DNA of 41,999 bases from Eubacteriales bacterium (lineage in GTDB: Bacteria > Bacillota > Clostridia > Oscillospirales > CAG-272): NCBI GenBank assembly GCA_045633665.1, contig JAZQYT010000088.1, positions 1 to 41,999 of the forward strand. The letters run 5' to 3'. Both the position numbers and the translations under genes were made by a program. The notes below the pieces were generated by a model. The model made no database searches. It had not been told where the DNA came from and was given only the letters and a program-made list of their open reading frames with translations. Shown here one piece after another: positions 1 through 41,999 of this stretch; the first letter of the stretch is position 1, and each line of letters starts with the position of its first letter.

Positions 1-287
1 TCTTCCTAAGACCGCTTGGCCTCCGACTTTTCTTGGTATGAGCCTGAACGAAGGGGGTTGTTTCCTTTGCATAAACGGGGGGATCCATTACGAAACCCAG
101 TTCTGCATCGTAGTGGTAGCCGGGCGCGGGGCAGTAGCTACCTTCGTCTTCATAGTCGCTGCCGCTTCTGGAGGTAACCCAGTCGCCTTCGAGAGCTGCG
201 GAGGTAGGAACTACCATTGCAGCTGCCAGGGACAGTACCATCAAAGCAACCAACAACACGGAAAGAAATCTTTTCATTGTGAAGATT
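1..287 (-). CDS. secreted hypothetical protein, N-terminal part only (runs off the left edge)
   Basis: It is not in the ORF track because no stop lies in the window. ATG is the rc of 285-287, with AAGGAGA (rc of 297-303) 9 nt upstream. The translation starts MKRFLSVLLVALMVLSLAAAMVVPTSAALEGDW, a typical signal peptide. It replaces the antisense + ORF 38..301. Confidence 0.55.
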
Positions 288-439
288 CTCCTTTGAAATA
301 GTATTATTTGTCGCAATTTATGCGCAGTACAATTATAGCACAAATGTCAAATTTCGTAAATAGGCACATTTACCAAAAAGGTGGATATTTTACTGGTATT
401 GTGGCACAAAAGTCTTCACGAAATTTTCACAATATAAGC

Positions 440-2536
440 TTAAAGCAGCAATTCGTAGTAATAAATCGGCAAAGCGCTCCAACCGTGGCAAAGGCTTGCG
501 GCGTGTCCGAAGTCGGAAAGGCCGATGATGGTCTCCCAGAACGTGGTCGCACCGTTGCGAAGCATATGGAGATAATCCCTGTCAATTTCGTTAAGAATGA
601 CGGGTGCATACGCTTCCCTGTTGATCTTGAGCAGCGCGTCAAAGCGGAAGGAATTCATACTCAGCGTATTGGGATATACGGTATATCCGCAGTTGTCTTT
701 GCCGTTTGTGGATAAAATGCGCAGGATATTTGTCAGATCCAGTCCATCTGCTGCACCGCAAAGCAGGCAAAGCGCGTTGGTCAGAACGCTGTACTCGCCT
801 CTGCAGCGGTTTTCAAACGACTCAAACAGCTTTGTTTCGGGATTGTAAAACTCCTTGGCAATCGCGCGGTTGACACTCTGTGAAATCGCACGGTACTCCC
901 CTGCCTCTTTTGTCTTACCCAGCGCATCGCAGATCTTGGCCATATGCTGCAGCGCCAGCGAGAAAAATGCGTTCAGAGGTGCTTCCATGCTGCGATTCTG
1001 CTCAAAGAAATGCCCGTTCATACCGGGACTCCACTCGTAGAAATTCCAATATCCGCCCTCACCGTAGAAGTTTTCGATCAGGCCGCTGTCCTGCAGCTTA
1101 CCGATAAAGGTATGGATAATGGTGTCAAGCACGGGATAGCATTCCTGTGCCAACGAAATATCGCCCGTATGGCGGATATACTCTTCCATTTGAATAAAGT
1201 ACACGGTCGAGAAGGACGGAATGGGAAAATCCTTGCCCGCGGGATAGCAAAGCGTCAGAATGCCGTCGGGGCGCAGGCCCTTGGAGATCAGCTTGAGGTT
1301 TGCGCGCGGAAATTCTTTTTCACCAAACGCATAATAGCCGCACAGCATCTGATTGCGGGAGTCCATGCAGTAAAGCGCCTGCTCTCTCCAGGGGCAATCC
1401 TCATAATGCTCGTGCATACATTGAAGCAACGTGTTGACGCAAACGTCGTAGATGGTGTTTTGCAACAGATTTCCCTTTTCGAATTTCTTTGCGGTTACGG
1501 GATACAGCGTGGGGCGCAGGCCCGCATAATGCACGGTAAACTCGGACGCATGAACAAAGAACTGGATGTATCTGCAGCCAAAGCGACGGAAGGTGTGCAG
1601 GTATTGATTTCTTCCTTTTTTTGCCTTATAATCGGCAGAAAATCCACGTACGGAGGTGCGGCAGCGTCCATCCGCCAGATGCTCACCGTAGCCAATCTCG
1701 ATCGCACAGTCGTGCGGTACTTCGATGTCAAAATCTAAAAAGCCAGCCCACTCTTGTCCGAGATCCACAACAAAGAATATGCCCTGCGACTCGTCCTCAG
1801 TCTTGAAATGCACGGGCTTGTCAAAGCCGAAAAAGCCTCTCATATCCGAGATCTGCTCGGGATAGCGGTGGCGAAGCGCGGCATGCTGCATCATCTTGTC
1901 TGGACTTGTGTGCTGTTTTTCAACGTAGTCGAAAAGTCCCTGCAGGCAAAGCTGTGCAGAGGTTCTGGGCGCAAGCTCCAGCATTTTAATCGGGCGCTGC
2001 GTAAAATCTGTGGAGATCATGGGCATCAGCACGCTCGGGGCAAATCCATCCGATACGTCCTGCTCGATAAAACCGTCGTAGGTAGTGTAATCGTAATGAT
2101 AAGTATAGCCGAGCTGTCCCGAGATCAGCTGTCTTACGTGCGAGATGTAGTCACGGGAAAGGCGCGAGAGCGTATGCACATCCGAATAGCAGATGGGTGC
2201 ATCCTGCTCACACACTTCAAAAATAACGCCGGGCTCACCGTGAATATAGGTCTGCGTGTCGTCACCGTAGTACCAGACCACGATCACCAGCCTGTTTTTG
2301 CCCGCTTTGACGAATTTGGTCACGTCAACGCGGTCGCAGACCTTGTAGGTGGGATAGTCGGCATACTGTCCAAAGGCGGCCAGTTCACCGTTGAGATAGA
2401 CGGTATAGTTGGAATCGGCAGCGATGGTCAGCGTATAGGGGGCTTCGCCCGTTGCATCAAATTCCGCAACGAAATCCGCAAATTCGTCCGAAAGGATCTC
2501 CCCTGCTTTCCATATCCATTTAGCTTTCAGAAACAT
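440..2536 (-). CDS. GH78-like alpha-L-rhamnosidase family protein (six-hairpin glycosidase)
   Basis: I placed the start at MFLKAKWIWK (ATG is the rc of 2534-2536, with a GGAGGA RBS upstream) rather than at the track start 2653. The N-terminus (AKWIW...YTLTIAADSNYTVYLNGE) and the C-terminal motifs DCPWREQALYCMDSRNQ and HGWSALPIYYY are typical of bacterial rhamnosidase-type proteins. Confidence 0.7.
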   Translation of the reverse strand: MFLKAKWIWKAGEILSDEFADFVAEFDATGEAPYTLTIAADSNYTVYLNGELAAFGQYADYPTYKVCDRVDVTKFVKAGKNRLVIVVWYYGDDTQTYIHGEPGVIFEVCEQDAPICYSDVHTLSRLSRDYISHVRQLISGQLGYTYHYDYTTYDGFIEQDVSDGFAPSVLMPMISTDFTQRPIKMLELAPRTSAQLCLQGLFDYVEKQHTSPDKMMQHAALRHRYPEQISDMRGFFGFDKPVHFKTEDESQGIFFVVDLGQEWAGFLDFDIEVPHDCAIEIGYGEHLADGRCRTSVRGFSADYKAKKGRNQYLHTFRRFGCRYIQFFVHASEFTVHYAGLRPTLYPVTAKKFEKGNLLQNTIYDVCVNTLLQCMHEHYEDCPWREQALYCMDSRNQMLCGYYAFGEKEFPRANLKLISKGLRPDGILTLCYPAGKDFPIPSFSTVYFIQMEEYIRHTGDISLAQECYPVLDTIIHTFIGKLQDSGLIENFYGEGGYWNFYEWSPGMNGHFFEQNRSMEAPLNAFFSLALQHMAKICDALGKTKEAGEYRAISQSVNRAIAKEFYNPETKLFESFENRCRGEYSVLTNALCLLCGAADGLDLTNILRILSTNGKDNCGYTVYPNTLSMNSFRFDALLKINREAYAPVILNEIDRDYLHMLRNGATTFWETIIGLSDFGHAASLCHGWSALPIYYYELLL

Positions 2537-3515
2537 GATCTTCCTCCGTTTTATAAAATTTTCCTTGGTACAAATTATTTTGATATAAAATCTTATCCAC
2601 GTCGTTGACCACCGCAGTTTTTTTGCGGCTCCAATCGGGGGCAAGCAGCGCATCGGGCGCCCCGTCCCCTGTCAGACGCGCGATCACGGTATCGGGCGGC
2701 AGCAGCGTCATGGCTTTGGCAACCACTTGCGTGTAAGCCGCCTGCGTCATGGGCTCGTACTTCCCCGCATTGTAAATATCCGCCATGACCGTATCCTTGA
2801 TCACGTGCAACAGATGCAGCTTGACCTGATCGGGATGCAAGGCAGCAACGTCGCGTACGGTCTGCAGCATGGTATCCTCGTCCTCGCCCGGTAAGCCAAA
2901 GATCAGGTGGATGCACACGTGAATATCCGCACTTGCATTTCGCAGCGCGTCATACCCCGCAACAAATGCCGCAAAATTGTGTCCGCGATTGATCAGGGCT
3001 GCGGTCTGATCGTTTGAGCTTTGCAAGCCAAGCTCAACTGTCAGATAGGTGCGCTTGGCAAGCTCGGCAAGATACGCCACCACGTCGGGCTCCAGGCAAT
3101 CGGCACGCGTGGCAATATTCAGCCCCACAACACCGGGGTATGCAAGTCCCTGCTCGTACTTTTCGCGCAGCACGTAAAGAGGCGCGTAGGAGTTTGTGTG
3201 CGCCTGGAACTACGGAATGACCTTATCCGTCTTCCATTTGCCGCTGATGAGTGCGTGAGATCTTTGCATCTGCTCCAAAATCGGCACGTCGGGCGGCGGG
3301 GCGAAATCACCGCTTCCCTTGTCCGAGCAGTAAATGCAGCCGCCATGCGCGCATTTGCCGTCAATATTGGGACAGGTAAAGCCCGCATCAATGGGCAATT
3401 TAGCCACCTTGCCGCCAAAGGTGTTTTTGAGAAAATAGTCGTAGGTATAATAGCGTTTGTTTGTGTCGCTGTAAAGATACGGGTTGGTCGAGGCCTGCGT
3501 GACCTTTTTGCTCAT
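2520..3515 (-). pseudogene. TIGR01212-family radical SAM protein (YhcC/YtqA-like) interrupted by one in-frame TAG at 3210-3212
   Basis: Track ORFs 3210..3524 and 2520..3173 are in the same frame. Hand translation across the gap gives ...KTDKVIP*FQAHTNSYAPLYVLREKYE. The radical-SAM cluster motif CPNIDGKCAHGGCIYC is present. The likely start is the ATG that is the rc of 3513-3515, after GAGGTG. The 3' end overlaps the rhamnosidase start by 17 nt. Confidence 0.75.
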
Positions 3516-3541
3516 GCATCTCACCTCACTTTCTTGCTTTT

Positions 3542-3570
3542 ATTATACAGACAAATTTCGCAGATGTCAA
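3542..3570 (-). promoter_or_regulatory. sigma-70-type promoter for the radical SAM gene
   Basis: The minus strand reads TTGACA (rc of 3565-3570), an exact 17-nt spacer, then TATAAT (rc of 3542-3547). It lies about 25 nt upstream of the RBS. Confidence 0.7.
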
Positions 3571-3584
3571 GAAAAAACGAAAAT

Positions 3585-3615
3585 CCCCCGAGCCATGATT
3601 GCATAGCTCGGGGGG
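3585..3615 (-). terminator. rho-independent terminator (bidirectional shape) closing the cassette islet
   Basis: The stem is CCCCCGAGC (3585-3593) paired with GCTCGGGGG (3606-3614). A and T runs flank it on both sides; on the minus strand it is followed by attttcgttttttc. Confidence 0.65.
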
Positions 3616-3629
3616 AAAATTATTTTTTC

Positions 3630-3734
3630 GTGTTGCGCGTAACGGGGGACAGGCCCTTGTTACACCGCAATATCGTTTTTTGTGTTGCGTTTGGGCAGCC
3701 TCGCGGCGTAACAATGCTCCGTCCCCGGTTACAT
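3630..3734. repeat. composite hairpin repeat, copy A (H2 and H3 modules only)
   Basis: gtgttgcgcgtaacgggggacaggcccttgttacaccg (3630-3667) is identical to 4559-4596. ggcgtaacaatgctccgtccccggttacat (3705-3734) matches 4633-4662 and 5603-5630. Confidence 0.85.
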
Positions 3735-3919
3735 GTCATTCCAAGCCAAATTGACCGCCATAGCGGTTAATTTGAAAAGAATTGCGCAATTGGTAGAGGA
3801 CAAATCCTCTCCTTTTGATGCCATTTTTGAAACCCTTTCTTTTTTGCTCCTGATTCCTCTTAATTCTCGCCATCTTTCTCGTATCACAGAATGATTTATA
3901 CCCTTTTTTCAGTGGTCTC

Positions 3920-3938
3920 GAACCGTCCCCTGTTACAT
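3920..3938. repeat. inverted half-copy of the H1 module (gaaccgtcccctgttacat)
   Basis: It is the exact reverse complement (19 of 19) of 4501-4519, atgtaacaggggacggttc. Confidence 0.85.
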
Positions 3939-3991
3939 TGTTTAATAAAACACACCAAACTCAACTCGATTTTAGGTTTCCAAACAATCGA

Positions 3992-4414
3992 CTATCCCCC
4001 CGCATGTGCTCCATAGCCATTCATATTTACATTTTCTACAGAGTCGTATTTATCGAAAGTTATAACCACTGCATAAAACCGAGCATCGCTTATTTCGCGA
4101 GTTTTATAATAACCCACATTGTCTCGATATACGTCAAATTCCCCATATTTTTCAACAATTTCTTGTTTGGTGTGGTCTTTGATCCACTCTTCATCGTATT
4201 TCAAATGTACATACACATTATTCGCGGTTTGTGTAACGATTTCACCAGCAGCAATAACCGGAAAAACAATCATTTCAAATACTTTTTCAGACAGTCCAAA
4301 AGGGTTGAAAACATAGACGAAAAGCAAACATCCAAATAATTGAAACAGTGCTAATAGAACAGCTAATATCCTCACCCATTTCTTCTTTTGTTTTATTTGA
4401 GAGAATGTCTCCAT
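3992..4414 (-). CDS. small membrane-anchored hypothetical protein
   Basis: A 140-aa ORF with RBS GGAAGGAGA upstream of the ATG. It has an N-terminal TM segment (WVRILAVLLALFQLFGCLLFVYVF). The sequence is AT-rich and it ends in TAG. I recognise no family. Confidence 0.6.
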   Translation of the reverse strand: METFSQIKQKKKWVRILAVLLALFQLFGCLLFVYVFNPFGLSEKVFEMIVFPVIAAGEIVTQTANNVYVHLKYDEEWIKDHTKQEIVEKYGEFDVYRDNVGYYKTREISDARFYAVVITFDKYDSVENVNMNGYGAHAGG

Positions 4415-4499
4415 TTATTCATCTCCTTCCACGTTTTCCGTTTTCAATTGTTTCAATTAAGATCAGTTTGATCTGCATATTCTCATATAGGTTCTCTAC

Positions 4500-4662
4500 C
4501 ATGTAACAGGGGACGGTTCTCTGTTACATGAATTTCCCTTATATTATAAGGGTATTACGTGTTGCGCGTAACGGGGGACAGGCCCTTGTTACACCGCTCG
4601 ATCGGTTTTTGTGTCGTGTTCGGTTGACGCGCGGCGTAACAATGCTCCGTACCCGGTTGCAT
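4500..4662. repeat. composite hairpin repeat, copy B (H1, palindrome, H2, H3)
   Basis: H1 is catgtaacag-gggacggttct-ctgttacatg (4500-4530), a perfect 10-bp stem. The palindrome CCCTTATAtTATAAGGG is at 4536-4552. H2 is 4559-4596 and H3 is 4633-4662. The last base overlaps the stop codon of the upstream ORF. Confidence 0.85.
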
Positions 4663-5408
4663 TATTCTTCCAGGCAAAGACAGCATTGATCTTCTACTTG
4701 CTTTATAAGAGCAGAAAGCTCATCGCTGCAACGCACATACGCATCTGAGGATTTCCATCGGGTATCTGTACGGATTTCAATGACGTAATCCTGATCTGCT
4801 TTACAAACGTATCCGGTCCATACCAGATTCTCGTATCCTTCCAATCGAAATTCAATATGTAAGTACTGTCGGGATGGATCATTCGGTTCTTCGTAGTATA
4901 AACGATCGGGACCGGTTTTATAGGCACGCAGTTGTTCATTGGTCAGATATTGTCTGTTTTTTGCAATCAAAGCATTAGCAACCTCTTTTGCTATTTTCTC
5001 ATCTATGGCACATAATACCTGTGTTCCGGAGTTTTCACCAACATCCAGCCAAAACTCATCATTCTCTTGATCACACACAAAGCCGGTCCTTAACGTTAAT
5101 TGTGCCGTAGAGGCGTCCAATGAATACACTCCACCTTTATCCTGATGCATTAAAACAACCGGACAATACCAGTATTCTCCGACGTAGCCTACATAGCATC
5201 TTAAAGCAATAAAATCCTTGTCGGAAATACTGGCAATACTGTAATAGTCATTCAGTTTACTGTCCCTTAAAACACGGTCTCCTTTTTCCCAGATCACATT
5301 ATAGTCAAATGCTGCATATTCTGATATTTTTCTTTTCGTCATGTAACACCCACAAAAGCAAGGCAACAAGATGCAAACAATTGCAAACATTGCTATATAC
5401 TTTTTCAT
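4662..5408 (-). CDS. hypothetical lipoprotein
   Basis: A 248-aa ORF with RBS AAAGGAGA upstream. It has a signal or lipobox-like N-terminus (MKKYIAMFAIVCILLPCFCGC). The sequence is AT-rich. I recognise no family. Confidence 0.65.
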   Translation of the reverse strand: MKKYIAMFAIVCILLPCFCGCYMTKRKISEYAAFDYNVIWEKGDRVLRDSKLNDYYSIASISDKDFIALRCYVGYVGEYWYCPVVLMHQDKGGVYSLDASTAQLTLRTGFVCDQENDEFWLDVGENSGTQVLCAIDEKIAKEVANALIAKNRQYLTNEQLRAYKTGPDRLYYEEPNDPSRQYLHIEFRLEGYENLVWTGYVCKADQDYVIEIRTDTRWKSSDAYVRCSDELSALIKQVEDQCCLCLEE

Positions 5409-5468
5409 CAGTTATCTCCTTTCAGGAAACTTATAATATCATCCACCTCATCTTTTACAATTTCATCA

Positions 5469-5630
5469 GTGTAACAGGGGACGGTTCTCTGTTACATGAT
5501 TATCCCTTATATTATAAGGGATTTACGTGTTGCGCGTAACGGATGGGACAGGCCCTTGTTACACCGTATGATCGATTTTTGTGTCGTGTACGGGCGTGTC
5601 GTGGCGTAACAATGCTCCGTCCCCGGTTAC
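5469..5630. repeat. composite hairpin repeat, copy C (H1, palindrome, H2, H3)
   Basis: It has the same module order as copy B: H1 5469-5498, palindrome 5504-5520, H2 5527-5566 (2-nt insertion, ggatggga versus ggggga) and H3 5603-5630. Confidence 0.85.
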
Positions 5631-5695
5631 GCGCGTTCCCCGAACGCCTTGGAAAAATATGACGCTTTTTGTGGAATGATTTTTGACAAGCAAGC

Positions 5696-5727
5696 GTGTA
5701 ACTGCGGGGACGGCTCCCATGTTATGT
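5696..5727. repeat. degenerate H1-like module
   Basis: gtgtaactgcggggacggctcccatgttatg keeps the GTAAC-N-GGGGACGG core and a GTTAT arm. A further fragment, tgtgtaacagg, lies at about 5811-5822. Confidence 0.5.
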
Positions 5728-5769
5728 TGCGAAGGCCGAAGGTCGTAGCATTCCCCATATCTTTTTTTC

Positions 5770-5798
5770 ATTATATCATGACAGGAGTATATTGTCAA
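5770..5798 (-). promoter_or_regulatory. consensus sigma-70-type promoter firing into repeat copy C and the cassette genes
   Basis: The minus strand reads TTGACA (rc of 5793-5798), a 17-nt spacer (atatactcctgtcatga), then TATAAT (rc of 5770-5775). Confidence 0.65.
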
Positions 5799-6000
5799 GA
5801 TTTTCATATATGTGTAACAGGTGCGTCAATCCAATTTCACACACGCATGTCTATTCCAATATGCTATTCATAATATTCTCCTCCTTTCTGTTTTTTCAGG
5901 ATTATTCCCCTATAATTTTTCCGTCATATATATAAAGAGCAAAATTTCCATTTTTTCTTCAAAAAAGCAAAAATATTTTTGTAAACTAATTATGAACAAC

Positions 6001-6030
6001 AAAGCAGACGGAATGAACCGTCTGCTTTTG
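6001..6030 (-). terminator. rho-independent terminator after the sigma/anti-sigma operon
   Basis: AAAGCAGACGG (6001-6011) pairs with CCGTCTGCTTT (6018-6028). On the minus strand it is followed by gttgtt and T-rich sequence. It starts 10 nt after the stop at 6040. Confidence 0.6.
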
Positions 6031-6039
6031 ATATTAAGA

Positions 6040-6708
6040 TTATTCCTTGGGATGAATGCTATCTATAATCTTCAATATTTCTTCTTCAGAAAGAAATGAC
6101 CTGTCGTATATATACAAGGCATATTTTCCATCTGTCCACGTGTATGATACACTGGTTTCATGTCTCACACACAATATCTTGCATCCCTTATGATTTATGA
6201 TACTGTAATCGCTATATTCCGCGTCATATTGAATACAAATATTCAAATTATATTGTGCAAAGGTTAGTGTTTCTTCATTTTCGTTCATCCACCGATAAAA
6301 TATATCACCGGAGTTATATCGCTCTCGAATTAATTCATACCCCTCGGGTATATAGCCAACTTCATAAATCTCGGTGATATCCGGTGAGACTTGATCCTCG
6401 GTAAAGTCTAAAATGATATATTTCTCAAAGACCTGTATAAACAACTCCCTGATCTTTTCTCGGTTTGCGTATACGGTCAGTGAGCCAATGGCCAAGGCGG
6501 CTGCCAACAGCAACGCTGCGATCACGACCTTGCGCGTGGAACGTTTATTGATTGATCTTACGTCAACGCCCAATATTTCGCTCATTTTTTCCATATGCGC
6601 GTCCGAGCAGCGCACCTGAGCTTTGCAAGCGGAGATCTCGCGTTCATAGCGCTCGCTGACGCCCTGTATGATGGCGCGTTTGAGTAAAGCGGCTTGATCC
6701 TGCATCAT
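6040..6708 (-). CDS. membrane-anchored putative anti-sigma factor (DUF4367-like C-terminal domain)
   Basis: A 222-aa ORF whose start overlaps the sigma gene stop (ATGA at 6705-6708). It has one TM segment (VVIAALLLAAALAIGSLTVYA) after a roughly 60-aa cytoplasmic part. The extracytoplasmic domain resembles DUF4367 partners of Firmicutes sigma factors. Confidence 0.6.
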   Translation of the reverse strand: MMQDQAALLKRAIIQGVSERYEREISACKAQVRCSDAHMEKMSEILGVDVRSINKRSTRKVVIAALLLAAALAIGSLTVYANREKIRELFIQVFEKYIILDFTEDQVSPDITEIYEVGYIPEGYELIRERYNSGDIFYRWMNENEETLTFAQYNLNICIQYDAEYSDYSIINHKGCKILCVRHETSVSYTWTDGKYALYIYDRSFLSEEEILKIIDSIHPKE

Positions 6709-7262
6709 GATTCCTCCTTTGCCAATATTTCGATCAGCTTTTGCTTGCCGCGGCGCAGGCGCGTATATACCGTGCCGACGGGCAGCCCCATAAGCTTGGC
6801 AGCTTGATCAGCCGTCAGTCCCTCTGCATAGCACAAAAGCAACACCGTGCTGTATTTCGGATCCATATCACGTATGGCTGCCACGACCTCTGCATACCGT
6901 TCGCGGATATGGATTCTCTCAGCAAAATCCTGCATGCTTTCCATATCTGGATAGTCCATATCCTGCTGGCCGGGCAGCTCTTTTTCGGATAGTATCTTGC
7001 TGATCTCGTTATGTAAAATGGCAAAAACGTACGCCTTGACTTCCCTTTCCGATTTTCCAAAGGGTACGGCATGCGCATAACGTACGATGCAAAGAAACGT
7101 GCTTTGCACGGCATCCTCGGCATCCAGCCCGGGATTGTTTCGCTCGGCTGCAGAAAACGCCTTTATTGCCATTCGCAGCATTTTTTGATGATAGCGCTTG
7201 AATAATTGCTCAATCTGCGGGCGATACTGTTCGTCCGCAATCGTCATCAAAAACGTAAGCAT
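6705..7262 (-). CDS. RNA polymerase sigma factor, sigma-70 family (ECF-like, regions 2 and 4)
   Basis: A 185-aa ORF. The region-4 HTH reads LLLCYAEGLTADQAAKLMGLPVGTVYTRLRRGKQKL. RBS AAGGAGGGA lies upstream. Confidence 0.8.
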   Translation of the reverse strand: MLTFLMTIADEQYRPQIEQLFKRYHQKMLRMAIKAFSAAERNNPGLDAEDAVQSTFLCIVRYAHAVPFGKSEREVKAYVFAILHNEISKILSEKELPGQQDMDYPDMESMQDFAERIHIRERYAEVVAAIRDMDPKYSTVLLLCYAEGLTADQAAKLMGLPVGTVYTRLRRGKQKLIEILAKEES

Positions 7263-7292
7263 GCAATCCCTCCTTTTTCAATCGTTTACCTT

Positions 7293-7321
7293 ATTTTATC
7301 ACGCTATGCAACGTATGTCAA
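7293..7321 (-). promoter_or_regulatory. sigma-70-type promoter of the sigma/DUF4367 operon
   Basis: The minus strand reads TTGACA (rc of 7316-7321), a 17-nt spacer, then TAAAAT (rc of 7293-7298). Confidence 0.55.
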
Positions 7322-7323
7322 GT

Positions 7324-7353
7324 AAAAAAGCGCGGCCGTAAACACAGCCGCAC
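7324..7353 (-). terminator. rho-independent terminator after the aminotransferase gene
   Basis: The minus strand reads gtgcggc-tgtgtttacg-gccgcgc (a 7-bp stem with one GU pair) followed by TTTTTT. Confidence 0.55.
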
Positions 7354-7368
7354 TTTGATGCGATTCTT

Positions 7369-8649
7369 TTATTCTGCCAGCAGCTTTTCAAGTGCTGCGA
7401 GTCTGACGCAGACGGTCAGCACGTTCATGGCATCGGTCAGATCGGGAATGGACGGATAGGTGGGAGCTATGCGGATATTGGAATCGGCGGGATCCTTGCC
7501 GTAAGGATAGGTTGCGCCTACCTTAGTCAGCACCACGCCTGCCTCTTTTGCAAGTTCGCCTGCTCTCTTGGCAGTTCCGGGCATGACGTACAGGCTGACG
7601 AAATAGCCGCCCTTGGGATCAGTCCAGCGTGCAATTCCCTTGTCGCCAAGGTCGCGCGCCAGCGTTTCCTTTACGATATCAAAGCGCGGACGAAGAATTG
7701 CCGCCTGCTTTTGCATGATAGCCTTGACGTTTTCTGCCGTGCCGAAATACTTGACGTGACGCAGCTGATTGATCTTGTTATAGCTGATGGTCTGCACGGT
7801 CATTTCCTTCTTGGCGTGATCGAGGTTTGCATCCGACATAGCCATCACGGCAACGCCTGCACCGGGATAGGTGATCTTGGAGGTGGAGGCAAAATAGAAG
7901 ATTCTGTCCTCGTTGCCATACTTTCTGCACAGTGCGAAAATATCCGCAAGATGGTCTTCCTGACCGTAAAGTGCATGTACGACGTAGGCATTATCCCAGA
8001 AAATGCGGAAGTCAGCGGCAGCGGTTTTCATGCTTGCCAAACGCTCAACGGTTTCATCTGAATAAATATAGCCATCGGGATTGGAATACTTGGGGTTACA
8101 CCAAATGCCCTTGATAGATGCATCGTTTGCAACCAAGGCCTCTACCATATCCATATCGGGGCCTGTAGGCAACATTGGGATGGTGATCATTTCAATGCCC
8201 ATTTTTTCACAGATCAGAAAATGACGGTCATATCCGGGAGAGGGACACAAAAACTTGATCTTATCCAGCTTGCACCACGGGATCGAGCCATCGGTTGCCG
8301 TGCCGTACAGCATGCAGCGGCACATGGTATCGTACATCAGCGTCAAGGACGAGTTGCCTGCCACGAAAATACTGGTTGCGGGGATGCCAAGCAGATCGCC
8401 AAACAGCTTTTTTGCCTCGGGGACGCCGTCCAGCATACCGTAGTTACGGCAGTCAAAGCCACTTTCGGAAAAGCAGGAGCTGCGATCGATGCAGGTCAAA
8501 AGACCGTCGATCATGTCAAGCTGCTCGGTGCTGGGCTTGCCGCGCGAAAGGTCAAGCGAAAGCCCCATGCCCTTTATATTTTTATATTCCTTTTGCAAGG
8601 ATTGGTATTCGGCAAGCAGCTGCTGCTTGCTCATATCTGTATAATGCAT
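7369..8649 (-). CDS. class I/II PLP-dependent aminotransferase
   Basis: A 426-aa ORF with the candidate PLP-lysine context [17 protein letters not shown]. The length and overall pattern fit aspartate-type aminotransferases. Confidence 0.7.
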
Positions 8650-8684
8650 GTCTGTAAAAACTCCTATTTCAATTCAACTCACCC

Positions 8685-8713
8685 ATTATACCACGCAACT
8701 TGATATTTTGCAA
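8685..8713 (-). promoter_or_regulatory. sigma-70-type promoter (extended -10) of the aminotransferase gene
   Basis: The minus strand reads TTGCAA (8708-8713), a 17-nt spacer, then TGgTATAAT (TATAAT is the rc of 8685-8690). Confidence 0.6.
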
Positions 8714-8747
8714 TACCTATTTTGAATAATTTTCAATAATTATTGCA

Positions 8748-11114
8748 TTAATTATCGGCATTTTGCCCGTTTTTCCAAAATCCCGCAATTATTTTTGCAA
8801 GAGATTGTGCGTCGCTTGCAAAACGGACGTCTTCCCAATGCGGTGGGAACAGGTCAATATACCGCTGCTCAGCATATCTTTGATCCAGTAATACCACAAT
8901 ACCGCGGTCGGTATCGGTGCGTATGACGCGTCCTGCGGCCTGCAGCACGTGATTCATACCGGGATACACGTAGGCGTATTCATAACCCATTCCGTTTTGG
9001 TCGGCATAATAGTCGCGGATGATGTTGCGCTCATCGGAAAGACCGGGGATACCCACACCCACGATAATGCTGCCGATCAATCTGCCGCCAGGCAGATCCA
9101 CGCCCTCTGAGAACGAGCCGCCAAGCACGCAAAAGCCGATCAGCATACCGGGATTATCCGCGCAGAATGCGTCCAGAAACTGTTCCTTTTGCATCTGCGT
9201 CATACCGCGCTTTTGCACAATGATCGGCACGTCGGGATAGCGCGCGGAAAAGACCTTGACCACCTTTTCCATGTAGGAATAGGAGGGGAAATACACCATG
9301 TAGTTCCCTACCTTGCCGCAAACGGATGCAGCGATATAGGACGCGATCTTTTTGACCGATTTATCTCTGTCCTCGAATTTTGTACTCAGTCCGTCCGCAA
9401 CCGCCACACAAAGGTTTTCTCTCGGGAACGGTGACGGGAAATTGACCGATACCGCATGCTTACCACCGCCCAGCGTTTGTGCGAAGTAAGCAGGAGGCGT
9501 CAGCGTTGCGGAAAACATGATCACGGCCTGCGCTTCTGCGTTGCACGCGTCAAGCTGACGGCTGGGATCTAAGCATAGCTGATGCAGCGTCACGTCCTCT
9601 CCCTGCACGGACAGATAGGTGACAAAGCCTGCGTCGTAAAGCTCTGCCGCCGATACGTAGGCGCGCAGCTCTGTATAAAACGCCTCGATCATATCGTAAA
9701 GTGCGTCATAAGTGTGGTTTTTCAGCCATTTTTCAACGTTTCCCGCAAGCTGCGAAAAACATGCGTTGATATCGTCAAGCGCCTGGCGCGAAAAATAATA
9801 GCCTCTCTGTATCCCGTCCTCACCCTTTTGCATAGTGTCATGGCAGTAGCTTCTGACCGTGTCGAATACCTTCATGGTGTCTGTGATCTTCTTGTATAAG
9901 GGTTCGCTCTCAGGGATCATCTTCAAAAGCATTGAGAACGACGCGCTGCGCAAGGCCGAGGAGAACATATCTCTCGCTCTATCCGTCAGGTTATGCGCTT
10001 CGTCGACAAGAAGTACGTAACTCCCGTTATTTTCCACGAAATATCTGCGCAGCTTGACAGCGGGATTATACACGTAATTATAGTCACAGATCACGATACT
10101 GCAGAATTCCGAGAGATCTAGGGAAAGCTCGTAAGGGCAGACACCATATTTCTCTGCTATACGGGAAATATGTGCAGGGGTGTAACCGTTCTGATAGGTC
10201 AGTAGCTCGGAAATGGCCTGCATGATCTTGGTATGCGACAGGCTGCGCGGACAATTATGCTTGCAGGTGCGCGAATTGTAGTCGTCCGCCGGACACATTT
10301 GCTCTTTTGCGGACAAAATGATGGTGCGCAAGGGTGCGCCCGCATCAAACAGACGCTTGGCTGCCGCAAAGGCTTCGCGACGCGTGCTGGATTTTGCGGT
10401 GAGATAGAAGACCTTATCGCATTTGCCCTTACCCATGGCGCGCACAGCGGGATACATGGTGGATATGGTCTTACCAATGCCCGTAGGGGCTTGAATAAAC
10501 AGTCGCTTCCCGTGCATGATATCGCGATAGCATTCACGCATGAACTCCTCCTGCCCCTCTCTGATCTCCGGATACGGAAAAGCAAGCGCGGCTGCACGCG
10601 GCTTGACGTCACGGTTTTGCTCTATGCAATTTTGGATATATGGCATCACACGGGAAAGCAGCGAGGTATATTCCTCCTGCAGGCTTTGTGCGGTGTACGT
10701 CATGCTGCAGCCAGCACTTTCACCGTTTGACGTAACCGATATCTTACGGAGCGTGACGCTTGAGAGCTGCTTGGCACTTGCCAAGAAAAAACCAAGGCAA
10801 CGCTGGCGCACGGGAATGCTTTGTATCTCGTTCTCATCCGGTAGATTTGCTACGCGACGGCTATGATCGATGATCATGCTGTCTCCGTCTATTTCAATGC
10901 CCTGTGCCGTGCCGCTTACCTTGATCAGCACGCCTGCAAAGCGACAGGTATGCTGCAGCTGCACATCGGTATAATATGCACCGCCCTTTGCGGCCAGCGC
11001 GTCCATATCACATTCCGCACTCGGCTCTTCTTTATAGTTGCCGCGCCCGAACGCAAGAGAGCAAAGCTCTGCAAGCGCAAGCTCGACTGCTCCCGTTTGC
11101 TCATGATAATGCAT
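8748..11114 (-). CDS. XPD/DinG (Rad3)-family ATP-dependent DNA helicase with an N-terminal extra domain
   Basis: A 788-aa ORF with Walker A (QAPTGIGKT) and DEAH box (LLVDEAHNL). The Cys-rich segment between them (CPADDYNSRTCKHNCP...CPYE) is consistent with the Fe-S domain. The C-terminal motif is QAAGRVIRTDTDRG. Confidence 0.75.
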   Translation of the reverse strand: MHYHEQTGAVELALAELCSLAFGRGNYKEEPSAECDMDALAAKGGAYYTDVQLQHTCRFAGVLIKVSGTAQGIEIDGDSMIIDHSRRVANLPDENEIQSIPVRQRCLGFFLASAKQLSSVTLRKISVTSNGESAGCSMTYTAQSLQEEYTSLLSRVMPYIQNCIEQNRDVKPRAAALAFPYPEIREGQEEFMRECYRDIMHGKRLFIQAPTGIGKTISTMYPAVRAMGKGKCDKVFYLTAKSSTRREAFAAAKRLFDAGAPLRTIILSAKEQMCPADDYNSRTCKHNCPRSLSHTKIMQAISELLTYQNGYTPAHISRIAEKYGVCPYELSLDLSEFCSIVICDYNYVYNPAVKLRRYFVENNGSYVLLVDEAHNLTDRARDMFSSALRSASFSMLLKMIPESEPLYKKITDTMKVFDTVRSYCHDTMQKGEDGIQRGYYFSRQALDDINACFSQLAGNVEKWLKNHTYDALYDMIEAFYTELRAYVSAAELYDAGFVTYLSVQGEDVTLHQLCLDPSRQLDACNAEAQAVIMFSATLTPPAYFAQTLGGGKHAVSVNFPSPFPRENLCVAVADGLSTKFEDRDKSVKKIASYIAASVCGKVGNYMVYFPSYSYMEKVVKVFSARYPDVPIIVQKRGMTQMQKEQFLDAFCADNPGMLIGFCVLGGSFSEGVDLPGGRLIGSIIVGVGIPGLSDERNIIRDYYADQNGMGYEYAYVYPGMNHVLQAAGRVIRTDTDRGIVVLLDQRYAEQRYIDLFPPHWEDVRFASDAQSLAKIIAGFWKNGQNADN

Positions 11115-11142
11115 CCTGTCACCTCCCTTTGGTATTTTTTCT

Positions 11143-11171
11143 ATTATATCACATCAAAGTCCGCGCGTCAA
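11143..11171 (-). promoter_or_regulatory. sigma-70-type promoter of the helicase gene
   Basis: The minus strand reads TTGACG (rc of 11166-11171), a 17-nt spacer, then TATAAT (rc of 11143-11148). Confidence 0.6.
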
Positions 11172-11195
11172 TCAAAATTACCATAATTTTAGGGG

Positions 11196-11224
11196 TACAC
11201 AATACGCAACGGATCGCTTATAAT
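11196..11224 (+). promoter_or_regulatory. candidate promoter of the mecA-like gene (divergent from the helicase promoter)
   Basis: TACACA (11196-11201), a 17-nt spacer, then TATAAT (11219-11224). Confidence 0.45.
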
Positions 11225-11261
11225 GTAAGTATGAGAGTTACAACCGAAAGGAATGATATAC

Positions 11262-11903
11262 ATGGATTTGATCAAGATCAGCGATACAAAGCTAAAGATC
11301 ATGTTGACCTCCTCGGATATGAGGCATTACGACCTACATAACGACAACGTCAGCTTTGCCGATGTGCACGTGCGACGCGTGCTGCGTCAACTTCTGGCTG
11401 ATGCGCGTGAGCAAACAGGATTTGACGGAGACGTGACGCGGCTTTACGTGCAAATGTACCCGTGTGCTGACGGTGGTTGTGAGTTTTTTGTTTCCAAGCT
11501 GGAGAACGAAGAGGAAACTGCGGGATGGGATACAAAGCATCATTTATCAACACCCTCACTTCCCTCTCCCATAACGCATTCACGCGCTTTGCGCAAGACA
11601 GAAAGGCACGGACGGGATATGTGTGCTTATTCATTTGTTCGACTTGAAGATCTGATTTTGGTATGCAAGCGGCTGCACGCAGTCGGATTTCCCGGTAAAA
11701 GCAGCTTGTATGCGGATCACAAGCACGTTTTTTATTTGTTTTTGCGTGATTTTTCCACACCGTCCTTGTATTGCCCTGATGAATACTGCTTTCTTTGCGA
11801 ATACGGTGTCCGTGAAAACGCAAGAGCCTTACAGACGTACGTGGGCGAATACTGCAGCCTGATCTGCCAAGAAAATGCGATTGAAGCAATGTCGGCACTA
11901 TAA
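11262..11903 (+). CDS. mecA: MecA-like adaptor protein
   Basis: I placed the start at MDLIKISDTKLKIML (ATG 11262, with GAAAGGAA upstream). The N-terminal pattern and the C-terminal pattern (YSF...FYLFLRD...CEYG...YVGEYCSLICQENAIEAM) parallel B. subtilis MecA as I remember its sequence. Confidence 0.6.
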   Translation: MDLIKISDTKLKIMLTSSDMRHYDLHNDNVSFADVHVRRVLRQLLADAREQTGFDGDVTRLYVQMYPCADGGCEFFVSKLENEEETAGWDTKHHLSTPSLPSPITHSRALRKTERHGRDMCAYSFVRLEDLILVCKRLHAVGFPGKSSLYADHKHVFYLFLRDFSTPSLYCPDEYCFLCEYGVRENARALQTYVGEYCSLICQENAIEAMSAL

Positions 11904-11917
11904 ATTTTGACAAGCTA

Positions 11918-11946
11918 TTGCATTCTCCTCGATTATTTGCTATAAT
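11918..11946 (+). promoter_or_regulatory. candidate promoter of the UDG/AEC genes
   Basis: TTGCAT (11918-11923), a 17-nt spacer, then TATAAT (11941-11946). Confidence 0.45.
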
Positions 11947-11982
11947 ATATCAAGAAAATAGCAAGAATGCGAGGTGTTACCC

Positions 11983-12537
11983 TTGACCTGGGATCAACTT
12001 TACGAGGCATGCTGCTCCTGCCAAGGCTGCGAGCTTGCCAAAACAAGAACGAATTGCGTGTTTGGCACGGGAAACAAAGAGGCGGATATTCTGTTTGTGG
12101 GCGAAGCGCCCGGTGAGCAGGAGGATCTTTCCGGCACGCCCTTTGTGGGCAGAGCCGGCCAGCTGCTGGATAAATATTTGTACGCGGTGGATATTGCGCG
12201 TGAGGACGTTTATATTGCCAACATTTTGAAATGCCGTCCGCCCAAGAATCGCGATCCGCTGCCGGCGGAAGAGGATGCATGCATCGACTTTCTGCGTGAG
12301 CAGGTGCGCCTGATCCGCCCCAAGATCATTGTGTGTTTGGGCAGAATTGCGGCTATGCGCCTTATCAAGCCCGATTTCAAGATATCCAAGGAGCATGGCA
12401 CCTGGTTTGAAAAGGGCAATTTCGTCATGACCGCTGTCTATCACCCTGCAGCGCTTTTGCGTGATCCGCGACGCAAGGAGGAAATGCTGGCAGATATGCA
12501 AGAGATCAAGAAAAAACTGGATAGCTTAAAGGATTGA
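11983..12537 (+). CDS. uracil-DNA glycosylase, family 4
   Basis: Motifs GEAPGEQED, PFVGRAGQLL and HPAALLR are present, together with N-terminal cysteines (CCSCQGCEL). The start is ambiguous: TTG 11983 lies 6 nt after GAGGTG, while the track start is GTG 11974. Confidence 0.8.
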   Translation: MTWDQLYEACCSCQGCELAKTRTNCVFGTGNKEADILFVGEAPGEQEDLSGTPFVGRAGQLLDKYLYAVDIAREDVYIANILKCRPPKNRDPLPAEEDACIDFLREQVRLIRPKIIVCLGRIAAMRLIKPDFKISKEHGTWFEKGNFVMTAVYHPAALLRDPRRKEEMLADMQEIKKKLDSLKD

Positions 12538-12543
12538 TACACT

Positions 12544-13521
12544 ATGAATTTTGACTTTACTTCCCTTTTGGTTGTCATAATTGTCATGTTTCTGATGCTG
12601 GTCATCGGCTTTTTCTGCCGAAAGATCGGTTGGATCGATGAAGCCGCCTCCAAAAGGCTTTCCACGCTGATCATCAAGGTCGGGCAGCCTATGATGATCA
12701 TTGATGCGCTTGTGAATGTGGAATACACCAACGAAAATCTCAAGCAGGGGCTTTTGATCCTTGGCATCGGCTTCTTTTTGCATCTGCTCATGGCACTGAT
12801 CGCCTTCCCCCTCTGCCTGCCCTATAAAAATCTTGACGAGCGCAAGATCACTGAGTTCTCTCTTATCTTTACAAACTGCGGCTTTATCGGTCTGCCCATT
12901 TTGGGCGCGATCTTTGGCGATATAGGCAAATTCTACGGTGCGTTCTATCTGATCAGCTTTAATATTTTCATGTACATTTGGGGACTTATGATACTGGGGC
13001 GCAAACGTGATGACATTCGCATGACGCCCAAAAAGGCCTTGATCAACTTCGGCTCTGTTCCCTGTGCCATTGGCGTTGTGCTGTATCTTTTGCGCAATCC
13101 CGCACTCAAGAATCCTTTGATCGGTACAGTTGTTGACGACGCATTCTTGATGCTGTTTGCCAAGCTTGCCGCGCTCTGCCTGCCGATCTCGGTACTGATC
13201 ACGGGAGCGCTGCTTGCTACAAGAACCCCCAAGCAGCTGCTTTGTTCGGGAAAGATCTATCTGTTCTCTTTGTGCAAGCTGATCCTGATTCCCGCGCTTG
13301 TTTTCGTGATTTGCAAGCTGCTCGGTTTTTCCGATGATATCGTCATGTTTTCCACTGCCGTCACGGCCTTGCCTACGGCATCCATCATTTCGATGTTTTC
13401 TGAAACATACGATATCTCTCCCGGATATGCCTCACAGACCGTGGGCGTTTCCAGTATGCTTTGCCTTGTTACGCTGCCGCTTATGCTGACGCTGGCTGAT
13501 TGGGTGCTGAAAATATGGTAA
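12544..13521 (+). CDS. AEC (auxin efflux carrier) family transporter
   Basis: A 325-aa polytopic membrane protein. The N-terminus (FLMLVIGFFCRKIGWIDEAASKRLSTLIIKVGQPMMI) is typical of Mem_trans/AEC proteins. Confidence 0.7.
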   Translation: MNFDFTSLLVVIIVMFLMLVIGFFCRKIGWIDEAASKRLSTLIIKVGQPMMIIDALVNVEYTNENLKQGLLILGIGFFLHLLMALIAFPLCLPYKNLDERKITEFSLIFTNCGFIGLPILGAIFGDIGKFYGAFYLISFNIFMYIWGLMILGRKRDDIRMTPKKALINFGSVPCAIGVVLYLLRNPALKNPLIGTVVDDAFLMLFAKLAALCLPISVLITGALLATRTPKQLLCSGKIYLFSLCKLILIPALVFVICKLLGFSDDIVMFSTAVTALPTASIISMFSETYDISPGYASQTVGVSSMLCLVTLPLMLTLADWVLKIW

Positions 13522-13523
13522 GC

Positions 13524-13556
13524 AAAAGCTCCACCAAAAAAGGTGGAGCTTTTACT
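13524..13556 (+). terminator. rho-independent terminator after the AEC gene
   Basis: AAAAGCTCCACC (13524-13535) pairs with GGTGGAGCTTTT (13542-13553). Confidence 0.75.
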
Positions 13557-13835
13557 ATAGCCAAAGAGAGCCGAACTCACACGGCTTTGAGCGGCAAATA
13601 TCTGCACCTGCGGCAGACAACATGCTCGCAATATCTTATATTGCGAGCATTTTCTCTTTGCATCTGCGAAATATTGGCTCGCGCAAAACTGCGCAGCACC
13701 CTCCGGCGTTGAATTTTTTGATGGATTTTGTCGAAGCGAGTCGAAGCAAGATACGCATCTAGCGAGGCGAGATTTGGCAAAAGACGCGAAAAATTCTCGC
13801 CGCATGGCGTATGAGTTTGGCTCTCTGCGGCTATA
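13556..13835. repeat. 280-bp intergenic element bounded by 24-bp imperfect inverted repeats
   Basis: tatagccaaagagagccgaactca (13556-13579) matches the rc of tgagtttggctctctgcggctata (13812-13835) at 21 of 24 positions. Internal hairpins are catgctcgcaata/tattgcgagcat (13621-13650) and ggcgaga/tctcgcc (about 13766-13800). Confidence 0.6.
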
Positions 13836-16493
13836 TCATTCGATCCCCTCGGCAAGTGCGCGAAGCAGGAAGGAACGAACGCAATAGATCTGATCGTCAT
13901 CTCTTGTAAAGGTGACGGTGCTGGTCACGATATGGCTGACAAGTTCATCGGTAAATTCCTTGCCGCGCGTTTGCTCTAACATGGTCAGCAGCTGATAGTC
14001 CTCAATGCCGTCTCGCATATTGAGCAGACGGATCGAAGGAATGGGCTCAAGCTGATTGTATGCAGAGCCGGGATAAATCAGAATACCATCGCCGGGGCCT
14101 GTCTTGGAGAACGGACAACGCATGCTGTAGGTTGCGTTTCCTGCTACGTCGTAATAGGATACGTGCCAGTAAAGGAAGCCTGTGCTGCCCAACATGTAAT
14201 TGGTCCAGAACATGGTACGTCCCTCTGTGCCGTCATTAAAGAGCAGGATATTCTGATACGGAGAGGTATACGGAGGCTGGCATGCCACGTAATTCCAAAG
14301 CTCATGTCCTTGATCCTTGAAATTCTGCATACGATCCTGGAATGCGCCAAGCTCCTTGTCCATGGCAGAGGTCTGCATATACTGCTCGTTGGTAAACGAA
14401 GAGCCCAAATCTCTGGGAGTAGCACCCGTGAACACGGATGTCCAAACGTTGACGTATTTGGACAGATATTCGATCGAATCGCGCTCTCCTGCCACCTTGT
14501 ATTGGTCATACCACGACGGGAATGCCTGGGTTTTGTCGACTGTGTTGAAGTTGAACTTGCTATAGTCCATGATTCTCTCGAAAGGAACCATCATGCGGTA
14601 GTTTTCCCAGCCCCAAACGTTTTTCAGCATATCAGCCTCTCTTGCAATCGCCATGACGCTGAGAAGTCCCGTGTTATCATAGACGGTTTCGCTCGTGCCG
14701 TCCGGCCAACCGATCGGACGCCATCCGCGCGGAACACCCGGCTCATCCTGTCCGTAATAGAATAGCTTGGGGGCAATGATGGGATTATCCTTGAGAGCAT
14801 TATACTGATCCTGATTGAGCACTCTGACGGTCGTTACGCGGGGGCTTTCCATCCATTCTGTGCCAAGCATATCATAGAAGGTCAGGCTACCTGTCAGAGT
14901 AATACGGTTTTTCAAGAAATAATCAGCAGTTGCGCGTGCGATCTCCACGTCCGTGTAGCGGGTACGGTCGGGATAGCTGTTGTAGTGGTGCATGTAGTTG
15001 GCAACGAAATCCCAAAGGGTAAACGCTGTGTCAAGCGCAGTTTCCTCGGCCAGCGTGACGTCATATACGTAAGTATAGACGTTAGCCATCTTAATGCACT
15101 TGCCCGTATCGGCATCATAGACCTCAATGGTTGCCTTGTATGCACCGGGAGTCGTATTCATATCGGTTTGTGCCTGAACGACAAAGCCTCTGATCGACTC
15201 GCGGAAGGGGTATTTTTCATGATCCCAGTTAGATCCTGAGAACGGACCGAGCAGCACGTAGTTGCCATAATCGACCTTGCTGTCGGCATCCATACCGAAG
15301 CTGCCGTTTTCCTCATTATTGGAGCATGCCACGTACGAATCGTACGGGATTACCGCATCGGGATATACAAAGCCTGCGGGATAGCCGTGATAGGGCAGAT
15401 ATCCGTCCTCGACATAGAATTCCACGCCAAGCTCGGCAGGTATCGTTTGTCCCTGCTCATTTGCAAATTCGGAGATCTTGATAGTCACCTTTTTGGTGGT
15501 GGGCGAATACAGGAAGAACTGGCATCCCTCGATCTCGTTTTTACCCATCTGAATGGTATAGCTGTCCAAACCGCTATCCTTTCCTGAGGTATCATAACGG
15601 GAAAGCTTTTGGGTGATATGGTCAAACCACAGCTTGACGCTTGCATCGTCATCGGGCGCGGTAACGCTTTCATGTTCCGTAATCGGATCATAGAAGGAAA
15701 CGTCCATATCCGAGCCATAACCAATGCCATAAATCTCCTGCAAGGACGCACGAAGATCATCTGCGGCAGAGCTTCTGACTGTTATTTTGAGCTCGCAGAA
15801 GCAATATACCTTACCCGTGTCCAGATCCTTGATCAGCAAATGGATTTCCTGACCGCTCGGGAAGCTGCTGATGGGCAGCTTATATCTGAAGCCCGTTGCA
15901 TTGGTCTGTCCTTCCTTTTTGGCAGCCTTGAGCACTGCGGACTCGCGCTCAACAATCTCAACGTTCTCGGTGCTGTACTGCACCACGTTATCAACGCCAA
16001 GTCGCCATGCAAGCTCGAAATTCTCCATGCTCATGCCGATCCAGCCGTAGATCTCAAAGGTGCCGTGATCCTCGTCCACCGTCAGATCGTTGTTTTTGAA
16101 GGTCTTGGCATATTCCTTTTGCGTCACATCGTTCTTGATCGAGTCAAGTCTGACCTGGCCGACCTTCTTATCCGAGTCCTTCCAATACATATTGCCGCAG
16201 TCACCGTCATCATCCACAGTTGGAGGCGGAGGGCCTACCGGCTCGGTTTCTGCCTCTGTGTCCGATTCGGTTACAGGCTCAGTCTGCGTTTCGGGTTCGG
16301 TTTGTGTGTCCGTCGTTCCGGGATCTGTTTCAGTCTCGGGATCTGTTTCAGTCCCCTTTTCCGTGCTTACGTCAGTTTCGTGCGAAAGGGTGGAATCCAC
16401 CTCGCCCGAAGGACCTGTGGGCGTTGTGCAGCAGGTAAACAGCATCAAAGCGCACAGACACAGCAAAGACAGTCGTATAAGTCGCGTTTTCAT
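13836..16493 (-). CDS. DUF4091-domain (GH123-like) secreted lipoprotein
   Basis: I placed the start at MKTRLIRLSLLCLCALMLFTCC (ATG is the rc of 16491-16493, after AAGGAG). It has an acidic T/E/P linker. The C-terminal motif GDGILIYPG...PIPSIRLLNMRDGIEDYQLL is characteristic of DUF4091. Confidence 0.6.
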   Translation of the reverse strand: MKTRLIRLSLLCLCALMLFTCCTTPTGPSGEVDSTLSHETDVSTEKGTETDPETETDPGTTDTQTEPETQTEPVTESDTEAETEPVGPPPPTVDDDGDCGNMYWKDSDKKVGQVRLDSIKNDVTQKEYAKTFKNNDLTVDEDHGTFEIYGWIGMSMENFELAWRLGVDNVVQYSTENVEIVERESAVLKAAKKEGQTNATGFRYKLPISSFPSGQEIHLLIKDLDTGKVYCFCELKITVRSSAADDLRASLQEIYGIGYGSDMDVSFYDPITEHESVTAPDDDASVKLWFDHITQKLSRYDTSGKDSGLDSYTIQMGKNEIEGCQFFLYSPTTKKVTIKISEFANEQGQTIPAELGVEFYVEDGYLPYHGYPAGFVYPDAVIPYDSYVACSNNEENGSFGMDADSKVDYGNYVLLGPFSGSNWDHEKYPFRESIRGFVVQAQTDMNTTPGAYKATIEVYDADTGKCIKMANVYTYVYDVTLAEETALDTAFTLWDFVANYMHHYNSYPDRTRYTDVEIARATADYFLKNRITLTGSLTFYDMLGTEWMESPRVTTVRVLNQDQYNALKDNPIIAPKLFYYGQDEPGVPRGWRPIGWPDGTSETVYDNTGLLSVMAIAREADMLKNVWGWENYRMMVPFERIMDYSKFNFNTVDKTQAFPSWYDQYKVAGERDSIEYLSKYVNVWTSVFTGATPRDLGSSFTNEQYMQTSAMDKELGAFQDRMQNFKDQGHELWNYVACQPPYTSPYQNILLFNDGTEGRTMFWTNYMLGSTGFLYWHVSYYDVAGNATYSMRCPFSKTGPGDGILIYPGSAYNQLEPIPSIRLLNMRDGIEDYQLLTMLEQTRGKEFTDELVSHIVTSTVTFTRDDDQIYCVRSFLLRALAEGIE

Positions 16494-16534
16494 AATCAGC
16501 ACTCCTTATGATTCGATTGTTTGGATATATGCTC

Positions 16535-16563
16535 ATTATATCACAACTTTTCGCAGGATGCAA
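16535..16563 (-). promoter_or_regulatory. sigma-70-type promoter of the DUF4091 gene
   Basis: The minus strand reads TTGCAT (rc of 16558-16563), a 17-nt spacer, then TATAAT (rc of 16535-16540). Confidence 0.55.
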
Positions 16564-16598
16564 GAGAAAATTTATATCACAAGCTGTAGCGATTACAT

Positions 16599-18176
16599 TT
16601 ATTCGTACATTTCAATCCTATTATTCTCTGTCATAACCATGCCATCCGTACAATAGATGGCAATTCCCTTTCTGATAGCACCCGATGCTACATCGATCTC
16701 CAGCCACTCTGCAACCGTTCCTTCATAATTCACTCTCCATAAAGAGGTACCGGGAACCAATGCATTGCTTTCGATCGATTTTATGCTGGTCGGGATGGTT
16801 ACACTTGTGAGCCATTCGCATCCGTAAAACGCGTGACTTGGCAGCACTTCGATTGGTTGTCCAAGTACAATATCACAGCCGATGCCACTCTCTCTGAAAG
16901 CTGAAGCTCCGAGCTTTGTGATCACGGTAAGCCCTTCGATCTTGTCAAGATTCGAGCATTTTCTGAACGCTGCCGCTCTGATTTCGGTCATGCTTTCACA
17001 TACTATGACACTGTTTAAGGATGTACAACCGTCAAACATGCTTTCTGCCACACGTTCAAGCGCTCCGAGCTCCGCCTTTATAAGCTCAGTACAGCCTTCG
17101 AATATACCCGAACCCACGTCTTCTACGTTGTTCGTAAACTTTACCGATCTCATGTCCGTGCAAGTCGCAAAAGCCTCGTCCCCAATGCTTGTAACAGTTT
17201 GTGCAATCGTTACGTTTCGAATGGTACTGCATCCGTAAAACGCTCTTTTGCCGATCACGGCAATCCCGTCAAGCTCGACCTTTTTCAGCGAGGTGCAGCC
17301 ATGGCACATGGATTCGGGGATCTCTGTAATAGCAGACGGCAGCGTGATCTTTTCGAGTGCGGTGCATTCGGAAAAGGCAAACGCACCGATCTTGGTGACT
17401 GAGTCCGGCACGGCAACGCTGATCAATGCGCTTTGCTGCGCGAACGCATTTGCATCAATGCTCGTCACGGCAATACCGTCATACTCCGCAGGGATTTCAA
17501 GCTCCGATTCTTGATAATTGTCCGTTGTCCCGACTACCGCAAACGTACCGTTCTCATAGCGAAGAACAAGTCCTAACGGCTCCACGGTCACATTCTGTCC
17601 CTCTGCATAACCATCGGTGGAATTCGTTTCAATCTGCGATTCGCTTTCCTCATCCGATTTAACGTCGGTCTCTGTCTCTGTAGACATCTCATCAATAATG
17701 GCGTCGATCTCTTGCTTATGATCAAGATAATATTGGTACATACGTGCAAGCAAATCACCAAGATCTTGCTTCATATTGCTAAAAAGTCCATCTGTATCTG
17801 TCTGCATCTGATCAATGACCGAATCCTCTGTTCCCGCACCGAGGGCAATGAAAACACTTTCGGTAAGCGGCCATTGTACCCAGTTGAGCTGCAACTTTTC
17901 TTGTGTATCGGAATCTTCCGCATCATCCAAGGGGAACAGGATCTGATCAATGGCTTCTGCAACGTAACTGTCGATCGCTTCGCGATTTTGATAGTATCCT
18001 ACGGGAAGTGCTACGAGCAGCAAGGTAAAGACAAGCGTGATACACGCAGCGCTGACCAATACCGTGCGAAGGCTCTTTTTTCGCTTGCGAAGCAAAAACG
18101 ATTCATATCTGTCATACTGCTCTAAATATTTCACGTCGATCAGGGAGATTGCATCTATCATCAAATCTTTATTCAT
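16599..18176 (-). CDS. module 1 membrane protein: short cytoplasmic N-terminus, one TM, conserved juxtamembrane domain, acidic linker, BspA-type LRR (LRR_5-like) ectodomain
   Basis: A 525-aa ORF. RKRKKSLR precedes the TM segment VLVSAACITLVFTLLLVAL. Repeats of the type IPDSVTKIGAFAFSECTALEKITLP follow. The start overlaps the sigma stop (ATGA at 18173-18176). Confidence 0.8.
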   Translation of the reverse strand: MNKDLMIDAISLIDVKYLEQYDRYESFLLRKRKKSLRTVLVSAACITLVFTLLLVALPVGYYQNREAIDSYVAEAIDQILFPLDDAEDSDTQEKLQLNWVQWPLTESVFIALGAGTEDSVIDQMQTDTDGLFSNMKQDLGDLLARMYQYYLDHKQEIDAIIDEMSTETETDVKSDEESESQIETNSTDGYAEGQNVTVEPLGLVLRYENGTFAVVGTTDNYQESELEIPAEYDGIAVTSIDANAFAQQSALISVAVPDSVTKIGAFAFSECTALEKITLPSAITEIPESMCHGCTSLKKVELDGIAVIGKRAFYGCSTIRNVTIAQTVTSIGDEAFATCTDMRSVKFTNNVEDVGSGIFEGCTELIKAELGALERVAESMFDGCTSLNSVIVCESMTEIRAAAFRKCSNLDKIEGLTVITKLGASAFRESGIGCDIVLGQPIEVLPSHAFYGCEWLTSVTIPTSIKSIESNALVPGTSLWRVNYEGTVAEWLEIDVASGAIRKGIAIYCTDGMVMTENNRIEMYE

Positions 18177-18757
18177 ACCGTAAAGCCCTCCTCTTCCAGC
18201 TTTTGGCGCAGCGTTTTTCTGATGTAGGAAATGGCTCTGTTGATCTTTGAACGATGCACATGTAGGATCTGCGCGATATCACCGATACCCTTACCGTAAT
18301 AAAAGCGGCTTATAAAGACGTAACGGTGCATCTCGTCAAGGCTGTCCAGATACTGTTCAATGATTTCCGCAAGTCTTAGAGTATCACTTTGCGCATACCC
18401 CTGCCCCTCTTCGCTGATAATCTCTTCAAGATCACTCAAAGAGATTGCCTGACTTACCCCTTCTCTTTTTTGGCTGTGCTTGTTTCTGTACAAGAGCAGA
18501 GAATGCCTTCTGATAATGGTGGATAAAAATGCCTTGAGATAATCGGGACGATGTGGGGGCATAGAGTTCCATGCAGATACGTAGGTATCGTTCAGGCATT
18601 CCTCACTGTCCGGTTCATTTTGCAAAATGTTTTTTGCTACTGTCAACAAGTATGCACGATATTTGCGATCTGTGTGTTTGATGGCATCTTCATTACGCGC
18701 CCAATAGAGATCAATGATCTCTGAATCACTGATCGCTTTCGTATTTTGATATTGCAT
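18173..18757 (-). CDS. module 1 ECF-like sigma-70 family sigma factor
   Basis: I placed the start at MQYQNTKAIS (ATG is the rc of 18755-18757, 7 nt after AAGGAGG). The region-2-like segment is DSEECLNDTYVSAWNSMPPHRP. The region-4 HTH is GIGDIAQILHVHRSKINRAISYIRKTL. Confidence 0.8.
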   Translation of the reverse strand: MQYQNTKAISDSEIIDLYWARNEDAIKHTDRKYRAYLLTVAKNILQNEPDSEECLNDTYVSAWNSMPPHRPDYLKAFLSTIIRRHSLLLYRNKHSQKREGVSQAISLSDLEEIISEEGQGYAQSDTLRLAEIIEQYLDSLDEMHRYVFISRFYYGKGIGDIAQILHVHRSKINRAISYIRKTLRQKLEEEGFTV

Positions 18758-18778
18758 ACGTGACCTCCTTTCTGTCAT

Positions 18779-18815
18779 TTCACCTATATAGATACATTTT
18801 TTTGCAAAATGTCCG
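18779..18815 (-). promoter_or_regulatory. module 1 candidate ECF-type promoter
   Basis: The minus strand reads GGAC, 16 nt, then TATCTATATAGGTGAA. It aligns with the motifs upstream of the other four module sigma genes. Confidence 0.45.
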
Positions 18816-18842
18816 CTTTTTTTGAAAAAATTTTCGATTTTA

Positions 18843-18875
18843 AAAGAGCGTCCGAACGATTGGTCAGACGCTCTT
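18843..18875 (-). terminator. rho-independent terminator after the DUF975 gene
   Basis: AAGAGCGTC (18843-18851) pairs with GACGCTCTT (18867-18875). On the minus strand it is followed by ttaaaatcgaaaatttttt. Confidence 0.6.
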
Positions 18876-18891
18876 TCTTATATTACTTGAA

Positions 18892-19704
18892 TCAGTATGA
18901 TTGCGTATCGTTTTCCGTTGACTGCTCGGGCTGTCCCGTAAATACAGACTCGGGATCGAACGCACAGGCATATACGTCGGACACGGGGCGCGTGCCGGAA
19001 AGCTCTCTGTAAAAATCAGCACGTGCGGCACTCTTATAAGGAATCAGCCAAATGTCACCGATGCCGCAGGTCAGCGAGCTCAGAATGTTCCATCCGATAA
19101 AGCTGAAGTCCAGGCAGAACAGGTTCCAACGGTAACCGCGCATCATTTCCTTGGAGCGCGTAATGGCTTCGTTAGGCCCTATCGTGGGATCATCCGCAAG
19201 TATGTACGGTACCATGGCATAGCTGTAACTTGCAATAATACCCGGAATGAAGCACAGAAGTGACCACAAAAATATGTATAAAGTTTCCAGCAATCCTGTA
19301 AGGCCGATGTTTTTCCATGCATGAAAATACTTGAACAAGGTGACAAGATCAGGCTTTTTACCGTCGATGAGATCCATGTTAAAGCACGCATATCCTGTTC
19401 TGATGATCGACGAGAAGAAACGCCAGGCAAGTGCCCATACCAATGCAATGGCAAATACGACGATGAATACACCTCCAATGATCGCCAAAAGCATCATCGT
19501 TTCCTCATCCAATTCTCCGGGTACCACTTCAGTCGTTCCCTCTTCGGTAGTCTCTCCAAAGTTAATTCTTGGCTGTCCGACCGTACTGCCTACGGTAGTT
19601 GCGCCAAGCAAGGAGGCAATCAAGCCTGCAAGGATCGCCCAGCCCCACTGTCCACTCAGAGCATTTCTTGCTGCCGCTCTGAAATCAGCTGCTCTTTTAA
19701 TCAT
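18892..19704 (-). CDS. DUF975-family integral membrane protein
   Basis: I placed the start at MIKRAADFRAAARNALSGQWGWAILAGLIASLL (ATG is the rc of 19702-19704, 5 nt after GGAGG). It is polytopic, and the N-terminal pattern is typical of DUF975. Confidence 0.65.
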   Translation of the reverse strand: MIKRAADFRAAARNALSGQWGWAILAGLIASLLGATTVGSTVGQPRINFGETTEEGTTEVVPGELDEETMMLLAIIGGVFIVVFAIALVWALAWRFFSSIIRTGYACFNMDLIDGKKPDLVTLFKYFHAWKNIGLTGLLETLYIFLWSLLCFIPGIIASYSYAMVPYILADDPTIGPNEAITRSKEMMRGYRWNLFCLDFSFIGWNILSSLTCGIGDIWLIPYKSAARADFYRELSGTRPVSDVYACAFDPESVFTGQPEQSTENDTQSY

Positions 19705-19910
19705 ATAAACCTCCATGCCGCCTTCGGCGGCTCAAATATTGATGGAAACTTCACCGCGGAGCTTTTCTCCAAAAATGGGCCGGGCCCATTTTTCGGTGAA
19801 GTTTAAGCGTGAATGGTTGAGTATAAAGGAATATTGCGTGAACTTTCACGCTATTCTCCTTTCAAGGGCTTTACGTAGTGTACGCCCAAATATATTTCTT
19901 GCTTGATATG
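19705..19910 (-). promoter_or_regulatory. about 200-nt structured 5' leader with an internal terminator-like hairpin (candidate attenuator or riboswitch)
   Basis: On the minus strand there is a nested stem, cttcaccg...cggtgaag, enclosing AAAAATGGGCC-CG-GGCCCATTTTT (+ strand 19770-19794). Further stems are gcgtgaaagttcacgc, gggc...gccc and gccgccgaaggcggc, the last directly before the RBS. Confidence 0.4.
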
Positions 19911-19939
19911 ATTATATCACGTTTTCCCACTTTTTGCAA
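19911..19939 (-). promoter_or_regulatory. sigma-70-type promoter of the DUF975 leader
   Basis: The minus strand reads TTGCAA (19934-19939), a 17-nt spacer, then TATAAT (rc of 19911-19916). Confidence 0.55.
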
Positions 19940-19944
19940 TACTT

Positions 19945-21432
19945 TTATTCAATAATGATCTGTCCATCAACGCATTGGATGATGATGCCCCTTTCAATGC
20001 CGTGTTCGGATATACGAACGCTTTCCCACTCTGCAACCGCACCGCGAAATTCTATGATCTCGAGCACATTGTTATCAATGAATGCAGCGTCTGCAATTTC
20101 TTTGAGCGTATTGGGCAAGGATACGCTTGTCAGATTCCCGCAGGCTGAAAACGCATAGATACCGATCCTTTCAACGCCGTCAGGCACGGTCAGAGAGGAA
20201 ATGCCCGTGTTGTAAAAGCTTTGCGGTTCAATCTCGGTAATCCCTTTCGGAAATGCCAGATCGTAATTCGAAAGCGTACCTCTGAATGCTTCCGAGCCGA
20301 TAAACTCCATGCTTTCGGGCAATTTTCCCAACTTCAATTCATAGCATTCAAAGAAAGCGTGCGTATCAATCTTTTTGACGCTTTCGGGGATATTGACACT
20401 CTGCAGCGCGACACATCCAAAGAATGCAAAGGATCCTATGATCTCCAAGCCACTTGGCAGTTCAATGCTCTGCAGCGATTGACACTTGAGGAATACGCTG
20501 TCGTTGATCACTTTCAGATTTACGGGAAGCTGCTTGACATAGGTTAGCGAAGAACAGTACGCAAACGCACTCGATCCGATCGTTTCCACGCTGTCCGGGA
20601 TCACGACCTCAACGATCTGATCACAGTACGAAAAAGCGTAATTTTCAATCGCCTTGACAGGCAGTCCTTTGAAAGTTTCCGGAATGTTCAGAACGGTTTC
20701 TTGCGTGTTCGCAAGGCTGATGACTGTGTAATAGCTCTCGTCCTCGCTGAGCGCCAGAATAAAGGTGCCGTCAGATTCGGTCACGTGAGTCGATGAGTCG
20801 TCCTCGGTGATCTGTTCAGTTCCGTGATCCGGCAGCGTCTCGACTTCGGTCTCTATTTCAGTTTGGGTTTCCCTGTCGGTTTCGGTTTCAATTTCGCTCT
20901 CGGTTTCGCTTTCACTTTCCGATTCACGTTCGTCTATGACACCTTCGATATCGTCCTTGTGATCCAAATAATACTGATAAAGTCGTTCCAGAAACGCGCC
21001 GAGGCTTTGCAATAGTTCACCGGCAAGGCCGCTGTGATCCCCTTGCATAAAATCAATCGCAGAATCCTGCGTGCCTGCACCGAGCGCTTCAAAGAATTTT
21101 GCTGCGAGGGGCATCTTTGTCCAATCCAAAAGCAATTCTTCTTTTGCAATATCGCTATCCTGCTCCTTATCCAGCGGAAACAGCACGCGATCCACCGCCT
21201 GTACGAATGCGTTATCAACAGCCTCGCGGTTGGTAATATACACGATGGGCAGCGATGCAACAAGCAAGGTAAATGTCAGCAAAAGCGCGGCTGCCGCAAC
21301 CAGCGTGCGTTTGATCCACTTCCGTTTCTGCCTGTGCAATCTTTTCTGCAAGGCGCGTTCGGTCTGCTCAAAATCTGCAAGATAGGCGTGGTCAATGTAA
21401 CCGACCGCCTCGATCAAAAATTCCTTTGTCAT
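19945..21432 (-). CDS. module 2 membrane protein with BspA-type LRR ectodomain
   Basis: A 495-aa ORF with the same architecture as module 1. The TM segment is LVAAAALLLTFTLLVASLPIVYI and the acidic linker is SESESETESEIETETDRETQTEIETEVE. There is an ATGA overlap at 21429-21432. Confidence 0.8.
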   Translation of the reverse strand: MTKEFLIEAVGYIDHAYLADFEQTERALQKRLHRQKRKWIKRTLVAAAALLLTFTLLVASLPIVYITNREAVDNAFVQAVDRVLFPLDKEQDSDIAKEELLLDWTKMPLAAKFFEALGAGTQDSAIDFMQGDHSGLAGELLQSLGAFLERLYQYYLDHKDDIEGVIDERESESESETESEIETETDRETQTEIETEVETLPDHGTEQITEDDSSTHVTESDGTFILALSEDESYYTVISLANTQETVLNIPETFKGLPVKAIENYAFSYCDQIVEVVIPDSVETIGSSAFAYCSSLTYVKQLPVNLKVINDSVFLKCQSLQSIELPSGLEIIGSFAFFGCVALQSVNIPESVKKIDTHAFFECYELKLGKLPESMEFIGSEAFRGTLSNYDLAFPKGITEIEPQSFYNTGISSLTVPDGVERIGIYAFSACGNLTSVSLPNTLKEIADAAFIDNNVLEIIEFRGAVAEWESVRISEHGIERGIIIQCVDGQIIIE

Positions 21433-22010
21433 ATCGAATAGCCCTCCCTTGCAAGATATTCGCGCAAGGACTGCTTGATCAGTGCGATCTCGCGATTGAC
21501 CGTGCCGCGGCTGACGCCGAGCATGGTGGCGATCTGCTCAATGGGACGCGCATAAAAATAGCGGCTGATGAAAATGTAACGCCTCCGGTCATCCAGCGCG
21601 GCAAGATACGCGTCAAGCACCTTGCCAAGCACGCGGGCGCGCTCCTCGGTTTCATCCGAGGCATCGGTCACAGCATAATCCGAAAGGTCGTCAAATGACA
21701 CGGAAAGCGATTGCGGTACCGACTTTTGCGTATGATGGCTGCGGTAAACGTCAATGGCCTTGCGGCGCATGATGGCACAAAGAAATGCGGGCAGCACCTG
21801 CGGACGGTGCGGCGGCATGGAATTCCATGCACCGACGTATGTGTCGTTCAGGCATTCCTCGCGGTCTTGCAGATCGGAAAGAATCCCTTTGACCACCGTG
21901 AGCAGATACGTGCGATATTTCAGATCTGTATACTCTATCGCTTGCTCGTCCCGCGCCCAATACAAATCAATGATGGTCGTATCGTCAGGGATGAAGGTTT
22001 GGTTTTGCAT
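21429..22010 (-). CDS. module 2 ECF-like sigma factor
   Basis: I placed the start at MQNQTFIPDD (ATG is the rc of 22008-22010, 8 nt after AAGGAG). It is a paralog of the module 1 sigma (IIDLYWARDEQAIEYTDLKYRTYLL...EECLNDTYVGAWNSMPPHRP). Confidence 0.8.
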   Translation of the reverse strand: MQNQTFIPDDTTIIDLYWARDEQAIEYTDLKYRTYLLTVVKGILSDLQDREECLNDTYVGAWNSMPPHRPQVLPAFLCAIMRRKAIDVYRSHHTQKSVPQSLSVSFDDLSDYAVTDASDETEERARVLGKVLDAYLAALDDRRRYIFISRYFYARPIEQIATMLGVSRGTVNREIALIKQSLREYLAREGYSI

Positions 22011-22033
22011 GCTTTTCACTCCTTTTTGTATCC

Positions 22034-22070
22034 TTCACCCTTTATGTCGTAATATTTTTCAAAAAGTACC
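22034..22070 (-). promoter_or_regulatory. module 2 candidate ECF-type promoter
   Basis: The minus strand reads GGTAC, 16 nt, then CGACATAAAGGGTGAA. Confidence 0.45.
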
Positions 22071-22109
22071 ACGATTTCAGAAATTTTTTTAATAATTTTC
22101 AAGCAACAC

Positions 22110-22135
22110 CGACCGGGCGTTATTTCACCCGGTCG
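22110..22135 (-). terminator. terminator-like hairpin after the module 3 LRR gene
   Basis: CGACCGGG (22110-22117) pairs with CCCGGTCG (22128-22135). The T-tract that follows on the minus strand is only modest. Confidence 0.45.
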
Positions 22136-22144
22136 ACTGCGCGT

Positions 22145-24406
22145 TTATTTTGCCGTGATCTCACCGTCTGAGCAAACGATGATCACGCCTTGCGGTATAT
22201 TGGCATATTTCGTATTGACCTGCTCCCATTGCGAGACGCTACCCTTATAGTATATATGCGTCAAGGATTCGCAATAGGTAAAGGATGAAGAGCCGATCTT
22301 TGTCACGCTTGTGGGAATGGTGACGGTGATCAGGTTGCTTGCCACGTTGAAGGCTTGTCTTGCCAGCTCCACGACCGTGTCCGGGATCTCACAATGCTCA
22401 ATGCCCGTTTGTGAATAAAAGCCGTTGGGCAGCACTCTCAGCTGCGTGGAATAGGTCACCTGCTTCAAAGCGGTGCAACCGCTGAATACGCTGTCCCCTA
22501 TACGTATAAGCGATTCGGGCAGCGCAACGCGCTCAAGCGATGTGCAGCCCAAGAAGGCTAAATCTCCAAGGAAATCAAGACCTTCGGGAATGATGATCTC
22601 TGCAAGCAACGCGCAATTTCCAAATGCCTGAGATCCTATGGTTTGTATGCCGCTGCCGAGTATCACGCTCTGCAGGCCTGAGCCGCTGAACGCTTTTCCT
22701 CCGATGGATTGCAACGAAGACGGTGCATCAAGACGCTCAAGGCTTGCGCAATTCATAAAGGCACTCTCTTCGATCTTTTTCACACCCTCTTCAAGGCGAA
22801 GCTGCGTCAAGGAGGTGCATCCGGAAAAAGCAGCATTTGAGATCACCTCAACGTTCCCGGGAACGCTCAGTGTATGCATTGCCGTGCATTCGGAAAAAGC
22901 GTAGCTGCCGAGCTGTTCAAGGTGTGGCGGCAAGGTAACGGATTGCAGCGAGATGCAGCCGGCAAAAGCAGAGTCATCGATCAGAGCAAGACTTTCGGGA
23001 AGCTCTATTTGCGCAAGATCCGTGCAATCCTTAAAGGCAAATGCTCCGATCTCCGTGATGCTATCTGGCAGATTGACCTGCTTTAAGGGCCAGCAGCCCT
23101 GGAAAGTCCCCTCTTCAATGCGGGACAGCGATGCAGGGATCGTAACGCTCGCAAGTCCCTTACAATCGCAGAATGCATATTTACCGATCCCGATAAGCGT
23201 ATCGGGCAGGTCGATCGTATTGAGAGATACGCACTTATAAAACGCATATTCACCGATCAAATTTAACCCGGACGGCATCTTGAAGCTGTCCAGCTTCTGG
23301 CAGTTATAAAATGCATTTTTTTCGATTGCCGTAACGGTTTCGGGCAAAATCACGGTTTCCAGTTTCAAGCAATTATTGAAGAAACGCTCGGGAAGAACCG
23401 GGATAGGGCTTTCAATGCACACGTACGTAAGGCTGTCAGCACCGTCAAAAATCATATTTCCAAGCTCGGTGCAGGACGCTGGGATGATGATCTCGGTCAG
23501 CGAGGTACATGCACGGAAAGCGCTTGTTCCGATTTGGATCACGCCTTCGGGAATGGTGATCTCCGAAAGCGAGCTGCATTTGGAGAACGCTTCAACACCA
23601 ATCGTTTCCAGACCTTCTGCAAGCGTGACGCGTTCAAGGGACGTACATTCAATAAAGGCTTGATCTCCGATAATTTTGATCCCTTCGTGAAGCACCACTT
23701 CCTTAATGCCCGTGCAACCCATAAAAGCACCCTGATATATGCCCGTGACCGGCAGACCTTTATAGGTTGTGGGAATGATGATGACCTCATCCGTACACTC
23801 GTTGAGATCGGATACGAGATAAGAGTTGTTGTAATAATCCTTCTGATATCTCAGTCCCCTGCTGCCGTCCACCTCGTAGTCGGGCTCTGTTTCGGTTTGG
23901 TCGGACTCGGTATCCTCGTCCTCCTGATCCGTGATCAGATCGTTGTGATCCAGATAGTATTGATACATGCGGTCAAGGAATGCGCCAATGCTTTGCATAG
24001 CGTCCCCTGCAAGGCCGCCTTGCGCGTTTTGCATCATGTCGGCAAACGAATGCTCACCACCCATGCCAAGCAGATCAAATATCTGTTCGGTAACCGGCCA
24101 CTTGATCCAGCTATGCTGCAGCTCCTCCTGATCGATCTCTGCGTCCTCGCGATCAAGCGGAAACAGCACGCGATCCACTATCGGGGTAAGCGCTTGGTTG
24201 ATCGCCTCGTGATTGACGATATAGATAAGCGGCAGCGATGCTACAAGCAAGGTGAAGGTCAAAAGCAGACAAGCGGCTGCGAGCAGCAGTTTGCCCCATG
24301 CGGGCATTTTGCGCTTGTGCGTCAAGCGGTATTCGGTACGGGTATAGCTTTCCAAAATGTCAACGTCGATCATGCCAAGAGCATCTACAAACATATCTTG
24401 CGTCAT
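22145..24406 (-). CDS. module 3 membrane protein with expanded BspA-type LRR ectodomain
   Basis: A 753-aa ORF with the same N-terminal architecture. The LRR region is roughly twice as long as in the other modules. There is an ATGA overlap at 24403-24406. Confidence 0.8.
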   Translation of the reverse strand: MTQDMFVDALGMIDVDILESYTRTEYRLTHKRKMPAWGKLLLAAACLLLTFTLLVASLPLIYIVNHEAINQALTPIVDRVLFPLDREDAEIDQEELQHSWIKWPVTEQIFDLLGMGGEHSFADMMQNAQGGLAGDAMQSIGAFLDRMYQYYLDHNDLITDQEDEDTESDQTETEPDYEVDGSRGLRYQKDYYNNSYLVSDLNECTDEVIIIPTTYKGLPVTGIYQGAFMGCTGIKEVVLHEGIKIIGDQAFIECTSLERVTLAEGLETIGVEAFSKCSSLSEITIPEGVIQIGTSAFRACTSLTEIIIPASCTELGNMIFDGADSLTYVCIESPIPVLPERFFNNCLKLETVILPETVTAIEKNAFYNCQKLDSFKMPSGLNLIGEYAFYKCVSLNTIDLPDTLIGIGKYAFCDCKGLASVTIPASLSRIEEGTFQGCWPLKQVNLPDSITEIGAFAFKDCTDLAQIELPESLALIDDSAFAGCISLQSVTLPPHLEQLGSYAFSECTAMHTLSVPGNVEVISNAAFSGCTSLTQLRLEEGVKKIEESAFMNCASLERLDAPSSLQSIGGKAFSGSGLQSVILGSGIQTIGSQAFGNCALLAEIIIPEGLDFLGDLAFLGCTSLERVALPESLIRIGDSVFSGCTALKQVTYSTQLRVLPNGFYSQTGIEHCEIPDTVVELARQAFNVASNLITVTIPTSVTKIGSSSFTYCESLTHIYYKGSVSQWEQVNTKYANIPQGVIIVCSDGEITAK

Positions 24407-24984
24407 ACGATATACCCCTCCTTTGCAAGCGTTGCTCGGAGTGATTGCTTGATGGCAGCAATTTCTTTATTGATCGTCGAACGGCTACAGGAAAGCTCTT
24501 CCGAGATCTGCTCGATGGGCTTTGCGTAATAATAACGGCTGATAAAAATGTAGCTTTGGCGCTCGGACAGCGTGCGCAGCCAGCTGCTGATGATCTGCGA
24601 TAGTTCTGCGGTTTCTTGCCAAGTATACTGGCTCTCGCTATCCGGGATAAAATCCTCAAAGTCGGTCAAAGAAAAGGTTGTGCCTATGCTTCTCTTTTGT
24701 CTGTGCTTATTTCTGTATCTGGTAATGGCGATCTTGCGCATGATAGAGCCAAGAAAGGTCTGCAGCACGCTCGGACGGTGCGGCGGGATAGCATTCCAGG
24801 TACCAACGTACGTATCGTTCAGGCATTCCTCGCTATCCTGCATATCGTTCAGGATATTCTGCGAGATGCTGATCAGATATTTTCGATATTTGACGTCGGT
24901 TGCCTTGATGGCCTCCTCGTCGCGTGCCCAGTAAAGCGCGATGATCTCGTCATCACTACGCACACTTACGAATCGATCTTGCAT
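24403..24984 (-). CDS. module 3 ECF-like sigma factor
   Basis: A 193-aa ORF with AAAGGAGAG upstream. It is a paralog of the other module sigma factors (IIALYWARDEEAIKATDVKYRKYLI...EECLNDTYVGTWNAIPPHRP). Confidence 0.8.
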   Translation of the reverse strand: MQDRFVSVRSDDEIIALYWARDEEAIKATDVKYRKYLISISQNILNDMQDSEECLNDTYVGTWNAIPPHRPSVLQTFLGSIMRKIAITRYRNKHRQKRSIGTTFSLTDFEDFIPDSESQYTWQETAELSQIISSWLRTLSERQSYIFISRYYYAKPIEQISEELSCSRSTINKEIAAIKQSLRATLAKEGYIV

Positions 24985-25017
24985 TGTTTGCTCTCCTTTA
25001 CGGTTTAGATATTTGCT

Positions 25018-25054
25018 TTCGTAAGTATAGTCGCCAAAAGCGGGAAAAAGTGTA
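25018..25054 (-). promoter_or_regulatory. module 3 candidate ECF-type promoter
   Basis: The minus strand reads TTACAC, 16 nt, then CGACTATACTTACGAA. Confidence 0.4.
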
Positions 25055-25122
25055 ATACTTTTTTCAAATATTCACGTTCTGACTATATTTTACCACAAAT
25101 CCGAAATATTGCAAGAGGATAA

Positions 25123-25152
25123 ATAAGGCAGCGACCAAAATCGCTGCCTTAT
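25123..25152 (-). terminator. rho-independent terminator after the module 4 LRR gene
   Basis: ATAAGGCAGCG pairs with CGCTGCCTTAT. On the minus strand it is followed by ttatcctctt. Confidence 0.6.
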
Positions 25153-25156
25153 GTGA

Positions 25157-26560
25157 TTAGTCTTGTATCACGATCTCACCGTCGGTGCAGACGATGACGG
25201 TTCCGCCCCAGATTGCACCCTCTTCCAATATGATTTGATTCCACTCTGCCATTGTACCTCGGAATTCAATCGTTTTGAGTTGCTCAAGCTTGTAAAAGCC
25301 CTGTGATTCGATCTTTTTCAAGGATGACGGCAAGGAGAGCGAAACAAGCTTTTTGCAATCCTCGAAAGCGTGCCGCCCAATTTCCGTAACCCCGTCCGGC
25401 ACATATGCAGATACTATACCGCAGGTATAAAAAGCACTGGATTCAATTCTTGAAAAGCCCTCGGGGATGACCATATCACATCCTCCGAGAGAACCGTAGA
25501 AGGATTGTGAGCCGATGAAATCCATGTGATCCGGCAGATCAATGGTTTTCAAATTGTGACAGCCAAAAAATGCTCTCTCACCGATGGATACCACCGTTTC
25601 AGGAATATTGATACTCGGCAAGGACTGACAGCGGTAAAAGGCATATGAACCGATCTTCTCTACACCTTCGGGCAACGTGATCTCTTCCAGCTGATAACAG
25701 TCTATGAACAGATCTCCATCGATCACGGTCAAATATTCCGGCATGCGTACAACTTTGAGCTTATAACAGTGACCAAATGCGCGATACCCTATCTTCTCCA
25801 CACCGCTCGGAATATGCACTTCAGTGATCTCTTCTTCACGGTCAAACGCTTCGGGTGCAATCTCCTTGACCGGAATACCGTTGACATGATCCGGAATGAT
25901 CACAACAGTATCGTTTCCCTCCAACCCGTTTACTACGTAATAATCTCCGGTATCACTCAGTGTGTATCTTATTCCGTCTTTGATGATGTTTGCTTTCACA
26001 GCTGTTTCGGCTTCGGATTCTGATTCGGTTTCACTTTCACTTTCACTTTCTCTTGTTTCTTCGTCCGGCAATGTTTGTATTCTATCCTTGTGCTTCAGAT
26101 AATACTCGTAAAGTCTTTCCAACAGCTTGCCAAGGCTTTGCAGCGTTTCTCCGACAAGGCCTTGCTGCTCACCCATCATCTGATCGATTACTGAGTCCTC
26201 GCTGCCTGCACCAAGCGCGTTGAATACCTGCTCGGTCATCTGCCACTGCGTCCAGTCAAGCATCAGATCTTCTTTTTTGATCTCGGAGTCAGTGTCATCA
26301 AGAGGGAAGATGACGCGATCAACGGCCTTGATGAACGGGTTATCAACGTCATCGTGATTGAAAACGTACACCAACGGCAGTGTTGTCACAAGCAGCGCAA
26401 GGATCAGCACCATAGAGATCGCGGCAACCGACAGCGCGATCAGATAGCGTCTTCCCTTTTTTGGCCTGCGGCTGCGCAGGCTGTTGTCCAAGCGCACGTA
26501 TTCTTCGATCAGATCGGTATCCACCAATCCGACAGCGTCAATAAACATAGATGCATTCAT
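25157..26560 (-). CDS. module 4 membrane protein with BspA-type LRR ectodomain
   Basis: A 467-aa ORF with the same architecture. The acidic linker is RESESESETESESEAE. There is an ATGA overlap at 26557-26560. Confidence 0.8.
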   Translation of the reverse strand: MNASMFIDAVGLVDTDLIEEYVRLDNSLRSRRPKKGRRYLIALSVAAISMVLILALLVTTLPLVYVFNHDDVDNPFIKAVDRVIFPLDDTDSEIKKEDLMLDWTQWQMTEQVFNALGAGSEDSVIDQMMGEQQGLVGETLQSLGKLLERLYEYYLKHKDRIQTLPDEETRESESESETESESEAETAVKANIIKDGIRYTLSDTGDYYVVNGLEGNDTVVIIPDHVNGIPVKEIAPEAFDREEEITEVHIPSGVEKIGYRAFGHCYKLKVVRMPEYLTVIDGDLFIDCYQLEEITLPEGVEKIGSYAFYRCQSLPSINIPETVVSIGERAFFGCHNLKTIDLPDHMDFIGSQSFYGSLGGCDMVIPEGFSRIESSAFYTCGIVSAYVPDGVTEIGRHAFEDCKKLVSLSLPSSLKKIESQGFYKLEQLKTIEFRGTMAEWNQIILEEGAIWGGTVIVCTDGEIVIQD

Positions 26561-27138
26561 ACCGTATACCCCTCCTTTTCAAGTGCTGCTTTCAAAGAGG
26601 CCTTGATATATGCAATGTCCGCGTTGACAACCGAGCGCGTGCAGCCCAATACCTGCGCGATCTCTTCAATCGGTCGCGCATCGTAATAGCGGCTCATGAA
26701 TACATAACGTCTGCGCTCGCTGAGCGTGCGCATCCACGTGCTGATCACGTCAGCCAACGCACTTGCCTCGGCCTGCGTATACGCGTCGTTTTCATGCAAT
26801 GAATATTCCAGATCCGACAATGGAACCGAAAACGCCGGCGGTACGCTCTTCTTTGCATGCTTTTGCCTATACTTATCAATGGCTAGATGGCGCGTAATGG
26901 TACTCAGGAATGCCTGCAGCAGCTTGGGACGGTGCGGAGGAATGGAATTCCACGTATCAAGATACGTATCGTTCAGACATTCCTCGCTGTCCTGCATATC
27001 CTGCAGCAGGTTATACGCAACGTGCAGCAGATAATTACGATATTTGGCGTCTGTATGCTTGATCGCGGCCTCGTCCCTTGCGAAATACAGTTCCACTATG
27101 GCAGAGTCGCTGAGTAAATACGTTTGATTTTTTGGCAT
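26557..27138 (-). CDS. module 4 ECF-like sigma factor
   Basis: I placed the start at MPKNQTYLLSD (ATG is the rc of 27136-27138, after AAGGAGG). It is a paralog of the other module sigma factors. Confidence 0.8.
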   Translation of the reverse strand: MPKNQTYLLSDSAIVELYFARDEAAIKHTDAKYRNYLLHVAYNLLQDMQDSEECLNDTYLDTWNSIPPHRPKLLQAFLSTITRHLAIDKYRQKHAKKSVPPAFSVPLSDLEYSLHENDAYTQAEASALADVISTWMRTLSERRRYVFMSRYYDARPIEEIAQVLGCTRSVVNADIAYIKASLKAALEKEGYTV

Positions 27139-27160
27139 ATGCGACCTCCTTCTTGTTAGC

Positions 27161-27198
27161 TTCACTTATATAGACGAAAAAACGGGACGAAAAGTCAG
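27161..27198 (-). promoter_or_regulatory. module 4 candidate ECF-type promoter
   Basis: The minus strand reads CTGAC, 17 nt, then CGTCTATATAAGTGAA. No terminator separates it from the module 5 LRR gene. Confidence 0.45.
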
Positions 27199-27218
27199 AA
27201 TAATTTTATTTTTTTGAA

Positions 27219-28703
27219 TTACTTTGGTTGATAATCTCCGTCCGAGCAATGTACAGTATACGTAAACGGATGATTATACCAGATATATGTTTTGCTTATC
27301 TGCTTCCATTGCTCCACGGTGCCGGTATAATCATATTCTCTTACGGAAGTATACTTGAACGCATTCGATCCGATGTTGACAAGTTTATCCGAGAATGTAA
27401 CCTTGGTCAGCTTCTTACAGCTTTGGAACGCGCTCGTCTTGATCTCCTGCAGACTCTCGGGAAGTGTCAATTCGGTCAATGCACAGCCCTCGAATGCATA
27501 ATCGCCGATCTCTGTAACGCTATCCGGCAATTCCAAGGTGTGCAAGGCATCGCACGACTGGAATGCATATCTTCCAACCTTTTTCAGCCCGTCACCGATC
27601 GTGACTTTTTCAAGTGACGTGCATTTGAAAAACGTTGCCTCTCCAGTTGTTTCAATTCCCGACGGGATCTCGATCTCGGTCAGCGCGCTGCAACCGTGAA
27701 ATGCTCTGTCACCAAGTGATTTCAGATTTTTCGGCATATCCACGCTTTGCAGCGACGTGCAGTCTTCAAAAGCGTTGATACCGATGATTTTGGTCGTATC
27801 CGGAATGGTGATGGATTGCAAGGAAGTACAGCCCTTAAAGGCACACATTTCGATCTCGGTCAATTTTTCGGAGAGATACACCTCACGCAAATTGGTACAG
27901 CCCTCAAACGCCCAGTCCCTGATCACGCTGACCGAATCTCCCATATAAACCAGCTCCAACGATTCGCATCCGTCAAACATATTGCTTTGGATCGCGCCGA
28001 CTCCGCCGAGAATATAGACCTCTTTCACATGCTTATCATACTTGAACAGATCCCTCTTGATCTCCACCACGCGTTTGCCGTTATGCTCTGCAGGAATGCA
28101 TACCACACCGTCAGCGCCCAGCACGTAACCGGTTACGCGGTAATTGCCTGCCGAGGTAGTTTCAAAGCTCAAGCCCATGCTGACCTCGGGGATCGGAATG
28201 GGATATTCCTTGTCGGTTTCGGTTTCGGTTTCTTGCTCGGCTTTGTCATGATCGTCGCTTACGTGCTTGAGATAATATTCGTAAAGCTCATCAAGCAAGC
28301 ACCCTGCCTGTACAAAGCTTTCGCTAAGCAGGCCGCGATCCGATTGCTTCAAGGCATTGGCAAACGAATCCTCCTGCCCCATGCGCAGCATCTCAAAGAT
28401 CTTTGCAGTTACATCCCATTTCGTCCAATCACCAACAATGCTGTCCTCAACCTCCTCGGGCATCAGATGCTCCTGTACGCTTTGCCCAAACGACTCGGGA
28501 AGGATCAACGCGTACAGCGGCAAAGAAACAAGCAAAATACTCATCACCAGCACAAGACAGGCTGCACTGATCAGAACGCTCAAACGCGTTTTTCTCTTAC
28601 GCTTTACGATCTGCGCGCCGTACTGTGCATCGATTTTGAGAAAATCTTCAATGATAGACACGTCGATCATGCCGATCGACTCTGCAAGCATAGCCTTTTT
28701 CAT
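27219..28703 (-). CDS. module 5 membrane protein with BspA-type LRR ectodomain
   Basis: A 494-aa ORF and the most divergent paralog. The TM segment is LSVLISAACLVLVMSILLVSLPL and the linker is EQETETETD. There is an ATGA overlap at 28700-28703. Confidence 0.8.
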   Translation of the reverse strand: MKKAMLAESIGMIDVSIIEDFLKIDAQYGAQIVKRKRKTRLSVLISAACLVLVMSILLVSLPLYALILPESFGQSVQEHLMPEEVEDSIVGDWTKWDVTAKIFEMLRMGQEDSFANALKQSDRGLLSESFVQAGCLLDELYEYYLKHVSDDHDKAEQETETETDKEYPIPIPEVSMGLSFETTSAGNYRVTGYVLGADGVVCIPAEHNGKRVVEIKRDLFKYDKHVKEVYILGGVGAIQSNMFDGCESLELVYMGDSVSVIRDWAFEGCTNLREVYLSEKLTEIEMCAFKGCTSLQSITIPDTTKIIGINAFEDCTSLQSVDMPKNLKSLGDRAFHGCSALTEIEIPSGIETTGEATFFKCTSLEKVTIGDGLKKVGRYAFQSCDALHTLELPDSVTEIGDYAFEGCALTELTLPESLQEIKTSAFQSCKKLTKVTFSDKLVNIGSNAFKYTSVREYDYTGTVEQWKQISKTYIWYNHPFTYTVHCSDGDYQPK

Positions 28704-29281
28704 ACCGTATACCCCTCCTTTGCGAGAAATTCACGCAAGGAGCTTTTGATCGCAGCGATCTCCCTGTGTACCGTGGCCTGACTGCAGCCGATCCTTTTGG
28801 CGATCTGCTCGATCGGCCATGCGAAATAATAGCGTCCGACAAAAATGTAGCGCGTTCTTTGCGGCAGACCGTTGATATATCGTCCGAGCGCATCTGCCAA
28901 CACATCGCACTCCTTGTTGCTGTACGCATCCTCTTGTGAAAGATCCATATTGCCAAAGTCGTCCAGCGGCATCATCAGCGACTTGGGAATCTGCGAAGGG
29001 CCTGTCTTTTTTCTGTGTACGTCAATGGCGCTGCGCCTTGTAATGGCGGTCAAAAATGCTTGCAAAGCATGCGGTCTTGCAGGCGGAATGGCATTCCACG
29101 TACGAAGATAGGTATCATTCAAGCATTCCTCACTGTCCTGCATATCATGCAGGATGTTTTGCGCGACCGTGAGCAAATACCGCCTGTATTTCAGATCGGT
29201 ATGCTTGATCGCGTCTTGATTTCTTGCCCAGTAAAGGTCCACAATTTCAGGATCGCTGAGCATTGAATTTACGTCTTGCAT
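28700..29281 (-). CDS. module 5 ECF-like sigma factor
   Basis: A 193-aa ORF. The ATG is the rc of 29279-29281, 7 nt after GGAGG. It is a paralog of the other module sigma factors. Confidence 0.8.
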   Translation of the reverse strand: MQDVNSMLSDPEIVDLYWARNQDAIKHTDLKYRRYLLTVAQNILHDMQDSEECLNDTYLRTWNAIPPARPHALQAFLTAITRRSAIDVHRKKTGPSQIPKSLMMPLDDFGNMDLSQEDAYSNKECDVLADALGRYINGLPQRTRYIFVGRYYFAWPIEQIAKRIGCSQATVHREIAAIKSSLREFLAKEGYTV

Positions 29282-29316
29282 TAAAAATCCTCCTTTGAAA
29301 TTGAGATAAATTTCCT

Positions 29317-29354
29317 TTCACTCTCATAGTCGTATACTTGGACAAAAAACTATC
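29317..29354 (-). promoter_or_regulatory. module 5 candidate ECF-type promoter
   Basis: The minus strand reads GATAG, 17 nt, then CGACTATGAGAGTGAA. Confidence 0.4.
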
Positions 29355-29363
29355 ACAATTTTG

Positions 29364-29400
29364 AAAAAACAGGCGAAAATATTTTTTCGCCTGCTTTTTT
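29364..29400 (-). terminator. rho-independent terminator after asnS
   Basis: The minus strand reads aaaaaaGCAGGCGAAAAaatatTTTTCGCCTGttttttc. Confidence 0.75.
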
Positions 29401-29412
29401 ATGGATTTTTTA

Positions 29413-30807
29413 TCAATACTCTGCGTTGCCAACCGTTCTGGGATAAGGAATGACGTCACGGATGTTGGAAACACCGGTCAGGTACATGATGATACGCTCA
29501 AAGCCAAGGCCGTAGCCTGCGTGCTTGGTACCGCCGTACTTGCGCAGGTTGACGTACCACCAGTAATCCTCGGGATCCAGGTTGCACTCTGCCATTCTTT
29601 CAAGCAGCACGTCCAGACGCTCTTCTCTCTGGCTACCGCCAATGATCTCACCGACACCGGGAACCAGCAGGTCCATTGCTGCTACGGTCTTACCGTCGTC
29701 GTTCAAGCGCATATAGAAGGACTTGATCTCCTTGGGATAGTCGGTTACGAATACGGGACAGCCGTAAACCTGCTCGGTCAGGTATCTTTCATGCTCGGTC
29801 TGCAGATCGCAGCCCCATGCAACGGGATACTTGAAGTCCGCACCAGACTTGGAGAGCAGCTCAACAGCCTCGGTATAGGTCACTCTCTTATATTCGCTCT
29901 GTGCCAGAGTGTTAAGTCTTTCCAAAAGGCCCTTATCAACAAAGCTGTTAAAGAAGGTCAGTTCTCTTTGGCAATTCTTCAGCACGTGCTTGATAATATA
30001 CTGGATCATATCCCAAGCCAGCTGCATATCGTCATTCAGATCCGCAAAAGCGATCTCGGGCTCGATCATCCAGAATTCAGCCGCATGGCGCGCGGTGTTG
30101 GAGTTCTCGGCACGGAATGTGGGGCCAAAGGTATAAATGTTGCCGTACGCCATTGCGTAGGTTTCGCCCTCCAGCTGGCCGGAAACGGTCAGGTTGGTGG
30201 ACTTGCCGAAGAAATCCTGCGACCAGTCGATCTTGCCGTCCTCAGTCATAGGCGGGTTGGTCATGTCCATGGTGGTCACGCGAAACATTTCGCCTGCGCC
30301 CTCACAGTCAGAGCCTGTGATCAGAGGAGTGTGAACGTAAACAAAGCCGCGCTCATGGAAGAAGGTGTGGATCGCATAAGCAACCTCGCTGCGCACGCGG
30401 AAAACAGCCGAGAAAAGGTTGGTTCTGGGACGCAAATACGCCTGCTCACGCAGATACTCAACGGTGTGACGCTTCTTCTGCAGCGGATAATCGGGCGTGG
30501 AGGTGCCTTCCACCTCAACGCTGATTGCCTTGATCTCAAAGGGCTGCTTCATCTCGGGAGTCAGCTCGACAATACCGGTTACAACGAGAGCTGCGCCAAC
30601 GTTCTGCTTGGCGATCTCGGTATAGTTGTCGATCTTTTCGCGCTCAAAAACGATCTGTGCGCCTGTAAAGCAAGAACCGTCGTTCAGATCAATAAATCCG
30701 AACGCCTTACTGTCGCGAATGCTTCTTGCCCAACCGCCAAGCACGACCTGCTTGCCGGAATATGCTTCCATATCTTCATAAATGCTTCTGATAAGATCAC
30801 GTTTCAT
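29413..30807 (-). CDS. asnS: asparagine--tRNA ligase
   Basis: A 464-aa ORF with class IIb aaRS motifs: [21 protein letters not shown] and [15 protein letters not shown]. The length and N-terminal OB-fold region fit AsnRS. Confidence 0.85.
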
Positions 30808-30828
30808 GATTATGCTCCTTGATTGTAT

Positions 30829-31677
30829 TTACTGTGTAAGTCCACCGAAAAGGTTATCGAAAAAGTCACCGGGATCCTGTTCGGCAGTATCGAACGGATT
30901 GTCCTTGGGAACACCGTCCATAATGTCACCCCAAATGCTTTCCCACTCCTCGTTTGCATCTCCGTTGAGATCTCCAAGACCGGGAAAGGATTCGTTCAAT
31001 GCACCGTCCATGTAATTATCATCCTTCATCATGGCATCATAGACGGAATCGTAAATGGTATCGTGTACGTCACCGTTGCCGTTCATATCGCTGATCTGAT
31101 CCATGATGGCATCTGCAATCGCCTTGGCTGTCTGCTGGGCAACGAATTCGCGAAGAGATTCGGGTTCGGGAAGACTTTCTTCTGTTTCAGCAGTCGTATC
31201 CTGCGTATCCTTGCTTGGGAACCAGGAAGAGCCGCCGCTCTGATTTTCAAACCATTTGCGGATCAGCTGGAGAATAAAATCCGAGGTGCTTTCGCTGCCT
31301 AAGTACTGATCGAGAATATCACCGATGATCTGGGAATAATCAGATCCGGAGCCTCCAAGACCGCCAAGTGAGCCAAGCAAGCCCTCCACAATGCCGCTGT
31401 TACCGCCTGAGGGATCCTTTTCGGTTTCCCCTTCTGTGGTAACCTGCTCCATCTGGTCAAGTGCCTCCAAAATAGACGCAGACATATCGGCCTTGAGCTG
31501 ATCTATTTCTTCTTTTGTTAACTGTTGCTCTGTTTCCTGCTCGCGCTCCGATTCCTTCTCGCCTTGGTCCTTGTCGTCCTTCTCTATCTCCTTGTCTTTG
31601 TTACCGCAGGCAACAAAAACGGATACGGTCATCAGCAATACAAGCAGCATGGCAACGATCCTTATGAATTGTTTCAT
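30829..31677 (-). CDS. acidic hypothetical lipoprotein
   Basis: A 282-aa ORF with the lipobox context LLMTVSVFVACGN. The mature part is highly acidic and rich in D, E, G and S. I recognise no family. Confidence 0.6.
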   Translation of the reverse strand: MKQFIRIVAMLLVLLMTVSVFVACGNKDKEIEKDDKDQGEKESEREQETEQQLTKEEIDQLKADMSASILEALDQMEQVTTEGETEKDPSGGNSGIVEGLLGSLGGLGGSGSDYSQIIGDILDQYLGSESTSDFILQLIRKWFENQSGGSSWFPSKDTQDTTAETEESLPEPESLREFVAQQTAKAIADAIMDQISDMNGNGDVHDTIYDSVYDAMMKDDNYMDGALNESFPGLGDLNGDANEEWESIWGDIMDGVPKDNPFDTAEQDPGDFFDNLFGGLTQ

Positions 31678-31722
31678 ACTTGTACTGTTCCTTTCAATAG
31701 TATCGCATTATAATCTCGTAAT

Positions 31723-31751
31723 ATTATAGCACTAAATATCTTCCGTGTCAA
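31723..31751 (-). promoter_or_regulatory. consensus sigma-70-type promoter of the lipoprotein-asnS unit
   Basis: The minus strand reads TTGACA (rc of 31746-31751), a 17-nt spacer, then TATAAT (rc of 31723-31728). Confidence 0.65.
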
Positions 31752-31803
31752 CTGTTTTGTGAAAACATCATAAAAATACCCGCGAAAATCAAACAACAAT
31801 CAC

Positions 31804-31838
31804 AAAAGCCACACGCGATCCGCTCGCGTGTGGCTTTT
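31804..31838 (-). terminator. rho-independent terminator ending the 7-gene operon
   Basis: AAAAGCCACACGCGA pairs with TCGCGTGTGGCTTTT. On the minus strand it is followed by gtgattgttgtttg. Confidence 0.75.
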
Positions 31839-31841
31839 GAT

Positions 31842-33800
31842 TCATTCAACGTATTCAATTTCCACAGACAGCGCTGTGCTGTCGTGAGAATTGTTGCCGC
31901 CGAGATTGACTGCAATATAGATCATGTCGCCTGCACGCACCTGCATGCTAAGCGTATTCTCTCCAACTTCACCGTAAGCAAGATCGATATATCCGTACCT
32001 ATCCCCCTCTGTCTGCACCGCATCGCCCAGCAACACGCGGTATCTGATACCGTCGCTGTGCTCGGAATTGACGCTTAGGCTGTAGGTATAACGGATCTCA
32101 CCGTCGCGAGGAATCTTGAACGCAAGAACCGCATCGTACGTATCGGGATGCACCGCACCATTCATGATCAAAGAAAACTGTGACGCTCCCTGCCAGCGAT
32201 CGTTTACTGCGTCGAACGTCATTTCGACATATTTCGTTCTCTGCGGTCTTGCACACAGATAATACCAGCCCCCCTTGCCCTGCTCGGAAGAAAATGTACC
32301 GGGAAACGCGTAAACACTCTGAGCCTTGTCTACAGGTGTGCTTGACAGGTCGTCCACTACTTTTACGTAAACGTATTCTTCATTGGATGCCAGCGTATGA
32401 TACTGTGCCATAAACGTGCCGGGATTGCCCTTGCGCAGCAATTGAGAGAGCTTGATTTCCATGGTTCGCATCGTATCGGTCGTATCAATCACTGCAGGTG
32501 GATTTTCACCAAGCCAGGTATCGGAAAGCTCTTTCCATACCCATTTGTAGGTAGCATAGTCATCATCCAAGGACCAGTTGGCAATGCTGACATAGGTACA
32601 GCCGCGCTTAAAGCAGTCGTTGCCCTGCTCGAGGTATTTTTCGGGTGTTGCACCGTTCTGATAAGGCCCGTCTATCTCCTGCGCAAGCTGCACGTGTGGA
32701 GGAAACATGCCGTCTGCATAGTCCATGGAAAACTCATGGTCGCTTAAGGGGCCGTCGTCGATCCATACAACGTCGGCATACTCTGCCAAGTCGCCAGCGG
32801 CAAGCGTGCAACGCACAGGTGAAGCAGCGTCGTAAATACTGCCAAACTGCAATGCATATTTTGAATCGGGAGCAACCGTCTTCTGCGCGATCGCAAGCTT
32901 ATCAATGATTGCCTTGAGGTTTTGATGTCGGAACTGATACCATAGCTTACCAAGGTTATCGGATGCCGTAGTAGAGGGCAATTCGATCTGACCAAACACA
33001 GTATAATCCGTACCCAATACAGCGTTCAAAGCGTTGATATCTTTATATTCATCTATCAAAAAGTCATAAAACCTTGCTCTTGCAAGATCCGAATAGTCGT
33101 ACTCCCCTGCACACCAATATTCGCTTTCCGCGTATTGGGAAAATGCCGGCAGATAAAACAGTATGTCTGACGCATATTCGGCTTCATACCTTTCAACAGC
33201 AGCTGTGTAGAAAGCCACAGCGGCATCCACGGCACTCTGTGAGCAAAACGAAATCATAGTGCGCATGCCATCTTGCGAACCGCCTACGCAAAGGTTGCCG
33301 CTCGGATCGCGCATCATTTGATCCTGCGCAATGACCTTATCGTCAGAGCGACGGGTCAGATCGAGCGAGATAGCCACCTTCAAGCCCTTGGTCTTTACCA
33401 CGTATTCGATCATGGGATCAAAGGCAGAAAAGTCGTACTCACCTGCTTTGACAGCTTCTACACGGCTCCACGGGATATGCACCTTGATGGCGTTAAAGCC
33501 ATCCGCTACCGCCGTGTCTACAGTTTTTTCAAACTGCGCCTGTGATTGCTCGGTGAAATTCCATATGCGATAGATAAAGTATCTCTCGCCTATCTCTCTT
33601 GCATGCTTCACGTTCGCATCCTCCTGTGTCGAATTTTCCTCTGACGTATGCTCTGGCGTATCAAGCTTTGTCGTCTGCTCATTCGCTTCGGCATGCGTAC
33701 CTTGCTCGGGCGGTTTTTTCACCTGTGTGCAGGCAGCCACCGCGTATAGCATGGATAAAAGCAATATAGTACACGACAGGCGTTTGAGAAGCTTGGACAT
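31842..33800 (-). CDS. lipoprotein with a TIM-barrel glycoside hydrolase-like domain (GH42/GH35-like)
   Basis: I placed the start at MSKLLKRLSCTILLLSMLYAVAAC (ATG is the rc of 33798-33800, after GGAGG). The segment FNAIKVHIPWSRVEAVKAGEYDFSAFDPMIEYVVKTKGLKVAISL resembles the N-terminal strands of GH42-type barrels. The family call is tentative. Confidence 0.5.
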   Translation of the reverse strand: MSKLLKRLSCTILLLSMLYAVAACTQVKKPPEQGTHAEANEQTTKLDTPEHTSEENSTQEDANVKHAREIGERYFIYRIWNFTEQSQAQFEKTVDTAVADGFNAIKVHIPWSRVEAVKAGEYDFSAFDPMIEYVVKTKGLKVAISLDLTRRSDDKVIAQDQMMRDPSGNLCVGGSQDGMRTMISFCSQSAVDAAVAFYTAAVERYEAEYASDILFYLPAFSQYAESEYWCAGEYDYSDLARARFYDFLIDEYKDINALNAVLGTDYTVFGQIELPSTTASDNLGKLWYQFRHQNLKAIIDKLAIAQKTVAPDSKYALQFGSIYDAASPVRCTLAAGDLAEYADVVWIDDGPLSDHEFSMDYADGMFPPHVQLAQEIDGPYQNGATPEKYLEQGNDCFKRGCTYVSIANWSLDDDYATYKWVWKELSDTWLGENPPAVIDTTDTMRTMEIKLSQLLRKGNPGTFMAQYHTLASNEEYVYVKVVDDLSSTPVDKAQSVYAFPGTFSSEQGKGGWYYLCARPQRTKYVEMTFDAVNDRWQGASQFSLIMNGAVHPDTYDAVLAFKIPRDGEIRYTYSLSVNSEHSDGIRYRVLLGDAVQTEGDRYGYIDLAYGEVGENTLSMQVRAGDMIYIAVNLGGNNSHDSTALSVEIEYVE

Positions 33801-33812
33801 ACAGACCTCCAA

Positions 33813-34760
33813 TCAATAGAATGTGGCTACTTCCTGAATCGGTTTGGCCGCAAATTCGGTCTTTTCGGCATACAGTACAGGGCCGGGTCTGCCATACAAT
33901 TTGTGCTTTTCTACCTTGATCTTTGCGGTCAAGATTGTCCAATCCCTTGTTTTGAAATTGATCGCAGAGGGAAAATTACACACAAGACCATTGTATTCAA
34001 TATCGTCCGCACAGCAGGTCATAACGTGGCGGCCTATGATCAACGAGGATTTGCCCAGCTTGGGATCACGCGCAACAATGCCCTTGAAGCGCACGGTCTT
34101 GCCATGATATTTATCGGTTTCCTCAGCCAGATCACGGTACCAGATCGCATAATCCTCATCCTTGATGTCAATGACAGGTGCGTCAATGTCAAAGGGCAGC
34201 GGATCCTCGATCTCGTCATACTCCACGTGTCCATCCGGATAATCGTAGGTAATGGTCGCTCTGACGCTGACGCTGCGGACAACGCGGTGGATCTCTTCCT
34301 TATCGATCACCTCGGGAGTGCGATTGAGCACGATCATTTCGCAGGCCTGCAGCTTATCCACCATCAGCTGGCGCATATTAGCATTATAGTTCAGAAACGT
34401 ATTTGCATCTGCAAACATCATATTCTGGAAAACAAACCAATCTGCAGGCAATGCGGCATACAAGCGATCCAAGAGCCACATGCCGTTATATTCAATGATC
34501 ACGCGGTCGATCTTGTGCTTTTTATAGAGCAGAGTGAGCATATCGCGCGTAAGATCCTCAGGATCGTCGATCAGCTCAAAATAGCAGTTCTTACCCCAAA
34601 AGCGGTCAAGCTCAAGCTCTTCAATGCCCTCTTCGCACATGATGATCAACGTTTTTTCACCCGAATTGAAGCGTTGATCTTCCATGGATTCCTGAATAAT
34701 ATGCGTCTTACCGCCCTCAAGGAAGCCTGTAAACAGATATACGGGTATCTTTTGTGCCAT
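33813..34760 (-). CDS. CobW-like G3E GTPase paralog (no CXCC) fused to a DUF1980/TIGR03943-like C-terminal CCxxD domain
   Basis: A 315-aa ORF with P-loop-like GFLEGGKT near the N-terminus. The C-terminal segment is TVRFKGIVARDPKLGKSSLIIGRHVMTCCADDIEYNGLV. The RBS GGAGGG lies inside the end of the upstream gene. Confidence 0.55.
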   Translation of the reverse strand: MAQKIPVYLFTGFLEGGKTHIIQESMEDQRFNSGEKTLIIMCEEGIEELELDRFWGKNCYFELIDDPEDLTRDMLTLLYKKHKIDRVIIEYNGMWLLDRLYAALPADWFVFQNMMFADANTFLNYNANMRQLMVDKLQACEMIVLNRTPEVIDKEEIHRVVRSVSVRATITYDYPDGHVEYDEIEDPLPFDIDAPVIDIKDEDYAIWYRDLAEETDKYHGKTVRFKGIVARDPKLGKSSLIIGRHVMTCCADDIEYNGLVCNFPSAINFKTRDWTILTAKIKVEKHKLYGRPGPVLYAEKTEFAAKPIQEVATFY

Positions 34761-34762
34761 GA

Positions 34763-35908
34763 TCAGCCCTCCGATTTTTTAAGCGTAACGCCCAGAAGTG
34801 CGCTGATCTCATCAATTTTGAGTCCCGAGCCGATCACGCACAGTCTACCGATGATACCTGCAGCACCGTTGCGGATGTCAGGTTCACCGGGCACGTAATC
34901 AAAGTGGATCCAGTTGCCGTCATCACCTGCAACAATGCCCTTAGCACGCAGCACGATGCCGTATTTTCCTTCATCACAAAGCTCTTCCAGCTGCTGCGCG
35001 AGTGCATCCTTGTTGAATTTCGCCGTCGTTTCGGCACCTGCGCTGACAAACACTTCATCTGCATGATGGTGATGATGGTGATGTCCGCCGCAACCGCAGC
35101 TACAGCCCTCACCGTGTTCGTCGTGATCATGGTGATGGTGATGATGCTCATGATCATGGCAGCCGCAATCACAATCCTCATCGTGATCGTGATGATGGTG
35201 ATGCTCATGATCGTGGCAGCCGCAATCACAATCATCGTCGTGATCGTGATGATGGTGGTGCTCGTGGTCATGATGATGCGCATGCGCCAATCTTTCCAGC
35301 TCTGCTTCAAGCGTATCCTTGCGCTCCATCGCTTCAAGCAGCTGTGCAGCACTCAGATCGTCCCATTCGGTAGTTACGATAGTCGCGGTCGCGTTATGCT
35401 CACGCAGCATTGCTACACAATCCGCGATCTTTTTCTCGCTTGCCGCACCCGTGTGTGACAGCACGATGCATCCTGCGTTTGCAACCTGATCGTTGAAGAA
35501 TTCACCGAAATTCTTCATATACATTTTGCATTTGCCTGCGTCCACGACCGTGGTGAAGGCATTCAGCTCTGCGCCCTCGATCTCCAGATTCTGTACTGCT
35601 CTGATCACGTCGGAAAGCTTACCGACACCCGATGGCTCGATCAGAATTCTGTCGGGAGCGTACTGCTCCAGCACCTGTGTCAGAGCTTTGCCAAAGTCGC
35701 CCACCAGCGAGCAACAAATGCAGCCCGAGTTCATTTCATTGATTTGAATACCTGCCTCGGCCAAAAAGCCACCGTCAATGCCGATCTCGCCAAATTCATT
35801 TTCGATCAGCACCAGCTTTTCGCCCGTATATGCTTCCTCAATCATCTTTTTGATCAGCGTGGTCTTACCAGCGCCCAAAAAACCCGAAAAAATATCAATC
35901 TTGGTCAT
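34763..35908 (-). CDS. COG0523 (CobW/ZigA/YeiR-type) G3E GTPase metallochaperone with a long His/Cys-rich insert
   Basis: A 381-aa ORF with Walker A GFLGAGKTT, the ENEFGE motif, and the CXCC motif GCICCS. A 74-aa insert (aa 209-282) is dominated by His, Asp and Cys. Confidence 0.8.
   Translation of the reverse strand: MTKIDIFSGFLGAGKTTLIKKMIEEAYTGEKLVLIENEFGEIGIDGGFLAEAGIQINEMNSGCICCSLVGDFGKALTQVLEQYAPDRILIEPSGVGKLSDVIRAVQNLEIEGAELNAFTTVVDAGKCKMYMKNFGEFFNDQVANAGCIVLSHTGAASEKKIADCVAMLREHNATATIVTTEWDDLSAAQLLEAMERKDTLEAELERLAHAHHHDHEHHHHHDHDDDCDCGCHDHEHHHHHDHDEDCDCGCHDHEHHHHHHDHDEHGEGCSCGCGGHHHHHHHADEVFVSAGAETTAKFNKDALAQQLEELCDEGKYGIVLRAKGIVAGDDGNWIHFDYVPGEPDIRNGAAGIIGRLCVIGSGLKIDEISALLGVTLKKSEG
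35159..35272. repeat. 2 x 57-bp in-frame tandem duplication inside the His/Cys-rich insert
   Basis: Unit 1 (35159-35215) and unit 2 (35216-35272) are about 50 of 57 identical. Each encodes HDHEHHHHHDHD[DE]DCDCGC. Confidence 0.8.
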
Positions 35909-35920
35909 GTTTATACCTTC

Positions 35921-37621
35921 TTAGTTTTTATTCTTTGTGCCTCTGTAAACATAGTTGAGTCTGCCCAGAGGTGCGGCATCACCCTTATCGTAAAAGTCCT
36001 CAATGCTTGTCAGTTCCTCGGTGCTGTCCGCAACCTTGAACCAGATGGTAAAGTCATCGCGGTCAAGATCCAACGCTGCGCGAGGTGCAATCAAGAGCAG
36101 CGTGTTTTCGGATTGGCGGTAAACCACGTCACCGAAATCAGCAGCGCGCAAACCATCCACAATGATAGCCATGGTGCTCTTGTGATCCCCGTCAGGTGTG
36201 TTATTGAGCACGTATTTATACTCCTTGCCGCCGTCGGTATTCAGAAACACCTTCATCCACGTGCCGGTTCCGTCGTAAGACGTGATCGGCTTTTTGGTTA
36301 CGATGCCGAAATACAGAAAATCGTCGTCGTGGCTGACGGTCACGTCCACGATTGCGTTGCGCTGGGTATGGTTTTCATAAACCGTACCGGAGCCCTGTGC
36401 GCTTCTTGCAAAATCACCGTCCGAGAAGTTATGATACTCTGCCCATACCTCTTCAGCCTCGTCCTGCTCGGTATCGTTATAATAATCCACGGGAGTAAGC
36501 TCTGCAAAGGTATCGTATTGGTCCACGCCCTTATACTTACGAACGTAATCGACAAGCTGCATGAAATAGTTGTCAAAATACCCGCCGCGCATCATTTCAA
36601 TATCACGGCTGTATTCATAGTTGGCACAGTCCACAAACATAATGGGACGCTGGGGAATCCCCTGCCATCTGCCCGCGATCCATTCGTTCCAGCCTGTGAC
36701 AAGCACGATGGGCGGATCTGTCTCAATGGCACGTTCAAACTGCTCAGCAAAGTTATAACCGTGCAGATATGCATCGGGATCGGGATCGTTGTGCATATCG
36801 TGGAAGCCTCTGCCGTTGTTATCGGTCTCACCGTACATGACCGAGTCACCGAAGCGAAGCTGCGGGTGCTGCGCAACGGACACGTTGATGACCTCATCCT
36901 CGCCCTTGAGGTTGCCAAAGACGCGCTGCGGACGGGTAAAGTCCATCCAAGGCCAACCGCCCAGCTTATCCGGCTCGTTGGGCCACTGCGACATTTTGAT
37001 ATTGAAGAATTCTCTGCACTCAGGCGAGCATTCCTCCTCTACCGCAATAATGACAGGCTTGCCTTCATAGTAGAACCAGGTATCGGGACAGTACTTTGCA
37101 GCATAGATCTTGTCGTAGATCTCCTGCACCGTTTTGCCCGAATGGGTGTTTGTGTAGAACATGACCTTGGGGATCTTCCATCCGTCCTTGGCATATTCAT
37201 CCAGTACGCGCATGACAATCTTGACATTGTTCTCATAGATGCACGCATTGGTGGTATCAAAGAACAAAAAGTCGATATCTGCCTGGATCAACAGCTTCAT
37301 ATGGCGACGGACAACCCACTCATCGTTAGAATAATAATATCCGAAGAAGGGCTCTCCCCAATGGTGATACGTGCCGATTTTTCCCCAATAATCAGCCTCA
37401 GGATGTTCTCCTGCATCGGGATGCTCGGCTGTGATCTTGGAAATATCATAGGGCTTATGCTTGCCATGCTCACCAAGCCACAAAAAGTAGAACATTCCAA
37501 CAAGTCGGTTTTCTCTGCGGGCGGGAGCATTTTCGCAGTCAGCAGTCATTCTGCCAAGTGCATCTGTCGCCATCAAAGGGCCGTTTGCATAATTTTTGTA
37601 CTGTTCCATAAGACTCTCCAT
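35921..37621 (-). CDS. cytoplasmic glycosidase-like protein of uncertain family
   Basis: A 566-aa ORF with no signal peptide. The segment FYFLWLGEHG...YHHWGEPFFGYYYSNDEWVVRRHMKLLIQADIDFLFFDTTN resembles TIM-barrel glycan-active enzymes. The start is ambiguous between ATG 37621 and ATG 37609. Confidence 0.4.
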   Translation of the reverse strand: MESLMEQYKNYANGPLMATDALGRMTADCENAPARRENRLVGMFYFLWLGEHGKHKPYDISKITAEHPDAGEHPEADYWGKIGTYHHWGEPFFGYYYSNDEWVVRRHMKLLIQADIDFLFFDTTNACIYENNVKIVMRVLDEYAKDGWKIPKVMFYTNTHSGKTVQEIYDKIYAAKYCPDTWFYYEGKPVIIAVEEECSPECREFFNIKMSQWPNEPDKLGGWPWMDFTRPQRVFGNLKGEDEVINVSVAQHPQLRFGDSVMYGETDNNGRGFHDMHNDPDPDAYLHGYNFAEQFERAIETDPPIVLVTGWNEWIAGRWQGIPQRPIMFVDCANYEYSRDIEMMRGGYFDNYFMQLVDYVRKYKGVDQYDTFAELTPVDYYNDTEQDEAEEVWAEYHNFSDGDFARSAQGSGTVYENHTQRNAIVDVTVSHDDDFLYFGIVTKKPITSYDGTGTWMKVFLNTDGGKEYKYVLNNTPDGDHKSTMAIIVDGLRAADFGDVVYRQSENTLLLIAPRAALDLDRDDFTIWFKVADSTEELTSIEDFYDKGDAAPLGRLNYVYRGTKNKN

Positions 37622-37626
37622 AGTAT

Positions 37627-37983
37627 TTATTCGATATAGGACGTGACGATAATGTCCGCTCCGGTATCAAGGATATTGGCTACGATGATCTCGCCCTGAC
37701 GCACGCCGTCAGGAACGCGAAGCGTGTTGATCAGCTTCATCGCGTCAAATAAAAGCTCCTTGGGTATTGCTTTGTTGGATTTGACAGCAACCACCTCACC
37801 GCGCTCTGTCATAGCGGTGGTGGTCAGCGTTCTTGTCGGGCAGGTACACTCCGCAACGGCATAATCCTTGCCTCTTTTGCAAGCGTTTCCTTTGACCGAC
37901 AATACGTTCTTATCCTCATGCTCGACTGTTAAGGTACAGCCGCGAGGACAGATGATACAAGTCATTTCACGAATATTTATCAT
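37627..37983 (-). CDS. DUF1667 domain protein
   Basis: A 118-aa ORF with Cys motifs CIICPRGC and GNACKRG. It is a usual third partner of the GlpA-like and pyridine-nucleotide-disulfide oxidoreductase pair. Confidence 0.75.
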   Translation of the reverse strand: MINIREMTCIICPRGCTLTVEHEDKNVLSVKGNACKRGKDYAVAECTCPTRTLTTTAMTERGEVVAVKSNKAIPKELLFDAMKLINTLRVPDGVRQGEIIVANILDTGADIIVTSYIE

Positions 37984-37990
37984 AATCTTA

Positions 37991-39232
37991 TCACTCCAAA
38001 CCTATGCTTATCTCGCCCGTACCGATCTCTGCCAGCACGTCAGCGCCCAGCTTGACAGTTTCCATCTCACCGGGGGCAAGCTTGATCTTTTTCTTATTTG
38101 AGATCACGCGATCACCGCATCTGACTACGACCTTTTTATCGCGGTAAACGTCGGACACGCGGAAATATACTACGGTATCCTGTGCCTTGGTGATGCGCTG
38201 CGGCACGGTATAGCGTACACCTGACGTGGGCAGCACGCAAATGTCCACGCTGTCGGTCTGCTTGCCCGTCAGATAATCGGCAGCTGCACAGCCTGCGATT
38301 TCTGCCTCTTCGGACACGTAGTCCACAAGGTCATGCACGTGCAGCACGTTGCCGCATGCAAATACACCGGGGATCGAGGTCTGTCTGTTCTGATCTGTCA
38401 CAGCGCCGCCCGTGATGCGGTCGATATCAATGCCCGCACCCTTGGTCAACTCGTTCTCGGGCAAAAGGCCGCAGGAAAGCAGCAGCGTGTCACATGCAAT
38501 ATACTGCTCGGTCTCCTTGATCGGTCTGCGCTGCTCATCCACCTTGGCAATGGTCACGCCCGTGACTCTGTCCTTGCCGTGGATTTGCACGACCGTATGA
38601 GAGAGCATGAGCGGAATGCCGAAATCGTTCAAACATTGCTCAATATTTCTTGCAAGACCGCCCGAATAAGGCATCAGCTCACAAACAGCCTTGACCTTGG
38701 CGCCCTCCAGCGTCATGCGGCGTGCCATGATCAGTCCGATATCACCCGAGCCGAGGATCACGACTTCCCTTCCCGGCATGTAGCCCTTGATATTGACGTA
38801 TTTCTGTGCAGTACCCGCGGTATAAATACCCGAGGGACGTGCGCCTGCGATATTGAGCGCACCCTTGGGACGCTCGCGACAGCCCATAGCCAGAATGATC
38901 GCGTCTGCCTTTATGTGCATAATGCCGTCCACAGGGTTGACTGCGGTGATCTGCTTATCGGGAGTGATCTTTGTCACCATAGTACCAACCTTATAGGGAA
39001 TGTTCAGCTCCTTGACCTGCTCTATATATCGGGATGCATATTCGGGGCCTGTCAGCTCCTCGCCAAACTTGTGCAGGCCAAAGCCGTTATGAATACATTG
39101 GCGAAGAATGCCGCCCAGGTGCGCTTCGCGCTCAAGTATCAGAATATCCTTGACGCCAGCCTTATATGCTGCCACTGCCGCACTCATGCCTGCAGGGCCG
39201 CCGCCGACGATAACAAGTGAAACCTTAATCAT
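37991..39232 (-). CDS. NAD(P)/FAD-dependent oxidoreductase (pyridine nucleotide-disulfide family)
   Basis: I placed the start at MIKVSLVIVGGGPAGMSAA (ATG is the rc of 39230-39232, after GGAGGG). A second Rossmann motif is VVILGSGDIGLIMA. It overlaps the upstream gene by 8 nt. Confidence 0.75.
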   Translation of the reverse strand: MIKVSLVIVGGGPAGMSAAVAAYKAGVKDILILEREAHLGGILRQCIHNGFGLHKFGEELTGPEYASRYIEQVKELNIPYKVGTMVTKITPDKQITAVNPVDGIMHIKADAIILAMGCRERPKGALNIAGARPSGIYTAGTAQKYVNIKGYMPGREVVILGSGDIGLIMARRMTLEGAKVKAVCELMPYSGGLARNIEQCLNDFGIPLMLSHTVVQIHGKDRVTGVTIAKVDEQRRPIKETEQYIACDTLLLSCGLLPENELTKGAGIDIDRITGGAVTDQNRQTSIPGVFACGNVLHVHDLVDYVSEEAEIAGCAAADYLTGKQTDSVDICVLPTSGVRYTVPQRITKAQDTVVYFRVSDVYRDKKVVVRCGDRVISNKKKIKLAPGEMETVKLGADVLAEIGTGEISIGLE

Positions 39233-40670
39233 TCGCCTTCCCTCCTTTTGTTCTGCCGTAATTGATGATGGACGCACCGCCCGATTTGGTGACCTGCTCG
39301 TAGGGGATGTTCAGCTCTTTGGAAAGGATCTCCACGACGATCGAGGAGCAAAAGCCTCCCTGGCATCTGCCCATGCCGCTGCGCGTGCGACGCTTGACAC
39401 CGTCCACGTCACGCGCACCCGGATTGGTACGGATGGCGTATAAGATCTCACCCTCGGTCACCTCTTCGCAACGGCAGACCATGTTGCCGTATGCGGGCTC
39501 TTTTGCAATCACCTCGTTTTTCTGCTCGTCGTCAAGCTTGCGATACCAGCCGGAGGGCTTGCGGATGGGATTCCAAGTTTCCTTTTTTTGCATGGCAAGA
39601 CCTTGCGCTTCAAGCAGCTCCACGCAATATTCGCCCAGTGCGGGGGCACTTGTAAGGCCGGGGCTTTCAATGCCGCCGAACGTGATAAATCCGGGAGCAG
39701 AGGCATGAATGATAAAGTCCCCCGTGCTGCCGACTGCACGCAAGCCGGTAAAGCTTGTGATCACACTGCCGAACGGAATTCCCTTGATATATCTTGCGCT
39801 TTGTGCGCGAATGCTCGCGATACCTGCTGCGGTGGTATCGTTGTCCTCTTTATCGGTCAGCTCCTCTGCGGTGGGTCCAAGCATGACGTTACCACCCGTG
39901 GTGGCGGTGACAAGAATGCCCTTGCCCTTGGGAGTGGGCGTGGAAAACAGCGTGTAATTGGTCAGAAAAGGCGTGCATGCCTTGTCCAGCACCATATATT
40001 CACCGCGTCTGGGGTGAACCGAGAAGGAATTGTCCCCTACCATGGCTGCGATCTTATCGGAATACAGCCCCGCTGCGTTGACAACGTATCTTGCCTGTAC
40101 GGACTGCTTGTCTGCATACAGCGTATATACATCGTCCGCATATTCAATACGATCAACCTCAAAATTGCGGATAAACTGCGCCCCGTTATCCATTGCGTTT
40201 CCAAGAGCGGCATCGCAAAGGCCAAACGGGCTGACGATCGCGCCCGTAGGCGCCCAAAGCGCACAGGTGACCTCGTCGGTCACGTTGGGTTCAAGCGCAA
40301 GGACACCCTCGCGATCAAGTATCGCAAGTCCCATGACACCGTTTTTGACACCGCGCTCGTAAAGCTCCTCGAGCGTTGCTCTGTCCTCTTGGCCATAGCC
40401 AAGCACCAAAGAGCCGTTGCGCACGTACTTTACACCAAGCTCTGCGCATACCTTTTCCATCATTTCAGAACCCTGCACGTTAAAGCGAGCCTTGAGAGAG
40501 CCCGGCTTTGCGTCAAAGCCTGCATGTACAATGGCGCTGTTTGCGCGGGAAGCACCCGTGCATACGTCGTTTGCTCTGTCAACAACGCATATATCCAGCT
40601 GATATGCGGACAGCGCGCGTGCACAAAGTGCGCCCACGACGCCCGCACCGATAATACAAACGTCAAACAT
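39225..40670 (-). CDS. FAD-dependent oxidoreductase, GlpA/glycerol-3-phosphate dehydrogenase-like, with BFD-like [2Fe-2S] domain
   Basis: I placed the start at MFDVCIIGAGVVGA (ATG is the rc of 40668-40670, after GGAGG). The BFD-like motif is CRCEEVTEGEI...GMGRCQGGFC. Confidence 0.75.
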   Translation of the reverse strand: MFDVCIIGAGVVGALCARALSAYQLDICVVDRANDVCTGASRANSAIVHAGFDAKPGSLKARFNVQGSEMMEKVCAELGVKYVRNGSLVLGYGQEDRATLEELYERGVKNGVMGLAILDREGVLALEPNVTDEVTCALWAPTGAIVSPFGLCDAALGNAMDNGAQFIRNFEVDRIEYADDVYTLYADKQSVQARYVVNAAGLYSDKIAAMVGDNSFSVHPRRGEYMVLDKACTPFLTNYTLFSTPTPKGKGILVTATTGGNVMLGPTAEELTDKEDNDTTAAGIASIRAQSARYIKGIPFGSVITSFTGLRAVGSTGDFIIHASAPGFITFGGIESPGLTSAPALGEYCVELLEAQGLAMQKKETWNPIRKPSGWYRKLDDEQKNEVIAKEPAYGNMVCRCEEVTEGEILYAIRTNPGARDVDGVKRRTRSGMGRCQGGFCSSIVVEILSKELNIPYEQVTKSGGASIINYGRTKGGKAND

Positions 40671-40711
40671 AGAATATACCTCCATAAATCCATAATAACC
40701 CTATTATAAAT

Positions 40712-40740
40712 ATTATAACACTATATTATCGTTTCGTCAA
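40712..40740 (-). promoter_or_regulatory. sigma-70-type promoter of the 7-gene operon
   Basis: The minus strand reads TTGACG (rc of 40735-40740), a 17-nt spacer, then TATAAT (rc of 40712-40717). Confidence 0.6.
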
Positions 40741-40759
40741 GAAATGATGCGTTTTTTTA

Positions 40760-40788
40760 TTGACAAATTTCATTTGCTGTGATAAACT
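40760..40788 (+). promoter_or_regulatory. sigma-70-type promoter of the divergent beta-propeller gene
   Basis: TTGACA (40760-40765), a 17-nt spacer, then TAAACT (40783-40788). Confidence 0.55.
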
Positions 40789-40830
40789 GAAACCAACAAA
40801 TCTTTACACCGATGCACAAGGAGGTCGTTA

Positions 40831-41999
40831 TGGCAAAGCATTTCAAACTGCAACTTCCCGACACGGGCAAGGACGTTTATATGATCAGAGAGAATCAGAC
40901 GTGGGGCTACCGTTACGGTCCTTCCATTATGGTGGAGGGCGACGTTTGCCGCGCATGGTTTGCCTCCCCCGGTGACTGCTTTGAGGCAGACTGGTTTACC
41001 TACCGCGAATCCTTTGACAAGGGAGAAACATGGACGGACGAGCGCGTGGTGCTGACACCAACACCCGATTCGATGGACTGGTTTTCGGTTTGCGATCCTG
41101 CCGTTTTCAAATACGGCAAGTATTATTACATCGGATACACCTCCACCATTTTTGCCGATGGAGGCGGTGTTTGCAACAACGGCTTTGTAGCACGCTCCGA
41201 GCATCCCGACGGTCCCTTTTATAAATGGACGGGTGACGGCTGGGGCGAGATGCGCGGTAACCTGATCTGGATGGGCAAGCCTGCGCCCATCATCTACTAT
41301 GATGAGGATTGGAAGCATTGGGGCGCGGGAGAGTTTTCTTTCGTAGTCAAGAATGACGTGCTATACATATATTACACCTGGACCTCCAAAAAGGCAGACG
41401 GCACGGGATATTCGCAAACGCGCGTAGCAACAGCAGATATCACGCGTGAGGATTGGCCGCGTACCATCGTGCAGCACGGTGTTGCAGCGGTGCGTAATTC
41501 GGGCGCGAACGATTCCTATGATGTTGTGTATTGCGAGGAGCTTGACAAATTCATCGCGCTCTCTACCGACAAACGCTTTTCCAAGGAAAGCTTTCTTTCC
41601 GTTTCCGAATCTGATGACGGCCTACGCTTTACACGCGAAAACGATATACGCACAAACACCTGCTTTATCCTGCACAACTGTGGCATATCTGGTGACGCGC
41701 AGCACCATATCAGGCACGGCGACACGCTGCTTTTGGGCTACGCCTACGGCAACAGCTGGGGAAAATGGGGTACACGTTTGCACAGATATGAGTATTCGTT
41801 CATGGACGAGGACTACCATTCAGAGCTGGATCAGCCAAATCTGGAAATCGAAAGCATTCCGTGGGAGCGCAATCCCGACATGCAGCCCATGATCCTGACG
41901 GCTGCCAAGCCGCACTATGTCCGCCTCAAGCCCGATACGTCTGCACCTCTTACATTTGTGACCTATGATTCCTGTTACGAGCCCAAGGCCATCGATCCG
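40831..41999 (+). CDS. Asp-box (BNR) beta-propeller glycosidase-like protein, C-terminally truncated by the window edge
   Basis: It is not in the ORF track because there is no stop before the edge. ATG 40831 follows AAGGAGG. Hand translation gives MAKHFKLQLPDTGKDVYMIRENQTWGYRYGPSIMVEGD.... It has the Asp-box SFDKGETW and a second, weaker one, SESDDGLRF. Confidence 0.55.

Follow-up and report, generated by a model that had tools for sequence, protein, structure and literature searches.

A probable RAYT-associated, REP/BIME-like repeat family of the TIRtron kind in gut Clostridia

Among the described systems, those closest to the repeats reported here are the REP/BIME elements of E. coli with TnpA_REP, the REPIN-RAYT pairs of Pseudomonas and the TIRtrons. 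With the first two our repeats share that they are short imperfect palindromes, extragenic and present in multiple copies. The several unit types in alternating orientation are BIME-like, the inverted doublets that fold as a single long hairpin are REPIN-like, and the placing of a Y1 HUH transposase gene between inverted units, as found in relatives and not in the window itself (the whole 41,999-nt stretch of contig analysed here), is that of a REPtron. The flanking repeats of TIRtrons carry the motif GGGGWSAS (Di Nocera et al. 2013, PMC3733652), and their transposases, TIRYT, are subclass 2.1, equivalent to group 1 of Bertels et al. 2017 (PMC5581495), according to Quentin et al. 2018 (PMC6006769), REP-like sequences being reported as not found near subclass 2.1 genes (PMC6006769). 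As in TIRtrons, the protein is RAYT-like, has a long extension at its C-terminus and is of a group that Clostridia are reported to carry; the inverted repeats at its flanks contain GGGGWSAS; and the repeat families are moderately abundant and occur as dimers or clusters. We propose that the repeats described here are a previously undescribed, REP/BIME-like family of this RAYT-associated TIRtron (GGGGWSAS) kind, dispersed in gut Clostridia, and we regard this reading as highly probable. The repeats appear to be scattered through the genomes of these bacteria by a RAYT, a domesticated transposase of single-strand DNA.

A relaxed scan of the 42-kb window identified 10 units of 25 nt within 3639-5725, with the consensus GTAAC-N-GGGGACRG-N6-GTTAC, and outside this islet a single chance match with two mismatches, intragenic at 2662. 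The pattern GTAAC-N(1-5)-GGGAC gave 9 matches in the window against 0.19 expected, all in 3639-5711, and the full 25-nt unit 6 exact matches against 0.00 expected. The first-pass annotation of this DNA had counted the core about ten times and had seen it nowhere else in the window, both of which hold, as does its description of the islet as AT-richer (GC 0.39-0.40 in 4001-6000, about 0.50 around it). The conserved part of the unit is the apical core GGGGACRG(TTC), whereas the foot of the 25-nt imperfect hairpin is variable, and GGGGACGGTTC is kept in the collected units of this class. At least five sequence types of unit (H1-H5) follow one another in fixed order and alternating orientation, making composites of up to ~340 nt. 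Classical REPs differ in several respects: the GTAG tetranucleotide that tags their 5′ end is absent here, the 5′ foot being GTAAC in the window and something else among relatives, and what is conserved instead is the apical GGGGACGGTTC; the composite, with five unit types and an 8+8 palindrome, is longer; and the clustering, ten units in 2.1 kb with none in the other 40 kb, is tighter than in textbook REPs. The exact repeat family is absent from searchable papers, in which a 13-mer literature search returned chance matches in eukaryote papers only.

The features of the islet are collected in Table 1. Three composite copies had been claimed by the first-pass annotation and three are present at about the positions it gave, but copy C, found at 5469-5634, runs on to 5725. 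Of the modules it had named, the 8+8 palindrome CCCTTATATTATAAGGG is present in both B and C, and the perfect 10-bp stem CATGTAACAG/CTGTTACATG occurs in copy B but is reduced to 8 perfect pairs in copy C. Two supposed fragments are indeed repeat-derived; however, at 3920-3938 an insertion sequence (IS) has split a unit and half of it remains, and the stretch at 5696-5727 belongs to copy C as a fourth type of unit, H4. The 248-aa gene does stop at copy B, its TAA (4662-4664) lying 1-2 nt from the end of the repeat, but a 45-codon minus-strand ORF noted at copy A is spurious, the coding remnant there being on the plus strand. The H3 unit of copy B is inverted and degenerate, H2 of copy C has a 2-nt insertion, and copy C is without the H5 unit of the consensus.

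Table 1. Coordinates of features in the islet (positions in the window).
Feature	Position	Strand	Details
Intrinsic terminator hairpin	3585-3614	-	13 pairs then T-run; ends the islet's minus-strand transcription unit
Copy A	3625-3734	+	REPIN-like doublet only: H2 unit 3639-3663, 44-nt spacer, inverted H3 unit 3708-3732
Transposase gene 3′ remnant, IS1182/IS5-like DDE	3733-3894	+	..SFQAKLTAIAVNLKRIA..; cut off at H3 of copy A
IS terminal inverted repeat	3905-3919	-	GAGACCACTGAAAAA as read on minus strand
Half H1 unit (right half)	3920-3941	-	GAACCGTCCCCTGTTACAT; left by IS insertion into unit core
140-aa protein gene	3992-4414	-	N-terminal membrane helix; without Pfam family; kept in syntenic relative L018
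Copy B	4500-4662	+	H1 hairpin 4500-4530, palindrome 4536-4552, H2 unit 4568-4592, spacer, H3 4636-4660
248-aa lipoprotein-like orphan gene	4662-5408	-	8 matching protein clusters only, in 5.8 billion sequences
Copy C, most complete	5469-5725	+	H1 5471-5495, palindrome 5504-5520, H2 5536-5562, inverted H3 5606-5630
Copy C, distal part	box 5633-5647, H4 5698-5725	+	conserved box GCGTTCCCCGAACGC
Predicted sigma-70 promoter, perfect	5770-5798	-	TTGACA-17-TATAAT, TG before -10; homologous to relatives' RAYT promoter
Partial H5-like unit	5814-5826	+	GTGTAACAGGTGC; past promoter; compared with H5 consensus

The hairpin of the unit is under selection. Pairing holds in 82.7% of cells across 110 distinct units but in 66.0% after shuffling, none of 500 shuffles reaching the former value, and changes on both sides of a pair account for 298 cells against 124 when shuffled. 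The covariation score is likewise matched by 0 of 500 shuffles (0.465 against a shuffled 0.186) and falls to 0.08-0.16 when the pairing partners are slid. In relatives the GTAAC/GTTAC foot is replaced, by compensatory substitution, with GGGAC/GTCCC, CAATC/GATTG, ACAC/GTGT and others. At the next level H2 and H3, which are inverted relative to each other with 81% complementarity, fold as one long hairpin, the energy of the H2-spacer-H3 fold being -28 to -29 kcal/mol (z -3.4 to -4.2), and H4-hairpin-H5 is seen in the consensus as a second inverted doublet that makes one long REPIN-like hairpin. These are true hairpins with covariation, which goes beyond the terminal inverted repeats of TIRtrons.

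The family is not confined to this locus. The exact 25-mer was recovered from 97 DNA stretches; at least 12 MAGs of Clostridia or Coriobacteriia from gut and rumen have it, in 3-13 such stretches each, and in gut metagenomes the composite is covered at 5-12x the depth of its flanks, with many different sequences joining the outer edge of H1. Many MAG contigs terminate at the repeat, and the copy number appears to be moderate (tens, not hundreds), a lower bound from fragmented MAGs. This apparently moderate number and the hosts, uncultured gut Clostridia labelled in the records as Eubacteriales, Oscillospiraceae and Lachnospiraceae, set the family apart from the REPs of E. coli and Pseudomonas. 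Units are mostly extragenic; among the genes that they flank are orphans but also SNF, M3 peptidase, GT2, MFS and GGDEF genes, and H1 has a gene start next to its 5′ side in 21 cases and a gene end in 16. The REP/BIME-like alternative that the first-pass annotation had mentioned is thus the one to be upheld: a search for the repeat, such as it had proposed for the whole genome and related metagenomes, returned many contigs, with repeats mostly between genes, housekeeping genes included, and the family is dispersed, multi-copy and RAYT-associated.

The association with RAYT is seen in relatives. A Y1 HUH gene of the RAYT type adjoins units in four genomes (loci L040, L041, L054 and L088; loci are cited by L numbers throughout). 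The protein of L041 matches Pfam Y1_Tnp (3.6e-16) and barely passes NCBIfam NF047646, the REP-associated tyrosine transposase model, with 80.6 bits against a cut-off of 80; its sole match of solved structure is E. coli TnpA_REP (4ER8), which is weak (E 0.17), in an alignment that takes in the HUH and Tyr motifs. Among the 33 metagenome contigs with a complete RAYT relative (40-57% identity; flanks counted by eye), a unit lies 45-95 nt upstream of the RAYT gene in ~25 and an inverted unit 15-57 nt downstream in ~22. Units stand on both sides of the gene in L054 and in most of the 33 metagenome loci. Against our reading, the closest relatives L040, L041 and L088 have units downstream of RAYT only, in which they also depart from TIRtrons, and tblastn found no RAYT gene in the 42-kb window. 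The H2 core GGGGACAG fits the TIRYT motif GGGGWSAS exactly and H1 GGGGACGG at 7 of 8 positions, and we infer that the RAYT most resembles subclass 2.1/group 1, the TIRYT type. IS200/IS605 TnpA and TnpB were also considered, because a ~140-aa gene adjoins a ~447-aa gene beside repeats, and were rejected, the genes being ylxM and ffh.

In the mechanism that we envisage, a RAYT encoded elsewhere in the genome would bind the folded single-stranded unit and would cut and rejoin beside it, leading to unit copies at new extragenic sites; binding, cutting and copying are modelled here on E. coli TnpA_REP and the IS200/IS605 paradigm. We know of no RAYT of this subclass for which mobility or cleavage has been shown. 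Once clustered, the units would form a rearrangement hot spot in which copies exchange homologously and an IS1182-like element finds its targets; this would explain the differing small AT-rich neighbour genes among relatives. As RNA the units may form intercistronic hairpins. This model offers the 25-nt hairpin with core GGGGACGGTTC as a concrete candidate substrate for a RAYT similar to those of subclass 2.1/group 1, the largest RAYT group and the one least understood. Furthermore, REP/BIME-type repeats, known mainly from Proteobacteria, would have a part in the genome structure of abundant uncultured gut Clostridia as well. In these genomes assemblies break at the repeats, an insertion sequence is drawn to them, and they mark hypervariable islets with genes for small secreted or membrane proteins.

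Copy C provides a link between the window and RAYT. The window promoter aligns with the promoter and start region of the L041 RAYT at 42 of 54 positions, and past the RAYT start region the alignment jumps to the sequence intervening between H5 and H4. Copy C is on this alignment a former RAYT locus, having lost the RAYT ORF and H5 and kept the strong promoter, and the partial H5-like unit past the promoter may be what is left of the former gene's other flank. Transcription from the predicted promoter runs through the composites and both small genes as far as the terminator. An ECF-sigma promoter, considered because TGTAAC resembles a -35 box, was rejected on inspection, the spacing to any CGTC being unsuitable. 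The arrangement recurs: RAYT or deleted RAYT with promoter, composite, 0 to 4 small co-oriented genes with units between them, and ylxM-ffh follow one another in L041, L081, L058, L060 and L061. Such a layout invites a different reading, in which RAYT, promoter and composite are a platform analogous to the integron and built on HUH single-strand chemistry; the HUH enzyme would cut out and insert unit-bounded genes for small surface proteins in single-stranded form, and these genes would be expressed from the promoter and shuffled among a few chromosomal hot spots. We consider this unlikely, although gene content does lend it something. That content between repeats could vary had been anticipated, and among relatives it does: homologues of the 248-aa gene sit at no fewer than five different chromosomal loci, at three of which units flank the gene on either side, the 285-aa and 130-aa genes change neighbours between genomes, and homology-block ends are very often within 0-50 nt of units. 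The hot spots known so far lie upstream of ylxM-ffh and between the aminotransferase and radical-SAM genes, and neither islet protein is on record by exact look-up. However, in the readable insertion/deletion, L007 against L059, one boundary only is at a unit, the homologues of the 248-aa gene in L098 and L100 are without any units, ordinary genes are also parted by units, and rearrangement next to units has a mundane source in an IS that targets the unit core. The Logan contigs, which are too short for excision junctions, showed neither a circular junction nor an empty site. Because usually one boundary lies at a unit, and because the IS is inside one unit, the varying gene content near repeats seems to fit hot-spot rearrangement better than cassette recombination.

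The same transcription unit raises the question of whether the units act primarily as cis-regulatory RNA or as operators, with the RAYT link secondary. The composites lie within the transcription unit of the perfect promoter, a ribosome-binding site often follows H1 at a distance of 15-40 nt, one strand has fixed G-T wobble pairs, and a metatranscriptome contig spans 3622-4503. Nevertheless units occur in either orientation relative to genes and also at gene ends, and both single DNA strands, which the first-pass annotation had proposed to fold, do so about equally well, such that a strand asymmetry of folding was rejected. The Rfam comparison that it had likewise proposed matched no known structured RNA family: the Rfam 15 covariance models gave zero matches at gathering score across the whole window, and chance-level matches only in a permissive scan of 3400-6000. 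RAYT flanking across relatives of 40-57% identity is, moreover, what is predicted of a transposase substrate and not of a leader. A primarily cis-regulatory function is therefore very unlikely in our estimation.

The first-pass annotation had likened the islet to integron cassettes; on such a reading the composites would be attC-type sites and the small genes cassettes caught by an integrase outside the window. The likeness is real to a point: behind a strong promoter, small co-oriented orphan genes are parted by structured imperfect palindromes, a repeat adjoins one gene end, relatives differ in gene content, and it is probable that the sites are used in folded, single-stranded form. The comparison is largely refuted, however, and we would give it hardly any chance. 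GCGTAAC and GTTACGC are each one position off RYYYAAC/GTTRRRY, 15 nt separate the two boxes where attC boxes are spaced by 5-6 nt, and in relatives the boxes give way to unrelated complementary feet. As the feet covary freely they constitute a plain stem rather than attC core sites, and conserved R″/R′ core sites are wanting. Gene starts are as frequent beside units as gene ends, housekeeping genes are flanked by units genome-wide, and the enzyme gene that travels with the units is that of RAYT, an HUH transposase. A tblastn search with IntI1 for a tyrosine recombinase, a weak test, gave no match in the window, where an integrase had been said to be lacking, nor in the repeat-bearing Clostridia loci, its only match being in L069, a lone unit in Selenomonas. 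Arrays of this sort should accordingly not be annotated as integrons.

Finally, the units are themselves a target. Insertion sequences that enter REPs are known from enterobacteria (IS1397, ISKpn1), and as with these the IS here enters the unit at one fixed position (in L106, L132, L018 and the window), although it is an IS1182/IS5-type DDE element (DUF772 + DDE_Tnp_1_6) and not of the IS3 family. That the units are MITEs derived from a DDE insertion sequence, with H2 and H3 as terminal inverted repeats, is scarcely credible, for while H2-spacer-H3 measures ~100 nt with inverted arms of 32 nt and units are associated with this IS1182-like element, the element has unrelated ends of its own (GARACCACTGAAAAA), enters units with a 9-bp duplication instead of being bounded by them, the modules are found singly and in many combinations, and none of 154 loci holds an IS with H2/H3 ends. 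In L106 both IS ends are present and the 9-bp target duplication GAACCGTCC is intact, whereas only the last ~190 bp of the IS survive in the window.

Direct and inverted repeat searches recovered all three composite copies, A, B and C, reported in the first-pass annotation, and these are assembled from a common unit, an asymmetric 25-nt palindrome of the form GTAAC-N-GGGGACRG-N6-GTTAC, with 6 exact occurrences in the window against 0.00 expected. A relaxed scan gave 10 units, in agreement with the roughly 10 core copies counted previously, all within 3639-5725, and the remaining 40 kb have no unit, the relaxed scan giving only one chance hit with 2 mismatches there, inside a gene at 2662. The islet that holds them is indeed AT-richer, with a GC of 0.39-0.40 against about 0.50. 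Three unit types recur here, H1, H2 and the inverted H3; between H1 and H2 there is an 8+8 palindrome, CCCTTATATTATAAGGG, and H2 and H3 are inverted copies (81% complementary) that jointly fold into a single long hairpin of about -28 kcal/mol. The "fragment" at 5696-5727 is repeat sequence, as noted earlier, though not a stray piece, being the H4 unit of copy C.

Repeat units, promoters, terminators and associated boxes in the window and in stretches from other genomes (L-numbers)
Feature	Source	Position	Strand	Detail
Copy A	window	3625-3734		direct/inverted repeat search
Copy B	window	4500-4662		direct/inverted repeat search
Copy C	window	5469-5634		direct/inverted repeat search
H1 unit	window			GTAACAGGGGACGGTTCTCTGTTAC
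H2 unit	window			GTAACGGGGGACAGGCCCTTGTTAC
H3 unit, inverted	window			GTAACCGGGGACGGAGCATTGTTAC
Perfect sigma-70 promoter	window	5798-5770	minus	TTGACA-17-TATAAT, TG before -10
Second perfect promoter	window	3542-3570	minus	TTGACA-17-TATAAT, directly upstream of radical-SAM gene
Terminator	window	6028-6001
Terminator	window	3614-3585
Conserved box	L041	~2330		TATAGGTGAAGGGGCA
Conserved box	L088	~5790		TATAGGTGAAGGGGCA
Conserved box	L098	~5900		TATAGGTGAAGGGGCA
Conserved box	L100	~5625		TATAGGTGAAGGGGCA
Half-unit	L061	5726		tail GGGGACGGTTAGYGTGAAAACCAGCCCC
Half-unit	L079	5667		tail GGGGACGGTTAGYGTGAAAACCAGCCCC
Half-unit	L096	4152		tail GGGGACGGTTAGYGTGAAAACCAGCCCC
Half-unit	L111	2869		tail GGGGACGGTTAGYGTGAAAACCAGCCCC
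Half-unit	L147	1205		tail GGGGACGGTTAGYGTGAAAACCAGCCCC

The unit is dispersed well beyond this contig. Scanning one genome per species with the exact 25-mer pattern, N6 left free, returned 97 DNA stretches, mainly from gut and rumen MAGs labelled Eubacteriales, Oscillospiraceae, Lachnospiraceae, Clostridia and Coriobacteriia, and at least 12 genomes carry it in 3 to 13 separate 8-kb stretches each; in many cases contig ends coincide with the repeat. As the unconstrained N6 positions still sorted into the same three types, H1, H2 and H3 represent conserved sequence classes. The composite H1-palindrome-H2-spacer-H3 was found again in more than 20 loci at 75-95% identity, and aligning the longest examples gave a consensus of about 340 nt in which, beyond H3, come a conserved box, unit H4 (GTAACTGCGGGGACGGGTCCATGTTAC), a small hairpin and finally H5, a fifth unit in inverted orientation. 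In gut metagenome runs holding the islet region, assembler depth on the composites is 5-12x that of the flanks, and the outer edge of H1 borders on many different sequences. In Sphingomonas (L009, L034, L036, L038, L053, L067, L076) and Bacillus salacetis (L031, L035) each genome has the 25-nt pattern just once, at a syntenic site; the Sphingomonas copies are embedded in a far longer palindrome. In a recurrent half-unit the core runs on into a fixed non-complementary tail, perhaps marking where another element meets the unit.

Clustering the ORFs of the 97 loci identified, conserved neighbours aside, a single recurrent repeat-side gene, present in four MAGs (L040, L041, L054, L088). Its product is 213-280 aa long and carries both an HUH motif (HVHFL) and the sequence RYIHQNP as the context of a catalytic Tyr. 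This protein matches the REP-associated tyrosine transposase (RAYT) family NF047646 of NCBIfam (80.6 bits, cut-off 80) and Pfam Y1_Tnp (3.6e-16); its sole match of solved structure, weak at E = 0.17 with both motifs aligned, is E. coli TnpA_REP (4ER8). One of these stretches, L041, comes from JAZUSJ, the MAG nearest to the window, another contig of which (L018) is 92.6% identical to it across 4.5 kb. A metagenome scan with the HUH protein gave 49 loci, 33 with a complete gene at 40-57% identity, and among these, as tallied by eye, a unit stands 45-95 nt upstream of the RAYT gene in about 25 and an inverted unit 15-57 nt downstream in about 22, which is the classical REPtron layout. In L040, L041 and L088 a sigma-70-like promoter precedes the RAYT gene and H5-H4-H3-H2-palindrome-H1 follows it. 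No RAYT was found by tblastn in the 8-kb Sphingomonas and Bacillus salacetis stretches carrying the pattern.

Across the RAYT-flanking units, retrieved with a motif looser than the core itself, the apical part (A/G)GGGGACGGTTC is constant and the foot varies by compensatory substitution (GTAACA/TGTTAC, GGGACA/TGTCCC, CAATCA/TGATTG, AACACA/TGTGTT, CATACA/TGTATG, AGACAG/CTGTCT and others). In 110 distinct units, whose 10 invariant core columns are so partly by construction since extraction demanded GGGGACGGTT, 82.7% of cells are paired against 66.0% when shuffled, a value reached by 0 of 500 shuffles, with 298 cells changed on both sides against 124 and a covariation score of 0.465 against 0.186 shuffled and 0.08-0.16 with the partners slid. 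Because pairing and covariation exceed the shuffles, the hairpin is real and under selection, and GTAAC/GTTAC is a mere stem foot and no recombination core. A crude gene call places most units outside genes: the 5′ side of H1 comes no more than 120 nt from a gene start in 21 instances and from a gene end in 16. Genes with a unit at either flank include sodium symporters, an M3 peptidase, glycosyltransferases, MFS transporters, a GGDEF protein and orphans; this placement is that of a generic extragenic repeat.

RAYT-like genes with flanking inverted repeats sharing GGGGWSAS, sometimes drawn from moderately abundant repeat families, were described as TIRYTs (Di Nocera et al. 2013, PMC3733652). 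They are equated with subclass 2.1 by Quentin et al. 2018 (PMC6006769), who report no REP-like sequences near such genes and map the subclass to group 1 of Bertels et al. 2017 (PMC5581495), the most IS-like RAYT group, which occurs in Clostridia. The unit cores GGGGACAG (H2) and GGGGACGG (H1) fit GGGGWSAS, and this fit, together with protein length and host, suggests that the RAYT described here is of the subclass 2.1 type. As the motif fits and we found no paper with the unit sequence in the searchable literature, we place the hairpins in the REP-RAYT / TIRtron kind as a new sequence. Notable features of the finding are the truly covarying hairpins, the five-unit BIME-like composite, the promoter-bearing RAYT-deleted derivatives and the unit-targeting IS. 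By analogy with what is established for E. coli TnpA_REP and IS200/IS605, the RAYT would act on the folded single-stranded unit and spread the units, which may also serve as intercistronic RNA hairpins and as recombination hot spots.

With its own promoter and a terminator at either end, the islet forms a separate minus-strand transcription unit, in the order promoter, copy C, 248-aa gene, copy B, 140-aa gene, split H1, IS remnant, copy A and terminator. The promoter aligns with that of the L041 RAYT into the ribosome-binding/start region (42/54 positions), past which the window switches to the sequence intervening between H5 and H4. Copy C thus derives from a RAYT locus by loss of the ORF and H5, a deletion seen in cleaner form in L081 and L075. 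The RAYT-type promoter comes with a conserved box that has an AT-rich stretch in front of it. In L098 and L100 the gene immediately downstream of the box is a homologue of the 248-aa gene, and these homologues lack units.

Beside copy A, positions 3735-3941 hold what is left of an IS1182/IS5-like element, its 3′ end, and the 45-codon minus-strand ORF proposed there is not a gene, the plus strand carrying a transposase remnant (ORF 3733-3894, ..SFQAKLTAIAVNLKRIA..) matching the C-terminal end of the 531-aa L106 transposase (DUF772 and DDE_Tnp_1_6). The L106 IS (1020-2727), inserted within the unit downstream of a RAYT gene, is flanked by a 9-bp target duplication, GAACCGTCC, and its ends, GAAACCACTGAAAAAG, are perfect. 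The element (ends GARACCACTGAAAAA) inserts at one fixed position in the unit core and appears to be a repeat-targeting IS. As the same junction recurs in L132 (~1851), L018 (~3944) and the window (3905-3928), the piece at 3920-3938, correctly seen as repeat, is no independent fragment but half of an H1 split by the IS.

Gene content between repeats varies among relatives, a possibility raised earlier. Homology of the window with L018 stops at H1 of copy B and restarts at 5748, the gap in L018 holding a different 303-aa gene and truncated repeats, and among loci the ends of homology blocks very often fall 0-50 nt from a unit. A recurring locus, SDR-[RAYT or deleted RAYT + composite]-[0 to 4 genes]-ylxM-ffh, differs in its gene sets, its inserts being small co-oriented lipoprotein or membrane genes with units between. 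A search of 5.8 billion clusters yielded just 8 relatives of the 248-aa protein, located at no fewer than 5 different chromosomal loci, 3 with units on both sides and 2 without. Read base by base, the indel between L007 and L059 has only one boundary at a unit; this, the unit-targeting IS and the composite homology available for exchange lead us to read the variation as hot-spot behaviour, and a RAYT-driven cassette mechanism moving genes between units is improbable. Of the three patterns named at the outset as refuting the original proposal of attC-like sites bounding integron cassettes, two are seen, a genome-wide extragenic distribution and no attC-type features in the units; the third, gene content that is the same in every strain, is not. 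Relatives do not keep the putative core sites, the two boxes of the unit are 15 nt apart, and a tblastn search with IntI1, a weak test, gave no tyrosine recombinase for the window or the repeat-carrying Clostridia loci.

Elsewhere in the window, 16599-29281 (minus) contains 5 consecutive ORF pairs (~193-202 aa and 467-753 aa, 4-nt overlap) similar in size to the ECF sigma / DUF4367 pair at 6040-7262. Non-coding 19702-19862, upstream of the minus-strand gene 18892-19716, contains small hairpins and is ~90% identical to intergenic DNA of other MAGs (L030, L037). No Rfam family reaches gathering score there, and the stretch is a possible conserved leader. Finally, an in-frame TAG at 3210-3212 (minus) splits a TIGR01212-like radical-SAM gene (..KVIP*FQAHTNSY..) into ORFs 3210-3524 and 2520-3173, and since contigs from two other samples have A rather than C at 3210, giving TAT (Tyr), the stop is either particular to this strain or the result of a sequencing error.

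Follow-up and report, generated by a model that had tools for sequence, protein, structure and literature searches.

The window, by which we mean the whole 41,999-nt stretch that was analysed, comes from an uncultured gut-type Clostridia bacterium (Eubacteriales bacterium; GTDB lineage Bacteria; Bacillota; Clostridia; Oscillospirales; CAG-272; assembly GCA_045633665.1, contig JAZQYT010000088.1, forward strand) and contains five two-gene units, each made up of a sigma factor gene (S1–S5) and a gene for a membrane protein with leucine-rich repeats (LRR), hereafter the partner (M1–M5; Table 1). Inspection of the ORFs and their junctions bore out the five pairs, the coordinates, and the ATGA overlaps given in a preliminary description of this DNA. 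All ten ORFs are on the minus strand, and at 5/5 junctions the partner ORF overlaps the sigma ORF by 4 nt, with a GGAGG Shine–Dalgarno sequence within the 3′ end of the sigma gene. The five copies are 62–71% identical at the DNA level, and the chance that this five-fold paralogy is accidental is negligible. Regarding the tandem head-to-tail array originally described, the five units do lie on one strand, but they are not strictly contiguous, as a DUF975 membrane-protein gene breaks the array between units 1 and 2. As to its setting, described earlier as being among glycoside-hydrolase-like genes, the array lies between the housekeeping genes AsnRS, UDG, and MecA, and the GH123 gene is absent from a related 2-unit locus (L004).

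Table 1. Genes, protein regions, promoters, and terminators of the array, with orthologous promoter sites in related loci (L numbers)
Feature	Position	Strand	Details
GH123-like gene, directly downstream of unit 1	13836..16502	-	GH123_cat E 1.9e-14
Partner M1, 525 aa	16599..18176	-	LRR_5 E 1.8e-64; transmembrane helix aa 39-57
ECF sigma factor S1, 194 aa	18173..18757	-	Pfam/NCBIfam profile matches
ECF-type promoter, unit 1	18779..18815	-	CGGACATTT, 12 nt, TATCTATATAGGTGAA; 31.7-32.0 bits; identical at L001:13034-13070, nearly identical at L009:4538-4574
Intrinsic terminator after DUF975 gene	18845..18874	-	hairpin -17 kcal/mol, then UUU
DUF975 membrane-protein gene, between units 1 and 2, not an array unit	18892..19716	-	DUF975 E 5e-36
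Partner M2, 495 aa	19945..21432	-	LRR_5 match; AlphaFold2 model
M2 LRR solenoid and cap, aa 214-495	19948-20793	-	
M2 disordered acidic linker, aa 162-213	20794-20949	-	
M2 helical juxtamembrane domain, aa 66-161	20950-21237	-	
M2 transmembrane helix, aa 43-65	21238-21306	-	
M2 cytoplasmic part, aa 1-42	21307-21432	-	
ECF sigma factor S2, 193 aa	21429..22010	-	Pfam/NCBIfam profile matches
ECF-type promoter, unit 2	22034..22070	-	GGTACTTTT, 12 nt, CGACATAAAGGGTGAA; 24.1-27.5 bits; orthologous sites L009:1426-1462, L001:9942-9978
Partner M3, 753 aa, longest LRR solenoid	22145..24406	-	LRR_5 E 7e-180, 6 stretches
ECF sigma factor S3, 193 aa	24403..24984	-	Pfam/NCBIfam profile matches
ECF-type promoter, unit 3	25018..25054	-	TACACTTTT, 12 nt, CGACTATAC..ACGAA; 19.1-25.2 bits; orthologous sites L001:7147-7183, L010:9353-9389, L011:7314-7351
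Intrinsic terminator after M4	25123..25152	-	hairpin -20 kcal/mol, then U-rich tail
Partner M4, 467 aa	25157..26560	-	LRR_5 E 8e-51; transmembrane helix aa 40-58, N-in
ECF sigma factor S4, 193 aa	26557..27138	-	Pfam/NCBIfam profile matches
ECF-type promoter, unit 4	27161..27198	-	CTGACTTTT, 13 nt, CGTCTATATAAGTGAA; 32.5-34.5 bits; identical at L010:7197-7234
Partner M5, 494 aa	27219..28703	-	LRR_5 E 1.8e-84; 4-nt overlap with S5; cytoplasmic motif, transmembrane helix (aa 43-61), juxtamembrane domain, short linker, LRR_5 solenoid, C-terminal cap
ECF sigma factor S5, 193 aa	28700..29281	-	Sigma70_r2 39.6 bits, Sigma70_r4_2 39.7 bits, TIGR02937 65 bits
ECF-type promoter, unit 5	29317..29354	-	GATAGTTTT, 13 nt, CGACTATG..GTGAA; 23.7-28.8 bits; found with other-loci PWM; conserved in orthologous units L010:5046-5083, L001:2874-2911
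Intrinsic terminator after AsnRS gene	29364..29399	-	16-nt inverted repeat, 94% complementary, then T run

HMM searches, as suggested in the preliminary description, found Sigma70_r2 and Sigma70_r4_2 in the five sigma proteins above the Pfam cut-offs, TIGR02937 (sigma70-ECF) in all five at 62–68 bits, and LRR_5 (PF13306) in the five partners with E values from 1e-50 to 7e-180. S2 has 897 relatives at E ≤ 1e-10. Longer versions of S1 (alternative ATG at 18778) and S4 (alternative GTG at 27165) were rejected because promoters overlap those starts, the first abutting the unit 1 promoter and the second lying inside that of unit 4.

Alignment and profile searches of the partners recovered the shared architecture reported earlier, namely a cytoplasmic motif, a juxtamembrane domain, an acidic linker, LRR_5 repeats, and a C-terminal cap (G..W...C.DG), with the motif, the juxtamembrane domain, and the cap invariant or conserved. 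Each partner has a single hydrophobic helix at about residues 38–65, with 5–8 K/R within the 15 residues before the helix and 0–1 after it; the topology is therefore N-in, in agreement with the single-pass, inside-positive arrangement first proposed. The cytoplasmic part contains no Cys and, as had been noted, no HxxxCxxC. The first ~200 residues of the five partners have no match in Pfam or NCBIfam, and similarity of the tail was detected neither to the anti-sigma domains described in these databases nor to any PDB sequence. The AlphaFold2 model of M2 (mean pLDDT 82) has helices at residues 3–10 and 15–67, a helical domain at 74–159, a segment with pLDDT below 50 at 162–213, and an LRR part above 93, and its Foldseek matches are the BspA-like LRR proteins 4fs7, 4gt6, 6mlx, and 4cp6. 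There is no sign of site-1 cleavage. In M3, the solenoid has ~24 repeats with a period of 23 residues, and its length varies among orthologs (555 residues in the window versus 464 in the L001 ortholog). The transmembrane helix carries an XAA motif in its cytoplasmic half in 24/24 LRR-type partners and in 32/36 partners of other types.

Each of the five sigma genes is preceded by its own ECF-type promoter (AC.TTT, 12–13 nt, CG(A/T)CTATA, then GTGAA). The search used a two-block PWM, and the unit 5 site was found with a PWM built solely from other loci; the promoters scored 19–34 bits, compared to a maximum of 17.4 bits in shuffled sequence. An ECF-type promoter was found before every family sigma gene, loci outside the PWM training included, and no further sites were found in the window or in ~230 kb of related loci. 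Each paralog has variable promoter bases of its own, which are kept between orthologs. The intrinsic terminator after the AsnRS gene is predicted to shield the array against upstream transcription, and there is no terminator between M5 and the unit 4 promoter. A functional link to the nearby glycoside hydrolase genes, proposed in the preliminary description, is not supported, as in the window and these loci this promoter type occurs before sigma genes alone. The GH123-like gene has no ECF-type promoter of its own, and no terminator was found in the 96-nt gap between it and M1, or between M2 and the DUF975 gene, which has its own sigma-70-like promoter (19939–19911); L001 has this DUF975 gene, and L004 and L013 lack it. 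Since no terminator separates these genes from units 1 and 2, transcription into GH123 from unit 1 and into DUF975 from unit 2 may occur, by read-through alone.

A survey of related genomes, also suggested earlier, found the same pairing. The array is syntenic in related MAGs, with 2, 3, or 5 units, and the 5-unit form is retained in three species-level genomes. In every related locus examined, each partner comes directly after a same-family sigma factor, all ORFs of the window and of loci L001–L015 that carry the N-terminal module follow a family sigma factor, and sigma orthology equals partner orthology in 13/13 comparisons. Among metagenomic loci, 78/82 sigma genes have a +1 partner, 71/82 show the 4-nt overlap with an internal Shine–Dalgarno sequence, and the 66-aa motif profile matches 67 of the 78 partners. 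Hundreds of related Clostridial sigma factors have +1 partners whose sole region in common with those of the window is the cytoplasmic motif plus the transmembrane helix. Some of these partners (P0171, P0183, P0177, and that of L015) share motif and helix and have ectodomains without a Pfam domain, others carry RsgI_M with PepSY, sulfatase, Big_14, DUF4367, or a weak DUF4179 match, and one further type has LRR_5 with a different juxtamembrane part. A sigma-binding module whose sensor can be exchanged would be expected to behave in this way, with motif and helix staying with the sigma family despite unrelated ectodomains. The cytoplasmic tails are 21–41% identical between paralogs versus 70–95% between orthologs, and dN/dS values of 0.05–0.26 for the sigma factor, tail, juxtamembrane domain, and LRR show purifying selection on all parts.

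The preliminary description likened the units to SigI/RsgI, and as far as architecture goes the comparison is a good one. The RsgI-like juxtamembrane domain RsgI_M (PF23750, 66.9 bits) is even present in one relative, which links the family to an anti-sigma design that is proven. As in Clostridium thermocellum and Bacillus subtilis, there are multiple paralogous pairs per genome, with the sigma gene followed by that of a single-pass N-in protein, and the order of parts in the M2 model matches the RsgI layout of anti-sigma tail, transmembrane helix, juxtamembrane domain, disordered region, and binding module (10.1101/2023.06.27.546760). The XAA motifs also have counterparts in RsgI transmembrane helices, where they are recognised by ClpXP once RseP has cleaved (PMC12203970). 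However, the window sigma factors are canonical ECF proteins with Sigma70_r4_2 rather than sigma-I, the window proteins have no RsgI_N or RsgI_M match even at E ≤ 10, and the sensor is LRR_5 rather than a CBM or GH module. The juxtamembrane domain of RsgI is a SEAL β-sheet, whereas that of the window partners is modelled as all-helical (pLDDT 69–84, moderate confidence) with no structural match found, and therefore is not a SEAL domain. The units also resemble sigmaW/RsiW, sigmaV/RsiV, and sigmaE/RseA, in which release is by regulated intramembrane proteolysis, in being autoregulated two-gene operons with an N-in single-pass second protein, in their ECF promoter with an 'AAC'-like −35 and a 'CGT/CGA'-like −10, and in an Ala-rich transmembrane motif that could be a degron after site-2 cleavage. 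Compared to these classical ECF anti-sigma factors, the window tail lacks a zinc motif and any match to a Pfam anti-sigma family, and at ~40 residues it is, as stated earlier, unusually short, a class I anti-sigma domain having ~80–90. The precedent is class II (CnrY type), in which a very short sigma-binding segment of two short helices lies directly N-terminal to the transmembrane helix. The helices of the M2 model at residues 3–10 and from 15 into the transmembrane helix are similar, a likeness of structure with no demonstrated relation in sequence. CnrY itself, from Proteobacteria, is a small metal-sensing partner protein in the periplasm and, in contrast to the LRR partners, has no large ectodomain. 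Class II domains are treated in PMC6101532 and PMC7406223.

The best reading of the array is as the branch with LRR sensors within a sigma/anti-sigma family that is large, modular, and unannotated. We consider it fairly probable that it consists of five separate, positively autoregulated sigma/membrane-receptor modules, with the tail as a minimal anti-sigma domain and the LRR as input. The ECF sigma factor would be synthesised along with its partner by translational coupling, and the short internal tail probably holds it: the acidic N-terminal ~40 residues, two short helices of which the second runs into the transmembrane helix, would tether the cognate sigma factor at the membrane. Outside the cell, the input side would comprise the helical juxtamembrane domain, the disordered acidic spacer, and the BspA-type solenoid, which probably senses a surface ligand. 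Signalling is probably via regulated intramembrane proteolysis, for which the partner would become a substrate when a ligand binds to the LRR domain or the domain is pulled. A site-2 protease would cut inside the transmembrane helix, opening the conserved XAA motif to ClpXP, and degradation of the tail would release the sigma factor (no site-2 protease or Clp gene lies within the window). The free sigma factor would act on its own paralog-specific promoter, giving more sigma factor and receptor, and on targets elsewhere in the genome. With their diverged tails, promoters, and LRR surfaces, the five old paralogs would probably form five insulated channels with five ligands. An LRR ectodomain is a sensor type not described for sigma/anti-sigma switches, and our literature search found no paper on an LRR-type anti-sigma ectodomain.

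Alternatively, the LRR proteins are membrane-anchored surface adhesins and the main targets of the adjacent sigma factors, with a tail that is not inhibitory and serves membrane insertion, localisation, or positive help to the sigma factor. The LRR part is like the surface proteins PcpA, TpLRR, and gut-bacterial BspA-like proteins, the closest structures being surface proteins or adhesins whose function is adhesive or not known, and the tail matches no anti-sigma family. The 23-aa repeat and solenoid fold are those of BspA-type LRR_5 proteins (4fs7, 4gt6, 4h09; TpLRR 6mlx; PcpA 4cp6). The BspA-type proteins of gut and oral bacteria are secreted, lipid-anchored, or wall-anchored, and their genes do not lie behind a sigma gene and overlap it; in the window proteins, the cytoplasmic tail at the N-terminus is joined by a signal-anchor and a dedicated juxtamembrane domain. 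However, tail and helix are conserved across unrelated ectodomains (sulfatase, PepSY, and RsgI_M types), and the function of the tail therefore relates to the sigma factor, not to adhesion; translational coupling, the XAA motif, and the paralog-specific divergence of the tails also fit a stoichiometric binder. We thus regard a purely adhesive role as unlikely. The two readings are not exclusive, as one protein can be both, and the LRR protein could be the main output beyond its role as a sensor, because the promoter sites found drive the sigma–LRR operons themselves alone.

Positive autoregulation of each unit can yield bistability, and the five LRR surfaces are only 18–44% identical, so the array might be a contingency system that switches surface variants stochastically with no external ligand. 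We think this improbable, since neither invertible-promoter repeats nor recent gene conversion or homogenisation of the DNA were found, and it is untypical of antigenic variation that the LRR parts have 1:1 orthologs in other species and evolve under purifying selection. Other surface proteins can have an extended signal peptide, and the N-terminal ~65 residues, a charged region followed by a hydrophobic stretch, might be such a cleavable secretion signal, in which case the LRR proteins would be released or wall-associated and merely co-transcribed with the sigma factor. This is very unlikely: the hydrophobic stretch, of 25–30 residues, has a conserved (S/A)LP at its end instead of an AxA site, there are ~38 conserved acidic residues before the basic patch, the partners have no sortase or lipobox signal, and in hundreds of loci the same N-terminus is tied to a single sigma family. 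Chance adjacency or an annotation artefact is effectively refuted by the pairing in all >30 units of the window and related MAG loci and in 78/82 of the metagenomic set, by conserved synteny and promoters, and by dN/dS far below 1.

Returning to the receptor modules, their likeness to Toll-like receptors and plant LRR receptor kinases is in concept only, an LRR ectodomain and a single transmembrane helix with a cytoplasmic part that controls transcription; homology is limited to the repeat type, and a kinase or TIR cascade stands against the sigma release proposed here. DUF4179/DUF4367-type anti-sigma factors are Firmicutes-specific single-pass proteins at +1 of ECF sigma genes (PMC7826278). 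Some partners of the wider family match DUF4367, or DUF4179 weakly, whereas the LRR partners of the window fall below both models (DUF4179 E 0.2). The window also contains a separate sigma/DUF4367 pair at 6040–7262, whose sigma factor lies outside the sigma family of the array.

The ten minus-strand open reading frames of the preliminary description were recovered at exactly the coordinates it had given, and form five units in which an ECF sigma gene (S1–S5) is followed by the gene of a leucine-rich repeat (LRR) membrane protein, its partner (M1–M5). ECF (group 4) sigma factors contain the sigma-2 and sigma-4 domains only, within about 170–200 aa, and S1–S5 consist of these two domains alone in 193–194 aa. 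All five exceed the Pfam gathering scores for Sigma70_r2, Sigma70_r4_2 and Sigma70_ECF and match the TIGR02937 sigma70-ECF superfamily model with 62–68 bits (cut-off 42.9); the NCBIfam subfamily and equivalog models all stayed below their cut-offs. The partners, of 467–753 aa, match LRR_5 (PF13306) with E-values of 1e-50 to 7e-180, and their first ~200 residues have no Pfam or NCBIfam match. At all five junctions the two genes share the ATGA overlap reported earlier, with a GGAGG Shine–Dalgarno sequence within the final sigma codons. Longer alternative starts at 18778 (S1) and 27165 (S4) were ruled out because of the sigma promoters predicted there. The sigma genes are 62–71% identical in DNA, and protein identity between paralogs is 43–54% for the sigma factors and 18–44% for the LRR parts, so that the units are old paralogs and not recent duplicates. 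The proposed five-unit array therefore stands as to its units but not as an unbroken run, since a DUF975 gene separates units 1 and 2.

Coordinates of features in the window and in related loci from other MAGs and metagenomes (handles beginning with L)
Feature	Coordinates	Strand	Remark
S1, sigma gene of unit 1	18173-18757	-	
M1, partner of S1	16599-18176	-	
S2, sigma gene of unit 2	21429-22010	-	
M2, partner of S2	19945-21432	-	
S3, sigma gene of unit 3	24403-24984	-	
M3, partner of S3	22145-24406	-	
S4, sigma gene of unit 4	26557-27138	-	
M4, partner of S4	25157-26560	-	
S5, sigma gene of unit 5	28700-29281	-	
M5, partner of S5	27219-28703	-	
DUF975 multi-pass membrane-protein gene	18892-19716	-	
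Leader of DUF975 gene	19717-19944		228 nt
GH78-like gene	440-2653		
GH123-like gene	13836-16502		
GH42-like gene	31842-33812		
GH99-like match	35921-37621		sub-threshold
Sixth ECF sigma gene	6705-7262	-	
DUF4367 single-pass protein	6040-6708		
Low-GC stretch	3900-6000		39.5% vs about 49%
Lipoprotein-like ORFs	4662-5408, 3992-4414		small; no Pfam match
Radical-SAM gene, two parts	3210-3524, 2520-3173		
In-frame TAG of radical-SAM gene	3210-3212	-	
Unit with short sigma ORF	L013:10217-12813		
ECF-type promoter of that unit	L013:10156-10193		
Ortholog of unit 3	L001:7795-9864		
Family relatives with RsgI_M and PepSY repeats	L047:6561-8381, L080:1167-3839		
Partner with sulfatase ectodomain	L027:951-2999		
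Partner with LRR_5, other juxtamembrane region	L022:603-2174		

A predicted bipartite promoter motif, nnnAC(T/A)TTT, 12–13 nt, CG(A/T)CTATA, ~3 nt and GTGAA, lies upstream of all five sigma genes, and a bipartite ECF-type motif precedes all related sigma genes in loci L001–L015. ECF promoters have an AAC-like −35 and a CGT/CGA-like −10 element (e.g. those of B. subtilis sigmaW and sigmaX), and the motif found here has the same character. A two-block PWM trained solely on eight sites from other loci scored the five window sites at 19.1–32.5 bits; nothing in the rest of the 42-kb window scored above 17.5 bits on either strand, and the maximum over 20 shuffles was 17.4 bits. When ~230 kb of related loci were scanned, every match of at least 19 bits was directly upstream of a family sigma gene, including in loci outside the training of the matrix (L009–L013 and L015). 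The bases flanking the −35 'AC' and those inside the −10 differ among the five units, and because they are kept between orthologous units across genomes, they suggest that promoter recognition is paralog-specific. A strong intrinsic terminator lies behind the AsnRS gene, behind M4 and behind the DUF975 gene. None was found after M5, M2 or M1, so transcription may run on from unit 5 to unit 4, from unit 2 to the DUF975 gene and from unit 1 to the GH123 gene.

Alignment of M1–M5 bore out the common architecture described earlier: the N-terminal motif, a juxtamembrane region of ~100 aa, an acidic E/T/S/D linker, a variable number of 23-aa repeats and the C-terminal cap G..W....C.DG. Each partner has a single hydrophobic helix at about residues 38–65, with 5–8 Lys/Arg in the preceding 15 residues and 0–1 after it, which places the N-terminus (the tail) in the cytoplasm. 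The cytoplasmic part contains no cysteine, in agreement with the reported absence of HxxxCxxC, and has a net charge of −2 to −5 over its first 25 residues. An AlphaFold2 model of M2 from a 34-sequence alignment (mean pLDDT 82) comprises a short helix (3–10), a long helix running from the cytoplasm through the membrane (15–67), a helical juxtamembrane domain (74–159, pLDDT about 70–84), a disordered segment (162–213, pLDDT <50) and an LRR solenoid (214–495, pLDDT >93). With its repeat period of 23 aa, the LRR part is a tandem LRR_5 solenoid like those of BspA-type proteins, and the Foldseek neighbours of the M2 solenoid are the BspA-type LRR surface proteins of gut bacteria 4fs7, 4gt6 (Faecalibacterium) and 4h09, as well as TpLRR (6mlx) and PcpA (4cp6), with a probability of 1.0 for 4fs7, 4gt6 and 6mlx. 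The juxtamembrane domain modelled alone was helical, and a fold search returned no structural neighbour at E <2; because of the modest pLDDT of 69 and the lack of a structural match we assign no fold to it, and the model indicates that it is not a SEAL/RsgI_M domain. A profile search with the N-terminal module (tail, TM helix and juxtamembrane domain) against PDB sequences gave nothing significant.

Word-indexed homolog searches were too insensitive for this region, giving five matches for the N-terminal module and one for a 66-aa motif profile of tail and TM helix, and were replaced by an exhaustive search of representatives and a sigma-anchored metagenome scan. The complete LRR-type module (aa 1–167) is rare, with 36 clusters at E ≤1e-30 among 1.84 billion representatives; LRR_5 was present in 32 of 34 such clusters, and at least three 'Eubacteriales bacterium' MAGs among 185,579 species representatives carry the module, a pattern-limited lower bound. 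Weak matches to the module profile cover residues 1–60 alone (cytoplasmic motif, basic patch and TM helix) and belong to proteins with unrelated, Pfam-less ectodomains. In all four of these whose gene context was examined, a family sigma factor is encoded immediately upstream with an overlap of 4 or 7 nt, and the one compared directly, from locus L006, is 52% identical to S2. A word-limited search puts the sigma family at 897 proteins (E ≤1e-10), and its few named members are labelled Clostridia or Ruminococcaceae MAGs. The metagenome scan returned >517 relatives, and among the 80 best loci, of which many come from the human gut, a partner ORF directly follows 78 of the 82 sigma genes (71 with a 4-nt overlap). 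The 66-aa profile matches 67 of these 78 partners, and in the others the pattern can be recognised by eye. Their ectodomains include RsgI_M (PF23750, 66.9 bits) with PepSY repeats, sulfatase, Big_14, DUF4367, a sub-threshold DUF4179 and LRR_5 with a different juxtamembrane region, and most are Pfam-less.

Since the tail and TM helix are kept behind a family sigma factor despite unrelated ectodomains, they appear to belong functionally to the sigma factor, with the ectodomain as an exchangeable input module. Such an organization would be that of a sigma/anti-sigma family, with the window array as its LRR_5 branch. Tail identity is 21–41% between paralogs, below that of the sigma factors themselves, and 70–95% between orthologs, the pattern that would arise from tails each fitted to their own sigma factor. 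Few surface proteins of gut anaerobes are as abundant, or as poorly understood, as the LRR_5 (BspA-like) proteins, which are usually treated as adhesins. The promoter data and the structural neighbours are compatible with M1–M5 being chiefly sigma-dependent adhesins whose tail has another role, but as the tail is conserved among partners with unrelated ectodomains, we consider this unlikely. An extended, cleavable signal peptide at the N-terminus is also unlikely, in view of the helix length and the missing cleavage motif. The partners differ from secreted or anchored BspA-type surface proteins with a cleavable signal peptide or lipobox, as a conserved cytoplasmic segment of 38–42 aa precedes a hydrophobic helix of 25–30 aa, and neither an AxA site nor a lipobox was found in M1–M5.

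A relative that is very common in the human gut (metagenome contigs L047–L095) has a partner built of tail, TM helix, RsgI_M and PepSY repeats. On contigs that share near-identical N-termini the partner is anywhere from 148 to 891 aa long, suggesting strain differences in repeat number or truncation. The sulfatase-domain ectodomain occurs in a sigma-family partner of locus L027. In the L022 partner LRR_5 stands behind a different, non-helical juxtamembrane region, so LRR_5 occurs in at least two partner architectures.

The dN/dS ratios were 0.05–0.15 for the sigma factors, 0.07–0.28 for the juxtamembrane domain, 0.07–0.23 for the LRR part and 0.07–0.26 for the tail and TM helix, with 0.61 in one short segment, and show purifying selection on all parts. 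The genes are thus functional, with each LRR surface maintained rather than diversified; diversifying selection on the LRR part is rejected at the whole-domain level. Stochastic surface variation is improbable as an explanation of the array, as selection is purifying, the copies show no homogenisation (DNA identity 62–71%) and there are no invertons, i.e. no suitable inverted repeats for an invertible promoter.

The survey of related genomes proposed in the preliminary description showed that copy number varies and that pairing is kept in every locus. Syntenic loci running from the AsnRS gene to Mem_trans/UDG/MecA carry 5, 5, 5, 3, 2, 2 and 2 units, every module-bearing ORF in each locus lies directly behind a family sigma gene, and the best orthologs of sigma factor and partner point to one unit in 13 of 13 comparisons. 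Chance adjacency of the two genes is excluded. In locus L013, one sigma ORF is cut to 133 aa and lies 180 nt ahead of an intact LRR partner of 671 aa; the sigma gene may have decayed, or the assembly may contain a frameshift, and the unit retains its ECF-type promoter. Unit 3 is the most plastic, with an LRR part of 555 aa compared to 464 aa in its L001 ortholog, and identities of 47% in the LRR part, 40% in the juxtamembrane domain and 89% in the sigma factors.

The likeness to SigI/RsgI pairs that had been drawn earlier holds for architecture and logic but not for family membership, as the sigma factor is a canonical ECF and RsgI_N and RsgI_M were not detected in the window partners. RsgI proteins are ordered as tail, TM helix, folded juxtamembrane domain, disordered region and binding module, and SEAL autoproteolysis and force on the ectodomain have been proposed to gate site-2 cleavage (10.1101/2023.06.27.546760). 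The LRR partners share this order, with the disordered segment (162–213 in M2) followed by the LRR solenoid in the place of the C-terminal binding module, and the five paralogous pairs are a further likeness. In contrast to SigI, where a sigmaI-C domain replaces sigma-4, S1–S5 all match the canonical Sigma70_r4_2 and Sigma70_r4; none of 26 N-terminal modules matches RsgI_N or RsgI_M, even with the threshold relaxed to E ≤10, and, unlike in RsgI, the juxtamembrane model is all-helical with no PDB match. Class I anti-sigma factors (ASDI: zf-HC2, RskA) have a four-helix N-terminal domain of ~80–90 aa, often with HxxxCxxC, whereas the tail of M1–M5 is half as long (38–42 aa) and has no cysteine and no Pfam or NCBIfam match; zf-HC2 and RskA were not detected in the partners with these two libraries. 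Class II (CnrY-like) anti-sigma factors bind sigma-2 and sigma-4 through a short two-helix cytoplasmic segment, of which the short tail is reminiscent, and the helices predicted for M2 (3–10, and 15 onward into the TM) are compatible with it. Pfam matches at E ≤10 on the 26 modules were noise only (Sigma_reg_N, E 0.07; DUF4179, PF13786, best E 0.2 and 12.5 bits against a cut-off of 30.1, in two of the 26). The window system would work like SigI/RsgI and the classical intramembrane-proteolysis ECF systems. From the canonical ECF sigma factors, the half-length tail, the helical juxtamembrane domain and the undetected RsgI_N, RsgI_M, zf-HC2, RskA and DUF4179, we conclude that it is a member of neither anti-sigma family.

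A literature search found no paper linking LRR or BspA-type domains to anti-sigma factors, and the ECF reclassification paper (PMC7826278) does not mention such anti-sigma domains. What is new here is the proposed sensor type, the juxtamembrane domain and the unannotated minimal tail motif; the sigma/anti-sigma logic itself is well known, and modular anti-sigma ectodomains are expected. The array offers a concrete case of bacterial LRR receptors that can be put to the test, and the family appears to be a large anti-sigma class of gut Clostridia that has so far gone unannotated. At least hundreds of ECF sigma factors, many of them from human-gut metagenomes, have partners with the short N-terminal motif (L..AIG.ID..hhEEA, basic patch, AAC-type TM helix), which no Pfam or NCBIfam model covers. 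Accepting it as an anti-sigma module would allow many 'hypothetical' membrane proteins to be annotated as sensors with PepSY, sulfatase-like, Ig-like or LRR inputs.

The results establish the structure of the genes, the topology of the partners, the promoters, the co-occurrence across the family, the modular build and the selection; sigma binding, the proteolytic steps, the ligand identity and the orthogonality of the five channels are inferred. Each unit would be a positively autoregulated ECF sigma/anti-sigma receptor, whose tail would sequester the sigma factor at the membrane. Ligand engagement of the LRR solenoid, possibly with mechanical load passed via the spacer to the juxtamembrane domain, would remove or unfold the ectodomain; site-2 cleavage within the TM helix and degradation of the tail by ClpXP would then free the sigma factor, which would amplify its own operon and transcribe further targets. 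As in substrates of intramembrane proteolysis, the LRR-type partners have an N-in single TM helix with an XAA motif, found in its cytoplasmic half in 24 of 24 LRR-type and 32 of 36 other partners. In RsgI, XAA motifs of the TM helix are recognised by ClpXP once RseP has cut (PMC12203970); no S2P or Clp protease gene lies within the 42-kb window. We are fairly confident that each partner regulates the sigma factor encoded next to it in the manner of an anti-sigma factor, and favour, with less assurance, the complete scheme with sensing by the LRR part and intramembrane proteolysis. The sigma-wired LRR_5 branch, if true, would mean that such proteins can act as signalling receptors and would make five naturally insulated sigma/promoter/receptor sets available. 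A broader reading, possible but rather doubtful, is that these are bacterial LRR receptors, in which a BspA-type ectodomain might be a ligand- or force-gated sensor, coupled to an ECF sigma factor via a helical juxtamembrane transducer not described before and a minimal anti-sigma domain of ~40 aa that would form a new class. This domain might be widespread and unannotated in gut Clostridia, and the five orthogonal copies might distinguish five surface ligands, e.g. host or microbial glycoproteins. If so, the array would be a prokaryotic counterpart of Toll-like/LRR-receptor-kinase signalling and an ECF analogue of RsgI mechanotransduction.

Housekeeping neighbours of the array include AsnRS, aspartate aminotransferase, a DinG-like helicase, MecA, UDG and CobW-like GTPases. 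The suggested link to glycans through nearby glycoside hydrolase (GH) genes is not supported: PWM scans of the window and related loci placed a sigma-type promoter at none of the GH genes, so a regulatory link through shared promoters is rejected, and with GH123 and DUF975 both absent from the two-unit locus L004, the link has no support beyond proximity and possible read-through. A sigma-70-like promoter of its own (TTGCAA, 17 nt, TATAAT) and a long, structured leader precede the DUF975 gene, which is conserved at this position in five-unit relatives only. Rfam has no match anywhere in the window, this leader included, and the window contains no tRNAs. Elsewhere, the sixth ECF sigma gene overlaps the DUF4367 gene, likewise on the minus strand, by 4 nt, and the sixth sigma factor is not matched by the profile built for the family of five. 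This pair is followed directly by the low-GC stretch, which contains the small lipoprotein-like ORFs. Finally, the in-frame TAG that splits the radical-SAM gene (CAHGGCIYC; ...KVIP*FQAHTNSYAP...) is either a nonsense mutation or a sequencing error.
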